Below, in pieces: positions 1 to 64,000 of a stretch of 64,000 bases of DNA. The position numbers were made by a program, and so were the translations under genes. Every line of letters starts with the position of its first letter. Within the stretch, counting starts at the first letter, position 1. The notes below the pieces were generated by a model. The model saw nothing but the letters and a program-made list of their open reading frames with translations. It was not told where the DNA came from and searched no databases. The stretch comes from Perna viridis (lineage: Eukaryota). The DNA lies in NCBI GenBank assembly GCA_037379345.1, contig CM074521.1, positions 25,692,704 through 25,756,703 on the forward strand, written 5' to 3'.

Positions 1-217
1 AGATTACTTTTAACAGGATATTTAAGGAACAATTGTACTTAATACGGTTACAGAATATTGTCTACAGAAAGAGTTGTTTGGTCCAGTTGATAAATGTTAA
101 CAAAATCTGTTTAACCTTCTATAGTTTTCCATAAATGATGAGGCAATGACTGTTTTATGATGATTTGATAAACATGGTAATATGATGATATAAATATGTT
201 TATTATTTTCATTTTAG

Positions 218-356
218 GACACACCTGTTAAACCTGGTGAGACCCTTGACTTGAAGAACATTGTTGCCAGCAAGGTGACAGTTCAAGTCAAACCAAAAGA
301 ACCCGGAAAACCAGCTGATGTAGACAAAATAACTTTAGAAATTTGCGAAAAACCTG
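218..356 (+). CDS. Exon A2 (139 nt), C-terminal part of domain A: DTPVKPGETLDLKNIVASKVTVQVKPKEPGKPADVDKITLEICEKP
   Basis: cattttag|GAC...CCTG|gtaagt; phase 0 to 1; too short for the ORF track; repeated in every A unit. Confidence 0.92.
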
Positions 357-3300
357 GTAAGTTTTGTCTCATTTACTCTAGGTTCTGTCGTTTGGTTATT
401 AAATTTCTTTGTTGAAACACATGAGTTTGATTATAATTACGACACCGAAGACATACTGGCACGATGATTCACTGATATTTTTCTACTTGAAGCATCCTTA
501 AAGATGCCATCAATTCATTTTGTGTAATGTCAAAAAGGAATGGGGATGAAAGAACTGGGCTGCTTTAAGATTCCACTAAGCGTTAATAGAATAACACTAC
601 TGTCAGCTTTTAATCATGCATGCCTAACAATTTTACCAGTTCCAACATTTTCTCACTTGTCTTGTATATTTGCTTCTTTCACTAGTGACAACTGGTGTTA
701 CTACTGTGCCAACTGAAACCTCTCAGCCAGTACCAACTACGAAGCCAACTCCCGAAATTACAACTACGAGAGGAACAACTGCAGGTATCTTTGATAAAAT
801 GGGTATTGTTAATATCATTTCTGGAGGGTGGCTGAAGTGTTACTGATTACCGTTAGTTTAATAACTAGAATTATTCAATTTCAAGAACAATATTAGGAGC
901 TACGTCATTTTATGAAGGATGGGACCTAGGAATTAATGTTTTGAAGAGCTTGAGCTACACATGTATGAAAAAGAAGGAATTGTTACATGTATCTGCAGCA
1001 TACATTGATGAGAAACGTTTGCTTACATTGAACATAATTTGATGAAAATTGGTGGAATTTCTTATATTTGTTTAAAGAATAATAAAAAAAGATTTGTACA
1101 GTTTACATATGCAGAGAAATTAACTTCTCAGCTTTCCGCATTATTTGTATATGTAAAATATTTTTAATCACATTTTATAACTGGATCTCATTGTATATTT
1201 TTTCAAACGGTTATCATTGTAATGAACAATTACTGATGAATACAAGAACATAGATTTGACCATGCCCCCCAAAAAATATTAAGAGAATCTTTAATTTACC
1301 TTAAGGTACAACTACGGAAGAATGTGAAAAGGTTGACATTATGGATTCCATAAGTGTTGATTTAAGTGTGAAAAAGAATGACGAAGATGTTGGTACTGAT
1401 GACATCAAGGAAGACGATGACAAGAACTTACCTCTTGATGAAAACGATGTTTTGACATTGGAACCAAGCAGTCCTTCAGAAGTTGACAGCATCAACGTAA
1501 ATGGAGATAACATTGATGAAGTTCTTGTCACTGTTTATGATGAGGATGGAAATCCCACAGACATTGAGGTAGTGATATCACAGATTACTTTTAACAGGAT
1601 ATTTAAGGAACAATTGTACTTAATATGGTTACTGAATATTGTCTACAGAAAGAGTTGTTTGGTCCAGTTGATAAATGTTAGCAAAATCTGTTTAACCTTC
1701 TATAGTTTTCCATAAATGATGAGGCAATGACTGTTTTATGATGATTTGATAAACATGGTAATATGATAATATAAATATGTTTATTATTTTCATTTTAGGA
1801 CACACCTGTTAAACCTGGTGAGACCCTTGACTTGAAGAACATTGTTACCAGCAAGGTGACAGTTCAAGTCAAACCAAAAGAACCTGGAAAACCAGCTGAT
1901 GTAGACAAAATAACTTTAGAAATTTGCGAAAAACCTGGTAAGTTTTGTCTCATTTACTCTAGGTTCTGGGCGTTTGGTTATTAAATTTCTTTGTTGAAAC
2001 ACATGAGTTTGATTATAATTACGACACCGAAGACATACTGGCACGATGATTCACTGATATTTTTCTACTTGAAGCATCCTTAAAGATGCCATCAATTCAT
2101 TTTGTGTAATGTCAAAAAGGAATGGGGATGAAATAACTGGGCTGCTTTAAGATTCCACTTAGCGTTAATAGAATAACACTACTGTCAGCTTTTAATCATG
2201 CATGCCTAACAATTTTACCAGTTCCAACATTTCCTCACTTGTCTTATATGTTTGCTTCTTTCACTAGTGACAACTGGTGTTACTACTGTGCCAACTGAAA
2301 CCTCTCAGCCAGTACCAACTACGAAGCCAACTCCCGAAATTACAACTACGAGAGGAACAACTGCAGGTATCTTTGATCAAATGGGTATTGTTAATATCAT
2401 TTCTGGAGGGTGGCTGAAGTGTTACTGATTACCGTTAGTTTAATAACTAGAATTATTCCATTTCAAGAACAATATTAGGAGCTACGTCATTTTATGAAGG
2501 ATGGGACCTAGGAATTAATATTTTGAAGAGCTTCAGCTACACATGTATGAAAAAGAAGGAATTGTTATATGTATCTGCAGCATACATTGATGAGAAACGT
2601 TTGCTTACACTGAAGATAATTTGATGAAAATTGGTGGAATTTCTTATATTTGTTAAAAGAATAAAAAAAAAAAAGATTTGTACAGTTTACATATGCAGAG
2701 AAATTAACTTCTCAGCTTTCCGCATTATTTGTATATGTAAATTATTTTTAATCATATTTTATAACTGGATCTCATTGTATATTTTTTCGAACGGTTATCA
2801 TTGTAATGAACAATTACTGATGAATACAAGAACATAGATTTGACCATGCGCCCCCCCCCCCTAAAAAAAAGATATTAAGAGAATCTTTAATTTACCTTAA
2901 GGTACAACTACGGAAGAATGTGAAAAGGTTGACATTATGGATTCCATAAGTGTTGATTTAAGTGTGAAAAAGAATGACGAAGATGTTGGTACTGATGACA
3001 TCAAGGAAGACGATGACAAGAACTTACCTCTTGATGAAAACGATGTTTTGACATTGGAACCAAGCAGTCCTTCAGAAGTTGACAGCATCAACGTAAATGG
3101 AGATAACATTGATGAAGTTCTTGTCACTGTTTATGATGAGGATGGAAATCCCACAGACATTGAGGTAGTGATATCACAGATTACTTTTAACAGGATATTT
3201 AAGGAACAATTGTACTTAATACGGTTACAGAATATTGTCTACAGAAAGAGTTGTTTGGTCCAGTTGATAAATGTTAACAAAATCTGTTTAACCTTCTATA

Positions 3301-6300
3301 GTTTTCCATAAATGATGAGGCAATGACTGTTTTATGATGATTTGATAAACATGGTAATATGATGATATAAATATGTTTATTATTTTCATTTTAGGACACA
3401 CCTGTTAAACCTGGTGAGACCCTTGACTTGAAGAACATTGTTGCCAGCAAGGTGACAGTTCAAGTCAAACCAAAAGAACCCGGAAAACCAGCTGATGTAG
3501 ACAAAATAACTTTAGAAATTTGCGAAAAACCTGGTAAGTTTTGTCTCATTTACTCTAGGTTCTGTCGTTTGGTTATTAAATTTCTTTGTTGAAACACATG
3601 AGTTTGATTATAATTACGACACCGAAGACATACTGGCACGATGATTCACTGATATTTTTCTACTTGAAGCATCCTTAAAGATGCCATCAATTCATTTTGT
3701 GTAATGTCAAAAAGGAATGGGGATGAAAGAACTGGGCTGCTTTAAGATTCCACTAAGCGTTAATAGAATAACACTACTGTCAGCTTTTAATCATGCATGC
3801 CTAACAATTTTACCAGTTCCAACATTTTCTCACTTGTCTTGTATATTTGCTTCTTTCACTAGTGACAACTGGTGTTACTACTGTGCCAACTGAAACCTCT
3901 CAGCCAGTACCAACTACGAAGCCAACTCCCGAAATTACAACTACGAGAGGAACAACTGCAGGTATCTTTGATCAAATGGGTATTGTTAATATCATTTCTG
4001 GAGGGTGGCTGAAGTGTTACTGATTACCGTTAGTTTAATAACTAGAATTATTCAATTTCAAGAACAATATTAGGAGCTACGTCATTTTATGAAGGATGGG
4101 ACCTAGGAATTAATGTTTTGAAGAGCTTGAGCTACACATGTATGAAAAAGAAGGAATTGTTACATGTATCTGCAGCATACATTGATGAGAAACGTTTGCT
4201 TACATTGAACATAATTTGATGAAAATTGGTGGAATTTCTTATATTTGTTTAAAGAATAATAAAAAAAGATTTGTACAGTTTACATATGCAGAGAAATTAA
4301 CTTCTCAGCTTTCCGCATTATTTGTATATGTAAAATATTTTTAATCACATTTTATAACTGGATCTCATTGTATATTTTTTCAAACGGTTATCATTGTAAT
4401 GAACAATTACTGATGAATACAAGAACATAGATTTGACCATGCCCCCCAAAAAATATTAAGAGAATCTTTAATTTACCTTAAGGTACAACTACGGAAGAAT
4501 GTGAAAAGGTTGACATTATGGATTCCATAAGTGTTGATTTAAGTGTGAAAAAGAATGACGAAGATGTTGGTACTGATGACATCAAGGAAGACGATGACAA
4601 GAACTTACCTCTTGATGAAAACGATGTTTTGACATTGGAACCAAGCAGTCCTTCAGAAGTTGACAGCATCAACGTAAATGGAGATAACATTGATGAAGTT
4701 CTTGTCACTGTTTATGATGAGGATGGAAATCCCACAGACATTGAGGTAGTGATATCACAGATTACTTTTAACAGGATATTTAAGGAACAATTGTACTTAA
4801 TATGGTTACTGAATATTGTCTACAGAAAGAGTTGTTTGGTCCAGTTGATAAATGTTAGCAAAATCTGTTTAACCTTCTATAGTTTTCCATAAATGATGAG
4901 GCAATGACTGTTTTATGATGATTTGATAAACATGGTAATATGATAATATAAATATGTTTATTATTTTCATTTTAGGACACACCTGTTAAACCTGGTGAGA
5001 CCCTTGACTTGAAGAACATTGTTACCAGCAAGGTGACAGTTCAAGTCAAACCAAAAGAACCTGGAAAACCAGCTGATGTAGACAAAATAACTTTAGAAAT
5101 TTGCGAAAAACCTGGTAAGTTTTGTCTCATTTACTCTAGGTTCTGGGCGTTTGGTTATTAAATTTCTTTGTTGAAACACATGAGTTTGATTATAATTACG
5201 ACACCGAAGACATACTGGCACGATGATTCACTGATATTTTTCTACTTGAAGCATCCTTAAAGATGCCATCAATTCATTTTGTGTAATGTCAAAAAGGAAT
5301 GGGGATGAAAGAACTGGGCTGCTTTAAGATTCCACTTAGCGTTAATAGAATAACACTACTGTCAGCTTTTAATCATGCATGCCTAACAATTTTACCAGTT
5401 CCAACATTTCCTCACTTGTCTTATATGTTTGCTTCTTTCACTAGTGACAACTGGTGTTACTACTGTGCCAACTGAAACCTCTCAGCCAGTACCAACTACG
5501 AAGCCAACTCCCGAAATTACAACTACGAGAGGAACAACTGCAGGTATCTTTGATCAAATGGGTATTGTTAATATCATTTCTGGAGGGTGGCTGAAGTGTT
5601 ACTGATTACCGTTAGTTTAATAACTAGAATTATTCCATTTCAAGAACAATATTAGGAGCTACGTCATTTTATGAAGGATGGGACCTAGGAATTAATATTT
5701 TGAAGAGCTTCAGCTACACATGTATGAAAAAGAAGGAATTGTTATATGTATCTGCAGCATACATTGATGAGAAACGTTTGCTTACACTGAAGATAATTTG
5801 ATGAAAATTGGTGGAATTTCTTATATTTGTTAAAAGAATAATAAAAAAAAAAGATTTGTACAGTTTACATATGCAGAGAAATTAATTTCTCAGCTTTCCG
5901 CATTATTTGTATATGTAAATTATTTTTAATCATATTTTATAACTGGATCTCATTGTATATTTTTTCGAACGGTTATCATTGTAATGAACAATTACTGATG
6001 AATACAGGAACATAGATTTGACCATTCCCCCCAAAAAATATTAAGAGAATCTTTAATTTACCTTAAGGTACAACTACGGAAGAATGTGAAAAGGTTGACA
6101 TTATGGATTCCATAAGTGTTGATTTAAGTGTGAAAAAGAATGACGAAGATGTTGGTACTGATGACATCAAGGAAGACGATGACAAGAACTTACCTCTTGA
6201 TGAAAACGATGTTTTGACATTGGAACCAAGCAGTCCTTCAGAAGTTGACAGCATCAACGTAAATGGAGATAACATTGATGAAGTTCTTGTCACTGTTTAT

Positions 6301-9300
6301 GATGAGGATGGAAATCCCACAGACATTGAGGTAGTGATATCACAGATTACTTTTAACAGGATATTTAAGGAACAATTGTACTTAATATGGTTACTGAATA
6401 TTGTCTACAGAAAGAGTTGTTTGGTCCAGTTGATAAATGTTAGCAAAATCTGTTTAACCTTCTATAGTTTTCCATAAATGATGAGGCAATGACTGTTTTA
6501 TGATGATTTGATAAACATGGTAATATGATAATATAAATATGTTTATTATTTTCATTTTAGGACACACCTGTTAAACCTGGTGAGACCCTTGACTTGAAGA
6601 ACATTGTTACCAGCAAGGTGACAGTTCAAGTCAAACCAAAAGAACCTGGAAAACCAGCTGATGTAGACAAAATAACTTTAGAAATTTGCGAAAAACCTGG
6701 TAAGTTTTGTCTCATTTACTCTAGGTTCTGGGCGTTTGGTTATTAAATTTCTTTGTTGAAACACATGAGTTTGATTATAATTACGACACCGAAGACATAC
6801 TGGCACGATGATTCACTGATATTTTTCTACTTGAAGCATCCTTAAAGATGCCATCAATTCATTTTGTGTAATGTCAAAAAGGAATGGGGATGAAAGAACT
6901 GGGCTGCTTTAAGATTCCACTTAGCGTTAATAGAATAACACTACTGTCAGCTTTTAATCATGCATGCCTAACAATTTTACCAGTTCCAACATTTCCTCAC
7001 TTGTCTTATATGTTTGCTTCTTTCACTAGTGACAACTGGTGTTACTACTGTGCCAACTGAAACCTCTCAGCCAGTACCAACTACGAAGCCAACTCCCGAA
7101 ATTACAACTACGAGAGGAACAACTGCAGGTATCTTTGATCAAATGGGTATTGTTAATATCATTTCTGGAGGGTGGCTGAAGTGTTACTGATTACCGTTAG
7201 TTTAATAACTAGAATTATTCCATTTCAAGAACAATATTAGGAGCTACGTCATTTTATGAAGGATGGGACCTAGGAATTAATATTTTGAAGAGCTTCAGCT
7301 ACACATGTATGAAAAAGAAGGAATTGTTATATGTATCTGCAGCATACATTGATGAGAAACGTTTGCTTACACTGAAGATAATTTGATGAAAATTGGTGGA
7401 ATTTCTTATATTTGTTAAAAGAATAATAAAAAAAAAAGATTTGTACAGTTTACATATGCAGAGAAATTAATTTCTCAGCTTTCCGCATTATTTGTATATG
7501 TAAATTATTTTTAATCATATTTTATAACTGGATCTCATTGTATATTTTTTCGAACGGTTATCATTGTAATGAACAATTACTGATGAATACAGGAACATAG
7601 ATTTGACCATTCCCCCCAAAAAATATTAAGAGAATCTTTAATTTACCTTAAGGTACAACTACGGAAGAATGTGAAAAGGTTGACATTATGGATTCCATAA
7701 GTGTTGATTTAAGTGTGAAAAAGAATGACGAAGATGTTGGTACTGATGACATCAAGGAAGACGATGACAAGAACTTACCTCTTGATGAAAACGATGTTTT
7801 GACATTGGAACCAAGCAGTCCTTCAGAAGTTGACAGCATCAACGTAAATGGAGATAACATTGATGAAGTTCTTGTCACTGTTTATGATGAGGATGGAAAT
7901 CCCACAGACATTGAGGTAGTGATATCACAGATTACTTTTAACAGGATATTTAAGGAACAATTGTACTTAATACGGTTACAGAATATTGTCTACAGAAAGA
8001 GTTGTTTGGTCCAGTTGATAAATGTTAACAAAATCTGTTTAATCTTCTATAGTTTTCCATAAATGATGAGGCAATGACTGTTTTATGATGATTTGATAAA
8101 CATGGTAATATGATGATATAAATATGTTTATTATTTTCATTTTAGGACACACCTGTTAAACCTGGTGAGACCCTTGACTTGAAGAACATTGTTGCCAGCA
8201 AGGTGACAGTTCAAGTCAAACCAAAAGAACCCGGAAAACCAGCTGATGTAGACAAAATAACTTTAGAAATTTGCGAAAAACCTGGTAAGTTTTGTCTCAT
8301 TTACTCTAGGTTCTGTCGTTTGGTTATTAAATTTCTTTGTTGAAACACATGAGTTTGATTATAATTACGACACCGAAGACATACTGGCACGATGATTCAC
8401 TGATATTTTTCTACTTGAAGCATCCTTAAAGATGCCATCAATTCATTTTGTGTAATGTCAAAAAGGAATGGGGATGAAAGAACTGGGCTGCTTTAAGATT
8501 CCACTAAGCGTTAATAGAATAACACTACTGTCAGCTTTTAATGATGCATGCCTAACAATTTTACCAGTTCCAACATTTCCTCACTTGTCTTGTATATTTG
8601 CTTCTTTCACTAGTGACAACTGGTGTTACTACTGTGCCAACTGAAACCTCTCAGCCAGTACCAACTACGAAGCCAACTCCCGAAATTACAACTACGAGAG
8701 GAACAACTGCAGGTATCTTTGATCAAATGGGTATTGTTAATATCATTTCTGGAGGGTGGCTGAAGTGTTACTGATTACCGTTAGTTTAATAACTAGAATT
8801 ATTCAATTTCAAGAACAATATTAGGAGCTACGTCATTTTATGAAGGATGGGACCTAGGAATTAATGTTTTGAAGAGCTTGAGCTACACATGTATGAAAAA
8901 GAAGGAATTGTTACATGTATCTGCAGCATACATTGATGAGAAACGTTTGCTTACACTGAACATAATTTGATGAAAATTGGTGGAATTTCTTATATTTGTT
9001 AAAAGAATAATAAAAAAAAGATTTGTACAGTTTACATATGCAGAGAAATTATCTTCTCAGCTTTCCACATTATTTGTATATGTAAATTATTTTTAATCAC
9101 ATTTTGTAACTGGAATCTCATTGTATGTTTTTTTTCAAACGGTTATCATTGTAATGAACAATTACTGATGAATACAAGAACATAGATTTGACCATGCCCC
9201 CCAAAAATAGTAAGAGAATCTTTAATTTACCTTAAGGTACAAGTACGGAAGAATGTGAAAAGGTTGACATTATGGATTCAATCAGTGTTGATTTAAGTGT

Positions 9301-12300
9301 GAAAAAGAATGACGAAGATGTTGGTACTGATGACATCAAGGAAGACGATGACAAGAACTTACCTCTTGATGAAAACGATGTTTTGACATTGGAACCAAGC
9401 AGTCCTTCAGAAGTTGACAGCATCAACGTAAATGGAGATAACATTGATGAAGTTCTTGTCACTGTTTATGATGAGGATGGAAATCCCACAGACATTGAGG
9501 TAGTGATATCACAGATTACTTTTAACAGGATATTTAAGGAACAATTGTACTTAATATGGTTACTGAATATTGTCTACAGAAAGAGTTGTTTGGTCCAGTT
9601 GATAAATGTTAACAAAATCTGTTTAACCTTCTATAGTTTTCCATAAATGATGAGGCAATGACTGTTTTATGATGATTTGATAAACATGGTAATATGATGA
9701 TATAAATATGTTTATTATTTTCATTTTAGGACACACCTGTTAAACCTGGTGAGACCCTTGACTTGAAGAACATTGTTGCCAGCAAGGTGACAGTTCAAGT
9801 CAAACCAAAAGAACCTGGAAAACCAGCTGATGTAGACAAAATAACTTTAGAAATTTGCGAAAAACCTGGTAAGTCTTGTTTCATTTACTCTAGGTTCTAT
9901 AGTTTGGTTATTAAATTTCTTTGTTGAAACATATGAGTTTAATTACAATTACGACACCGCAGACATACTGGCACGATGATTCACTGATATTTTTCTACTT
10001 GAAGCATCCTTAAAGATACCATCAATTCATTTTGTGTAATGTCAAAAAGGAATGGGGATGAAAGAACTGGGCTGCTTTAAGATTCCACTTAGCGTTAATA
10101 GAATAACACTACTGTCAGCTTTTAATGATGCATGCCTAACAATTTTACCAGTTCCAACATTTTCTCTTTTGTTTTGTATATTCGCTTTTTTCACTAGTGA
10201 CAACTGGTGTTACTACTGTGCCAACTGAAACCTCTCAGCCAGTACCAACTACCAAACCAACTCCCGAAATTACAACTACGGAAGTAAAAACTACAGGTAT
10301 GTTTGATAAAATGGGTATTGTGAATATCATTTCTGGAGGGAGCCTAAAGTATTAGTGATTACCGTTAGTTCAATAACTAGAATTATTCAATTTCAAGACC
10401 AACATTAGGAGCTACATCATTTTATGAAGGGTGGGACCTAAGAATTAATGTTTTGAAAAGCTTCAGCTACACATGTATGAAAAAGAAACGAAAGATTTTG
10501 ATTATAATTGAAACATTTAAGACATACTGGCATTATGTTTAAACAAAACGTTTTCAAGTTGAAGCATCATCAAAAATGCCATCAACTTTATTTTTAAAAA
10601 TTAACTTTTCGATTGTGTTAAGGAACTGGGTAACCTTTTAGATTCCATTTGGCCCTTATAATACAAGGAAAGTATTGGTATCTTTTAATCGTGTATTTTT
10701 ACACAGTTGCAGCATTGATCATTTGTCAGAAAAATTTACTTTTATCACTAGTGACAACTGGTGTTACCACTATGCCATCTGAAACTTCTCAGGCAGCACC
10801 AACTTCGAAGCCCGGACCTGAAATTACAACTCCAGGAGGAACAACAACAGGTGTGTTTTATAAAAGGAGTGTTCTGAATACCATTTCGGGAAGGTGCCTG
10901 ATTACCGTTAGTTCAATACAAAGAATTATACTAGTCCTTGAGCAGCAAAATATGCTACATCATTTTTGAGCGATCGGGCCTAAAAATTAATGTTGTGAAG
11001 TGCTTGGGCTACACATGTATGGAAAGAAAGTGATCGTTACATGTATCTACAGCATACATTGATGAGAAACGTTTGCACACCCTGAAAAGAATTGACTGAA
11101 ATAAGTGGAATTTCTGATGATTGTTAAAAAAAATAGTAATAATTTGTACAGTTTACACATGCAGAGAAATTAAGTTCTCATCTTTCCATATTATTTGTAC
11201 ATATAAATTATTTTAATCACATTTTGTAACTGAATCTCATTCTATGTTTTTTTTTAAAACGGTTATCAGTGTAATGAAGAATTACTGATGAATACACGAA
11301 GATAGGTTTGACCATGCCCCAGAAAGTATTTAGAGGATGAAAAATTCATTGTTTAATCCGGTCCACCTGGTCCATGCTCCCATTTTTTACTGGAGTCCGA
11401 GTTGCCCATTTGCTTTTGTTACTTTGTATGTATGAGATTAGTTACTTTATGTTCTTTTTTTGTGTATTTTTGTGTACCATGTCTGGTCTTTATACCCGGA
11501 TTACATTCTTTTGATTACCGCTATAACCTTGATTCCCTAGATTACTCTTTAATATACCTTAAGGTACAACTACAGAAGAATGTGAAAAGGTTGACATTAT
11601 GGATTCCATAAGTGTTGATTTAAGTGTGAAAAAGAATGACGAAGATGTTGGTACTGATGACATCAAGAATGAAGATGACAAGAACTTACCTCTTAATGAA
11701 AACGATGTTTTGACATTGGAACCAAGTAGTCCATCAGAAGTTGATAGCATCAACGTAAATGGAGATAACATTGAAGACGTCATTGTCACTGTTTATAATG
11801 AAGATGGAAACCCTACAGACATTGAGGTAGTGAGATCACAAATTTCGTTAGACAGGTTTTTTAAGAAATGTTTGTACTGATACAATATATTATATAACTT
11901 TATACACTTAATGAGGCAATTGTGTCGGTTTATAATAATGTTAATACACCCACTGCCTAGATATTTTAATCTGATTGAAATATTGAGTAATAAATGTTTT
12001 AGGATGATTTGAAAAACATGGTTATGTGCTAATATGAATATTTCTGTCATTTTAGGACACACCTGTTAAACCTGATGAGACGCTGGACTTGAAAAACATT
12101 GTTGCCAGCAAGGTAACAGTTCAAGTCACTCCAAAAGAACCTGGAAAACCAGCTGATGTAGACCAAGTGACTCTAGAAATTTGCGAAAAACCTGGTGAGT
12201 TTTGTCTCATTACATAAAGGGCCGTCTTATACTAATAGAAATCTTTGCTGAAAGAAAAGATTTTGACTATAATTTAAACACTTAAGAAATACTGGTATTA

Positions 12301-15300
12301 TGTTTGACAAAATTTTTTCAAATTGAAGCAGCATCAAATATGCCATCAACTCTTTTCTTTAAATATTACATTTACAATGGAGTTAAGGAACTGAATAAGC
12401 GTTTACTTTCCATTTGGCCTTTATAGTACAGGAAAAGTATTGGAATCTTTTAATCATGTATTCCTAACAATTTTACACAGTTGCAGCATTTTCTAATTTG
12501 TCTCAAAAATTTCCTTTTTTTCACTAGTGACAACTGGTGTTACTACTGTGCCATCTGAAACTTCTCAGGCAGCACCAACTTCGAAGCCCGGACCTGAAAT
12601 TACAACTCCAGGAGGAACAACAACAGGTGTGTTTGATAAAAGGGGTATTCGGAATACCATTTCGGGAAGGTGCCTGATTACCGTTAGTTAAATAAATAGA
12701 ATTATCCTAGTTCTTGGGCATCAAAGGAGCTACATCATTTTTTGAAAGATCGGGCCTAAATATTAATTTTTCAAGAATTTCTTATATTTTTTCATATATG
12801 ATAAAATTTTGTGCAGCTTACATATGCTGAAAAATCCTCTCTCATCTTTCCATATTGTTTGTACATGTATATTATTTATCACATTCTATAACTGCATTTC
12901 GTTGTATATTTTTTCAAACGGTTATTATTTGAATGAACAATTACTGATAAACACATGAACAAAGATTTGACCAACTTCGACAAAAAATATTAAGAATATC
13001 ACTAATTAAATTCTCAATCTTGAAAATACTTTAAGGTACAACTACGGAAGAATGTGAAAAGGTTGACATTATGGATTCAATAAGTGTTGATTTAAGTGTG
13101 AAAAAGAATGACGAAGATGTTGGTACTGATGACATCAAGGAAGACGATGACAAGAACTTACCTCTTGATGAAAACGATGTTTTGACATTGGAACCAAGCA
13201 GTCCTTCAGAAGTTGACAGCATCAACGTAAATGGAGATAACATTGATGAAGTTCTTGTCACTGTTTATGATGAGGATGGAAATCCCACAGACATTGAGGT
13301 AGTGATATCACAGATTACTTTTAACAGGATATTTAAGGAACAATTGTACTTAATATGGTTACTGAATATTGTCTACAGAAAGAGTTGTTTGGTCCAGTTG
13401 ATAAATGTTAACAAAATCTGTTTAACCTTCTATAGTTTTCCATAAATGATGGGGCAATGACTGTTTTATGATGATTTGATAAACATGGTAATATGATGAT
13501 ATAAATATGTTTATTTGTTTCATTTTAGGACACACCTGTTAAACCTGGTGAGACCCTTGACTTGAAGAACATTGTTGCCAGCAAGGTGACAGTTCAAGTC
13601 AAACCAAAAGAACCAGGAAAACCAGCTGATGTAGACAAAATAACTTTAGAAATTTGCGAAAAACCTGGTAAGTTTTGTCTCATTTACTCTAGGTTCTGTC
13701 GTTTGGTTATTAAATTTCTTTGTTGAAACATACGAGTTTGATTATAATTACGACACCGAAAACATATTGGCACGATGATTCACTGATATTTTTCTACTTG
13801 AAGCATCCTTAAAGATACCATCAATTCATTTTGTGTAATGTCAAAAAGGAATGGGGATGAAATAACTGGGCTGCTTTAAGATTCCACTTAGCGTTAATAG
13901 AATAACACTACTGTCAGCTTTTAATCATGCATGCCTAACAATTTTACCAGTTCCAACATTTTCTCTTTTGTTTTGTATATTCGCTTTTTTCACTAGTGAC
14001 AACTGGTGTTACTACTGTGCCAACTGAAACCTCTCAGCCAGTACCAACTACCAAACCAACTCCCGAAATTACAACTACGGAAGTAAAAACTACAGGTATG
14101 TTTGATAAAATGGGTATTGTGAATATCATTTCTGGAGGGAGCCTAAAGTATTAGTGATTACCGTTAGTTCAATAACTAGAATTATTCAATTTCAAGACCA
14201 ACATTAGGAGCTACATCATTTTATGAAGGGTGGGACCTAAGAATTAATGTTTTGAAAAGCTTCAGCTACACATGTATGAAAAAGAAACGAAAGATTTTGA
14301 TTATAATTGAAACATTTAAGACATACTGGCATTATGTTTAAACAAAACGTTTTCAAGTTGAAGCATCATCAAAAATGCCATCAACTTTATTTTTAAAAAT
14401 TAACTTTTCGATTGAGTTAAGGAACTGGGTAACCTTTTAGATTCCATTTGGCCCTTATAATACAAGGAAAGTATTGGTATCTTTTAATCGTGTATTTTTA
14501 CACAGTTGCAGCATTGATCATTTGTCAGAAAAATTTACTTTTATCACTAGTGACAACTGGTGTTACCACTATGCCATCTGAAACTTCTCAGGCAGCACCA
14601 ACTTCGAAGCCCGGACCTGAAATTACAACTCCAGGAGGAACAACAACAGGTGTGTTTTATAAAAGGAGTGTTCTGAATACCATTTCGGGAAGGTGCCTGA
14701 TTACCGTTAGTTCAATACAAAGAATTATACTAGTCCTTGAGCAGCAAAATATGCTACATCATTTTTGAGCGATCGGGCCTAAAAATTAATGTTGTGAAGT
14801 GCTTGGGCTACACATGTATGGAAAGAAAGTGATCGTTACATGTATCTACAGCATACATTGATGAGAAACGTTTGCACACCCTTAAAAGAATTGACTGAAA
14901 TAAGTGGAATTTCTGATGATTGTTAAAAAAAATAGTAATAATTTGTTCAGTTTACACATGCAGAGAAATTAAGTTCTCATCTTTCCATATTATTTGTACA
15001 TATAAATTATTTTAATCACATTTTGTAACTGAATCTCATTCTATGTTTTTTTTAAAACGATTATCAGTGTAATGAAGAATTACTGATGAATACACGAAGA
15101 TAGGTTTGACCATGCCCCAGAAAGTATTTAGAGGATGAAAAATTCATTGTTTAATCCGGTCCACCTGGTCCATGCTCCCATTTTTTACTGGAGTCCGAGT
15201 TGCCCATTTGCTTTTGTTACTTTGTATGTATGAGATTAGTTACTTTATGTTCTTTTTTTGTGTATTTTTGTGTACCATGTCTGGTCTTTATACCCGGATT

Positions 15301-18300
15301 ACATTCTTTTGATTACCGCTATAACCTTGATTCCCTTGATTACTCTTTAATATACCTTAAGGTACAACTACAGAAGAATGTGAAAAGGTTGACATTATGG
15401 ATTCCATAAGTGTTGATTTAAGTGTGAAAAAGAATGACGAAGATGTTGGTACTGATGACATCAAGAATGAAGATGACAAGAACTTACCTCTTAATGAAAA
15501 CGATGTTTTGACATTGGAACCAAGTAGTCCATCAGAAGTTGATAGCATCAACGTAAATGGAGATAACATTGAAGACGTCATTGTCACTGTTTATAATGAA
15601 GATGGAAACCCTACAGACATTGAGGTAGTGAGATCACAAATTTCGTTAGACAGGTTTTTTAAGAAATGTTTGTACTGATACAATATATTATATAACTTTA
15701 TACACTTAATGAGGCAATTGTGTCGGTTTATAATAATGTTAATACACCCACTGCCTAGATATTTTAATCTGATTGAAATATTGAGTAATAAATGTTTTAG
15801 GATGATTTGAAAAACATGGTTATGTGCTAATATGAATATTTCTGTCATTTTAGGACACACCTGTTAAACCTGATGAGACGCTGGACTTGAAAAACATTGT
15901 TGCCAGCAAGGTAACAGTTCAAGTCACTCCAAAAGAACCTGGAAAACCAGCTGATGTAGACCAAGTGACTCTAGAAATTTGCGAAAAACCTGGTGAGTTT
16001 TGTCTCATTACATAAAGGGCCGTCTTATACTAATAGAAATCTTTGCTGAAAGAAAAGATTTTGACTATAATTTAAACACTTAAGAAATACTGGTATTATG
16101 TTTGACAAAATTTTTTCAAATTGAAGTAGCATCAAATATGCCATCGACTCTTTTCTTTAAATATTACATTTACAATGGAGTTAAGGAACTGAATAAGCGT
16201 TTACTTTCCATTTGGCCTTTATAGTACAGGAAAAGTATTGGAATCTTTTAATCATGTATTCCTAACAATTTTACACAGTTGCAGCATTTTCTAATTTGTC
16301 TAAAAAATTTCCTTTTTTCACTAGTGACAACTGGTGTTACTACTGTGCCATCTGAAACTTCTCAGGCAGCACCAACTTCGAAGCCTGGACCTGAAATTAC
16401 AACTCCAGGAGGAACAACAACAGGTGTGTTTTATAAAAGGAGTGTTCTGAATACCATTTCGGGAAGGTGCCTGATTACCGTTAGTTAAATAAATAGAATT
16501 ATCCTAGTTCTTGGGCATCAAAGGAGCTACATCATTTTTTGAAAGATCGGGCCTAAATATTAATTTTTCAAGAATTTCTTATATTTTTTCATATATGATA
16601 AAATTTTGTGCAGCTTACATATGCTGAAAAATCCTCTCTCATCTTTCCATATTGTTTGTACATGTATATTATTTATCACATTCTATAACTGCATTTCGTT
16701 GTATATTTTTTCAAACGGTTATTATTTGAATGAACAATTACTGATAAACACATGAACAAAGATTTGACCAACTTCGACAAAAAATATTAAGAATATCACT
16801 AATTAAATTCTCAATCTTGAAAATACTTTAAGGTACAACTACGGAAGAATGTGAAAAGGTTGACATTATGGATTCAATAAGTGTTGATTTAAGTGTGAAA
16901 AAGAATGACGAAGATGTTGGTACTGATGACATCAAGGAAGACGATGACAAGAACTTACCTCTTGATGAAAACGATGTTTTGACATTGGAACCAAGCAGTC
17001 CTTCAGAAGTTGACAGCATCAACGTAAATGGAGATAACATTGATGAAGTTCTTGTCACTGTTTATGATGAGGATGGAAATCCCACAGACATTGAGGTAGT
17101 GATATCACAGATTACTTTTAACAGGATATTTAAGGAACAATTGTACTGAATATGGTTACTGAATATTGTCTACAGAAAGAGTTGTTTGGTCCAGTTGATA
17201 AATGTTAACAAAATCTGTTTAACCTTCTATAGTTTTCCATAAATGATGGGGCAATGACTGTTTTATGATGATTTGATAAACATGGTAATATGATGATATA
17301 AATATGTTTATTTGTTTCATTTTAGGACAAACCTGTTAAACCTGGTGAGACCCTTGACTTGAAGAACATTGTTGCCAGCAAGGTGACAGTTCAAGTCAAA
17401 CCAAAAGAACCAGGAAAACCAGCTGATGTAGACAAAATAACTTTAGAAATTTGCGAAAAACCTGGTAAGTTTTGTCTCATTTACTCTAGGTTCTGTCGTT
17501 TGGTTATTAAATTTCTTTGTTGAAACATACGAGTTTGATTATAATTACGACACCGAAAACATATTGGCACGATGATTCACTGATATTTGTTTACTTGAAG
17601 CATCCTTAAAGATGCCATCAATTCATTTTGTGTAATGTCAAAAAGGAATGGGGATGAAAGAACTGGGCTGCTTTAAGATTCCACTTAGCGTTAATAGAAT
17701 AACACTGCTGTCACCTTTTAATCATACATGCCTAGCAATTTTACAGAGTTCCAACATTTTCTTACTTGTCTTGTATACTCGCTTTTTTCACTAGTGACAA
17801 CTGGTGTTACTACTGTGCCAACTGAAACCTCTCAGCCAGTACCAACTACGAAACCAACTCCCGAAATTACAACTACGGGAGGAACAACTACAGGTATGTT
17901 TGATAAAATGGGTATTGTGAATATCATTTCTAGAGGGTGCCTGAAGTGTTACTGATTACCGTACGTTCAATAACTAGAATTATTCAATTTCAAGAACAAC
18001 ATTAGGAGCTTTATCATTTTATGAAGGATGGGGCCTAAGAATTAATGTTTTGAAGAGCTTGAGCTACACATGTATGAGAAAGAAGGAATTGTTACATGTA
18101 TCTGCAGCATACATTGATGAGAAACGTTTGCTTACACTGAACATAATGTGATGAAAATTGGTGGAATTTCTTATATTTGTTGAAAGAATAATAATACAAA
18201 AAAGATTTGTACAGTTTACATATGCAGAGAAATTAACTTCTCAGCTTTCCACATTATTTGTATATGTAAATTATTTTTAATCACATGTTATAACTGGATC

Positions 18301-21300
18301 TCATTGTATATTTTTTCAAACGGTTATCATTGTAATGAACAATTACTGATGAATACAAGAACATAGATTTGACCATGCCCCCAAAAAACATTAAGAGAAT
18401 CTTTAATTTACCTTAAGGTACAACTACGGCAGAATGTGAAAAGGTTGACATTATGGATTCAATAAGTGTTGATTTAAGTGTGAAAAAGAATGACGAAGAT
18501 GTTGGTCCTGATGACATCAAGGAAGACGATGACAAGAACTTACCACTTGATGAAAACGATGTTTTGACATTGGAACCAAGCAGTCCTTCAGAAGTTGACA
18601 GCATCAACGTAAATGGAGATAACATTGATGAAGTTCTTGTCACTGTTTATGATGAGGATGGAAATCCCACAGACATTGAGGTAGTGATATCACAGATTAC
18701 TTTTAACAGGATATTTAAGGAACAATTGTACTTAATATGGTTACTGAATATTGTCTACAGAAAGAGTTGTTTGGTCCAGTTGATAAATGTTAACAAAATC
18801 TTTTTAACCTTCTATAGTTTTCCATAAATGATGGGGCAATGACTGTTTTATGATGATTTGATAAACATGGTAATATGATGATATAAATATGTTTATTTGT
18901 TTCATTTTAGGACACACCTGTTAAACCTGGTGAGACCCTTGACTTGAAGAACATTGTTGCCAGCAAGGTGACAGTTCAAGTCAAACCAAAAGAACCCGGA
19001 AAACCAGCTGATGTGGACAAAATAACTTTAGAAATTTGCGAAAAACCTGGTAAGTTTTGTCTCATTTACTCTAGGTTCTGTCGTTTGGTTATTAAATTTC
19101 TTTGTTGAAACATATGAGTTTGATTATAATTACGACACCGAAGACATACTGGCACGATGATTCACTGATATTTTTTTACTTGAAGCATCCTTAAAGATGC
19201 CATCAATTCATTTTGTGTAATGTCAAAAAGGAATGGGGATGAAAGAACTGGGCTGCTTTAAGATTCCACTTAGCGTTAATAGAATAACACTGCTGTCACC
19301 TTTTAATCATGCATGCCTTACAATTTTACAGAGTTCCAACATTTTCTTACTTGTCTTGTATATTCGCTTTTTTCACTAGTGACAACTGGTGTTACTACTG
19401 TGCCAACTGAAACCTCTCAGCCAGTACCAACTACGAAACCAACTCCCGAAATTACAACTACGGGAGGAACAACTACAGGTATGTTTGATAAAATGGGTAT
19501 TGTGAATATCATTTCTAGAGGGTGCCTGAAGTGTTACTGATTACCGTACGTTCAATAACTAGAATTATTCAATTTCAAGAACAACATTAGGAGCTTTATC
19601 ATTTTATGAAGGATGGGGCCTAAGAATTAATGTTTTGAAGAGCTTGAGCTACACATGTATGAGAAAGAAGGAATTGTTACATGTATCTGCAGCATACATT
19701 GATGAGAAACGTTTGCTTAAACTGAACATAATTTGATGAAAATTGGTGGAATTTCTTATATTTGTTGAAAGAATAATAATACAAAAAAGATTTGTACAGT
19801 TTACATATGCAGAGAAATTAACTTCTCAGCTTTCCACATTATTTGTATATGTAAATTATTTTTAATCACATGTTATAACTGGATCTCATTGTATATTTTT
19901 TCGAACGGTTATCATTGTAATGAACAATTACTGATGAATACAAGAACATAGATTTGACCATGCCCCCAAAAAACATTAAGAGAATCTTTAATTTACCTTA
20001 AGGTACAACTACGGCAGAATGTGAAAAGGTTGACATTATGGATTCAATAAGTGTTGATTTAAGTGTGAAAAAGAATGACGAAGATGTTGGTCCTGATGAC
20101 ATCAAGGAAGACGATGACAAGAACTTACCTCTTGATGAAAACGATGTTTTGACATTGGAACCAAGCAGTCCTTCAGAAGTTGACAGCATCAACGTAAATG
20201 GAGATAACATTGATGAAGTTCTTGTCACTGTTTATGATGAGGATGGAAATCCCACAGACATTGAGGTAGTGATATCACATATTACTTTTACAGGATATTT
20301 AAGGAACAATTGTACTTAATATGGTTACAGAATATTGTCTACAGAAAGAGTTGTTTGGTCCAGTTGATAAATGTTAACAAAATCTTTTTAACCTTCTATA
20401 GTTTTCCATAAATGATGGGGCAATGACTGTTTTATGATGATTTGATAAACATGGTAATATGATGATATAAATATGTTTATTTGTTTCATTTTAGGACACA
20501 CCTGTTAAACCTGGTGAGACCCTTGACTTGAAGAACATTGTTGCCAGCAAGGTGACAGTTCAAGTCAAACCAAAAGAACCCGGAAAACCAGCTGATGTGG
20601 ACAAAATAACTTTAGAAATTTGCGAAAAACCTGGTAAGTTTTGTCTCATTTACTCTAGGTTCTGTCGTTTGGTTATTAAATTTCTTTGTTGAAACATATG
20701 AGTTTGATTATAATTACGACACCGAAGACATACTGGCACGATGATTCACTGATATTTTTTTACTTGAAGCATCCTTAAAGATGCCATCAATTCATTTTGT
20801 GTAATGTCAAAAAGGAATGGGGATGAAAGAACTGGGCTGCTTTAAGATTCCACTAAGCGTTAATAGAATAACACTGCTGTCACCTTTTAATCATGCATGC
20901 CTTACAATTTTACAGAGTTCCAACATTTTCTTACTTGTCTTGTATATTCGCTTTTTTCACTAGTGACAACTGGTGTTACTACTGTGCCAACTGAAACCTC
21001 TCAGCCAGTACCAACTACGAAACCAACTCCCGAAATTACAACTACGGGAGGAACAACTACAGGTATGTTTGATAAAATTAGTATTGTGAATATCATTTCT
21101 AGAGGGTGCCTGAAGTGTTACTGATTACCGTTAGTTCAATAACTAGAATTATTCAATTTCAAGAACAACATTAGGAGCTTTATCATTTTATGAAGGATGG
21201 GGCCTAAGAATTAATGTTTTGAAGAGCTTGAGCTACACATGTATGAGAAAGAAGGAATTGTTACATGTATCTGCAGCATACATTGATGAGAAACGTTTGC

Positions 21301-24300
21301 TTAAACTGAACATAATTTGATGAAAATTGGTGGAATTTCTTATATTTGTTGAAAGAATAATAATACAAAAAAGATTTGTACAGTTTACATATGCAGAGAA
21401 ATTAACTTCTCAGCTTTCCACATTATTTGTATATGTAAATTATTTTTAATCACCTGTTATAACTGGATCTCATTGTATATTTTTTCGAACGGTTATCATT
21501 GTAATGAACAATTACTGATGAATACAAGAACATATATTTGACCATGCCCCCAAAAAACATTAAGAGAATCTTTAATTTACCTTAAGGTACAACTACGGCA
21601 GAATGTGAAAAGGTTGACATTATGGATTCAATAAGTGTTGATTTAAGTGTGAAAAAGAATGACGAAGATGTTGGTCCTGATGACATCAAGGAAGACGATG
21701 ACAAGAACTTACCTCTTGATGAAAACGATGTTTTGACATTGGAACCAAGCAGTCCTTCAGAAGTTGACAGCATCAACGTAAATGGAGATAACATTGATGA
21801 AGTTCTTGTCACTGTTTATGATGAGGATGGAAATCCCACAGACATTGAGGTAGTGATATCACATATTACTTTTACAGGATATTTAAGGAACAATTGTACT
21901 TAATATGGTTACAGAATATTGTCTACAGAAAGAGTTGTTTGGTCCAGTTGATAAATGTTAACAAAATCTTTTTAACCTTCTATAGTTTTCCATAAATGAT
22001 GGGGCAATGACTGTTTTATGATGATTTGATAAACATGGTAATATGATGATATAAATATGTTTATTTGTTTCATTTTAGGACACACCTGTTAAACCTGGTG
22101 AGACCCTTGACTTGAAGAACATTGTTGCCAGCAAGGTGACAGTTCAAGTCAAACCAAAAGAACCCGGAAAACCAGCTGATGTGGACAAAATAACTTTAGA
22201 AATTTGCGAAAAACCTGGTAAGTTTTGTCTCATTTACTCTAGGTTCTGTCGTTTGGTTATTAAATTTCTTTGTTGAAACATATGAGTTTGATTATAATTA
22301 CGACACCGAAGACATACTGGCACGATGATTCACTGATATTTTTTTACTTGAAGCATCCTTAAAGATGCCATCAATTCATTTTGTGTAATGTCAAAAAGGA
22401 ATGGGGATGAAAGAACTGGGCTGCTTTAAGATTCCACTTAGCGTTAATAGAATAACACTGCTGTCACCTTTTAATCATGCATGCCTTACAATTTTACAGA
22501 GTTCCAACATTTTCTTACTTGTCTTGTATATTCGCTTTTTTCACTAGTGACAACTGGTGTTACTACTGTGCCAACTGAAACCTCTCAGCCAGTACCAACT
22601 ACGAAACCAACTCCCGAAATTACAACTACGGGAGGAACAACTACAGGTATGTTTGATAAAATGGGTATTGTGAATATCATTTCTAGAGGGTGCCTGAAGT
22701 GTTACTGATTACCGTTAGTTCAATAACTAGAATTATTCAATTTCAAGAACAACATTAGGAGCTTTATCATTTTATGAAGGATGGGGCCTAAGAATTAATG
22801 TTTTGAAGAGCTTGAGCTACACATGTATGAGAAAGAAGGAATTGTTACATGTATCTGCAGCATACATTGATGAGAAACGTTTGCTTAAACTGAACATAAT
22901 TTGATGAAAATTGGTGGAATTTCTTATATTTGTTGAAAGAATAATAATACAAAAAAGATTTGTACAGTTTACATATGCAGAGAAATTAACTTCTCAGCTT
23001 TCCACATTATTTGTATATGTAAATTATTTTTAATCACATGTTATAACTGGATCTCATTGTATATTTTTTCGAACGGTTATCATTGTAATGAACAATTACT
23101 GATGAATACAAGAACATAGATTTGACCATGCCCCCGAAAAACATTAAGAGAATCTTTAATTTACCTTAAGGTACAACTACGGCAGAATGTGAAAAGGTTG
23201 ACATTATGGATTCAATAAGTGTTGATTTAAGTGTGAAAAAGAATGACGAAGATGTTGGTCCTGATGACATCAAGGAAGACGATGACAAGAACTTACCTCT
23301 TGATGAAAACGATGTTTTGACATTGGAACCAAGCAGTCCTTCAGAAGTTGACAGCATCAACGTAAATGGAGATAACATTGATGAAGTTCTTGTCACTGTT
23401 TATGATGAGGATGGAAATCCCACAGACATTGAGGTAGTGATATCACATATTACTTTTACAGGATATTTAAGGAACAATTGTACTTAATATGGTTACAGAA
23501 TATTGTCTACAGAAAGAGTTGTTTGGTCCAGTTGATAAATGTTAACAAAATCTTTTTAACCTTCTATAGTTTTCCATAAATGATGGGGCAATGACTGTTT
23601 TATGATGATTTGATAAACATGGTAATATGATGATATAAATATGTTTATTTGTTTCATTTTAGGACACACCTGTTAAACCTGGTGAGACCCTTGACTTGAA
23701 GAACATTGTTGCCAGCAAGGTGACAGTTCAAGTCAAACCAAAAGAACCCGGAAAACCAGCTGATGTGGACAAAATAACTTTAGAAATTTGCGAAAAACCT
23801 GGTAAGTTTTGTCTCATTTACTCTAGGTTCTGTCGTTTGGTTATTAAATTTCTTTGTTGAAACATATGAGTTTGATTATAATTACGACACCGAAGACATA
23901 CTGGCACGATGATTCACTGATATTTTTTTACTTGAAGCATCCTTAAAGATGCCATCAATTCATTTTGTGTAATGTCAAAAAGGAATGGGGATGAAAGAAC
24001 TGGGCTGCTTTAAGATTCCACTTAGCGTTAATAGAATAACACTGCTGTCACCTTTTAATCATGCATGCCTTACAATTTTACAGAGTTCCAACATTTTCTT
24101 ACTTGTCTTGTATATTCGCTTTTTTCACTAGTGACAACTGGTGTTACTACTGTGCCAACTGAAACCTCTCAGCCAGTACCAACTACGAAACCAACTCCCG
24201 AAATTACAACTACGGGAGGAACAACTACAGGTATGTTTGATAAAATGGGTATTGTGAATATCATTTCTAGAGGGTGCCTGAAGTGTTACTGATTACCGTT

Positions 24301-27300
24301 AGTTCAATAACTAGAATTATTCAATTTCAAGAACAACATTAGGAGCTTTATCATTTTATGAAGGATGGGGCCTAAGAATTAATGTTTTGAAGAGCTTGAG
24401 CTACACATGTATGAGAAAGAAGGAATTGTTACATGTATCTGCAGCATACATTGATGAGAAACGTTTGCTTAAACTGAACATAACTTGATGAAAATTGGTG
24501 GAATTTCTTATTATTTGTTAAAAGAATAATAAAAAAAGATTTGTACAGTTTACATATGCAGAGAAATTAACTTCTCAGCTTTCCACATTATTTGTATATG
24601 TAAATTATCTTTAATCACATTTTATAACTGGATCTCATTGTATATTTTTTCGAACGGTTATCATTGTAATTAACAATGACTGATGAATACAAGAACATAG
24701 ATTTGACCATGCCCTCCAAAAATATTAAGAGAATCTTTAATTTACCTTAAGGTACAACTACGGAAGAATGTGAAAAGGTTGACATTATGGATTCAATAAG
24801 TGTTGATTTAAGTGTGAAAAAGAATGACGAAGATGTTGGTACTGATGACATCAAGGAAGACGATGACAAGAACTTACCACTTGATGAAAACGATGTTTTG
24901 ACATTGGAACCAAGCAGTCCTTCAGAAGTTGACAGCATCAACGTAAATGGAGATAACATTGATGAAGTTCTTGTCACTGTTTATGATGAGGATGGAAATC
25001 CCACAGACATTGAGGTAGTGATATCACAGATTACTTTTAACAGGATATTTAAGGAACAATTGTACTTAATATGGTTACTGAATATTGTCTACAGAAAGAG
25101 TTGTTTGGTCCAGTTGATAAATGTTAACAAAATCTTTTTAACCTTCTATAGTTTTCCATAAATGATGGGGCAATGACTGTTTTATGATGATTTGATAAAC
25201 ATGGTAATATGATGATATAAATATGTTTATTTGTTTCATTTTAGGACACACCTGTTAAACCTGGTGAGACCCTTGACTTGAAGAACATTGTTGCCAGCAA
25301 GGTGACAGTTCAAGTCAAACCAAAAGAACCCGGAAAACCAGCTGATGTGGACAAAATAACTTTAGAAATTTGCGAAAAACCTGGTAAGTTTTGTCTCATT
25401 TACTCTAGGTTCTGTCGTTTGGTTATTAAATTTCTTTGTTGAAACATATGAGTTTGATTATAATTACGACACCGAAGACATACTGGCACGATGATTCACT
25501 GATATTTTTTTACTTGAAGCATCCTTAAAGATGCCATCAATTCATTTTGTGTAATGTCAGAAAGGAATGGGGATGAAAGAACTGGGCTGCTTTAAGATTC
25601 CACTTAGCGTTAATAGAATAACACTGCTGTCACCTTTTAATCATGCATGCCTTACAATTTTACAGAGTTCCAACATTTTCTTACTTGTCTTGTATATTCG
25701 CTTTTTTCACTAGTGACAACTGGTGTTACTACTGTGCCAACTGAAACCTCTCAGCCAGTACCAACTACGAAACCAACTCCCGAAATTACAACTACGGGAG
25801 GAACAACTACAGGTATGTTTGATAAAATGGGTATTGTGAATATCATTTCTAGAGGGTGCCTGAAGTGTTACTGATTACCGTTAGTTCAATAACTAGAATT
25901 ATTCAATTTCAAGAACAACATTAGGAGCTTTATCATTTTATGAAGGATGGGGCCTAAGAATTAATGTTTTGAAGAGCTTGAGCTACACATGTATGAGAAA
26001 GAAGGAATTGTTACATGTATCTGCAGCATACATTGATGAGAAACGTTTGCTTAAACTGAACATAATTTGATGAAAATTGGTGGAATTTCTTATATTTGTT
26101 GAAAGAATAATAATACAAAAAAGATTTGTACAGTTTACATATGCAGAGAAATTAACTTCTCAGCTTTCCACATTATTTGTATATGTAAATTATTTTTAAT
26201 CACATGTTATAACTGGATCTCATTGTATATTTTTTCGAACGGTTATCATTGTAATGAACAATTACTGATGAATACAAGAACATAGATTTGACCATGCCCC
26301 CAAAAAACATTAAGAGAATCTTTAATTTACCTTAAGGTACAACTACGGAAGAATGTGAAAAGGTTGACATTATGGATTCAATAAGTGTTGATTTAAGTGT
26401 GAAAAAGAATGACGAAGATGTTGGTCCTGATGACATCAAGGAAGACGATGACAAGAACTTACCTCTTGATGAAAACGATGTTTTGACATTGGAACCAAGC
26501 AGTCCTTCAGAAGTTGACAGCATCAACGTAAATGGAGATAACATTGATGAAGTTCTTGTCACTGTTTATGATGAGGATGGAAATCCCACAGACATTGAGG
26601 TAGTGATATCACATATTACTTTTACAGGATATTTAAGGAACAATTGTACTTAATATGGTTACAGAATATTGTCTACAGAAAGAGTTGTTTGGTCCAGTTG
26701 ATAAATGTTAACAAAATCTTTTTAACCTTCTATAGTTTTCCATAAATGATGGGGCAATGACTGTTTTATGATGATTTGATAAACATGGTAATATGATGAT
26801 ATAAATATGTTTATTTGTTTCATTTTAGGACACACCTGTTAAACCTGGTGAGACCCTTGACTTGAAGAACATTGTTGCCAGCAAGGTGACAGTTCAAGTC
26901 AAACCAAAAGAACCCGGAAAACCAGCTGATGTGGACAAAATAACTTTAGAAATTTGCGAAAAACCTGGTAAGTTTTGTCTCATTTACTCTAGGTTCTGTC
27001 GTTTGGTTATTAAATTTCTTTGTTGAAACATATGAGTTTGATTATAATTACGACACCGAAGACATACTGGCACGATGATTCACTGATATTTTTTTACTTG
27101 AAGCATCCTTAAAGATGCCATCAATTCATTTTGTGTAATGTCAAAAAGGAATGGGGATGAAAGAACTGGGCTGCTTTAAGATTCCACTTAGCGTTAATAG
27201 AATAACACTGCTGTCACCTTTTAATCATGCATGCCTTACAATTTTACAGAGTTCCAACATTTTCTTACTTGTCTTGTATATTCGCTTTTTTCACTAGTGA

Positions 27301-30300
27301 CAACTGGTGTTACTACTGTGCCAACTGAAACCTCTCAGCCAGTACCAACTACCAAACCAACTCCCGAAATTACAACTACGGGAGGAACAACTACAGGTAT
27401 GTTTGATAAAATTAGTATTGTGAATATCATTTCTAGAGGGTGCCTGAAGTGTTACTGATTACCGTTAGTTCAATAACTAGAATTATTCAATTTCAAGAAC
27501 AACATTAAGAGCTTTATCATTTTATGAAGGATGGGGCCTAAGAATTAATGTTTTGAAGAGCTTGAGCTACACATGTATGAGAAAGAAGGAATTGTTACAT
27601 GTATCTGCAGCATACATTGATGAGAAACGTTTGCTTAAACTGAACATAATTTGATGAAAATTGGTGGAATTTCTTATATTTGTTGAAAGAATAATAATAC
27701 AAAAAAGATTTGTACAGTTTACATATGCAGAGAAATTAACTTCTCAGCTTTCCACATTATTTGTATATGTAAATTATTTTTAATCACCTGTTATAACTGG
27801 ATCTCATTGTATATTTTTTCGAACGGTTATCATTGTAATGAACAATTACTGATGAATACAAGAACATAGATTTGACCATGCCCCCAAAAAACATTAAGAG
27901 AATCTTTAATTTACCTTAAGGTACAACTACGGCAGAATGTGAAAAGGTTGACATTATGGATTCAATAAGTGTTGATTTAAGTGTGAAAAAGAATGACGAA
28001 GATGTTGGTCCTGATGACATCAAGGAAGACGATGACAAGAACTTACCTCTTGATGAAAACGATGTTTTGACATTGGAACCAAGCAGTCCTTCAGAAGTTG
28101 ACAGCATCAACGTAAATGGAGATAACATTGATGAAGTTCTTGTCACTGTTTATGATGAGGATGGAAATCCCACAGACATTGAGGTAGTGATATCACATAT
28201 TACTTTTACAGGATATTTAAGGAACAATTGTACTTAATATGGTTACAGAATATTGTCTACAGAAAGAGTTGTTTGGTCCAGTTGATAAATGTTAACAAAA
28301 TCTTTTTAACCTTCTATAGTTTTCCATAAATGATGGGGCAATGACTGTTTTATGATGATTTGATAAACATGGTAATATGATGATATAAATATGTTTATTT
28401 GTTTCATTTTAGGACACACCTGTTAAACCTGGTGAGACCCTTGACTTGAAGAACATTGTTGCCAGCAAGGTGACAGTTCAAGTCAAACCAAAAGAACCCG
28501 GAAAACCAGCTGATGTGGACAAAATAACTTTAGAAATTTGCGAAAAACCTGGTAAGTTTTGTCTCATTTACTCTAGGTTCTGTCGTTTGGTTATTAAATT
28601 TCTTTGTTGAAACATATGAGTTTGATTATAATTACGACACCGAAGACATACTGGCACGATGATTCACTGATATTTTTTTACTTGAAGCATCCTTAAAGAT
28701 GCCATCAATTCATTTTGTGTAATGTCAAAAAGGAATGGGGATGAAAGAACTGGGCTGCTTTAAGATTCCACTTAGCGTTAATAGAATAACACTGCTGTCA
28801 CCTTTTAATCATGCATGCCTTACAATTTTACAGAGTTCCAACATTTTCTTACTTGTCTTGTATATTCGCTTTTTTCACTAGTGACAACTGGTGTTACTAC
28901 TGTGCCAACTGAAACCTCTCAGCCAGTACCAACTACGAAACCAACTCCCGAAATTACAACTACGGGAGGAACAACTACAGGTATGTTTGATAAAATGGGT
29001 ATTGTGAATATCATTTCTAGAGGGTGCATGAAGTGTTACTGATTACCGTTAGTTCAATAACTAGAATTATTCAATTTCAAGAACAACATTAAGAGCTTTA
29101 TCATTTTATGAAGGATGGGGCCTAAGAATTAATGTTTTGAAGAGCTTGAGCTACACATGTATGAGAAAGAAGGAATTGTTACATGTATCTGCAGCATACA
29201 TTGATGAGAAACGTTTGCTTAAACTGAACATAATTTGATGAAAATTGGTGGAATTTCTTATATTTGTTGAAAGAATAATAATACAAAAAAGATTTGTACA
29301 GTTTACATATGCAGAGAAATTAACTTCTCAGCTTTCCACATTATTTGTATATGTAAATTATTTTTAATCACCTGTTATAACTGGATCTCATTGTATATTT
29401 TTTCGAACGGTTATCATTGTAATGAACAATTACTGATGAATACAAGAACATAGATTTGACCATGCCCCCGAAAAACATTAAGAGAATCTTTAATTTACCT
29501 TAAGGTACAACTACGGCAGAATGTGAAAAGGTTGACATTATGGATTCAATAAGTGTTGATTTAAGTGTGAAAAAGAATGACGAAGATGTTGGTCCTGATG
29601 ACATCAAGGAAGACGATGACAAGAACTTACCTCTTGATGAAAACGATGTTTTGACATTGGAACCAAGCAGTCCTTCAGAAGTTGACAGCATCAACGTAAA
29701 TGGAGATAACATTGATGAAGTTCTTGTCACTGTTTATGATGAGGATGGAAATCCCACAGACATTGAGGTAGTGATATCACATATTACTTTTACAGGATAT
29801 TTAAGGAACAATTGTACTTAATATGGTTACAGAATATTGTCTACAGAAAGAGTTGTTTGGTCCAGTTGATAAATGTTAACAAAATCTTTTTAACCTTCTA
29901 TAGTTTTCCATAAATGATGGGGCAATGACTGTTTTATGATGATTTGATAAACATGGTAATATGCTGATATAAATATGTTTATTTGTTTCATTTTAGGACA
30001 CACCTGTTAAACCTGGTGAGACCCTTGACTTGAAGAACATTGTTGCCAGCAAGGTGACAGTTCAAGTCAAACCAAAAGAACCCGGAAAACCAGCTGATGT
30101 GGACAAAATAACTTTAGAAATTTGCGAAAAACCTGGTAAGTTTTGTCTCATTTACTCTAGGTTCTGTCGTTTGGTTATTAAATTTCTTTGTTGAAACATA
30201 TGAGTTTGATTATAATTACGACACCGAAGACATACTGGCACGATGATTCACTGATATTTTTTACTTGAAGCATCCTTAAAGATGCCATCAATTCATTTTG

Positions 30301-33300
30301 TGTAATGTCAAAAAGGAATGGGGATGAAAGAACTGGGCTGCTTTAAGATTCCACTTAGCGTTAATAGAATAACACTGCTGTCACCTTTTAATCATGCATG
30401 CCTAACAATTTTACAGAGTTCCAACATTTTCTTACTTGTCTTGTATATTCGCTTTTTTCACTAGTGACAACTGGTGTTACTACTGTGCCAACTGAAACCT
30501 CTCAGCCAGTACCAACTACGAAACCAACTCCCGAAATTACAACTACGGGAGGAACAACTACAGGTATGTTTGATAAAATGGGTATTATGAATATCATTTC
30601 TAGAGGGTGCCTGAAGTGTTACTGATTACCGTTAGTTCAATAACTAGAATTATTCAATTTCAAGAACAACATTAGGAGCTTTATCATTTTATGAAGGATG
30701 GGGCCTAAGAATTAATGTTTTGAAGAGCTTGAGCTACACATGTATGAGAAAGAAGGAATTGTTACATGTATCTGCAGCATACATTGATGAGAAACGTTTG
30801 CTTACACTGAACATAGCTTGATGAAAATTGGTGGAATTTCTTATTATTTGTTAAAAGAATAATAAAAAAAGATTTGTACAGTTTACATATGCAGAGAAAT
30901 TAACTTCTCAGCTTTCCACATTATTTGTATATGTAAATTATTTTTAATCACATTTTATAACTGGATCTCATTGTATATTTTTTCGAACGGTTATCATTGT
31001 AATTAACAATGACTGATGAATACAAGAACATAGATTTGACCATGCCCTCCAAAAATATTAAGAGAATCTTTAATTTACCTTAAGGTACAACTACGGAAGA
31101 ATGTGAAAAGGTTGACATTATGGATTCAATAAGTGTTGATTTAAGTGTGAAAAAGAATGACGAAGATGTTGGTACTGATGACATCAAGGAAGACGATGAC
31201 AAGAACTTACCACTTGATGAAAACGATGTTTTGACATTGGAACCAAGCAGTCCTTCAGAAGTTGACAGCATCAACGTAAATGGAGATAACATTGATGAAG
31301 TTCTTGTCACTGTTTATGATGAGGATGGAAATCCCACAGACATTGAGGTAGTGATATCACAGATTACTTTTAACAGGATATTTAAGGAACAATTGTACTT
31401 AATATGGTTACAGAATATTGTCTACAGAAAGAGTTGTTTGGTCCAGTTGATAAATGTTAACAAAATCTGTTTAACCTTCTATAGTTTTCCATAAATGATG
31501 AGGCAATGACTGTTTTATGATGATTTGATAAACATGGTAATATGATGATATAAATATGTTTATTATTTTCATTTTAGGACACACCTGTTAAACCTGGTGA
31601 GACCCTTGACTTGAAGAACATTGTTGCCAGCAAGGTGACAGTTCAAGTCAAACCAAAAGAACCCGGAAAACCAGCTGATGTAGACAAAATAACTTTAGAA
31701 ATTTGCGAAAAACCTGGTAAGTTTTGTCTCATTTACTCTAGGTTCTGTCGTTTGGTTATTAAATTTCTTTGTTGAAACATATGAGTTTGATTATAATTAC
31801 AACACCGAAGACATACTGGCACGATGATTCACTGATATTTGTTTACTTGAAGCATCCTTAAAGATGCCATCAATTCATTTTGTGTAATGTCAAAAAGGAA
31901 TGGGGATGAAAGAACTGGGCTGCTTTAAGATTCCACTTAGCGTTAATAGAATAACACTGCTGTCACCTTTTAATCATGTATGCCTAACAATTTTACAGAG
32001 TTCCAACATTTTCTTACTTGTCTTGTATATTCGCTTTTTTCATTAGTGACAACTGGTGTTACTACTGTGCCAACTGAAACCTCTCAGCCAGTACCAACTA
32101 CGAAACCAACTCCCGAAATTACAACTACGGGAGGAACAACTACAGGTATGTTTGATAAAATGGGTATTATGAATATCATTTCTAGAGGGTGCCTGAAGTG
32201 TTACTGATTACCGTTAGTTCAATAACTAGAATTATTCAATTTCAAGAACAACATTAGGAGCTACATCATTTTATGAAGGATGGGGCCTAAGAATTAATGT
32301 TTTGAAGAGCTACACATGTATGAGAAAGAAGGAAAAAAACCTGGTGAGATTTGTTTATTTTCTCTAGGTTCTGTCTTTTGATTATAACAAAGACACCTAA
32401 GAAATACTAGCATGATGGTTCACAAATTTTTATCACGTTAGAGGACTGTCAAAGATGATGCCATCAATTCACTTTGGTTAATATGAAAATTAAATATGGA
32501 GTTCTGGGATTGGGTTTCCTTTAAGATTGGACATGGCATTTATAATACAAATTCACTATTATCACCTTTTTATCACGTATGCTTAACAATTTTATACATT
32601 TTCTCATTTGTCTTGTATTTTACTTCTTTCACTAGTGACTGCTGGTGTTACTACTGTGCCAACTGAAACCTCTCAGGCAGCACCTACTTCGAAACCAGGA
32701 CCTGAAATCACAACTCCGGGAGGAACAACTACAGGTGTGTTTGATAAAATGGGTATTTTGAATACCATTTTAGGAAAGTGCCTAAATTGTTACTGATAAC
32801 TGTAAATGCAACAAGTAGAATTTTACAAGTTTTTAGAAAGCATAAGGATATACATCATTTTTTGGAAGATCAGGTCGAAGAATTCATTACGTGCTTTGGA
32901 AGGAAAGCATTGTTCCTACAATTAAAAAGAGATTGTTGATATTGAACATTATTTGTTTAACACAATCTAGTTTAACATGAAGGAAGCATGCTTGAAGCTT
33001 GTGCTTTTGTATCTTGGGCAGTTAATGATTATTTTGACCAATACAAAAAGCTTTAAAACGAGACGTAAAAAATATTATTTGCATTTCAGTTAATATCGTT
33101 TGTTTTCAATTTTAGTTCAAACTACCAGTAGTGTACCAGAAACTACTGTGTCTAATCCATGTCTATCTGAAGAAGGTATGCAGAATCCAGCTCTGACACC
33201 AGAAATTGAAGTAACAGGCATTACAAGTGCTGATGCTTTAAGACCTAGTAATGAGCCACTTGTGGTAAAAGATGACACTGTGGAAATAAAAATAGGTCTT

Positions 33301-36300
33301 GGAGGAGTAATCCAACTTGGTTCAATTGGATTTCGTAATCAAGATAGTAACAATGTTGGAACTTTTAAAATTAGCTTGGTGAAGGAGAATGGGAACGTTG
33401 AAGAATATGAGAATGGAAAGGTTTGTATTAATATTTCCAATTCAGTATTGATCGTCGCTTAAACTGATTAAGTAGTAGTCTTTGTACGAATCATGCAAAT
33501 ACTGTAATATGTGACATACCCTAAAAAGGCTACATATTTTTATTTTTGTTATCAAGTTGCTTTATAGGTCCATATGATGAAATGTATAATTATTCATTCC
33601 GATCAGTCTGCTCTGAGTATATAATCCACATTGAAAAGCCAACAGTTTCTCTTGTACTTTAGTGTCATTTACAGAATGATCTCCCTTAATTTTGAATTCG
33701 AAATTACATTTTATATAAACTCTATCTCCTAAGAACGCAGGTTATATGATAAGCTACGTCTTAATTTCTGTTAACTTTTTAAACAAAACTTTAAAAAAAA
33801 GCATATATATTAGCTGTCCGATCATATATTCCATTTTGCATGTTTTACTCTGGAGTATTACTTAAACAGTCAAATAGTAACAGCAGTTTGTAAAAATTTG
33901 TATTTTCTGTTCTTATGATCATTGATTTATTACTGATTTCTGCAGTGTGCAGTTATTTAAACAGATTACAACATCACTGAATGATGAATGTAGATACTTT
34001 GATGTATTCATCAGTAACCTCTGCATGATATAGTCATTCAATGAAAAGTACAGTTATTTGAGTATAACTTAAAATTCAGTTATACATCATCAGTAACCTC
34101 TGCATGATATAGTCATTCAATGAAAAGTACAGTTATTTGAGTATAACTTAAAATTCAGTCATTTTTTTTTTCTAAATTAATATTTTTTTTATTTTTTATC
34201 ATTCAAATATTGTTTGTTAATTAAGTATATACCAGCTACTTGCAAACTTTATTATCAATGTAAATTAACAACATACTTTTTGACATGAATAACAAATAAA
34301 TGTTTTGCCTGTTTGCCTAAAATAAATTATGATCTTCATGGTGAACAATATTAGAACAACTGGTTAAACTCTGGCATATTGATTGCAGGAAAAAGTATGT
34401 TATTAAGTAATTTCATGATTTTTACAGGTGTTTAGCGGAAAGGAAGCTCTGGTATTTGATGAAAATACCTTTGCCAAAAAGTTAGTCGTTCAAATTCTAA
34501 GCAAAGAAAATCCTGACAGTAACTACCAGCTAGATGTTGATTTGAGAGCGTGCTTCAAGCAAGGTACTTTTTTCTTAAAATTTTCTGAAGATTTAAGATC
34601 CTGCTTCCAGTAAGGTACTTTACTCTTAAGGCTTTCTGAAGATTTAAGAGCCTGTCTTAAGTAAGGAACGTTACTCGAAAAGTTTTCTGAAGATATAAGA
34701 GCCAGATACAAGCAAGGAAAATACTCTAATAGCTTTCTGAAATACAACTGTCTTTGTGCATTATCTATATTATTCACCTCGAAACAAATTTCAGGGCTAT
34801 AATGTTAATGACTCACCTATTTATCCGCTTTCATGCCTTGAAAAGCACGTAAATTTTTTTTCTTCTTTTCTTTAGTGAATAGTTAGTTGCTGTAGAAACA
34901 AATGTTCCTTATATAGATATTACAAATTTCGAAAGGCTGTAGATGTAGAAAATTGATCTTCACAGCAATTATCAAGGGATCAAACTGTTTATGAGAGGGG
35001 ACTTACTTTAACACTAGTATTTACCTGTACCACCCGCATTTATTTTAACAATTCACTTCAAACTTTTGATGATTGCTGAGTAAAAGCTTGGATTGGATTG
35101 ATTTTCTCAGAAATCGATCAAAGAGGATTACTTTTTGAGTAGGGAACATAGTTAAATGTAATTCATTTTAGCTTGTTACCTTGGTTGCATCACAATATTT
35201 GGAAGATTTCCTTCGGGCTTTGGTGAATTTTTAGTAACATTAAATAATGTGGGTGCAATGTACAATGAAAATTGCGCAAACTAAATTATAAAAAAAACTG
35301 AAAAATCAAATCCGTTTAAACTTGGCCTCTTCCGGAGTCTTAATTTTAGAAGTCGTACACCGAATGTTTTTGAATTGAATGCTATTAAGACCGTTTTTAA
35401 CAGTATTATTTATGAATATCTGATGACCCGTATGTCTCATTAAATTTAATTTAAGTCATGAATAAGCTTGAAAAATTGTAACCATCAAAAGACGTAGCAG
35501 TTGCTTTGGCTTTATAATGATTTTCATAACTCATAAGGTTAAATTTGCATTTATGCTGTAATAAAAGTTTTGTCCTCCCCCGTAGTAGCGTCATTTTCAA
35601 CCATCTGAACTATCCGTTGTTATGAAGGCTAAAGAAGTGGGTTCATTTAAATTATGGATAATTAAACTACATTAACTATTCAGTGTCATGAAGATATTGT
35701 TTTATATAAAACTCTGTCTTAATTAAACCCCTAAACGAAGGGGGTAGTCTGTATGTTTTTCACGTTTTTGACAGTTTTACCAGAAACTCTCCATAACGAT
35801 TAGTTTTTATGTTAGGTGCATTTTGGTAACATATAGTGTATATACTCTGTGTGTTTATAAAGTATAAAGGTATCTATCAACTGAATAGATATTGGATTGC
35901 CGATTAATAACGAAAACCAAACAGAAAACCAAAACCAAAAACAAAACAAACATAAAAATAAAAACAAAACAAAACAAAAAAATGTTTATAGCATGCACCG
36001 CAAGATTGATATATTTGCTTGTCAGTCTTGTCTTAAACCAGCACTACGTTAGTAAATGCAAACAACTTTTTCACATTCGTTAGAACAGACACAGGAGCGA
36101 ATAAAAGCCCTTTACTTTCTGGAAGTCAGCATTTCAGATTATCTAACCACTGTCTCAAGGATTTTAACCCAATGTAAATCCTGATCAGTGTATAGAACAC
36201 AAGATCCACAGAGGGTGGGGCTTTGGAAAAAAGGGACTTTGTGTCATACATATTCGTTTATGTTTTTAGTAATATTGTTAAACAAAATTTAAGATTATCC

Positions 36301-39300
36301 CAAAGTTTATGTTTTTATTACACAATGTTTCACTGTCGATAAAAAATTGAATACAAGTCATACGGTGATTAGTTGAATGAAATTTACATATAAATATACC
36401 TAAAAACATTGAAAAATCCCACAGAAGTTGCACGTGTATAAGTAAACATTTCAGAATGTCGAATATGGAATTTAATAAAAAAAAATATCTTTTTTGGAAG
36501 AAAACTTGTAGACGATTATTAAAAAGTTTTTTTTTGCAAATGAGATGAAGGGAGCAAATGGCAAAATCCCACATAGCTGACATTTACGGTGCTTTTGCTT
36601 TGTCATGCTCCGAACAGATTCTGACGTTCCGGTCACCCTAGAAGCTGCAAGCTGCTGCCAGCTCTCTCAGAAATGCAAGAATCATGCAAAGTCGGGGAAA
36701 TGCAAATGATTTTACGCGACGTTATCCGATGGTAAAACCACGTTTGATTTGTATTATGTACGAGAATTTCGAAAGGCCTGTGTGCAGCGGTTAGTAAGAA
36801 AGGAAACGAGAAATGCGAGATTGTATGAGTAGTTTTTACTTGTACTTAGCCATTTTAGGCACTTATTTGCACATTAGCTTAAGCATGAGTAAAGTATCAT
36901 TAAGCCTAAAGCCAGAAAATAACCAACATTTTTTGTAGAAGGTTTGTATTAAAATAGGGAGTAATTTATGTTATGAAAAAAAAACTTTTTTTAAAACTTT
37001 ATTCAAAAAGAAATATCTCCAAATAAGTCAAAAACTCTAAAAGCCGTTTTTTATTTCACAGTTACAAGTCTAACTGAAACAACCAAACCAATTTCAACCA
37101 CTCAACCAGGTTCTACATCAACTGAAGAAGTAACAACCGTAGAAACAACTACACAGATACCAAGTGTGTATTAGATTTGATGACCATGCTATGTGACTCT
37201 AATGTTTTAAATTAATTCTGTTAATGTTTTTCTCTTTGTTGATGTTGAATTTTTCAGACCTTTCTATACGTTTACATATCTGTATCAATTTGATTCGATG
37301 GAACAGTGTAGCGAATAGAGTGGTCACATTCTGAGACGTTTGTATAATATTGATTTGTTGCGATATGCATCATTAATTTGATCCTCTATCCTACATAATA
37401 ACATCTAAATGAACTGTCCCGTACTACCATACATCGTGTACTAAGTTACAGCCCTAGATTAATCCTACCTACGAGGAGGAATGACCCGGCCAGAGAAAGC
37501 TATATATGTATATAGCCTAGCTGGCCGAGTGGTCAAGGGCGCTGGACTTTATGCAGGCGGTGTTGCCATAGATGTCACAGCGGTACGAGTTCGAGTCCCG
37601 CGGAGGGAACGACCACAAATTTGTATTGCAAATTTGACAGTTCTAACATCGTTGGGAATTTTTCAGACCTTTCTATATTCCTTAATCATTTTTACCGGAG
37701 GTCAGTCTTTAAATTTTTATCAACTTTACAATTAAACGTTTAAAAATCCGAACGTTTGTTATGTCCATAACAACAAAAGTATTAGTCAAAACAAGTCAAA
37801 ACATTTCATTGCAGGTTTGTTGTGGGTGTTTAATTGTTTTGCCTACAAAAAAAAGACAACGTCATTACAAAAAAAATTGAAAAAAAAAAATTAATCATCC
37901 TACCTGTTCTTTTTAGCTCTTGTGAGCTGTTGTCATCACTTAGCGTCTGTCTTCGTTGGTCGTGTTAACTTTTTTTTAAAATTCTTCCACTTTTAAACCA
38001 TTCTGTGGATTATTACCAAAGTTCTTAATTATACTTTAAAAATTGTGTCGACTATAAAGTCAAGAGTACATGGCTGCTTTTCCAATTTTGAAACCGCATA
38101 GGGAAATTCGCCTATTTCTACTTATATCTAAAGATTATAAGGGACATTCGAAAACATAAATGTGACCATCCCGTTTACTTACAAAACTTTCCGGGATCCA
38201 GGTGGTCAGATGACTCCTCGTCAGAGTATTTGCCTTTGAAAGGCGAAAATGGAACCTGCTGAGCGATCCCGACTTCTAGGATCCCTATTTTCTTAAACCA
38301 AATTATTTCGATAATTATATTTAAAAAAAATTGTTTCCGAATGACAAACCACTTAATTGGTTTACCACTATGTGCTCCGAAAAAGAGGGATATTGAAAAA
38401 ATTATTTTAATCTTTAATTTTTCTATTAATGCATGCACTTACATTATTTTCATTGCAGCAACCACTGTTGAAATTACAGAAATTACATCGTCAACCAACC
38501 CTATTACCGTTCCTCCAACTGGATCTACAACAGAGAAATGTGCCAAAGTAGAGGTCATGGATCCTGCAGAATATGGAAATGTTAATCTAAAACTTGGAAA
38601 TATACAGCTTCAAGATAATTTCTTATCAACGCTGAAGGACAAGGACTTGCGCGTCTTAGAACTTCAACCTGGACAGGATGACTTTACGTTTACTCCTGAG
38701 TCGTTAACGGAAGTGTATAGTGTCGCTGTTGATGCGACAAATGTTGAATCTGTTAAAGTGGTGTACACAGATGAAAATGGAAAACAGAACACAGTAAGAC
38801 CATTCCATAAATTTAGCTTTTATGATTGACCTTAATCTCTCCTTATTGAAATTAAAAGGATTAGAATTTTTTTTAAATAATGGAGTAAAAATATTAGTTT
38901 CACGATGACAAGTTATTTAGACTGCTTTCATCATAGAGGTTGTCCTCGTTTAGTCATACTATTTTTCAGTGATAATTCGACTAGGTCCAATTTTTTCGAT
39001 ATTTTATATTTTACGTGTAAGCTAGCTACATCCAGTTGAGCAACTTTTTGTTTGGTCAAATATATTTATTTTTGTGATATGTCTAAGGTACGATTTCTAC
39101 AGTATTGATGATTGTTATTTTGAAGTAAATATTTGTTGAAAAATGCTTGTACACTTCTTTGATTTCAGGTATCAGGAGAACCATTTGAGCAAATTGAATT
39201 GAACTTTGTTAGTGTGAAGTCACTAACAGTATCACTAGATCGTAAAGATCCAAACCTAAATGTGAAACTAGATCAGATATCAGTTGTTGTTTGTAAAAAA

Positions 39301-42300
39301 CCAAGTAAGACATTTGTAGCTTTGACAATACTTTTCTGATTACAATATACTTTACCTGTAGGACCTTTTTAATTACTGCAAGTTCAATAGGATGCCTGCG
39401 ACAAAAGTCACGAAATTGAACATAAGGTTTTGATTTTCCGCGTCGGCTTGGCGTCAGCACTGATGTACAATATTGATTTAACATTTTCTGATGAGGTCAT
39501 TTTTATTTTGAACCACTGGTTAACAGTTGAATAAGCATCACAACATCATTAAATTAATTAAAATTTTATGCATACCCCCTTTGTCATGGTGCATTTTATC
39601 GACTTAAAATTTTGTTAACATTTTTATCTGATTAAAACTGATAAGGTGAGTTTAACATAAACAATCGATGCTAGGTCGATCATATAAGGTATACTGTTGC
39701 ATCACCATCCCTACAATGCAGTTCCATATATCTATGTCATGTTTATGCGCCGCAATTACAGTGTTTTGTCACATACTTTCTTTTTAAGGATGTAATGTTA
39801 GGTTTTCTAAGTACACTAGATTAACTTGAATAATTTGTGTTAGGTCAATATGGTATTTAACGTATAGGTACATTTGCATGACTACTTAACACTTTCATAT
39901 ATGTTTATTGCATGTACCTCCGAGGTCATTATCAACATTTGAAGGCGAGACATATCCCTGTGCTAACAGTTTATTAAGTCAACCGAATATGCGCAAGATT
40001 AAAAAAAAAACAATATTGAGAACTTTATATTCAACATCGCAAAGTCATTTTTGTTTCGTTGGGCAACATTCATTTTTTAATTTTCATTGTTATATATCTC
40101 TGAATATATTTCTGGAAATCAATGGAGCAACAATTTAAAGGTTAATATGAAAAGAACTCTATTCAAGTAGCATTGTAAGCAATCTAATGTGGTTAAAAAT
40201 TCCACGCAGATTTGTCAAGCTCGAGAATAATGTACGAGTTATGATGTTGAAATTTCTTACTCAGGTGATAAAGGAATGTTGCCACAGATAAAAAGAAAGT
40301 CGACGATACGAAATGAGAAGTCATCGAGTTTGTCGTATACTTATATTTTTTTCATTTTCCATTGATATCTTAGAGTATGTCAAGAAATGAGGCTGACTTC
40401 AGAGTATCTGTTGAGTCCTCTATTCCAAGGTATTTTAGAATGTATGTGTTATATAAATTTTGAAAGACATTCCGTATGTCACGCGATAGATAATTTTTAC
40501 ACCTAAAGTGTTTCATTAACAGATCTCTAAGCTTACAATATATTTATTACAGCAACAAGTGCTCAAACTACTACAGCAACTACACCATTAACCAACCCTA
40601 CAACGGTTTCTCCAACTGGATCTACAACAGAGAAATGTACCAAAGTAGAGGTCATGGATCCTGCAGAATATGGAAATGTTAATCTAAAACTTGGAAATAT
40701 ACAGCTTCAAGATAATTTCTTATCAACACTGAAGGACAAGGACTTGCGCGTCTTAGAACTTCAACCTGGACAGGATGACTTTACGTTTACTCCTGAGTCG
40801 TTAACGGAAGTGTATAGTGTCGCTGTTGATGCGACAAATGTTGAATCTGTTAAAGTGGTGTACACAGATGAAAATGGAAAACAGAACACAGTAAGACCAT
40901 TCCATAAATTTAGCTTTTATGATTGACTTTAATCTCTCCTTATTGAAATTAAAAGGATTAGAATTTTTTAAATAAAGGAGTAAAAATATTAGTTTCACTA
41001 TGACAAGTTATTTAGACTGCTTTCATCGTAGAGGTTGTCCTCGTTTAGTCATACTATTTTTCAGTGATAATTCGACTAGGTCCATTTTTTTCGATATTTT
41101 TCATTTTACGTGTAAGCTAGCTACATCCTGTTGTGCAACTTTTTGTTTGGTCAAATATATTTATTTTTGTGATATGTCTGAGGTGCGATTTCTACAGTAT
41201 TGATGATTGTTATTTTGAAATAAATATTTGTTGAAAAATGCTTGTACACTTCTTTTGATTTCAGGTATCAGGAGAACCATTTGAGCAAATTGAATTGAAC
41301 TTTGTTAGTGTGAAGTCACTAACAGTATCACTTGATCGTAAAGATCCAAACCTAAATGTGAAACTAGATCAGATATCAGTTGTTGTTTGTAAAAAAACAA
41401 GTAAGACATTTGTAGCTTTGACAATACTTTAATACTTTCTGATTACAATATACTTTACCTGTAGGACCTTTTAAATGCCGCAAGTTCAATTGGATGCCTG
41501 CGACAAAAGTCACGAAATTGAACCTAAGTTTTGATTTTCCGCGTCGGCTTGGCGTCAGCACGGACGTATAATATTGATTTAACATTTTCTGATGAGGTCA
41601 TTTTTATTTTGAACCACTGGTTAACAGTTGAATAAGCATCACAACATCATTAAATTAATTAAAATTTTATGCATATCCCATTTGTCATGGTGCATTTTAT
41701 CGACTTAAAATTTTGTTAACATTTTTATCTGATTAAAACTGATAAAGTGAGTTTAACATAAACAATCGATGCTAGGTCGATCATATAAGGTATACTGTTG
41801 CATCACCATCCTTACAATGCTGTTCCATATATCTATGTCATGTTTATGCGCCGCAATTACAGTGTTTTGTCACATACTTTCTTTTTAAGGATGTAATGTT
41901 AAGTTTTCTAAGTACACTAGTTTAACTTGAATAATTTGTGTTAGGTCAATATGGTATTTAACGTATAGGTACATTTGCATGACTACTTAACACTTTCATA
42001 TATGTTTATTGCATGTGCCTCCGAGATAATTATCAACATTTGAAGGCGAGACATATCCCTGTGCTAACAGTTTATTAAGTCAACCGAATATGCGCAAGAT
42101 TAAAAAAAACAATATTGAGAACTTTATTTTCAACGTTGCAAAGTCATTTTTGTTTCGTTGGGCAATATTCATTTTTTAATTTTCATTGTTATATATCTCT
42201 GAATATATTTCTGGAAATCAATGGAGCAACAATTTAAAGGTTAATATGAAAAGAACTCTATTCAAGTAGCATTATTGTAATAAATCTAGTGTGGTTAAGA

Positions 42301-45300
42301 AGTCCACGCAGATTTGTCAAGCTCGAGAATAATGTATGAGTTATGATATAGAAATTTCTTACTCAGGTGCTAAAGGAATGTTGCCACAGATAAAAAGAAA
42401 GTCGACGATACGAAATGAGAAGTCATCGAGTTTGTCGTATACTTATAGTTTTTTTCATTTTCCATTGATATCTTAGACTATGTCAAGAAATGAGGCTGAC
42501 TTCAGAGTATCTGTTGAGTCCTCTATTCTAAGATATTTTATAATGTATGTGTTATATAAATTTTGAAAGACATTCCATATGTCACGCGATAGATAATTTT
42601 TACACCTAAAGTGTTTCATAGACAGGTCTCTAAGCTTACACTATATTTATTACAGCAACAAGTGCTCAAACTACTACAGCAACTACACCATTAACCAAAC
42701 CTACAACGGTTTCTCCAACTGGATCTACAACAGAGAAATGTACCAAAGTAGAGGTCATGGATCCTGCAGAATATGGAAATGTTAATCTAAAACTTGGAAA
42801 TATACAGCTTCAAGATAATTTCTTATCAACACTGAAGGACAAGGACTTGCGCGTCTTAGAACTTCAACCTGGACAGGATGACTTTACTTTTACTCCTGAG
42901 TCGTTAACGGAAGTGTATAGTGTCGCTGTTGATGCGACAAATGTTGAATCTGTTAAAGTAGTGTACACAGATGAAAATGGAAAACAGAACACAGTAAGAC
43001 TTTTCCATAAATTTAGCTTTTATGATTGACTTTAACCTCTTCTTATTGAAATTTTAATAATTTTAAATAAAGCAGTACAAATGTTTCACAACAAGTCATT
43101 TAGACCGCTTTCATCATAGGGGTTGTCCTTGTTTAGTCTAGTACTATTTTTTCTGTATTTATTTCGGCTAGATCCAATTTGTTTAATATTATTTATTTTA
43201 CATGTAAGCTAGTTAAACCCAGTGGAGCAACTTTTTTTTTACCAAATATTTACTTTTATAATATATCTGTGGTACGATTTCTGCAATATTTAGAAATTGG
43301 CAATGATAAAAATTTTGTCTATTGAAAAATAATATAAATTTTCCATGTGCATATTGTTCATTGCGCGAAGTGAATTAAACAAAATATGCATACGGAAAAT
43401 TTGTTATTTTTCAAAAGGCAAAATTTTTATCATTGCCAATTCTTATAAATTAATTTGAAAACATATTTTTATTTTTAAACATGGGAAAAGTAGCTCTAAA
43501 TTTAACTGAATAGGGACATGTCAATATTTTGTTATCCATTGAGACATAACAAAATTATTTTAACCAATCTGATTACAGTATTTATCTCAAATTAATTTAT
43601 TGATGATTGACATTTTGTGGTAGAACTCTCCCTTTGATTTCAGGTATCAGGAGAACCATTTAAGCCAATTGAATTGAACTTTGTTAGTGTGAAGTCACTA
43701 ACAGTATCACTTGATCGTAAAGATCCAAACCTAAATGTGAAACTAGACCAGATATCAGTTGTTGTTTGCGAAAAACCAAGTAAGAACTGTGTGTTTACAA
43801 TATAGATTTTAATCTTTAAGTTTTTCATATGGTCGAAGTTGAATTATTTGGTTGTAGAAGAACAGGTGTGATAAACTACATATGCTCTTAAAAAGGAAAT
43901 CTATTTTTCTCAGATATTTGGAAGTACAATCTCATTGTGTTAGGATGCCCAATTTACTCAATGATTAACTAACAAAAAAATATATAAAACTAAATTTAGT
44001 GAAGAAAACTGATACAAACTTTCCATAAGATTTGAATGTATGCTTCATTACAGCAACGACTGCACTAACTACAGTAGTAAGCACTGCTCAAACGTCTGTT
44101 GCAACATCTCTATCAACTACAGTTTCTCCTGGTTATTCTACCACAGAGAGATGTGCCAAGGTAGAAATCATGGACCCTGAAGAATATGGTAATGTGAATT
44201 TGAAGCTTGGAACTTCTCCTCTTGGTGATAACATTTTAGCATACTTGAAGGACAAAGACACAAAATTATTTACCCTTCAGCCAGGTCAAAATGAAATAAC
44301 ATTTGAGCCACAATCATTGACAGAAGTGGATACTGTATTAGTTGAAGGCACAAACATTGCAGATTTGAATGTGATTTATACAGATGAAACTGGAAATGAG
44401 AAGAAAGTAAGATATGTAACTGTGCATTGAAGTACTTCATTTTTATGTCCAAGATTTTTGTCCTCTAACAGTTTGATTTGTCATAGACTATTAATTAAAA
44501 ACAAACAAAAACGTTGAAAGAAGTAACACTATCTTTCTTATTACATTTTGCCAAAACAAGATTTTTTTCCCTTATCCAATGAAATGTTAAAACGGAAACC
44601 TTAAATGATGTTTACATGATCTTTTTACTTGAATTATACAACGAGTGTAATTTGAAATGAAATTTTATAGCTTTGTATTTTCTAGATTTCAGGAGAGGTT
44701 TCTGAAAGAATAGATATGAATTTTGTTACAGTGAAGTCATTGACAATATTTATTGTACGTGAAAATCCAGAGGAAAAAGTGTCTTTAAATCAGGTGTCTG
44801 TGGTAGTCTGTAAAAAACCAGGTATGGATTAAAAAGGTCAACAATCTTGTGTTGGTATTAGAAAATTTTCAGAAGTTCTTTTCTATTGATTAAAGAGGTA
44901 GACCTAGGGTAAGGGACACAACTCTTCAAAATCATTGGAACCTTTGTATTCAGCATTTAACACCAATCACGCTTAAGCATCAACGTAAGTTGGATTTATT
45001 TATTCTGTTTCAAATGAAAGCTTGATAGGTTTTGGTGAAATTGAATATACTATAAACAAATCACTGATTCCAAGAGTTATGTCCCTTACCTAGGTCTACC
45101 TCCTTAAAACGGTAAATTTTCCAAACCTGTTTTTGTTTTCAAAACACACTTTATACATTAATCACTTCAGGACTTAAATATTTACCTTTTGTTTTTTTAA
45201 TAGCAATTAAGTTTAACCCTAGAAATATGAAACAATCCCTATATGATTAAAATCCCTCGTAAAACAAAATCAATATTCAGCTACTAAAATACTAAACATT

Positions 45301-48300
45301 TGTCAAAACAAACATATCAGAGTCGAATCTGACAAGCCTTTCACGTTATTTCTCTGTTTTACTTAGGAAAAAAAGTATTAAAAAAAGAAAACCAAGTATT
45401 TAATAAAAACATATTATTAAACCAAAATGTTTGATTAAACTTATGTTTGGTCATTGTAGCAACCAGTAGTATAGCAACTACTACAACTACTGGAGTATCA
45501 GCTACAACTGTTCCTACCACAGGGACACCTGTTATTACTACAGAAAAATGTAAGACGATATTTGTTTTACTGATTGGAAGTATAAACGATTGAGTGTATC
45601 TTTTTCCTGAAATTTTATATTTACTTAAATGTCTCTTTTGTCCTTGATTGGCAGAAAAAATAGTCCATTATAGTGATATCTTAAAAGTATTTCAAGGAAA
45701 TGAAATGTGATGTCAAGGTATTTAGAGCAATCTTTTTTCTACCTTATCTTGTAGCAACAACTGTTGGAATTACCAAAACAACTGCTAGTCAAACTACACA
45801 AGTTACCACTGTATCCGCTACAGCAACACCTGGTAGTACAACAACAGAAAAATGTTCCAAGGTTGATATTATGGATTCGCAAAAGTTTGGTGAGGTTAAC
45901 CTGCATATGGGACCTCTTAAACTAGATGAAAAATATTTGAATGTGTTGAGACAGGAAGATTTTAGCAGTCTAACTCTTCCAAAAGGCATACTGGACTTAA
46001 CATTTGTTCCAGACTCGGCAACAGAAGTAGATAATGTTTTGATTGTTGCAGCAAATGTTTCAGCTATAAATGTTATTTACACAGATGACAGTGGTAAAGA
46101 AATTACTGTAAGTTATTTACTGTTTTCCTTCCCTGCATACAAAGTGTAAAAAATGTCCTTTTGTCCATATTTGTAATGTTTACTTTCCCTAAACTGTTGT
46201 ATATAAAGTAGGCCAGAGTTAGTGGCCTTTATTCAGACGTCTTAATGAACCATTTTTGCCTGAGCGAAAGGCTTTTTGACTAAGTAAAACAAATATGTCT
46301 CATACACTGCCTAACAAAGGGTTATATCTGATATCCCGATTTAATGAGAAATATTCTGTTTCTGACAAATAAAATATAATTTATGGATTTCATAATAACA
46401 CCATAACTTATGATATTCTCTTTAGATAACTAATATAAGCAAATTCATTTGCTGGCAATTTTCTGCTATCTGTTTGTAGTACAATATACCATACTCAATT
46501 ATTCGTAATGGAAGTGGGAATGTAAACATCCTAGGAAAACCCACCATTTTCATCTGAAACTCCTATACAAAGTCAGTCATTGTGGTTTTTTCTAACTTTC
46601 CGGTTGTGCCTTGACTAAATTTCTGCTAGAATCTTGGTTCACATTTAGTCTTTGACTATTCCTTTTGTCTGTTGCCGAGATCTTTTCAGTTTGGTACTTT
46701 GTTTTGATGTTTAAATGTTGTTTTTTAGGTTTCTGGCAAACCATCTGAAAAAATTGATTTGAACTTTGTCAGTGTTCAGTCCCTGAAAATATCTCTTGTT
46801 CCTGTCAGCGCTGAAGTAGAAGTATCAGTAGACAAGGTTTCAGTTATAGTATGTGTGAAACCAGGTAAAGCAACATTTTTCAAAATCTTTACATATTCCT
46901 TGTTTTCATGATGTCAAGTGAAACATTATTTCCACTTGTTCATTAAACCTAAATTAAATGCACAAAAGTATAATATTCCTTTTTTTTTTTTTTTTTTAGA
47001 AAAATTGAAAGTGCCAAAATAAATAAATGTGAATTTATAAAGTGAAATTATGTTGAAATAATTCTGAAAAAATACTTTTACACTTATGATTAACTAAATA
47101 ACATGTCTTTTTTATCTTGATGGTTTTGCATTGCGTTGTCGTTTTTCGGTCAACATGTTGTTTGATTATTCAAGAAAGCTTCAAGGGACTTAGATGATTT
47201 TTTATATGTTTGTCTAGTTTTCCTTTTTTGCCACTGTGATTGTTCATGTCCTTTGATGTATTCAAAACATTATTTTTACACTTGTTAACAACATCTTCCA
47301 GCAACCACAACGGTAAAGACGACAACCAGTAGTATAACAAGTGAAACTACTAGTGGGACAACATCATCTACGTCAACAACTCAAGGAACAACTACAGAGC
47401 CTTGTGCACAGGCTAATATAATGAATGAAGATGAATATGGCAAAGTTCCTCTTTTCTTAGGAGCAACCTCTGTATTGCCTGATGTTGTAAAGGATGCATT
47501 AAAGGATGACGATGAGAAAGAAGCCCATATACTCGATTTTATGAATATTGTATTTAAACCTAATAAACCAACTGAAGTCTTCCTAATGGAAGTATTGGCA
47601 GACAATCTTGCCCGAATGACAATTAGCTACAAAGAGGAAAATACACCAGAAGTTAAAACAGTATGTTGACATATATTCTTTTTACTTATTGTAATAAATG
47701 TTTGTGTTTAAAAAATGAAAATTTCCCAAATTACATCTGCTGAATGATTTATTTAAAGCAGTTGTCCTGTTGTACAAAGCAGAGGGTATGATATATTCTT
47801 TAAATGCATGAAATGTTAACTAATTTGTGTAACTTTACATTTAATCAACCATTCAGCGTTATGTGTGTACCATATTATAGTTTGTACTTTTTGTGTTTCT
47901 TTTTTGAAACATGCTTGCTAGGTTTACCAAAGACAATGAACCATATCACTTTGTGTCTGACAGGTTTGTTCAGTTAAGACTGTATGCTTTGTGCATTTTC
48001 TTGACTTTTTATGAGCAACTCGGCCGGTGTTTCTAGAAAAGCAGAGGACGCTTACCCTACCGGTGCACCTGGTCTATGCTCCTAGTTTTTAGTGGAGTCC
48101 GAGTTGCTCATTTGCTTTTGATACTTTGTATGTATGATTTTAGTTACTTTATGTTCTTTGTTGTGTATGTCTGTTTTCCATGTCTGGTCTTTGTCACCGG
48201 ATTACATTTTGTTGATTACCGCTATAACATTAGTTCCCTTGATTACTCTTTCAAAAATGATAGAAACATACATCAAGGAATTAAGATGTTGTCTGTCTTG

Positions 48301-51300
48301 TTTACACTGGTGTATTGTTCATTCAGGTTTTGAGTAGGCAGATTTCACTGTGCAAATTTTATGATTGGGGAGTTATACTCGATTTGTTTATGCATTTTAC
48401 AGATCAAAGTAAATGAACCTTCAAAACCTGTTAATCTTAATGGGGTAAAAGTTGAAGAGCTGACCATTACTTTTATTGCTGTAGACAAATCAAAAGACAT
48501 ATTAGTGAACAAGCTATCAGTTTCTGCATGTGTTAAACCTAGTAAGTAACAAGATACTGTGTATGGTATATGAATGTGCCCCAATTCAATTGTGCTAATG
48601 ACATTCTTCATAGATATAAGAAAAATGAATTTTTTTCCCAAAAGGATACAATTTGTTAGAGGTGATTTCTGTCTGAATTAAGTCAATGCCAATTTTCCCC
48701 TTGTTCCTTGCTTTTTCATATTATTTTTTGCTTTAATGATATCTACAACATGATACTGTAATTGTTCTTCATTTTCAAGGACTAAAGGTTTTTTTTACGT
48801 ATCACTTCCTGTTAATATCTAGTTTATCTGGTAAGATTTTAAATTTATATACTTCAAGTTGATCAGATTTGAAATATATCAAAAATGCTTTTGAACATTT
48901 TTAGAATGTGTGCAATTTATAAATGTATATTTTAGTTACAACGACAGCCCAACCTGAAACTTCTCAAGCAGCCCCAACAACTGAATCAGGACCTGCATTT
49001 ACATCAACTAGTGGTATGTAAGCTTCCTGATACAATGCATAGTCAGAAACTATATTTTCTTTACATTACTTTGATCTTAAAATTGTCATTTCAGGGTTTC
49101 CAATTCACATGACCAAAACACTATCCTGGTAAGCCTTATCCAAACTGAAGATCAAAAATGTATATCATAAAGAAAACACACTTACAGTCGTTATATAATA
49201 AATGCATGCAGCAACAATATTAAAGTGATAAGATGAAAAAAACAACAAAATCTTCATTGTCCATTAAGTTACCACTATCCTGACTGATGATAAAATTCAA
49301 TGCATTGCTGAGTGCTAAAAAGATAGCATGTAGTACATGTATGCAGTTCTTGAAATTACATTGATATCTCACAGATAATTCCGGTGAATAGTTAAACATG
49401 AAAGTTCCAAGGGTTTCAAAATTGATTAACTAGCATTATCAGGTGTGCTTCCAATGCTGATATTACAACCCTGCACTATTTTAGGTTTTCATATGCAGTC
49501 AAATGAGAAGCCTACGAAAATATGTTTATGCAAAATAGTCTTTATCATAAAATATAATATAAAATATAATAATTTCAAATATATAGGATTAAAATCATTG
49601 ATAGAAGATGACAATGAACTTTTGCACAGCTGTTTGAATATGATCGTATAACATTATTTTGCCGCTTGCAAAATCTTCACCAAAACAATTCTAATTTGAC
49701 AGGAATGCTTTTTGCATTTTATTTACACAGTACATGGTTTAAACAAGAGATCAATGATTGCGTATTAAGGATTGAATATATTTTGTATTTGTATTTAATT
49801 TTTATTTTTCCTAAGAGTTTCAACTTCTTCTACAACTGTTCAACCAATTCAGAAAAGAAACAGAAGTAAATGAATACTTGTTTTCTCTGTTAATCCAAAT
49901 TATCAAATTGTTTTACAAATTTTTGCTTAGTTTCAACTGCCACTACAACTGTTCCGCCAACTACATCGACTCCACCAGTTTCAACCCCTGAAACTTGTGA
50001 GGAGGTTGACAACATGGGACCATTATCAGAAAACATTAAAGAGGTGACAAAGAATGGTAATCCATTGAGTGAAGATGATAAGAACAAATTACAGCCTGGT
50101 GATGATAAGAAGTTAACTGTATCTAAGACTGACACTTTGTCGATTGTTATGGAAACACAAGAAGAAATTGATAAAATTGAAGTACTAGAAACAACCAATG
50201 TAAAGGAAGTAAACGTTATCCTGAAGGACGAAGATGGAACAACAGTTCTTGTAAGTATCAATAAATGTATTCATACTCTCGAAATTAATTATGTTTTTAA
50301 TTTCATTTTTTTTTTCATTTCTTTATTTCATGCATTATAACCAATCTTCAGTATAATTGCAAAATGCACACACTTTTATGATATTAGTTTCTATGTTACC
50401 GTGTTGGACTTTTTATCTTTTGTCGTAAAAAAAGGTTCACATGTCCAATGGAAAATGTTTAGATGTAACATGCATTAACTGTCCCAAGCAGCATTGGCGA
50501 TTTTCAAAATAAACAAGAGCTTTCATTCTTAATAATCGAATTTAAAATATTAAATCTTTTTGCCTTGTAGGATGAGACCATTTCACCAGAGGAAATTGTA
50601 AATGTTCCAAATAAGGTAGCTGGAAGTATCACTTTCACATTTGTACCAACAGACCCAAATGAAGATATGGAAGTAGGATCCGTTTCTGCTGAAGTTTGTG
50701 TTAAACCAGGTAAATGTTGTGATTAGATTTAAAGATATATTTAGAACACGTAAGATCTTTAATTCTGGTTCTTGTGTGATATAATTGTCGAGCAAACATG
50801 ATAATAGAGTAATTTGTGTGAAATGTCCTTGAATTGATAAACATTTGGATCTGTGGTATATTGAGAGAAATGTTAGATTAGGACTAGGCATTTTTATGGG
50901 AAATGAGGATCAAGAAAGATTTGAATTTGTAAATTGATTTTTTAAGATTCGTTTAAATTCTAACTTATATTTAACTTAATCAAAACAAGAAGTGTAAAGT
51001 TTTGTTATAAGTGATGAAATGTTTTGGTTGATAATATTATATTATCATCTAAATCTTACTTATTTTTGGAGTTGAGAAAAAAACTATTTGTGAAATTTTA
51101 ATTTTCAAAGGGAATCAGCCATATGACTATTGTTGAAACGGAAAATTTACACCATTTCACTGATGCTTTCCTTCCCTTAATTCAGTATCTCCCGAAATAT
51201 TGGACTACAAACAACCTTATTGTATTTAATTGTTTCATATGGAAACACAGAAACACACACAACGTCAAAAAAAGAGAATTAAACACATTAGTTGAGCAGA

Positions 51301-54300
51301 TGACTTGTATATTTTTTTGTTTTTAGCTGATATTATATATCAGTAGGTTATGTTTTGTTTGTTAATTGGAATCTTTATTAATTTTAAATCGAAATAGATC
51401 AGATTGATTAAGTCATTTTTCCCTAACAGTTACAACTGCCACTACAACTGTTCCACCAACTACATCGACTCCACCAGCTTCAACCCCTGAAACTTGTGAG
51501 GAGGTTGACAACATGGGACCATTATCAGAAAACATTAAAGAGGTGACAAAGAATGGTAATCCATTGAGTGAAGATGATAAGAACAAATTACAGCCTGGTG
51601 ATGATAAGAAGTTAACTGTATCTAAGACTGACACTTTGTCGATTGTTATGGAAACACAAGAAGAAGTTGATAAAATTGAAGTACTAGAAACAACCAATGT
51701 AAAGGAAGTAAACGTTATCCTGAAGGACGAAGATGGAACAACAGTTCTTGTAAGTATCAATAAATGTATTCATACTCTCGAAATTAATTATGTTTTTAAT
51801 TTCATTTTTTTTTCATTTCTTTATTTCATGCATTATAACCAATCTTCAGTATAATTGCAAAATGCACACACTTTTATGATATTAGTTTCTATGTTACCGT
51901 GTTGGACTTTTTATCTTTTGTCGTAAAAAAAGGTTCACATTTCCAATGGAAAATGTTTAGATGTAACATGCATTAACTGTCCCAAGCAGCATTGGCGATT
52001 TTCAAAATAAACAAGAGCTTTCATTCTTAATAATGGAATTTAAAATATTAAATCTTTTTGCCTTGTAGGATGAGACCATTTCACCAGAGGAAATTGTAAA
52101 TGTTCCAAATAAGGTAGCTGGAAGTATCACTTTCACATTTGTACCAACAGACCCAAATGAAGATATGGAAGTAGGATCCATTTCTGCTGAAGTTTGTGTT
52201 AAACCAGGTAAATGTTGTGATTAGATTTAAAGATATATTTAGAACACGTAAGATCTTTAATTCTGGTTCTTGTGTGATATAATTGTCGAGCAAACATGAT
52301 AATAGAGTAATTTGTGTGAAATGTCCTTGAATTGATAAACATTTGGATCTGTGGTATATTGAGAGAAATGTTAGATTAGGACTAGGCATTTTTATGGGAA
52401 ATGAGGATCAAGAAAGATTTGAATTTGTAAATTGATTTTTTAAGATTCGTTTAAATTCTAACTTATATTTAACTTAATCAAAACAAGAAGTGTAAAGTTT
52501 TGTTATAAGTGATGAAATGTTTTGGTTGATAATATTATATTATCATCTAAATCTTACTTATTTTTGGAGTTGAGAAAAAAAACTATTTGTGAAATTTTAA
52601 TTTTCAAAGGGAATCAGCCATATGACTATTGTTGAAACGGAAAATTTACACAATTTCACTGATGCTTTCCTTCCCTTAATTCAGTATCTCCCGAAATATT
52701 GGACTACAAACAACCTTATTGTATTTAATTGTTTCATATGGAAGCACAGAAACACACACAACGTCAAAAAAAGAGAATTAAACACATTAGTTGAGCAGAT
52801 GACTTGTATATTTTTTTGTTTTTAGCTGATATTATATATCAGTAGGTTATGTTTTGTTTGTTAATTGGAATCTTTATTAATTTTAAATCGAAATAGATCA
52901 GATTGATTAAGTCATTTTTCCCTAACAGTTACAACTGCCACTACAACTGTTCCACCAACTACATCGACTCCACCAGTTTCAACCCCTGAAACTTGTGAGG
53001 AGGTTGACAACATGGGACCATTATCAGAAAACATTAAAGAGGTGACAAAGAATGGTAATCCATTGAGTGAAGATGATAAGAACAAATTACAGCCTGGTGA
53101 TGATAAGAAGTTAACTGTATCTAAGACTGACACTTTGTCGATTGTTATGGAAACACAAGAAGAAGTTGATAAAATTGAAGTACTAGAAACAACCAATGTA
53201 AAGGAAGTAAACGTTATCCTGAAGGACGAAGATGGAACAACAGTTCTTGTAAGTATCAATAAATGTATTCATACTCTCGAAATTAATTATGTTTTTAATT
53301 TCATTTTTTTTTCATTTCTTTATTTCATGCATTATAACCAATCTTCAGTATAATTGCAAAATGCACACACTTTTATGATATTAGTTTCTATGTTACCGTG
53401 TTGGACTTTTTATCTTTTGTCGTAAAAAAAGGTTCACATTTCCAATGGAAAATGTTTAGATGTAACATGCATTAACTGTCCCAAGCAGCATTGGCGATTT
53501 TCAAAATAAACAAGAGCTTTCATTCTTAATAATGGAATTTAAAATATTAAATCTTTTTGCCTTGTAGGATGAGACCATTTCACCAGAGGAAATTGTAAAT
53601 GTTCCAAATAAGGTAGCTGGAAGTATCACTTTCACATTTGTACCAACAGACCCAAATGAAGATATGGAAGTAGGATCCATTTCTGCTGAAGTTTGTGTTA
53701 AACCAGGTAAATGTTGTGATTAGATTTAAAGATATATTTAGAACACGTAAGATCTTTAATTCTGGTTCTTGTGTGATGTAATAGTCGAGCAAACATGATA
53801 ATAGAGTAATTTGTGTGAAATGTCCTTGAATTGATAAACATTTGGATCTGTGGTATATTGAGAGAAATGTTAGATTAGGACTAGGCATTTTTATGGGAAA
53901 TGAGGATCAAGAAAGATTTGAATTTGTAAATTGATTTTTTTAAGATTCGTTTAAATTCTAACTTATATTTAACTTAATCAAAACAAGAAGTGTAAAGTTT
54001 TGTTATAAGTGATGAAATGTTTTGGTTGATAATATTATATTATCATCTAAATCTTACTTATTTTTGGAGTTGAGAAAAAAAACTATTTGTGAAATTTTAA
54101 TTTTCAAAGGGAATCAGCCATATGACTATTGTTGAAACGGAAAATTTACACAATTTCACTGATGCTTTCCTTCCCTTAATTCAGTATCTCCCGAAATATT
54201 GGACTACAAACAACCTTATTGTATTTAATTGTTTCATATGGAAACACAGAAACACACACAACGTCAAAAAAAGAGAATTAAACACATTAGTTGAGCAGAT

Positions 54301-57300
54301 GACTTGTATATTTTTTTGTTTTTAGCTGATATTATATATCAGTAGGTTATGTTTTGTTTGTTAATTGGAATCTTTATTAATTTTAAATCGAAATAGATCA
54401 GATTGATTAAGTCATTTTTCCCTAACAGTTACAACTGCCACTACAACTGTTCCACCAACTACATCGACTCCACCAGCTTCAACCCCTGAAACTTGTGAGG
54501 AGGTTGACAACATGGGACCATTATCAGAAAACATTAAAGAGGTGACAAAGAATGGTAATCCATTGAGTGAAGATGATAAGAACAAATTACAGCCTGGTGA
54601 TGATAAGAAGTTAACTGTATCTAAGACTGACACTTTGTCGATTGTTATGGAAACACAAGAAGAAGTTGATAAAATTGAAGTACTAGAAACAACCAATGTA
54701 AAGGAAGTAAACGTTATCCTGAAGGACGAAGATGGAACAACAGTTCTTGTAAGTATCAATAAATGTATTCATACTCTCGAAATTAATTATGTTTTTAATT
54801 TCATTTTTTTTTCATTTCTTTATTTCATGCATTATAACCAATCTTCAGTATAATTGCAAAATGCACACACTTTTATGATATTAGTTTCTATGTTACCGTG
54901 TTGGACTTTTTATCTTTTGTCGTAAAAAAAGGTTCACATTTCCAATGGAAAATGTTTAGATGTAACATGCATTAACTGTCCCAAGCAGCATTGGCGATTT
55001 TCAAAATAAACAAGAGCTTTCATTCTTAATAATGGAATTTAAAATATTAAATCTTTTTGCCTTGTAGGATGAGACCATTTCACCAGAGGAAATTGTAAAT
55101 GTTCCAAATAAGGTAGCTGGAAGTATCACTTTCACATTTGTACCAACAGACCCAAATGAAGATATGGAAGTAGGATCCATTTCTGCTGAAGTTTGTGTTA
55201 AACCAGGTAAATGTTGTGATTAGATTTAAAGATATATTTAGAACACGTAAGATCTTTAATTCTGGTTCTTGTGTGATGTAATAGTCGAGCAAACATGATA
55301 ATAGAGTAATTTGTGTGAAATGTCCTTGAATTGATAAACATTTGGATCTGTGGTATATTGAGAGAAATGTTAGATTAGGACTAGGCATTTTTATGGGAAA
55401 TGAGGATCAAGAAAGATTTGAATTTGTAAATTGATTTTTTTAAGATTCGTTTAAATTCTAATTTATATTTAACTTAATCAAAACAAGAAGTGTAAAGTTT
55501 TGTTATAAGTGATGAAATGTTTTGGTTGATAATATTATATTATCATCTAAATCTTACTTATTTTTGGAGTTGAGAAAAAAAACTATTTGTGAAATTTTAA
55601 TTTTCAAAGGGAATCAGCCATATGACTATTGTTGAAACGGAAAATTTACACAATTTCACTGATGCTTTCCTTCCCTTAATTCAGTATCTCCCGAAATATT
55701 GGACTACAAACAACCTTATTGTATTTAATTGTTTCATATGGAAACACAGAAACACACACAACGTCAAAAAAAGAGAATTAAACACATTAGTTGAGCAGAT
55801 GACTTGTATATTTTTTTGTTTTTAGCTGATATTATATATCAGTAGGTTATGTTTTGTTTGTTAATTGGAATCTTTATTAATTTTAAATCGAAATAGATCA
55901 GATTGATTAAGTCATTTTTCCCTAACAGTTACAACTGCCACTACAACTGTTCCACCAACTACATCGACTCCACCAGCTTCAACCCCTGAAACTTGTGAGG
56001 AGGTTGACAACATGGGACCATTATCAGAAAACATTAAAGAGGTGACAAAGAATGGTAATCCATTGAGTGAAGATGATAAGAACAAATTACAGCCTGGTGA
56101 TGATAAGAAGTTAACTGTATCTAAGACTGACACTTTGTCGATTGTTATGGAAACACAAGAAGAAGTTGATAAAATTGAAGTACTAGAAACAACCAATGTA
56201 AAGGAAGTAAACGTTATCCTGAAGGACGAAGATGGAACAACAGTTCTTGTAAGTATCAATAAATGTATTCATACTCTCGAAATTAATTATGTTTTTAATT
56301 TCATTTTTTTTTCATTTCTTTATTTCATGCATTATAACCAATCTTCAGTATAATTGCAAAATGCACACACTTTTATGATATTAGTTTCTATGTTACCGTG
56401 TTGGACTTTTTATCTTTTGTCGTAAAAAAAGGTTCACATTTCCAATGGAAAATGTTTAGATGTAACATGCATTAACTGTCCCAAGCAGCATTGGCGATTT
56501 TCAAAATAAACAAGAGCTTTCATTCTTAATAATGGAATTTAAAATATTAAATCTTTTTGCCTTGTAGGATGAGACCATTTCACCAGAGGAAATTGTAAAT
56601 GTTCCAAATAAGGTAGCTGGAAGTATCACTTTCACATTTGTACCAACAGACCCAAATGAAGATATGGAAGTAGGATCCATTTCTGCTGAAGTTTGTGTTA
56701 AACCAGGTAAATGTTGTGATTAGATTTAAAGATATATTTAGAACACGTAAGATCTTTAATTCTGGTTCTTGTGTGATATAATTATCGAGCAAACATGATA
56801 ATAGAGTAATTTGTGTGAAATGTCCTTGAATTGATAAACATTTGGATCTGTGGTATATTGAGAGAAATGTTAGATTAGGACTAGGCATTTTTATGGGAAA
56901 TGAGGATCAAGAAAGATTTGAATTTGTAAATTGATTTTTTAAGATTCGTTTAAATTCTAACTTATATTTAACTTAATCAAAACAAGAAATGTAAAGTTTT
57001 GTTATAAGTGATGAAATGTTTTGGTTGATAATATTATATTATCATCTAAATCTTACTTATTTTTGGAGTTGAGAAAAAAACTATTTGTGAAATTTTAATT
57101 TTCAAAGGGAATCAGCCATATGACTATTGTTGAAACGGAAAATTTACACAATTTCACTGATGCTTTCCTTCCCTTAATTCAGTATCTCCCGAAATATTGG
57201 ACTACGAACAACCTTATTGTATTTAATTGTTTCATATGGAAACACAGAAACACACACAACGTCAAAAAAAGAGAATTAAACACATTAGTTGAGCAGATGA

Positions 57301-60300
57301 CTTGTATATTTTTTTGTTTTTAGCTGATATTATATATCAGTAGGTTATGTTTTGTTTGTTAATTGGAATCTTTATTAATTTTAAATCGAAATAGATCAGA
57401 TTGATTAAGTCATTTTTCCCTAACAGTTACAACTGCCACTACAACTGTTCCACCAACTACATCGACTCCACCAGCTTCAACCCCTGAAACTTGTGAGGAG
57501 GTTGACAACATGGGACCATTATCAGAAAACATTAAAGAGGTGACAAAGAATGGTAATCCATTGAGTGAAGATGATAAGAACAAATTACAGCCTGGTGATG
57601 ATAAGAAGTTAACTGTATCTAAGACTGACACTTTGTCGATTGTTATGGAAACACAAGAAGAAGTTGATAAAATTGAAGTACTAGAAACAACCAATGTAAA
57701 GGAAGTAAACGTTATCCTGAAGGACGAAGATGGAACAACAGTTCTTGTAAGTATCAATAAATGTATTCATACTCTCGAAATTAATTATGTTTTTAATTTC
57801 ATTTTTTTTTCATTTCTTTATTTCATGCATTATAACCAATCTTCAGTATAATTGCAAAATGCACACACTTTTATGATATTAGTTTCTATGTTACCGTGTT
57901 GGACTTTTTATCTTTTGTCGTAAAAAAAGGTTCACATTTCCAATGGAAAATGTTTAGATGTAACATGCATTAACTGTCCCAAGCAGCATTGGCGATTTTC
58001 AAAATAAACAAGAGCTTTCATTCTTAATAATCGAATTTAAAATATTAAATCTTTTTGCCTTGTAGGATGAGACCATTTCACCAGAGGAAATTGTAAATGT
58101 TCCAAATAAGGTAGCTGGAAGTATCACTTTCACATTTGTACCAACAGACCCAAATGAAGATATGGAAGTAGGATCCATTTCTGCTGAAGTTTGTGTTAAA
58201 CCAGGTAAATGTTGTGATTAGATTTAAAGATATATTTAGAACACGTAAGATCTTTAATTCTGGTTCTTGTGTGATATAATTGTCGAGCAAACATGATAAT
58301 AGAGTAATTTGTGTGAAATGTCCTTGAATTGATAAACATTTGGATCTGTGGTATATTGAGAGAAATGTTAGATTAGGACTAGGCATTTTTATGGGAAATG
58401 AGGATCAAGAAAGATTTGAATTTGTAAATTGATTTTTTAAGATTCGTTTAAATTCTAACTTATATTTAACTTAATCAAAACAAGAAGTGTAAAGTTTTGT
58501 TATAAGTGATGAAATGTTTTGGTTGATAATATTATATTATCATCTAAATCTTACTTATTTTTGGAGTTGAGAAAAAAACTATTTGTGAAATTTTAATTTT
58601 CAAAGGGAATCAGCCATATGACTATTGTTGAAACGGAAAATTTACACAATTTCACTGATGCTTTCCTTCCCTTAATTCAGTATCTCCCGAAATATTGGAC
58701 TACAAACAACCTTATTGTATTTAATTGTTTCATATGGAAACACAGAAACACACACAACGTCAAAAAAAGAGAATTAAACACATTAGTTGAGCAGATGACT
58801 TGTATATTTTTTTGTTTTTAGCTGATATTATATATCAGTAGGTTATGTTTTGTTTGTTAATTGGAATCTTTATTAATTTTAAATCGAAATAGATCAGATT
58901 GATTAAGTCATTTTTCCCTAACAGTTACAACTGCCACTACAACTGTTCCACCAACTACATCGACTCCACCAGTTTCAACCCCTGAAACTTGTGAGGAGGT
59001 TGACAACATGGGACCATTATCAGAAAACATTAAAGAGGTGACAAAGAATGGTAATCCATTGAGTGAAGATGATAAGAACAAATTACAGCCTGGTGATGAT
59101 AAGAAGTTAACTGTATCTAAGACTGACACTTTGTCGATTGTTATGGAAACACAAGAAGAAGTTGATAAAATTGAAGTACTAGAAACAACCAATGTAAAGG
59201 AAGTAAACGTTATCCTGAAGGACGATGATGGAACAACAGTTCTTGTAAGTATCAATAAATGTATTCATACTCTCGAAATTAATTATGTTTTTAATTTCAT
59301 TTTTTTTTCATTTCTTTATTTCATGCATTATAACCAATCTTCAGTATAATTGCAAAATGCACACACTTTTATGATATTAGTTTCTATGTTACCGTGTTGG
59401 ACTTTTTATCTTTTGTCGTAAAAAAAGGTTCACATTTCCAATGGAAAATGTTTAGATGTAACATGCATTAACTGTCCCAAGCAGCATTGGCGATTTTCAA
59501 AATAAACAAGAGCTTTCATTCTTAATAATCGAATTTAAAATATTAAATCTTTTTGCCTTGTAGGATGAGACCATTTCACCAGAGGAAATTGTAAATGTTC
59601 CAAATAAGGTAGCTGGAAGTATCACTTTCACATTTGTACCAACAGACCCAAATGAAGATATGGAAGTAGGATCCATTTCTGCTGAAGTTTGTGTTAAACC
59701 AGGTAAATGTTGTGATTAGATTTAAAGATATATTTAGAACACGTAAGATCTTTAATTCTGGTTCTTGTGTGATGTAATAGTCGAGCAAACATGATAATAG
59801 AGTAATTTGTGTGAAATGTCCTTGAATTGATAAACATTTGGATCTGTGGTATATTGAGAGAAATGTTAGATTAGGACTAGGCATTTTTATGGGAAATGAG
59901 GATCAAGAAAGATTTGAATTTGTAAATTGATTTTTTTAAGATTCGTTTAAATTCTAACTTATATTTAACTTAATCAAAACAAGAAGTGTAAAGTTTTGTT
60001 ATAAGTGATGAAATGTTTTGGTTGATAATATTATATCATCATCTAAATCTTACTTATTTTTGGAGTTGAGAAAAAAACTATTTGTGAAATTTTAATTTTC
60101 AAAGGGAATCAGCCATATGACTATTGTTGAAACGGAAAATTTACACAATTTCACTGATGCTTTCCTTCCCTTAATTCAGTATCTCCCGAAATATTGGACT
60201 ACAAACAACCTTATTGTATTTAATTGTTTCATATGGAAACACAGAAACACACACAACGTCAAAAAAAGAGAATTAAACACATTAGTTGAGCAGATGACTT

Positions 60301-63300
60301 GTATATTTTTTTGTTTTTAGCTGATATTATATATCAGTAGGTTATGTTTTGTTTGTTAATTGGAATCTTTATTAATTTTAAATCGAAATAGATCAGATTG
60401 ATTAAGTCATTTTTCCCTAACAGTTACAACTGCCACTACAACTGTTCCACCAACTACATCGACTCCACCAGCTTCAACCCCTGAAACTTGTGAGGAGGTT
60501 GACAACATGGGACCATTATCAGAAAACATTAAAGAGGTGACAAAGAATGGTAATCCATTGAGTGAAGATGATAAGAACAAATTACAGCCTGGTGATGATA
60601 AGAAGTTAACTGTATCTAAGACTGACACTTTGTCGATTGTTATGGAAACACAAGAAGAAGTTGATAAAATTGAAGTACTAGAAACAACCAATGTAAAGGA
60701 AGTAAACGTTATCCTGAAGGACGAAGATGGAACAACAGTTCTTGTAAGTATCAATAAATGTATTCATACTCTCGAAATTAATTATGTTTTTAATTTCATT
60801 TTTTTTTCATTTCTTTATTTCATGCATTATAACCAATCTTCAGTATAATTGCAAAATGCACACACTTTTATGATATTAGTTTCTATGTTACCGTGTTGGA
60901 CTTTTTATCTTTTGTCGTAAAAAAAGGTTCACATTTCCAATGGAAAATGTTTAGATGTAACATGCATTAACTGTCCCAAGCAGCATTGGCGATTTTCAAA
61001 ATAAACAAGAGCTTTCATTCTTAATAATCGAATTTAAAATATTAAATCTTTTTGCCTTGTAGGATGAGACCATTTCACCAGAGGAAATTGTAAATGTTCC
61101 AAATAAGGTAGCTGGAAGTATCACTTTCACATTTGTACCAACAGACCCAAATGAAGATATGGAAGTAGGATCCATTTCTGCTGAAGTTTGTGTTAAACCA
61201 GGTAAATGTTGTGATTAGATTTAAAGATATATTTAGAACACGTAAGATCTTTAATTCTGGTTCTTGTGTGATGTAATAGTCGAGCAAACATGATAATAGA
61301 GTAATTTGTGTGAAATGTCCTTGAATTGATAAACATTTGGATCTGTGGTATATTGAGAGAAATGTTAGATTAGGACTAGGCATTTTTATGGGAAATGAGG
61401 ATCAAGAAAGATTTGAATTTGTAAATTGATTTTTTTAAGATTCGTTTAAATTCTAACTTATATTTAACTTAATCAAAACAAGAAGTGTAAAGTTTTGTTA
61501 TAAGTGATGAAATGTTTTGGTTGATAATATTATATCATCATCTAAATCTTACTTATTTTTGGAGTTGAGAAAAAAACTATTTGTGAAATTTTAATTTTCA
61601 AAGGGAATCAGCCATATGACTATTGTTGAAACGGAAAATTTACACAATTTCACTGATGCTTTCCTTCCCTTAATTCAGTATCTCCCGAAATATTGGACTA
61701 CGAACAACCTTATTGTATTTAATTGTTTCATATGGAAACACAGAAACACACACAACGTCAAAAAAAGAGAATTAAACACATTAGTTGAGCAGATGACTTG
61801 TATATTTTTTTGTTTTTAGCTGATATTATATATCAGTAGGTTATGTTTTGTTTGTTAATTGGAATCTTTATTAATTTTAAATCGAAATAGATCAGATTGA
61901 TTAAGTCATTTTTCCCTAACAGTTACAACTGCCACTACAACTGTTCCACCAACTACATCGACTCCACCAGCTTCAACCCCTGAAACTTGTGAGGAGGTTG
62001 ACAACATGGGACCATTATCAGAAAACATTAAAGAGGTGACAAAGAATGGTAATCCATTGAGTGAAGATGATAAGAACAAATTACAGCCTGGTGATGATAA
62101 GAAGTTAACTGTATCTAAGACTGACACTTTGTCGATTGTTATGGAAACACAAGAAGAAGTTGATAAAATTGAAGTACTAGAAACAACCAATGTAAAGGAA
62201 GTAAACGTTATCCTGAAGGACGAAGATGGAACAACAGTTCTTGTAAGTATCAATAAATGTATTCATACTCTCGAAATTAATTATGTTTTTAATTTCATTT
62301 TTTTTTCATTTCTTTATTTCATGCATTATAACCAATCTTCAGTATAATTGCAAAATGCACACACTTTTATGATATTAGTTTCTATGTTACCGTGTTGGAC
62401 TTTTTATCTTTTGTCGTAAAAAAAGGTTCACATTTCCAATGGAAAATGTTTAGATGTAACATGCATTAACTGTCCCAAGCAGCATTGGCGATTTTCAAAA
62501 TAAACAAGAGCTTTCATTCTTAATAATCGAATTTAAAATATTAAATCTTTTTGCCTTGTAGGATGAGACCATTTCACCAGAGGAAATTGTAAATGTTCCA
62601 AATAAGGTAGCTGGAAGTATCACTTTCACATTTGTACCAACAGACCCAAATGAAGATATGGAAGTAGGATCCATTTCTGCTGAAGTTTGTGTTAAACCAG
62701 GTAAATGTTGTGATTAGATTTAAAGATATATTTAGAACACGTAAGATCTTTAATTCTGGTTCTTGTGTGATATAATTGTCGAGCAAACATGATAATAGAG
62801 TAATTTGTGTGAAATGTCCTTGAATTGATAAACATTTGGATCTGTGGTATATTGAGAGAAATGTTAGATTAGGACTAGGCATTTTTATGGGAAATGAGGA
62901 TCAAGAAAGATTTGAATTTGTAAATTGATTTTTTAAGATTCGTTTAAATTCTAACTTATATTTAACTTAATCAAAACAAGAAGTGTAAAGTTTTGTTATA
63001 AGTGATGAAATGTTTTGGTTGATAATATTATATTATCATCTAAATCTTACTTATTTTTGGAGTTGAGAAAAAAACTATTTGTGAAATTTTAATTTTCAAA
63101 GGGAATCAGCCATATGACTATTGTTGAAACGGAAAATTTACACAATTTCACTGATGCTTTCCTTCCCTTAATTCAGTATCTCCCGAAATATTGGACTACG
63201 AACAACCTTATTGTATTTAATTGTTTCATATGGAAACACAGAAACACACACAACGTCAAAAAAAGAGAATTAAACACATTAGTTGAGCAGATGACTTGTA

Positions 63301-63740
63301 TATTTTTTTGTTTTTAGCTGATATTATATATCAGTAGGTTATGTTTTGTTTGTTAATTGGAATCTTTATTAATTTTAAATCGAAATAGATCAGATTGATT
63401 AAGTCATTTTTCCCTAACAGTTACAACTGCCACTACAACTGTTCCACCAACTACATCGACTCCACCTGCTTCAACCCCTGAAACTTGTGAGGAGGTTGAC
63501 AACATGGGACCATTATCAGAAAACATTAAAGAGGTGACAAAGAATGGTAATCCATTGAGTGAAGATGATAAGAACAAATTACAGCCTGGTGATGATAAGA
63601 AGTTAACTGTATCTAAGACTGACACTTTGTCGATTGTTATGGAAACACAAGAAGAAGTTGATAAAATTGAAGTACTAGAAACAACCAATGTAAAGGAAGT
63701 AAACGTTATTCTGAAGGACGAAGATGGAACAACAGTTCTT
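218..63740 (+). CDS. Internal part (98 exons, ~6,037 aa, no start or stop in window) of a giant mucin-like extracellular protein: alternating Thr/Pro/Ser-rich linkers and two-Cys, discoidin(F5/8 type C)-like domains
   Basis: Hand-spliced GT..AG exons with consistent phases (domain exon 1: phase 1 to 0; domain exon 2: phase 0 to 1; linker exons: 1 to 1). The summed exon length of 18,111 nt is divisible by 3, and I saw no stop or frameshift in the exons, whereas introns carry indels. The product name is inferred from composition and motif pattern, not from a database search. Confidence 0.88.
686..784 (+). CDS. Exon A3 (99 nt), mucin-type linker VTTGVTTVPTETSQPVPTTKPTPEITTTRGTTA
   Basis: ctttcactag|TG...GCAG|gtatct; symmetric phase 1-1; Thr/Pro-rich. 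Confidence 0.9.
1306..1568 (+). CDS. Exon A1 (263 nt), N-terminal acidic part of domain A: GTTTEECEKVDIMDSISVD...YDEDGNPTDIE
   Basis: ttaccttaag|GT...ATTGAG|gtagtg; phase 1 to 0. The Met in the ORF track is internal, and the ORF tail (VVISQITF...) is intron read-through that varies between copies. Confidence 0.92.
1799..1937 (+). CDS. Exon A2 of the first complete unit (NIVT variant)
   Basis: cattttag|GAC...CCTG|gtaagt. Confidence 0.9.
2268..2366 (+). CDS. Exon A3 of the first complete unit
   Basis: tcactag|TG...GCAG|gtatct. Confidence 0.9.
10752..10850 (+). CDS. Extra linker exon A3' VTTGVTTMPSETSQAAPTSKPGPEITTPGGTTT (second copy 14551-14649)
   Basis: tcactag|TG...ACAG|gtgtgt; 99 nt; phase 1-1; follows linker exon 10198-10296 with no domain in between. 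Confidence 0.85.
11336..11550. mobile_element. Truncated dispersed repeat inserted just upstream of the A1 splice acceptor (duplicate at ~15134-15348)
   Basis: Absent from standard A units. 11358-11550 aligns by eye with 48060-48251 (ccggt.cacctggtc.atgctcc...tggagtccgagttgc.catttgcttttg...gattaccgctataac...gattactcttt). Confidence 0.8.
11564..12626 (+). CDS. Diverged A unit: exons 11564-11826, 12056-12194, 12528-12626 (duplicate 15362-15624, 15854-15992, 16325-16423)
   Basis: Same exon lengths and phases as a standard A unit, with substitutions (KNEDD, LNEN, IEDVIV, YNED, KPDET, QVTPK, DQVT). The introns are clearly more diverged than the exons. Confidence 0.88.
18418..31347 (+). repeat. 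Higher-order repeat of four A units (~6,334 bp), two copies plus the start of a third
   Basis: Diagnostic variants recur at 6,333-6,334 bp: synonymous CCA at units 18453/24787/31120; aaaattagt (DKISIV) at 20897/27231; cccccgaaaa at ~23131/~29465; a 1-nt intron deletion in units 20038/21622/23206 and 26372/27956/29540. Confidence 0.85.
32636..32734 (+). CDS. Terminal linker exon of array A: VTAGVTTVPTETSQAAPTSKPGPEITTPGGTTT
   Basis: ctttcactag|TG...ACAG|gtgtgt; 99 nt; follows linker exon 32047-32145. Confidence 0.85.
33116..33420 (+). CDS. Exon B1: linker + N-terminal part of the single-copy discoidin/F5/8C-like domain (NPCLSEEGMQNP...IKIGLGG...NVGTFKISLVKENG...YENGK)
   Basis: caattttag|TT...GGAAAG|gtttgt; 305 nt; phase 1 to 0. 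Confidence 0.87.
34009..34159. repeat. Intronic tandem duplication, ~72 bp identical core, period 79 bp
   Basis: catcagtaacctctgcatgatatagtcattcaatgaaaagtacagttatttgagtataacttaaaattcagt at 34009 and 34088. Confidence 0.92.
34428..34563 (+). CDS. Exon B2: VFSGKEALVFDENTFAKKLVVQILSKENPDSNYQLDVDLRACFKQ
   Basis: tttttacag|GTG...CAAG|gtactt; 136 nt; phase 0 to 1. Confidence 0.87.
34539..34742 (+). repeat. 4 x 51 bp degenerate tandem repeat straddling the exon B2 donor site
   Basis: Units begin gatttgagagcg (34539), gatttaagatcc (34590), gatttaagagcc (34641) and gatataagagcc (34692); each ends tttctgaa. Confidence 0.88.
35905..35982. repeat. A-rich simple repeat (AAAAC/AAAACC)n
   Basis: aaaaccaaacagaaaaccaaaaccaaaaacaaaacaaacataaaaataaaaacaaaacaaaacaaaaaa. 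Confidence 0.8.
37062..37163 (+). CDS. Linker exon VTSLTETTKPISTTQPGSTSTEEVTTVETTTQIP
   Basis: ttatttcacag|TT...CCAA|gtgtgt; 102 nt; phase 1-1; missing from the ORF track. Confidence 0.82.
37247..37677 (+). mobile_element. SINE-like element with a tRNA-like Pol III A/B box region, bounded by a 22-bp direct repeat
   Basis: A box TGGCCGAGTGG (37522-37532) and B box GAGTTCGAGTCC (37587-37598); gaatttttcagacctttctata at 37247-37268 and 37656-37677. Confidence 0.7.
37910..38030 (+). mobile_element. Degenerate fragment resembling the 5' end of bivalve Helentron-associated (HINE/DINE-1-like) non-autonomous elements
   Basis: tttttagctc..gtgagct...tcatcacttagcgtctgtcttcgttggtcgtgttaactttt: T-run start, short agctc/gagct inverted repeat, then a degenerate gtc-type microsatellite. 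Family assignment is from recall only. Confidence 0.45.
38459..43779 (+). CDS. Three type-C modules: exons 38459-38793 + 39169-39304; 40553-40890 + 41265-41400; 42656-42993 + 43644-43779
   Basis: cag|CA...AACACA|gtaaga (phase 1 to 0) and tttcag|GTATCA...A|gtaaga (136 nt, phase 0 to 1); TTEKC(A/T)KVEVMDPAEYG...VYTDENGKQNT / VSGEPFEQIELNFVSVKSLTVSLDRKDPNLNVKLDQISVVVCKKP. Confidence 0.9.
38512..43290 (+). repeat. Array C: ~2.1 kb exon-intron cassette, about 2.3-3 copies
   Basis: MDPAEYG ORFs at 40654 and 42757 (offset 2103) and the same sequence at ~38557; introns are homologous with scattered substitutions and indels. Confidence 0.92.
43291..43601. mobile_element. ~310 bp insertion specific to the third C cassette, beginning with a ~150 bp fold-back
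   Basis: Copies 1 and 2 read gtacgatttctacagtatt|gatgattg; here 311 bp intervene, with tatt on both sides. aattggcaatgataaaaattttg (43295-43317) is the exact reverse complement of 43419-43441, and imperfect pairing continues inward. Confidence 0.8.
44054..44821 (+). CDS. Module D (older paralog of C): exons 44054-44406 and 44686-44821
   Basis: ttacag|CA...AAGAAA|gtaaga; ttctag|ATT...CCAG|gtatgg; TTERCAKVEIMDPEEYG... / ISGEVSERIDMNFVTVKSLTIFIVRENPEEKVSLNQVSVVVCKKP. Confidence 0.88.
44890..45107. mobile_element. MITE (~210 bp) with ~32 bp terminal inverted repeats and TTAA target duplication, Kolobok-like termini
   Basis: TTAA|agaggtagacctagggtaagggacacaactctt ... aagagttatgtcccttacctaggtctacctcc|TTAA. 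Purine-purine...pyrimidine-pyrimidine ends with TTAA fit Kolobok rather than piggyBac. Confidence 0.85.
45460..45549 (+). CDS. Linker exon ATSSIATTTTTGVSATTVPTTGTPVITTEK
   Basis: tcattgtag|CA...GAAAAAT|gtaaga; 90 nt; phase 1-1. Confidence 0.8.
45755..46864 (+). CDS. Module E: exons 45755-46107 and 46729-46864
   Basis: cttgtag|CA...ATTACT|gtaagt; ttttag|GTT...CCAG|gtaaag; TTEKCSKVDIMDSQKFG... / VSGKPSEKIDLNFVSVQSLKISLVPVSAEVEVSVDKVSVIVCVKP. Confidence 0.88.
47302..48541 (+). CDS. Module F: exons 47302-47660 and 48403-48541
   Basis: cttccag|CA...AAAACA|gtatgt; ttttacag|ATC...CCTA|gtaagt; TTEPCAQANIMNEDEYG... / IKVNEPSKPVNLNGVKVEELTITFIAVDKSKDILVNKLSVSACVKP. Confidence 0.87.
48011..48251. mobile_element. 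Longer copy of the dispersed repeat also found at 11358-11550 and ~15156-15348
   Basis: atgagcaactcggccggtgtttctagaaaagcagaggacgcttaccctaccggtgcacctggtc...gattactcttt. It resembles, from recall, an abundant Mytilus short interspersed repeat; the family is not determined. Confidence 0.78.
48936..49013 (+). CDS. Linker exon ITTTAQPETSQAAPTTESGPAFTSTS
   Basis: tattttag|TT...AGTG|gtatgt; 78 nt; phase 1-1; shares ETSQAAPT..GP with the A3' linker exons. Confidence 0.8.
49931..50250 (+). CDS. Exon G1: VSTATTTVPPTTSTPPVSTPETCEEVDNMGPLSEN...ILKDEDGTTVL (repeats at 51430, 52929, 54429, 55929, 57427, 58925, 60424, 61923, 63421)
   Basis: ttttgcttag or cctaacag|TT...GTTCTT|gtaagt; 320 nt; phase 1 to 0. 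Confidence 0.92.
50571..50709 (+). CDS. Exon G2: DETISPEEIVNVPNKVAGSITFTFVPTDPNEDMEVGS(V/I)SAEVCVKP (repeats at 52069, 53568, 55068, 56568, 58066, 59564, 61063, 62562)
   Basis: gccttgtag|GAT...CCAG|gtaaat; 139 nt; phase 0 to 1. Confidence 0.92.
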
Positions 63741-64000
63741 GTAAGTATCAATAAATGTATTCATACTCTCGAAATTAATTATGTTTTTAATTTCATTTTT
63801 TTTTCATTTCTTTATTTCATGCATTATAACCAATCTTCAGTATAATTGCAAAATGCACACACTTTTATGATATTAGTTTCTATGTTACCGTGTTGGACTT
63901 TTTATCTTTTGTCGTAAAAAAAGGTTCACATTTCCAATGGAAAATGTTTAGATGTAACATGCATTAACTGTCCCAAGCAGCATTGGCGATTTTCAAAATA

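Follow-up and report, generated by a model that had tools for sequence, protein, structure and literature searches.

A stretch of Perna viridis DNA (64,000 nucleotides of contig CM074521.1, positions 25,692,704 to 25,756,703; hereafter the window) contains many short open reading frames, in which small two-cysteine domains ("beads") alternate with mucin-like linkers. This raises the question of whether these reading frames belong to a single gene and, if so, what fold the beads adopt and what purpose the protein might serve. Our analysis indicates that a single gene of enormous size, expressed from the + strand of this chromosome (C11) and encoding a mucus-type glycoprotein, very probably runs through the window, which covers its middle.

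An exon chain through the window

The initial annotation had proposed that the short reading frames splice into 98 exons in one frame. A separate exon-chain search by dynamic programming, which combined AG/GT sites with open frames and compatible phases and scored codons by log-odds, likewise gives 98 GT..AG exons at 218-63740, amounting to 6054 codons with no stops. All five of the specific junctions that had been predicted (356/686, 784/1306, 1568/1799, 32734/33116 and 49013/49931) were regained by this search. The score of this + strand chain was 2094, while as controls the - strand gave 23.8 (19 exons, 518 aa) and locally shuffled sequence 0.07. The features are as follows, with the source of the boundaries in brackets where applicable.

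218..32145, + strand: array of A-type cassettes, with 20 closing exons and 19 complete beads (exon chain)
1-32334: A units of ~1585 bp, each with a closing exon of 139 nt, a PTS linker of 99 nt and a bead first exon of 263 nt
9730-17325, + strand: variant A units with an additional linker exon
1306..1568, + strand: first exon of a representative A bead, with phase 1 at its start and phase 0 at its end
1799..1937, + strand: representative A closing exon, 139 nt, starting in phase 0 and ending ...TLEICEKP plus 1 nt
2268..2366, + strand: representative PTS linker exon, 99 nt, phase 1-1 (exon chain)
32636..32734, + strand: additional linker exon in the interval between the A array and bead B (exon chain)
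33116..34563, + strand: single bead B, with first exon 33116-33420 and closing exon 34428-34563 (136 nt, ending C-F-K-Q)
37062..37163, + strand: isolated PTS linker exon in a long repeat-rich intron region (exon chain)
38459..43779, + strand: three C-type beads, with first exons of 335 or 338 nt and closing exons of 136 nt (exon chain)
44054..44821, + strand: bead D, exons 44054-44406 and 44686-44821 (exon chain, RNA)
45460..45549, + strand: PTS linker exon from bead D to bead E (exon chain, RNA joints on both sides)
45755..46864, + strand: bead E, exons 45755-46107 and 46729-46864 (exon chain, RNA)
47302..48541, + strand: bead F, exons 47302-47660 and 48403-48541 (exon chain, RNA)
48936..49013, + strand: PTS linker exon from bead F to the G array (exon chain, RNA joints on both sides)
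49931..63740, + strand: G-type cassettes; each of the 10 first exons (320 nt) encodes a linker plus a bead, and the 9 closing exons have 139 nt

Much of the window is repetitive. The A units are 96-99.9% identical to each other, introns included, and the A closing exon occurs in 35 near-identical copies on C11. The C region consists of 2.3 copies of a 2094-bp unit (38438-43290), and its first exons hold the linker at their 5' end. The G repeat has a 1499-bp unit, present in more than 9.4 copies from 49929 to 64000, and the array continues past the end of the window. Among the repeat units exons are better conserved than introns, with diversities of 0.012 versus 0.025 in the A array and 0.012 versus 0.062 in the G array. 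The protein may have grown in length by unequal crossing-over between these near-identical exon-intron cassettes. For the closing exon of bead B, the chain program took a shorter in-phase donor at 34518; a 51-nt tandem duplication lies across the donor of this bead, at 34539-34717.

RNA evidence and the extent of the gene

The RNA data were raw reads of stranded RNA-seq (X12, X13) together with Logan contigs (X1, X2). Within 44000-49999, RNA confirms all eight of the junctions examined, each of them GT..AG: 44406/44686 (bead D, present in four runs), 44821/45460, 45549/45755, 46107/46729, 46864/47302, 47660/48403, 48541/48936 and 49013/49931. The last of these is among the junctions that had been predicted. 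The transcript has the sense of the + strand, and a single contig of 1747 nt takes in every exon between 44054 and 48541. Two further joins are seen in loose ends of the RNA: 43779/44054, which connects the last C closing exon, at 43644-43779, to bead D, and, at 49930, that of a G closing exon with the next G first exon. In total, RNA bridges 43779-49999, i.e., beads C through G, including the start of the G array. The links from A to B to C are based on frame and phase, as are those from the G array through a central PTS block and a second G array to the C-terminus.

It had been expected that both ends of the gene lie outside the window, and the in-frame model does extend past 218-63740 in both directions. 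The extended model occupies ~25.667-25.832 Mb on C11 (~165 kb) and comprises ~235 exons and 14,865 aa, with about 70 beads in the whole protein.

It is important to consider whether the locus might instead be several adjacent genes, or alternative transcripts, with one for each array. RNA bridges only 43779-49999, there are long repeat-rich introns at 34563-38459, and paralogous bead genes lie side by side on this chromosome, all of which would be compatible with such a division. However, the 14,865 codons in 235 exons run without a stop and with compatible phases throughout, the whole chain was built without any start-type or terminal exon, and the RNA contig runs across four different bead types into the beginning of the G array. 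We therefore regard separate genes as a very improbable explanation and continue with the single-gene model.

If this model is right, the protein is among the longest predicted animal proteins, and the locus is a clean example of a coding macrosatellite of exon-intron cassettes that builds a biopolymer.

Terminal domains

The flanks had been suggested as the place to look for a signal peptide and for VWD, TIL and cystine-knot domains. This suggestion held in part: TSP1, TIL, VWC and CTCK domains are present at the 3' end, but VWD domains and a signal peptide were not found. Four ORF stretches match the Pfam TSP_1 model, three of them above its cut-off of 21.6 bits (41.5, 43.2 and 28.3 bits) and one below it (17.3 bits). 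Pfam also matches two TIL domains and one VWC domain in the 3' flank, and the TSP1, TIL and VWC stretches are chained in frame with the beads. At the C-terminus, the Pfam Cys_knot match (18.6 bits) is below the cut-off of 24, and a profile of four paralogous CTCK exons matches sclerostin (1.3e-5), norrin (5.8e-5) and the CTCK domain of VWF (7e-4). The motifs CxGxC and CxCC are invariant in these exons.

On C11, a PF00094 search of the whole genome places no VWD domain between 20.05 and 26.26 Mb. VWD assemblies are thus absent from the gene and its vicinity, and end-to-end polymerisation like that of MUC2 is therefore not expected. LDLa and EMI domains were not seen within the gene span. Upstream scans identified no signal peptide or first exon; there are weak, phase-ambiguous signal-peptide candidates at window positions -34310, -31301 and -40812.

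Beads and linkers

The 37 two-Cys domains that had been counted correspond to 36 bead starts and a trailing closing exon at 218, and the exon chain bears out both the alternation of beads with linkers and the seven bead types. These types do have the common layout proposed for them: six residues after an invariant Cys there is a Met, they also have a D/E-x-G turn and a phase-0 intron, and their closing exon, 136 or 139 nt long, has a terminal C-x-K-P, for which type B has C-F-K-Q. In the representative A bead, most of the beta-strands, together with the Cys that opens the bead (TTEEC), are encoded by the first exon. The distance from Cys to Cys is 125-129 aa, with a single Cys at each end of the bead in all seven types, and the greatest difference between types is in the N-terminal loop region. 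The window model as a whole has 73 Cys and no Trp in 6054 aa. The beads have a pI of 4.0-4.7, with Asp/Glu runs, and the amplified A and G beads contain 23-27% Asp+Glu and 1-2 Tyr/Phe per ~125 residues.

Each cassette consists of a Thr/Pro-rich linker and a bead, and cassette boundaries are in phase 1. That the linkers are of mucin type is supported by the composition of the linker exons (T 43%, P 15%), which is typical of mucin PTS sequence. The central PTS block of the extended model has ~2,556 aa (T 41%, S 15%).

The fold of the beads

We conclude with considerable confidence that the beads are not a new fold, and that they are instead predicted to be divergent mini-discoidin domains (F5/8 type C, a galactose-binding-like beta-barrel). 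The fold evidence comes from a rotifer homologue (P0020) and not from the window's own bead; no natural spliced mussel bead protein of at most 1200 aa was found for folding. In the AF2 model of the rotifer member, computed from an alignment that included exons of the window, the beads have a pLDDT of 85-96 and the linkers of less than 35. The predicted bead contains an eight-stranded distorted jelly-roll beta-barrel. With this bead as the Foldseek query, at least the top 40 matches are factor V/VIII C1-C2, neuropilin b1b2, DDR1 and CBM32 (best E 2.7e-7 against FV/FVIII/neuropilin). VIA-align of the rotifer bead with whole discoidin domains gives Z 10.3-11.8 and rmsd 2.7-3.3 Å over 116-129 residues. 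The window is linked to the rotifer by the profile of bead exon 1 (hhalign 70% probability, E 4e-5) and more weakly by the closing exon (P 0.045). An alignment of rotifer beads with mussel exons (A9) was set aside, as its closing exons were misplaced.

Additional discoidin-like features are found elsewhere in the gene. An upstream domain, Z, is discoidin-like and less derived, and its introns have the 1-0-1 phases of the beads. Its match to PF00754 (15.4 bits) is below the cut-off of 28.2, and hhalign gives weak collinear matches to FA58C domains (P about 0.01). Domain Z and bead B have FA58C-like motifs and the same intron position as FA58C. When judged by eye, bead B appeared to be the most discoidin-like of the beads.

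Sequence searches do not recover this relationship. We ran similarity searches exon by exon, and joined exons solely for stop count, length and composition. Pfam searches with 10 bead exons, including the first exon of B, gave no match, with PF00754 absent at E<=10, and PF00754 was also absent from the whole spliced relatives P0002 and P0020. PDB sequence profile searches with both bead exon alignments gave no match, a hhalign comparison of bead profiles A1 and A2 with six FA58C domains of the same genome gave a probability of ~0.1%, and an NCBIfam search gave nothing meaningful. Neighbours with F5_F8_type_C in the ESM Atlas are a lead only. We rejected bacterial "gliding motility" and similar matches of the exon-1 profile as relatives, as these are partial and Cys-free.

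The FA58C and CBM32 domains (neuropilin b1, factor VIII C2, Dictyostelium discoidin I) resemble the beads in having, as judged from the rotifer bead model, the same beta-barrel (Z ~11, rmsd ~2.9 Å, ~122 residues), as well as in having a single Cys at either domain end. The two Cys of a bead would bond with each other and so close it, as the N-to-C disulfide of discoidin domains typically does. However, the beads differ from FA58C in lacking Trp, having few aromatics, being strongly acidic and failing both the PF00754 and the profile-profile tests, and they are shorter, at 125-129 aa, than the PDB discoidin domains used in the alignment (~150 aa). Under this model the beads point to a derived discoidin family missing from current domain libraries, so that mollusc and rotifer annotations leave its genes fragmented or without a name. 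For annotation, the splice-verified cassettes could seed a profile for detecting the family.

Comparison with known systems

The gene resembles the gel-forming mucins (MUC2, MUC5AC, MUC5B) in that a long PTS sequence is broken by small globular Cys-containing domains and in having VWC and a cystine knot at the C-terminus. It is unlike them in having TSP1 repeats in its tail and no N-terminal VWD-C8-TIL assemblies. Moreover, its PTS sequence is encoded by dozens of small phase-1 exons, versus one large exon in vertebrate mucins, and its beads have the predicted discoidin fold and 2 Cys, whereas the CysD domains of vertebrate mucins have 10 Cys. CysD would be the functional analogue of the beads. 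SCO-spondin and "SCO-spondin-like" proteins share with the gene a tail of TSP1 repeats, TIL, VWC and CTCK, and a discoidin-type domain. However, the gene is without VWD, LDLa and EMI, and SCO-spondin is without the bead/PTS cassettes, which make up ~90% of the gene. The gene is an unusual, undescribed variant within mucin-like polymers, and its product is probably a mucin-like extracellular polymer of ~15,000 residues.

Possible function

The protein would be secreted, and its linkers may be densely O-glycosylated and thereby form stiff, hydrated rods. As it does in VWF and gel-forming mucins, the cystine knot would link two chains at their tails to form a dimer. The beads, which are acidic, poor in aromatics and without Trp, could be compact, protease-resistant and negatively charged nodes, and might form reversible cross-links through Ca2+/charge or weak bead-glycan contacts, in a role analogous to that of the CysD domains that interrupt the PTS sequence of MUC2 and MUC5AC. 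Our proposal that the beads act as cross-linking nodes is tentative. It would offer mucus and biomaterial research a testable alternative to gel designs based on CysD and VWD.

A broader version of this proposal is that the two-Cys bead defines an unrecognised family of Trp-free, acidic mini-discoidins in mussels and rotifers, not in Pfam, and that giant paralogous bead mucins form the mytilid mucus network with cross-links switchable by Ca2+ or charge. We consider this version as a whole doubtful. If it were true, mytilid mucus would have a gel-forming principle unlike VWD-based polymerisation in vertebrates, and the ~15,000-aa protein would be the largest of a paralogue cluster on one chromosome.

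The beads could instead be working carbohydrate-binding modules (lectin- or CBM32-like) within a multivalent lectin-mucin that would capture glycans of microbes, of algae or of the protein itself, e.g., for capturing or sorting particles on gills and palps or for self-gelation between glycan and lectin. The discoidin/CBM32 fold often serves as a scaffold for sugar binding, and the N-terminal loop region is where bead types vary most, both of which favour this idea. A further point in its favour is that FA58C/galactose-binding proteins occur alongside mucin-like glycoproteins in the adhesive footprints of sea stars, for which a glycan-lectin interaction has been proposed (PMC9382459). However, the composition of the beads (no Trp, 1-2 Tyr/Phe, 23-27% Asp+Glu in A and G) is atypical of sugar-stacking sites, and FA58C profiles have no match to them. 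It is thus unlikely that the beads are classical sugar-stacking lectins, and we consider the reading of the beads as working carbohydrate-binding modules rather unlikely.

Mucin-like acidic proteins are known from mollusc shell matrices, and, by analogy with these and given the bead pI and Asp/Glu runs, the product might belong not to mucus but to hard or fibrous secretions (shell, byssus or periostracum), as an acidic matrix protein whose polyanionic beads bind Ca2+ or mineral. This is quite improbable, since Gly/Ala/Ser-rich and DOPA-type motifs are absent, a central PTS block of ~2,556 aa and a CTCK/TSP1/TIL tail are what one typically finds in soluble glycoproteins of gels or fibres, and a text search of a Perna viridis byssus proteome paper found no mention of mucin or discoidin.

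Relatives

The suspicion that the gene is uncharacterised and poorly annotated proved well founded. No account of discoidin-bead mucins turned up in literature searches, and a length-filtered search for homologous proteins returned only the window's own ORF, one Mytilus coruscus protein and rotifer proteins. The sole annotated public relative is the M. coruscus fragment, an "unnamed protein product" (CAC5405735.1 / A0A6J8DCF6; 2998 aa, E 1e-134) for which no name, function or literature was found. It has the same plan as the gene, in that a two-Cys bead (PEEC...ELIACEQ) followed by a PTS linker of ~100 aa occurs 13 times, and the A bead first exon matches each of the 13 repeats (36% identity, E 9e-13). 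Unlike the gene, this annotated fragment has no terminal domains, and its beads are all of one type. We rejected the Malectin and Dip Pfam matches of this protein, which are sums over 13 weak repeats of which none is significant singly.

A protein of the bdelloid rotifer Adineta steineri (CAF0742849.1, E 8e-8) belongs to the same bead family and alternates beads with PTS sequence, but is much shorter and has an additional Cys within the bead. The fold of the beads was derived from the model of this protein. A related intronless ORF (L027) has 10 beads, also in alternation with PTS sequence, and differs from the gene in lacking the phase-0 intron. Within C11, paralogous bead genes adjoin one another, and a paralogue at 26.22-26.27 Mb has a VWD domain according to Pfam. 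By eye, this paralogue also contains C8-, TIL- and LDLa-like ORF stretches.

A single spliced reading frame

The window covers G000:C11:25692704-25756703 (+ strand) of a genome that comprises 723 Mb in 46 contigs, with a GC content of ~33%. Self-comparison of the window reveals three genomic tandem arrays, which are separated by unique stretches and whose copy numbers depend on the assembly.

Tandem arrays in the window (self-comparison)
1-32334: array 1, units of ~1585 bp
38438-43290: array 2, units of 2094 bp
49929-64000: array 3, units of 1499 bp

The initial annotation proposed one stop-free spliced frame of 98 exons (218-63740), and this frame was reproduced, along with every junction quoted there, by an independent exon-chain program. 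The program relies solely on AG/GT splice sites, open reading frames, compatible phases and codon log-odds learned from a handful of clear ORF fragments. The resulting chain has 6054 codons and 0 stops; the program's score is 2094 on the + strand, versus 23.8 on the - strand and 0.07 in locally shuffled sequence. Coding length is exact in both A units (139+99+263 = 501 nt) and G units (320+139 = 459 nt). Every cassette, i.e., a Pro/Thr/Ser-rich (PTS) linker plus a two-Cys bead, is bounded by phase 1, and each bead contains a phase-0 intron. The shared layout described in the initial annotation holds in alignments of the seven bead types (A-G); as seen here, it consists of a Cys that never varies, a Met six residues further on, a conserved strand-turn (N-x-x-x-V-x-V-x-Y-x-D-E-x-G) and a closing exon ending in C-x-K-P.

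Some units deviate in detail. Positions 9730-17325 of the A array form a higher-order variant of two 3.8-kb super-units, each of which has one additional linker exon of diverged sequence and an insertion in an intron. The A units at 17326-31577 are a sub-family (TTTAEC, GPDD). At bead B, a 51-nt tandem repeat (3.5 copies, 34539-34717) begins inside the 3' end of the closing exon and copies its last codons and donor, so that several candidate donors lie in phase. At 34008-34159, 400 nt upstream of this repeat, there is an exact 79-nt duplication.

RNA evidence for splicing

We analyzed RNA in the unique 6-kb region 44000-49999, using raw reads from two stranded RNA-seq runs and two contig runs. 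The RNA check suggested in the initial annotation was borne out here: reads and contigs have GT..AG joints at 8/8 predicted junctions, including 49013/49931. A 1747-nt RNA contig joins the exons between 44054 and 48541 in genomic order, and its overhanging 5' end matches the 3' end of exon 43644-43779. Other loose ends, at 49930, carry the end of a G closing exon, which indicates that G cassettes are spliced to one another. First mates map to the - strand; with most stranded libraries, this means that the RNA is of + sense. Introns in this region lack RNA coverage, except at two high-copy interspersed repeats. For the junctions within the A array, the links from A to B to C and all that lies beyond 50 kb, the model is a prediction based on frame and phase, on splice consensus and on homology.

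The intronic repeats (44800-45200 and 48000-48400) have very high RNA and contig depth on both strands, in many variants, and probably represent a transposon or SINE-like family that is abundant in the genome. Similar ORF-like pieces occur at 11341-11511, 15139-15309 and 37463-37732, and a pseudo-ORF motif recurs in these repeats: ...PYRCTWSMLPVFSGVRVAHLLLLLCMYDFSYFMFF...

Extent of the gene

In agreement with the initial annotation, which placed both gene ends outside the window, the chain runs on stop-free into both flanks, which were analyzed over 80 kb on the upstream side and 90 kb on the downstream side. Upstream, 16 further A cassettes extend back to -25461. Beyond them is a less derived discoidin-like domain, Z, which has the 1-0-1 intron phases of the beads and a weak but collinear similarity to F5/8 type C (FA58C) domains.

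Features in the flanks (window coordinates; negative, upstream)
-30118 to -29841 and -27876 to -27729: domain Z
70195: downstream end of the G array
70582-101552: pure PTS region, 35 exons, 2,556 aa
104224-125120: second G-type array, followed by more PTS

When the chain program was run again with Cys-rich ORFs as training set, the frame continued through exons matching TSP_1, TIL and VWC to a final exon that closes at a stop at 139755. A profile of this exon and three paralogues matches sclerostin, norrin and the VWF CTCK domain. Of the flanking features that the initial annotation proposed to look for, TIL and a cystine knot (CTCK) were found downstream; no VWD was found near the gene. Neither a first exon nor a signal peptide was identified upstream. 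The combined model has ~235 exons, 14,865 aa and roughly 70 beads over ~165 kb.

Nature of the bead

Queried as single exons, one at a time, the beads match nothing in Pfam or among PDB profiles, and hhalign finds no similarity between their exon profiles and six true FA58C domains taken from this genome. Among 1.84 billion representative proteins, a profile built from seven bead first exons matches a 13-bead protein of the mussel Mytilus coruscus (E 1e-134), a 2106-aa, 10-bead ORF (ENA ERZ26165376) and a rotifer protein of 475 aa, from Adineta steineri (E 8e-8). Of the annotated relatives, the M. coruscus protein is closest to the gene (36% identity), which suggests that the genome is that of another mytilid-like bivalve.

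The natural A. steineri protein was modelled with AlphaFold, with exons of the window among the aligned sequences; its two beads have pLDDT 85-96 and its linkers are disordered. The best 40 or more PDB matches of the model (Foldseek) are tandem discoidin domains: factor V/VIII C1-C2, neuropilin b1b2, DDR1 and CBM32. VIA-align superposes whole discoidin domains with Z 10.3-11.8, at an rmsd of 2.7-3.3 A for 116-129 residues, and an ESM Atlas look-up agrees, as a lead only. Exon 1 of the window bead aligns to the modelled protein with 70% probability (hhalign, E 4e-5), and the closing exon is correctly placed but matches weakly. Given the fold seen in the rotifer homologue's model, we conclude that the window beads are putative, strongly derived mini-discoidin domains.

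The 10-bead ORF, from a rotifer-like assembly (L027:1001-7321), encodes beads and linkers in 2106 intronless codons. In a eukaryotic contig (L028, ENA ERZ21784934), a phase-0 intron of only ~81 nt occupies the same bead position; it starts with GTAAGA and ends with TTTCAG, and the gene caller reads through it.

Composition and proposed mechanism

The 6054-residue window protein has 0 Trp and 73 Cys, two per bead. Diversity among repeat units is two to five times lower in exons than in introns, which points to selection on coding sequence even though the amplification is recent. The arrays probably grew by unequal crossing-over, given that phases are symmetric and units are near-identical, introns included.

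Linker exons encode 43% Thr and 15% Pro. Bead pI is 4.05-4.72, and the amplified A and G beads contain 23-27% Asp+Glu and only 1-2 Tyr/Phe. We read the gene product as a secreted mucin-like polymer. Its PTS linkers would form rods carrying O-glycans, its beads would serve as acidic nodes that are closed by a disulfide and resist proteases, and the CTCK would dimerise chains. Classical sugar stacking is unlikely on a bead surface so poor in aromatics and so polyanionic. We therefore favour reversible cross-linking by the beads, through charge or Ca2+ or through weak bead-glycan contacts, a role that would be analogous to that of CysD domains. A lectin role for the beads is a live alternative.

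Literature searches found no paper describing discoidin-bead mucin proteins. The nearest published analogy found is in sea-star adhesive footprints, which combine FA58C lectin-type and mucin-like proteins (PMC9382459). On our reading, the gene encodes a mucin-like CTCK glycoprotein that lacks VWD assemblies and whose globular interruptions would be derived discoidin domains.

Paralogues

Within the genome, the bead exon-1 profile matches only the contig of the window (C11), where its matches lie in this gene, in the next gene downstream and in a gene on the - strand.

Paralogous features (the first three lines in window coordinates)
about 140700-154000: next gene downstream, which begins with the two features listed next
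about 149300 and 151190: Z-like discoidin domain of that gene (exon-1 profile match at about 149300)
about 153100: bead of that gene (exon-1 profile)
C11 26.231-26.245 Mb, - strand: eight G-like beads (exon-1 profile)
G000:C11:26216001-26276000, - strand: paralogous gene with VWD (Pfam) and stretches resembling C8, TIL and LDLa (by eye)
G000:C11:25909242-25909550 (25.909 Mb), + strand: CTCK paralogue exon
C11 25.960 Mb, - strand: CTCK paralogue
C7: CTCK paralogue

The 5' region of the next downstream gene is collinear with that of the giant gene from about -43400, and this next gene appears to be a tandem duplicate. The - strand paralogue (26216001-26276000) combines its beads with an N-terminus of the SCO-spondin or mucin type. 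Its VWD and C8/TIL/LDLa-like stretches are followed by one novel bead and the eight G-like beads with PTS linkers, and then by more LDLa-like stretches.

What the first reader, a model, noticed from the sequence alone, without database searches (positions are those of the whole stretch)
33116..34563. Single-copy domain B links the repeat to the discoidin / F5/8 type C fold
Seen: spliced B reads C-LSEE-GM...LRP...IKIGLG...LGSIGF...NVGTFKISLVKENG...YENGK|VFSG...VF....AKKLVV...LDVDLRAC. Established: F5/8 type C domains follow C..PLGM...ARL...LQVDLG...VTGI...VTSFKV.YS.DG...KVF.GN...F..PI.ARYVRI...LR.EL.GC with a terminal disulfide. As I recall, the coagulation factor VIII C2 domain has a phase-0 intron at the same K|VF position. 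Inference: B is the least-derived member, and A and C-G are degenerate discoidin-like beta-sandwiches that may escape Pfam detection and may define an unnamed domain family.
Basis: partly seen in the sequence, partly recalled or inferred. Interest (0 to 1): 0.82.

Follow-up and report, generated by a model that had tools for sequence, protein, structure and literature searches.

The report
Hidden discoidin-fold bead in giant mucin
Domain B is a real, expressed two-exon module of a giant mollusc-type mucus protein, and it belongs to a diverged, database-invisible branch of the well-known discoidin (F5/8 type C / CBM32) fold, so it is an unannotated variant of a known domain and not a new kind of domain.

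Summary
An RNA-derived contig joins them across a 1007-nt GT..AG phase-0 intron and runs into the mucin-linker exons on both sides.

The discoidin interpretation is supported, although Pfam reports nothing for B or its relatives.
- The family profile hits a CBM32 chain by sequence (E 5.6e-4).
- Canonical F5_F8_type_C domains of the same genome carry a phase-0 intron at the same place, just before (V/I/L)F.G.

Types A and C-G share B's intron position, intron phases and Cys frame. Their exon-1 profile matches the B-family profile (hhalign probability 90.6%, P 1.3e-6) but not canonical discoidin, so B bridges the two.

Limits:
- B is single-copy only in the window. Four paralogues lie nearby on the same chromosome.
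- The spliced B, A and C-G modules were not joined or folded.
- The Cys-Cys distance and the human F8 intron claim were not tested.
- Any ligand-binding role is inference.

The parts
32636..32734 (+). Pro/Thr/Ser (mucin-type) linker exon preceding B; phase 1 at both ends
   Evidence: cactAG|TGACTG ... ACTACAG|GTGTGT. The spliced RNA contig of run X1 continues from 33114 into ...GAAATCACAACTCCGGGAGGAACAACTAC.
33116..33420 (+). Domain B exon 1: 2 nt + 101 codons. N-terminal Cys (aa 15), then C-LSEEGM, LRP, IKIGLG, LGSIGF and NVGTFKISLVKENG. By alignment to the modelled homologue it encodes roughly the first two thirds of the jelly-roll.
   Evidence: Translation; RNA contig; family profile and alignments.
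33421..34427 (+). Phase-0 intron of 1007 nt inside the domain (K|VF). It holds a dispersed repeat (~33456-33700) and a perfect 79-nt duplication (34008-34159).
   Evidence: Joint 33418->34426 (cut +2), GT..AG, depth 169 in X1; tandem repeats.
34428..34563 (+). Domain B exon 2: 45 codons + 1 nt. VFSG..., AKKLVVQI, LDVDLRAC with the C-terminal Cys (aa 42). Ends in phase 1.
   Evidence: Translation; RNA contig; hhalign to canonical exon-2 equivalents P 3.1e-4, in register up to the Cys.
34539..34741 (+). 51-nt unit repeated 3.5-4 times: tandem copies of the end of exon 2 plus its donor site. The later copies carry in-frame stops.
   Evidence: TRF; sequence. The RNA contig uses the first donor.
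37062..37163 (+). Next PTS linker exon, joined to B exon 2 in RNA
   Evidence: Loose end AAGTCTAACTGAAACAACCAAACC of the X1 contig; tttcacAG|TTACAAG ... CCAA|GTGTGT.
1..32300 (+). About 20 copies of the A cassette (period ~1584 nt): PTS exon, domain exon 1 (...TEECEKVDIMDS...NPTDIE|) and domain exon 2 (|DTPVKPGE...LEICEKP+1). Example copy: exon 1 coding part 31093-31347, exon 2 31578-31716.
   Evidence: ORF map; splice sites and phases; own-genome scan.
38530..48541 (+). Types C (3 copies), D, E and F. Each has exon 1 of 88-89 aa counted from TE.C and exon 2 of 45-46 aa ending C.KP+1 nt, with a phase-0 intron at the same place. Boundaries: C 40627-40890 / 41265-41400; D 44143-44406 / 44686-44821; E 45844-46107 / 46729-46864; F 47394-47660 / 48403-48541.
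49894..64000 (+). About 10 copies of the G cassette (period ~1500 nt). Example: exon 1 coding part 51486-51749, exon 2 52069-52207.

Best explanation
Domain B is one 'bead' of a very large spliced gene: at least 70 modules over about 200 kb on the + strand. The gene encodes a mucin-like protein of a mollusc-type invertebrate and is probably secreted; no signal peptide was sought. Extended Pro/Thr/Ser linker exons, presumably O-glycosylated, alternate with compact domains of about 130 residues. B folds as a discoidin-type distorted jelly-roll (galactose-binding-like superfamily; nearest are F5/8 type C and CBM32). An N-terminal and a C-terminal Cys lie where the canonical terminal disulfide closes the barrel.

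B belongs to a small, diverged metazoan family (C-x4-GM-x-(D/N)P..IP ... LRPG ... NV.tF.v ... aCFe). In other animals this family sits in or next to proteins with VWD-C8-TIL-LDLa heads, the architecture of gel-forming mucins, hemolectin and adhesive proteins. Types A and C-G are further-diverged copies of the same module. All were produced by cassette duplication that preserved the phase 1-0-1 exon structure.

Shown: exon model and expression; family membership; fold of a homologue; shared intron position; homology of A and C-G to B.

Inferred: the disulfide; O-glycosylation; and the function. I take the beads to be folded, protease-resistant nodes that bind glycans or partner proteins through the loops opposite the termini, so cross-linking the mucus or adhesive network, much as CysD domains do in vertebrate mucins.
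For: Exons and splice.

Family: profile search of 1.84e9 representatives gives 32 proteins at E<=1e-3. They include P0005, with VWD x3, C8 x3, TIL and LDLa x7. P0015 lies next to a VWD/TIL/C8/LDLa gene. P0012 lies downstream of C8/TIL/LDLa exons.

Sequence: A4 profile vs PDB hits 4a42_A at E 5.6e-4, with LRPG aligned on LRDGN..TLW. hhalign of the B family against canonical exon pieces of the same genome gives P 6.7e-4 for exon 1 (A4; 0.019 with the 5-row A1) and P 3.1e-4 for exon 2 (A7). Alignments are in register from Cys to Cys, and 0-1 of 150 column shuffles reach the observed score.

Intron: canonical PF00754 exons break at HMM position 82|84-86. Four examined cases are phase 0..GTGHA|IFEGTYD..GRGHE|VFQGSVNYD..HAEPR|LFGGNND..NGQKK|gt. 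B-type domains of two other genomes are split at the same place.

A and C-G: same intron position and phases. hhalign A4 vs A5 gives probability 90.6%, P 1.3e-6 over 80 columns. A7 vs A6 gives P 9.2e-5.

Language-model leads: the top clusters for both B exon 1 and G exon 1 are F5_F8_type_C, score 0.91-0.92.
Against: Pfam F5_F8_type_C gives no hit at E<=10 for B's exons, its paralogues or complete homologous domains. The canonical Trp and the GN.D and RYVRI motifs are absent or changed.

The structure is that of a homologue with about 20% identity, not of B itself.

The Cys-Cys distance was not measured. No VWD exon was found directly upstream of this gene. No ligand, glycosylation or secretion data exist. 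The exon-1-only fold of type C was uninformative (pLDDT 62.7).
Confidence: 0.85

Rival explanations
1. The fold is right, but the beads are inert spacers. They are disulfide-stapled rigid knots that only interrupt and stiffen the glycosylated thread, with no ligand-binding or cross-linking role.
For: The canonical ligand-contacting features of discoidin/CBM32 domains are not conserved, and Pfam is blind to these domains. Dozens of near-identical copies look like amplification for length rather than for specificity.
Against: The most conserved residues of the family (GM.(D/N)P..IP, LRPG, NV) are not merely hydrophobic core positions. Seven divergent types are kept in fixed order in one gene. 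Discoidin and CBM32 relatives are nearly all binding modules (general knowledge).
Confidence: 0.35
2. B-type domains are jelly-rolls of the galactose-binding-like superfamily, but they do not descend from metazoan discoidin domains. They would be a separate lineage, for example APC10/DOC-, PITH- or IFT25-like, and only analogous to F5/8 type C.
Against: The terminal Cys pair, the extracellular mucin context and the C...GM start all fit discoidin. The phase-0 intron lies exactly where canonical F5_F8_type_C domains of the same genome have theirs. Discoidin-like domains co-occur in the same proteins and the same gene cluster.
Confidence: 0.08
3. The module is an Ig-like, cadherin-like or bacterial-Ig-like sandwich, or is disordered, and the discoidin resemblance is a chance pattern of alternating beta-strand residues.
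For: There is a weak Pfam Big_9 hit (E 0.011) on one paralogue's exon 1. The strand patterns are repetitive enough that MAFFT confuses the end of exon 1 with exon 2.
Against: The AF2 model has pLDDT 90. The first 50 listed matches of both Foldseek and VIA are galactose-binding-like jelly-rolls, with none Ig-like among them. The CBM32 sequence hit has E 5.6e-4.
Confidence: 0.02

Closest known systems
F5/8 type C (discoidin) domain, Pfam PF00754, including bacterial CBM32
   Different: It scores nothing with the Pfam model. It lacks the conserved Trp, the GN.D motif and the aRYvRi.P strand signature. It has its own invariant motifs (GM.(D/N)P..IP, LRPG, NV.tF). It is used as a bead between PTS linkers, dozens to over a hundred times per gene.
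Hemolectin/hemocytin and sea-star Sfp1-type adhesive proteins (VWD-C8-TIL plus discoidin domains); from general knowledge, not tested against their sequences here
   Same: Relatives of B sit in or next to proteins with VWD, C8, TIL and LDLa domains. A canonical VWD plus F5_F8_type_C gene lies 1.4 Mb away on the same chromosome.
   Different: In those proteins the discoidin domains are canonical and few. Here they are Pfam-invisible, alternate with mucin linkers and are amplified as exon cassettes. No VWD was found at the 5' side of the window's own gene.
CysD domains of vertebrate gel-forming mucins (MUC2, MUC5AC, MUC5B)
   Same: Small disulfide-stabilised globular domains interrupt long PTS regions. 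I propose a role analogous to that proposed for them, as non-covalent cross-linking nodes.
   Different: They have an unrelated fold and Cys pattern (10 Cys in CysD against 2 here). The similarity is functional analogy only.

Membership tests
Pfam PF00754 F5_F8_type_C | Score at or above the curated gathering threshold (28.2 bits) of the family HMM | tested here: not met
   There were no hits at E<=10 for B exon 1, B exon 2, the paralogues' exons or four complete homologous domains. The spliced B was not scanned as one piece because the joined step was left out. As a control, canonical exons of the same genome score 28-72 bits.
Discoidin / F5-8C / CBM32 fold (galactose-binding domain-like superfamily) | Eight-stranded distorted jelly-roll beta-barrel of about 150 residues | tested here: met
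Discoidin / F5-8C | Disulfide between a Cys at the N-terminal and a Cys at the C-terminal end of the domain | tested here: inconclusive
   Both Cys are present in B (aa 15 of exon 1, aa 42 of exon 2). The first is invariant in the five exon-1 pieces and the second in the ten exon-2 pieces. Model residues 5..148 align with neuropilin-1 b1 residues 274..427, so the Cys fall at the ends that the canonical disulfide joins. That neuropilin's pair is C275-C424 is from memory.
Discoidin / F5-8C | Sequence signature C..LGM, ..W.., VTg..tQG, V..F.v.YS.DG..W, F.GN.D, aRYvRi.P, LR.El.GC | tested here: inconclusive
   Kept: C-x4-GM, LG..gF (for VTGv.tQG), NVgTFkIslv.e.G, VFSG and l.v.lraC. Lost: the Trp residues, GN.D and RY.R. 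Profile-profile P is 6.7e-4 for exon 1 and 3.1e-4 for exon 2, in register. PDB CBM32 is hit at E 5.6e-4.
Metazoan discoidin domains (supporting character, not a defining one) | Phase-0 intron immediately before the (V/I/L)F.G strand | tested here: met
   B..YENGK|VFSGKEA. Canonical domains of the same genome..GTGHA|IFEGTYD..GRGHE|VFQGSVNYD..HAEPR|LFGGNND..NGQKK|gtaaat. Fifteen PF00754 exon hits end at HMM position 82 and five start at 84-86. Human F8 was not examined.
Gel-forming mucin / hemolectin-type protein | N-terminal VWD-C8-TIL assemblies in the same polypeptide | tested here: inconclusive
   Found in or beside relatives (P0005; neighbours of P0015 and P0012). Also found at the head of the convergent minus-strand paralogue cluster. 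Not found upstream of the window's own gene. There, a discoidin-like two-exon domain lies at L028:5587-5862 / 7827-7973.
Mucin (PTS) protein | Long Pro/Thr/Ser-rich, O-glycosylated stretches | not testable with these tools
   PTS linker exons are present between all modules. Glycosylation cannot be shown from sequence.

The most novel reading that the evidence does not exclude
The Pfam-invisible discoidin-like beads (B-type and its A/C-G derivatives) are lectin-like modules that bind the O-glycans of the same or neighbouring chains. The protein would then be a self-cross-linking 'lectin-in-mucin' polymer. This would be an invertebrate solution to mucus or adhesive gel formation that is independent of CysD domains, and it would define a new family in the galactose-binding-like clan.
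Probability: 0.2. Interest if true: 0.6.

Novelty: new variant of a known kind. Interest (0 to 1): 0.42.

Why it matters
Giant invertebrate mucus and adhesive proteins are poorly annotated because their globular beads score nothing in Pfam. Gene callers therefore break them into many fragmentary ORFs. B-type, A and C-G modules turn out to be diverged discoidin-fold domains with a conserved 1-0-1 exon cassette. That gives a handle for annotating these genes, for example through a new family model in the galactose-binding-like clan. It also suggests testable binding functions for mucus and bioadhesion research. In addition, it is a clean example of an intron position acting as a homology marker where sequence similarity has almost vanished. 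It does not reveal a new fold or a new principle.

Tried and rejected
1. Pfam scans, exon by exon and on complete homologues, found nothing useful. The only hits were Big_9 at E 0.011 and scattered noise.

2. Word-index protein searches failed. B exon 1 and a complete homologous domain gave no hits. For type E the only hit was the unspliced genomic ORF P0033.

3. The PDB profile search with the 5-sequence exon-1 alignment A1 gave 0 hits. Only the deeper A4 profile reached CBM32.

4. I looked for an intron-free A/C-G-type module to fold. All copies in the window, in the rest of the gene and in the minus-strand paralogue keep the intron.

5. AF2 on exon 1 of type C alone gave pLDDT 62.7 and pTM 0.42, which is not usable, so it was not searched.

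6. MAFFT alignments that mix exon-1 and exon-2 fragments (A2, A3) misplace the tail of exon 1 onto the C-terminal strands. They were discarded in favour of A4.

9. Human F8 intron positions were not looked up.

10. Literature searches for mucin plus discoidin in invertebrates returned nothing specific to this domain family.
Full report
**What is in the sequence**

The window is AT-rich eukaryotic DNA (GC about 0.32). It is filled by one + strand gene made of repeated exon cassettes.

At the reported place, window:33118-33420 translates to 101 residues holding C-LSEEGM, LRP, IKIGLG, LGSIGF, NVGTFKISLVKENG and YENGK. Window:34428-34562 translates to 45 residues holding VFSG, AKKLVVQI and LDVDLRAC.

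- The splice signals are canonical.
- The internal intron is phase 0, between K and VF.
- The two flanking introns are phase 1, so the module is a symmetric 1-1 cassette.

Reads laid on 33000-34700 confirm the model. A 661-nt contig of run X1 (word depth 169) skips 1007 nt between 33418 and 34426 (+2) with GT..AG ends. It runs on into the PTS linker exons at 32636-32734 and 37062-37163.

'Single-copy' needs qualifying. It holds within the window. The genome (723 Mb; the window is C11:25692704-25756703) has four paralogues of exon 1 within about 330 kb on the same chromosome, at 47-57% identity. Three of their second exons were located, at 35-49% identity to B exon 2. At least one paralogue is transcribed (loose ends at 33168/33200).

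**Standard searches are blind**

- Pfam reports nothing for either exon of B at E<=10.
- It reports nothing meaningful for the paralogues or for complete homologous domains.
- A PDB profile search with the five exon-1 pieces (A1) was empty.
- The word-index protein search was empty.
- The only early lead was the protein-language-model atlas. The ten best named clusters for B exon 1 were all F5_F8_type_C, with score 0.90-0.92 but few shared features.

**The family**

An exhaustive HMMER search of 1.84 billion representatives with A1 found only 32 proteins at E<=1e-3. All those I read show the same frame: PTS linker, then C-x4-GM-x-(D/N)P..IP, LRPG, NV.tF.v, and at the end aC(F/Y)E.

| Protein | Source | Context |
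|---|---|---|
| P0005 (4464 aa) | GCA_910592395.2 | VWD x3, C8 x3, TIL and LDLa x7, followed by many B-type domains |
| P0015 | GCA_932274485.2 | Lies directly after a 4007-aa VWD/TIL/C8/LDLa gene model |
| P0012 | A Logan contig | Lies after C8, TIL and LDLa exons |

B-type domains are therefore typical of proteins built like gel-forming mucins, hemolectin or adhesive proteins.

In two of these genomes the domain is split exactly as in the window, into a piece of about 98 aa and a piece of 45-60 aa, in phase 0. In three loci (L016, L017, L021) copies are intron-free. Those copies gave me complete domains that can be cited by reference.

**Fold**

The spliced B, A and C-G proteins were never assembled, scanned or folded.

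I folded the natural intron-free homologue L016:3298-3750 instead. Its alignment of 34 rows (A4) includes B's exon 1 and the paralogues as separate rows. The model has mean pLDDT 90.2 and pTM 0.85, and it is all-beta.

- **Foldseek** against the PDB ranks neuropilin b1b2 first (E 1.2e-5). CBM32 modules, factor VIII C domains, galactose oxidase, APC10 and IFT25 follow, with 74 matches at E<=1e-3.
- **Cys positions.** Model residues 5..148, which span Cys5 and Cys146, align end to end with neuropilin-1 b1 residues 274..427. This puts the two Cys where the canonical terminal disulfide lies. I had no coordinates, so I did not measure the distance.
- **Refuting outcomes.** The fold is not Ig-like, cadherin-like or disordered.

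**Sequence-level links**

- With the deeper A4 profile, hmmsearch of PDB sequences finds the same CBM32 chain 4a42_A at E 5.6e-4. The family's invariant LRPG is aligned on LRDGN..TLW.
- I built exon-level alignments of canonical discoidin domains from this same genome (A9 and A10).
- hhalign of the B family against them gives P 6.7e-4 over 75 columns starting at the Cys. With the small A1 profile this is 0.019.
- For exon 2 it gives P 3.1e-4 over 41 columns ending at the Cys.
- In 150 column shuffles of the template, 0-1 reach the observed scores.

These values are weak one by one. They are all in register, and they agree with the structure.

**Intron position**

A better control is available in the same genome.

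- The PF00754 scan gives 53 exon-level hits. Fifteen end at HMM position 82 and five begin at 84-86.
- Four cases read at the DNA level all have a phase-0 intron just before the (V/I/L)F.G strand..GTGHA|IFEGTYD..GRGHE|VFQGSVNYD..HAEPR|LFGGNND and ..NGQKK|gtaaat. B has ..YENGK|VFSGKEA.
- A discoidin-like two-exon domain lies 3 kb upstream of the first A module, at L028:5587-5862 and 7827-7973. It reads EVCADILG...WTPTE|VYEGNID...IELIGCL, with the same phases. Pfam F5_F8_type_C gives E 0.021 on its second exon.
- A PF00754-positive exon (30.3 bits) lies inside the paralogue cluster.

**A and C-G**

All seven types share the phase-0 intron at the equivalent place:

| Type | Boundary at the phase-0 intron |
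|---|---|
| A | ..TDIE\|DTPVKPG |
| B | ..YENGK\|VFSGKEA |
| C | ..KQNT\|VSGEPFE |
| D | ..NEKK\|ISGEVSE |
| E | ..KEIT\|VSGKPSE |
| F | ..EVKT\|IKVNEPS |
| G | ..TTVL\|DETISPE |

- All end in phase 1, one base after C-x-K-x.
- Exon 1 is 85-90 aa counted from three residues before the Cys, and exon 2 is 45-46 aa.
- The B-family profile matches the A/C-G exon-1 profile with probability 90.6%, P 1.3e-6, over 80 columns from the Cys to NV..V.V..E.G. The second exons match at P 9.2e-5.
- A/C-G against canonical discoidin is not significant (P 0.43 and 0.22).

I could not obtain a structure for A or C-G. Every copy in the gene and in the minus-strand paralogue keeps the intron. An exon-1-only model was poor (pLDDT 62.7). 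The atlas again points to F5_F8_type_C for G exon 1 (0.91), but that is only a lead.

**What it is and how it probably works**

The gene runs from at least C11:25667908 to 25846063, and probably to 25863689. It has at least 70 modules. A convergent minus-strand paralogue carries VWD exons, G-like modules, a canonical discoidin exon and B-type exons.

The product is a beads-on-a-string mucin-like protein. Extended PTS threads alternate with disulfide-framed discoidin-fold beads.

That the beads bind glycans or partner proteins and so cross-link the secretion is inference. It rests on what discoidin and CBM32 relatives do and on the conserved non-core motifs. An inert-spacer role is the main rival.

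**Novelty**

The fold, the use of discoidin domains beside VWD modules and cassette amplification of mucin genes are all known. What is new is modest. It is a diverged, Pfam-invisible discoidin-like family, with further-diverged derivatives, used as the repeating bead of giant mucins and recognisable by a conserved 1-0-1 exon structure.

Two earlier notes of this scan on neighbouring windows (s1-771678, s1-757975) reached the same general reading. I treated them as leads. The evidence above was produced independently here.

Noticed in passing
window 34539-34741: The last ~25 nt of B exon 2 together with its donor site are copied in tandem 3.5-4 times (51-nt unit, 77-79% matches). The later copies carry in-frame TAA/TGA, and the RNA contig uses the first donor. 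These may be decoy or alternative donor sites, or replication slippage at the exon end.
   Followed up: partly
window 34008-34159 and ~33456-33700 (B's intron): There is a perfect 79-nt x1.9 tandem duplication. There is also a stretch with very high word depth and many loose ends in RNA-like runs, which looks like a dispersed repeat (SINE/MITE-like) transcribed elsewhere.
   Followed up: no
L028:5587-5862 and L028:7827-7973 (G000:C11:25662587-25664973, + strand): This is a discoidin-like two-exon domain (EVCADILG...WTPTE|VYEGNID...IELIGCL) with the same phase 1-0-1 structure, 3 kb upstream of the first A module. It is probably the first globular domain of the same gene. Pfam F5_F8_type_C gives only E 0.021 on its second exon.
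   Followed up: partly
G000:C11:25976169-26269612, minus strand (L002-L004, L012, L024, L025): A convergent paralogous giant gene or gene cluster lies here. It has VWD exons (26257142, 26269364), G-like modules (26231381-26244765), a PF00754-positive exon (26047736-26047921) and three B-type exons (26021562, 26006289, 25976169).
   Followed up: partly
P0005 residues ~1503-1655; L020:24887-25195 (first exon): The 4464-aa relative holds a second two-Cys domain (CLENAKTIDYLKSDDVLVTASSS...DGINW...|...ISVHACYE). It looks more canonically discoidin-like and is split by an intron after a first exon of 103 aa, like B-type. Pfam gives no hit on that first exon at E<=10, and F5_F8_type_C is absent at E<=0.01 in the whole-protein scan.
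   Followed up: partly
window exon 1 tail vs exon 2 (33355-33420 vs 34470-34530): The end of exon 1 (NVGTFKISLVKENGNVE) and the core of exon 2 (FAKKLVVQILSKENPDS) resemble each other enough that MAFFT aligns one on the other. This may reflect the pseudo-symmetry of the jelly-roll or an old internal duplication.
   Followed up: no
G000:C11:27108437-27155840, + strand (L006-L011): A separate canonical hemolectin-like gene has VWD exons followed by at least seven PF00754-positive discoidin exons. In most of these the stretch equivalent to B's intron site lies within one exon, so the phase-0 intron is not universal in this genome.
   Followed up: no
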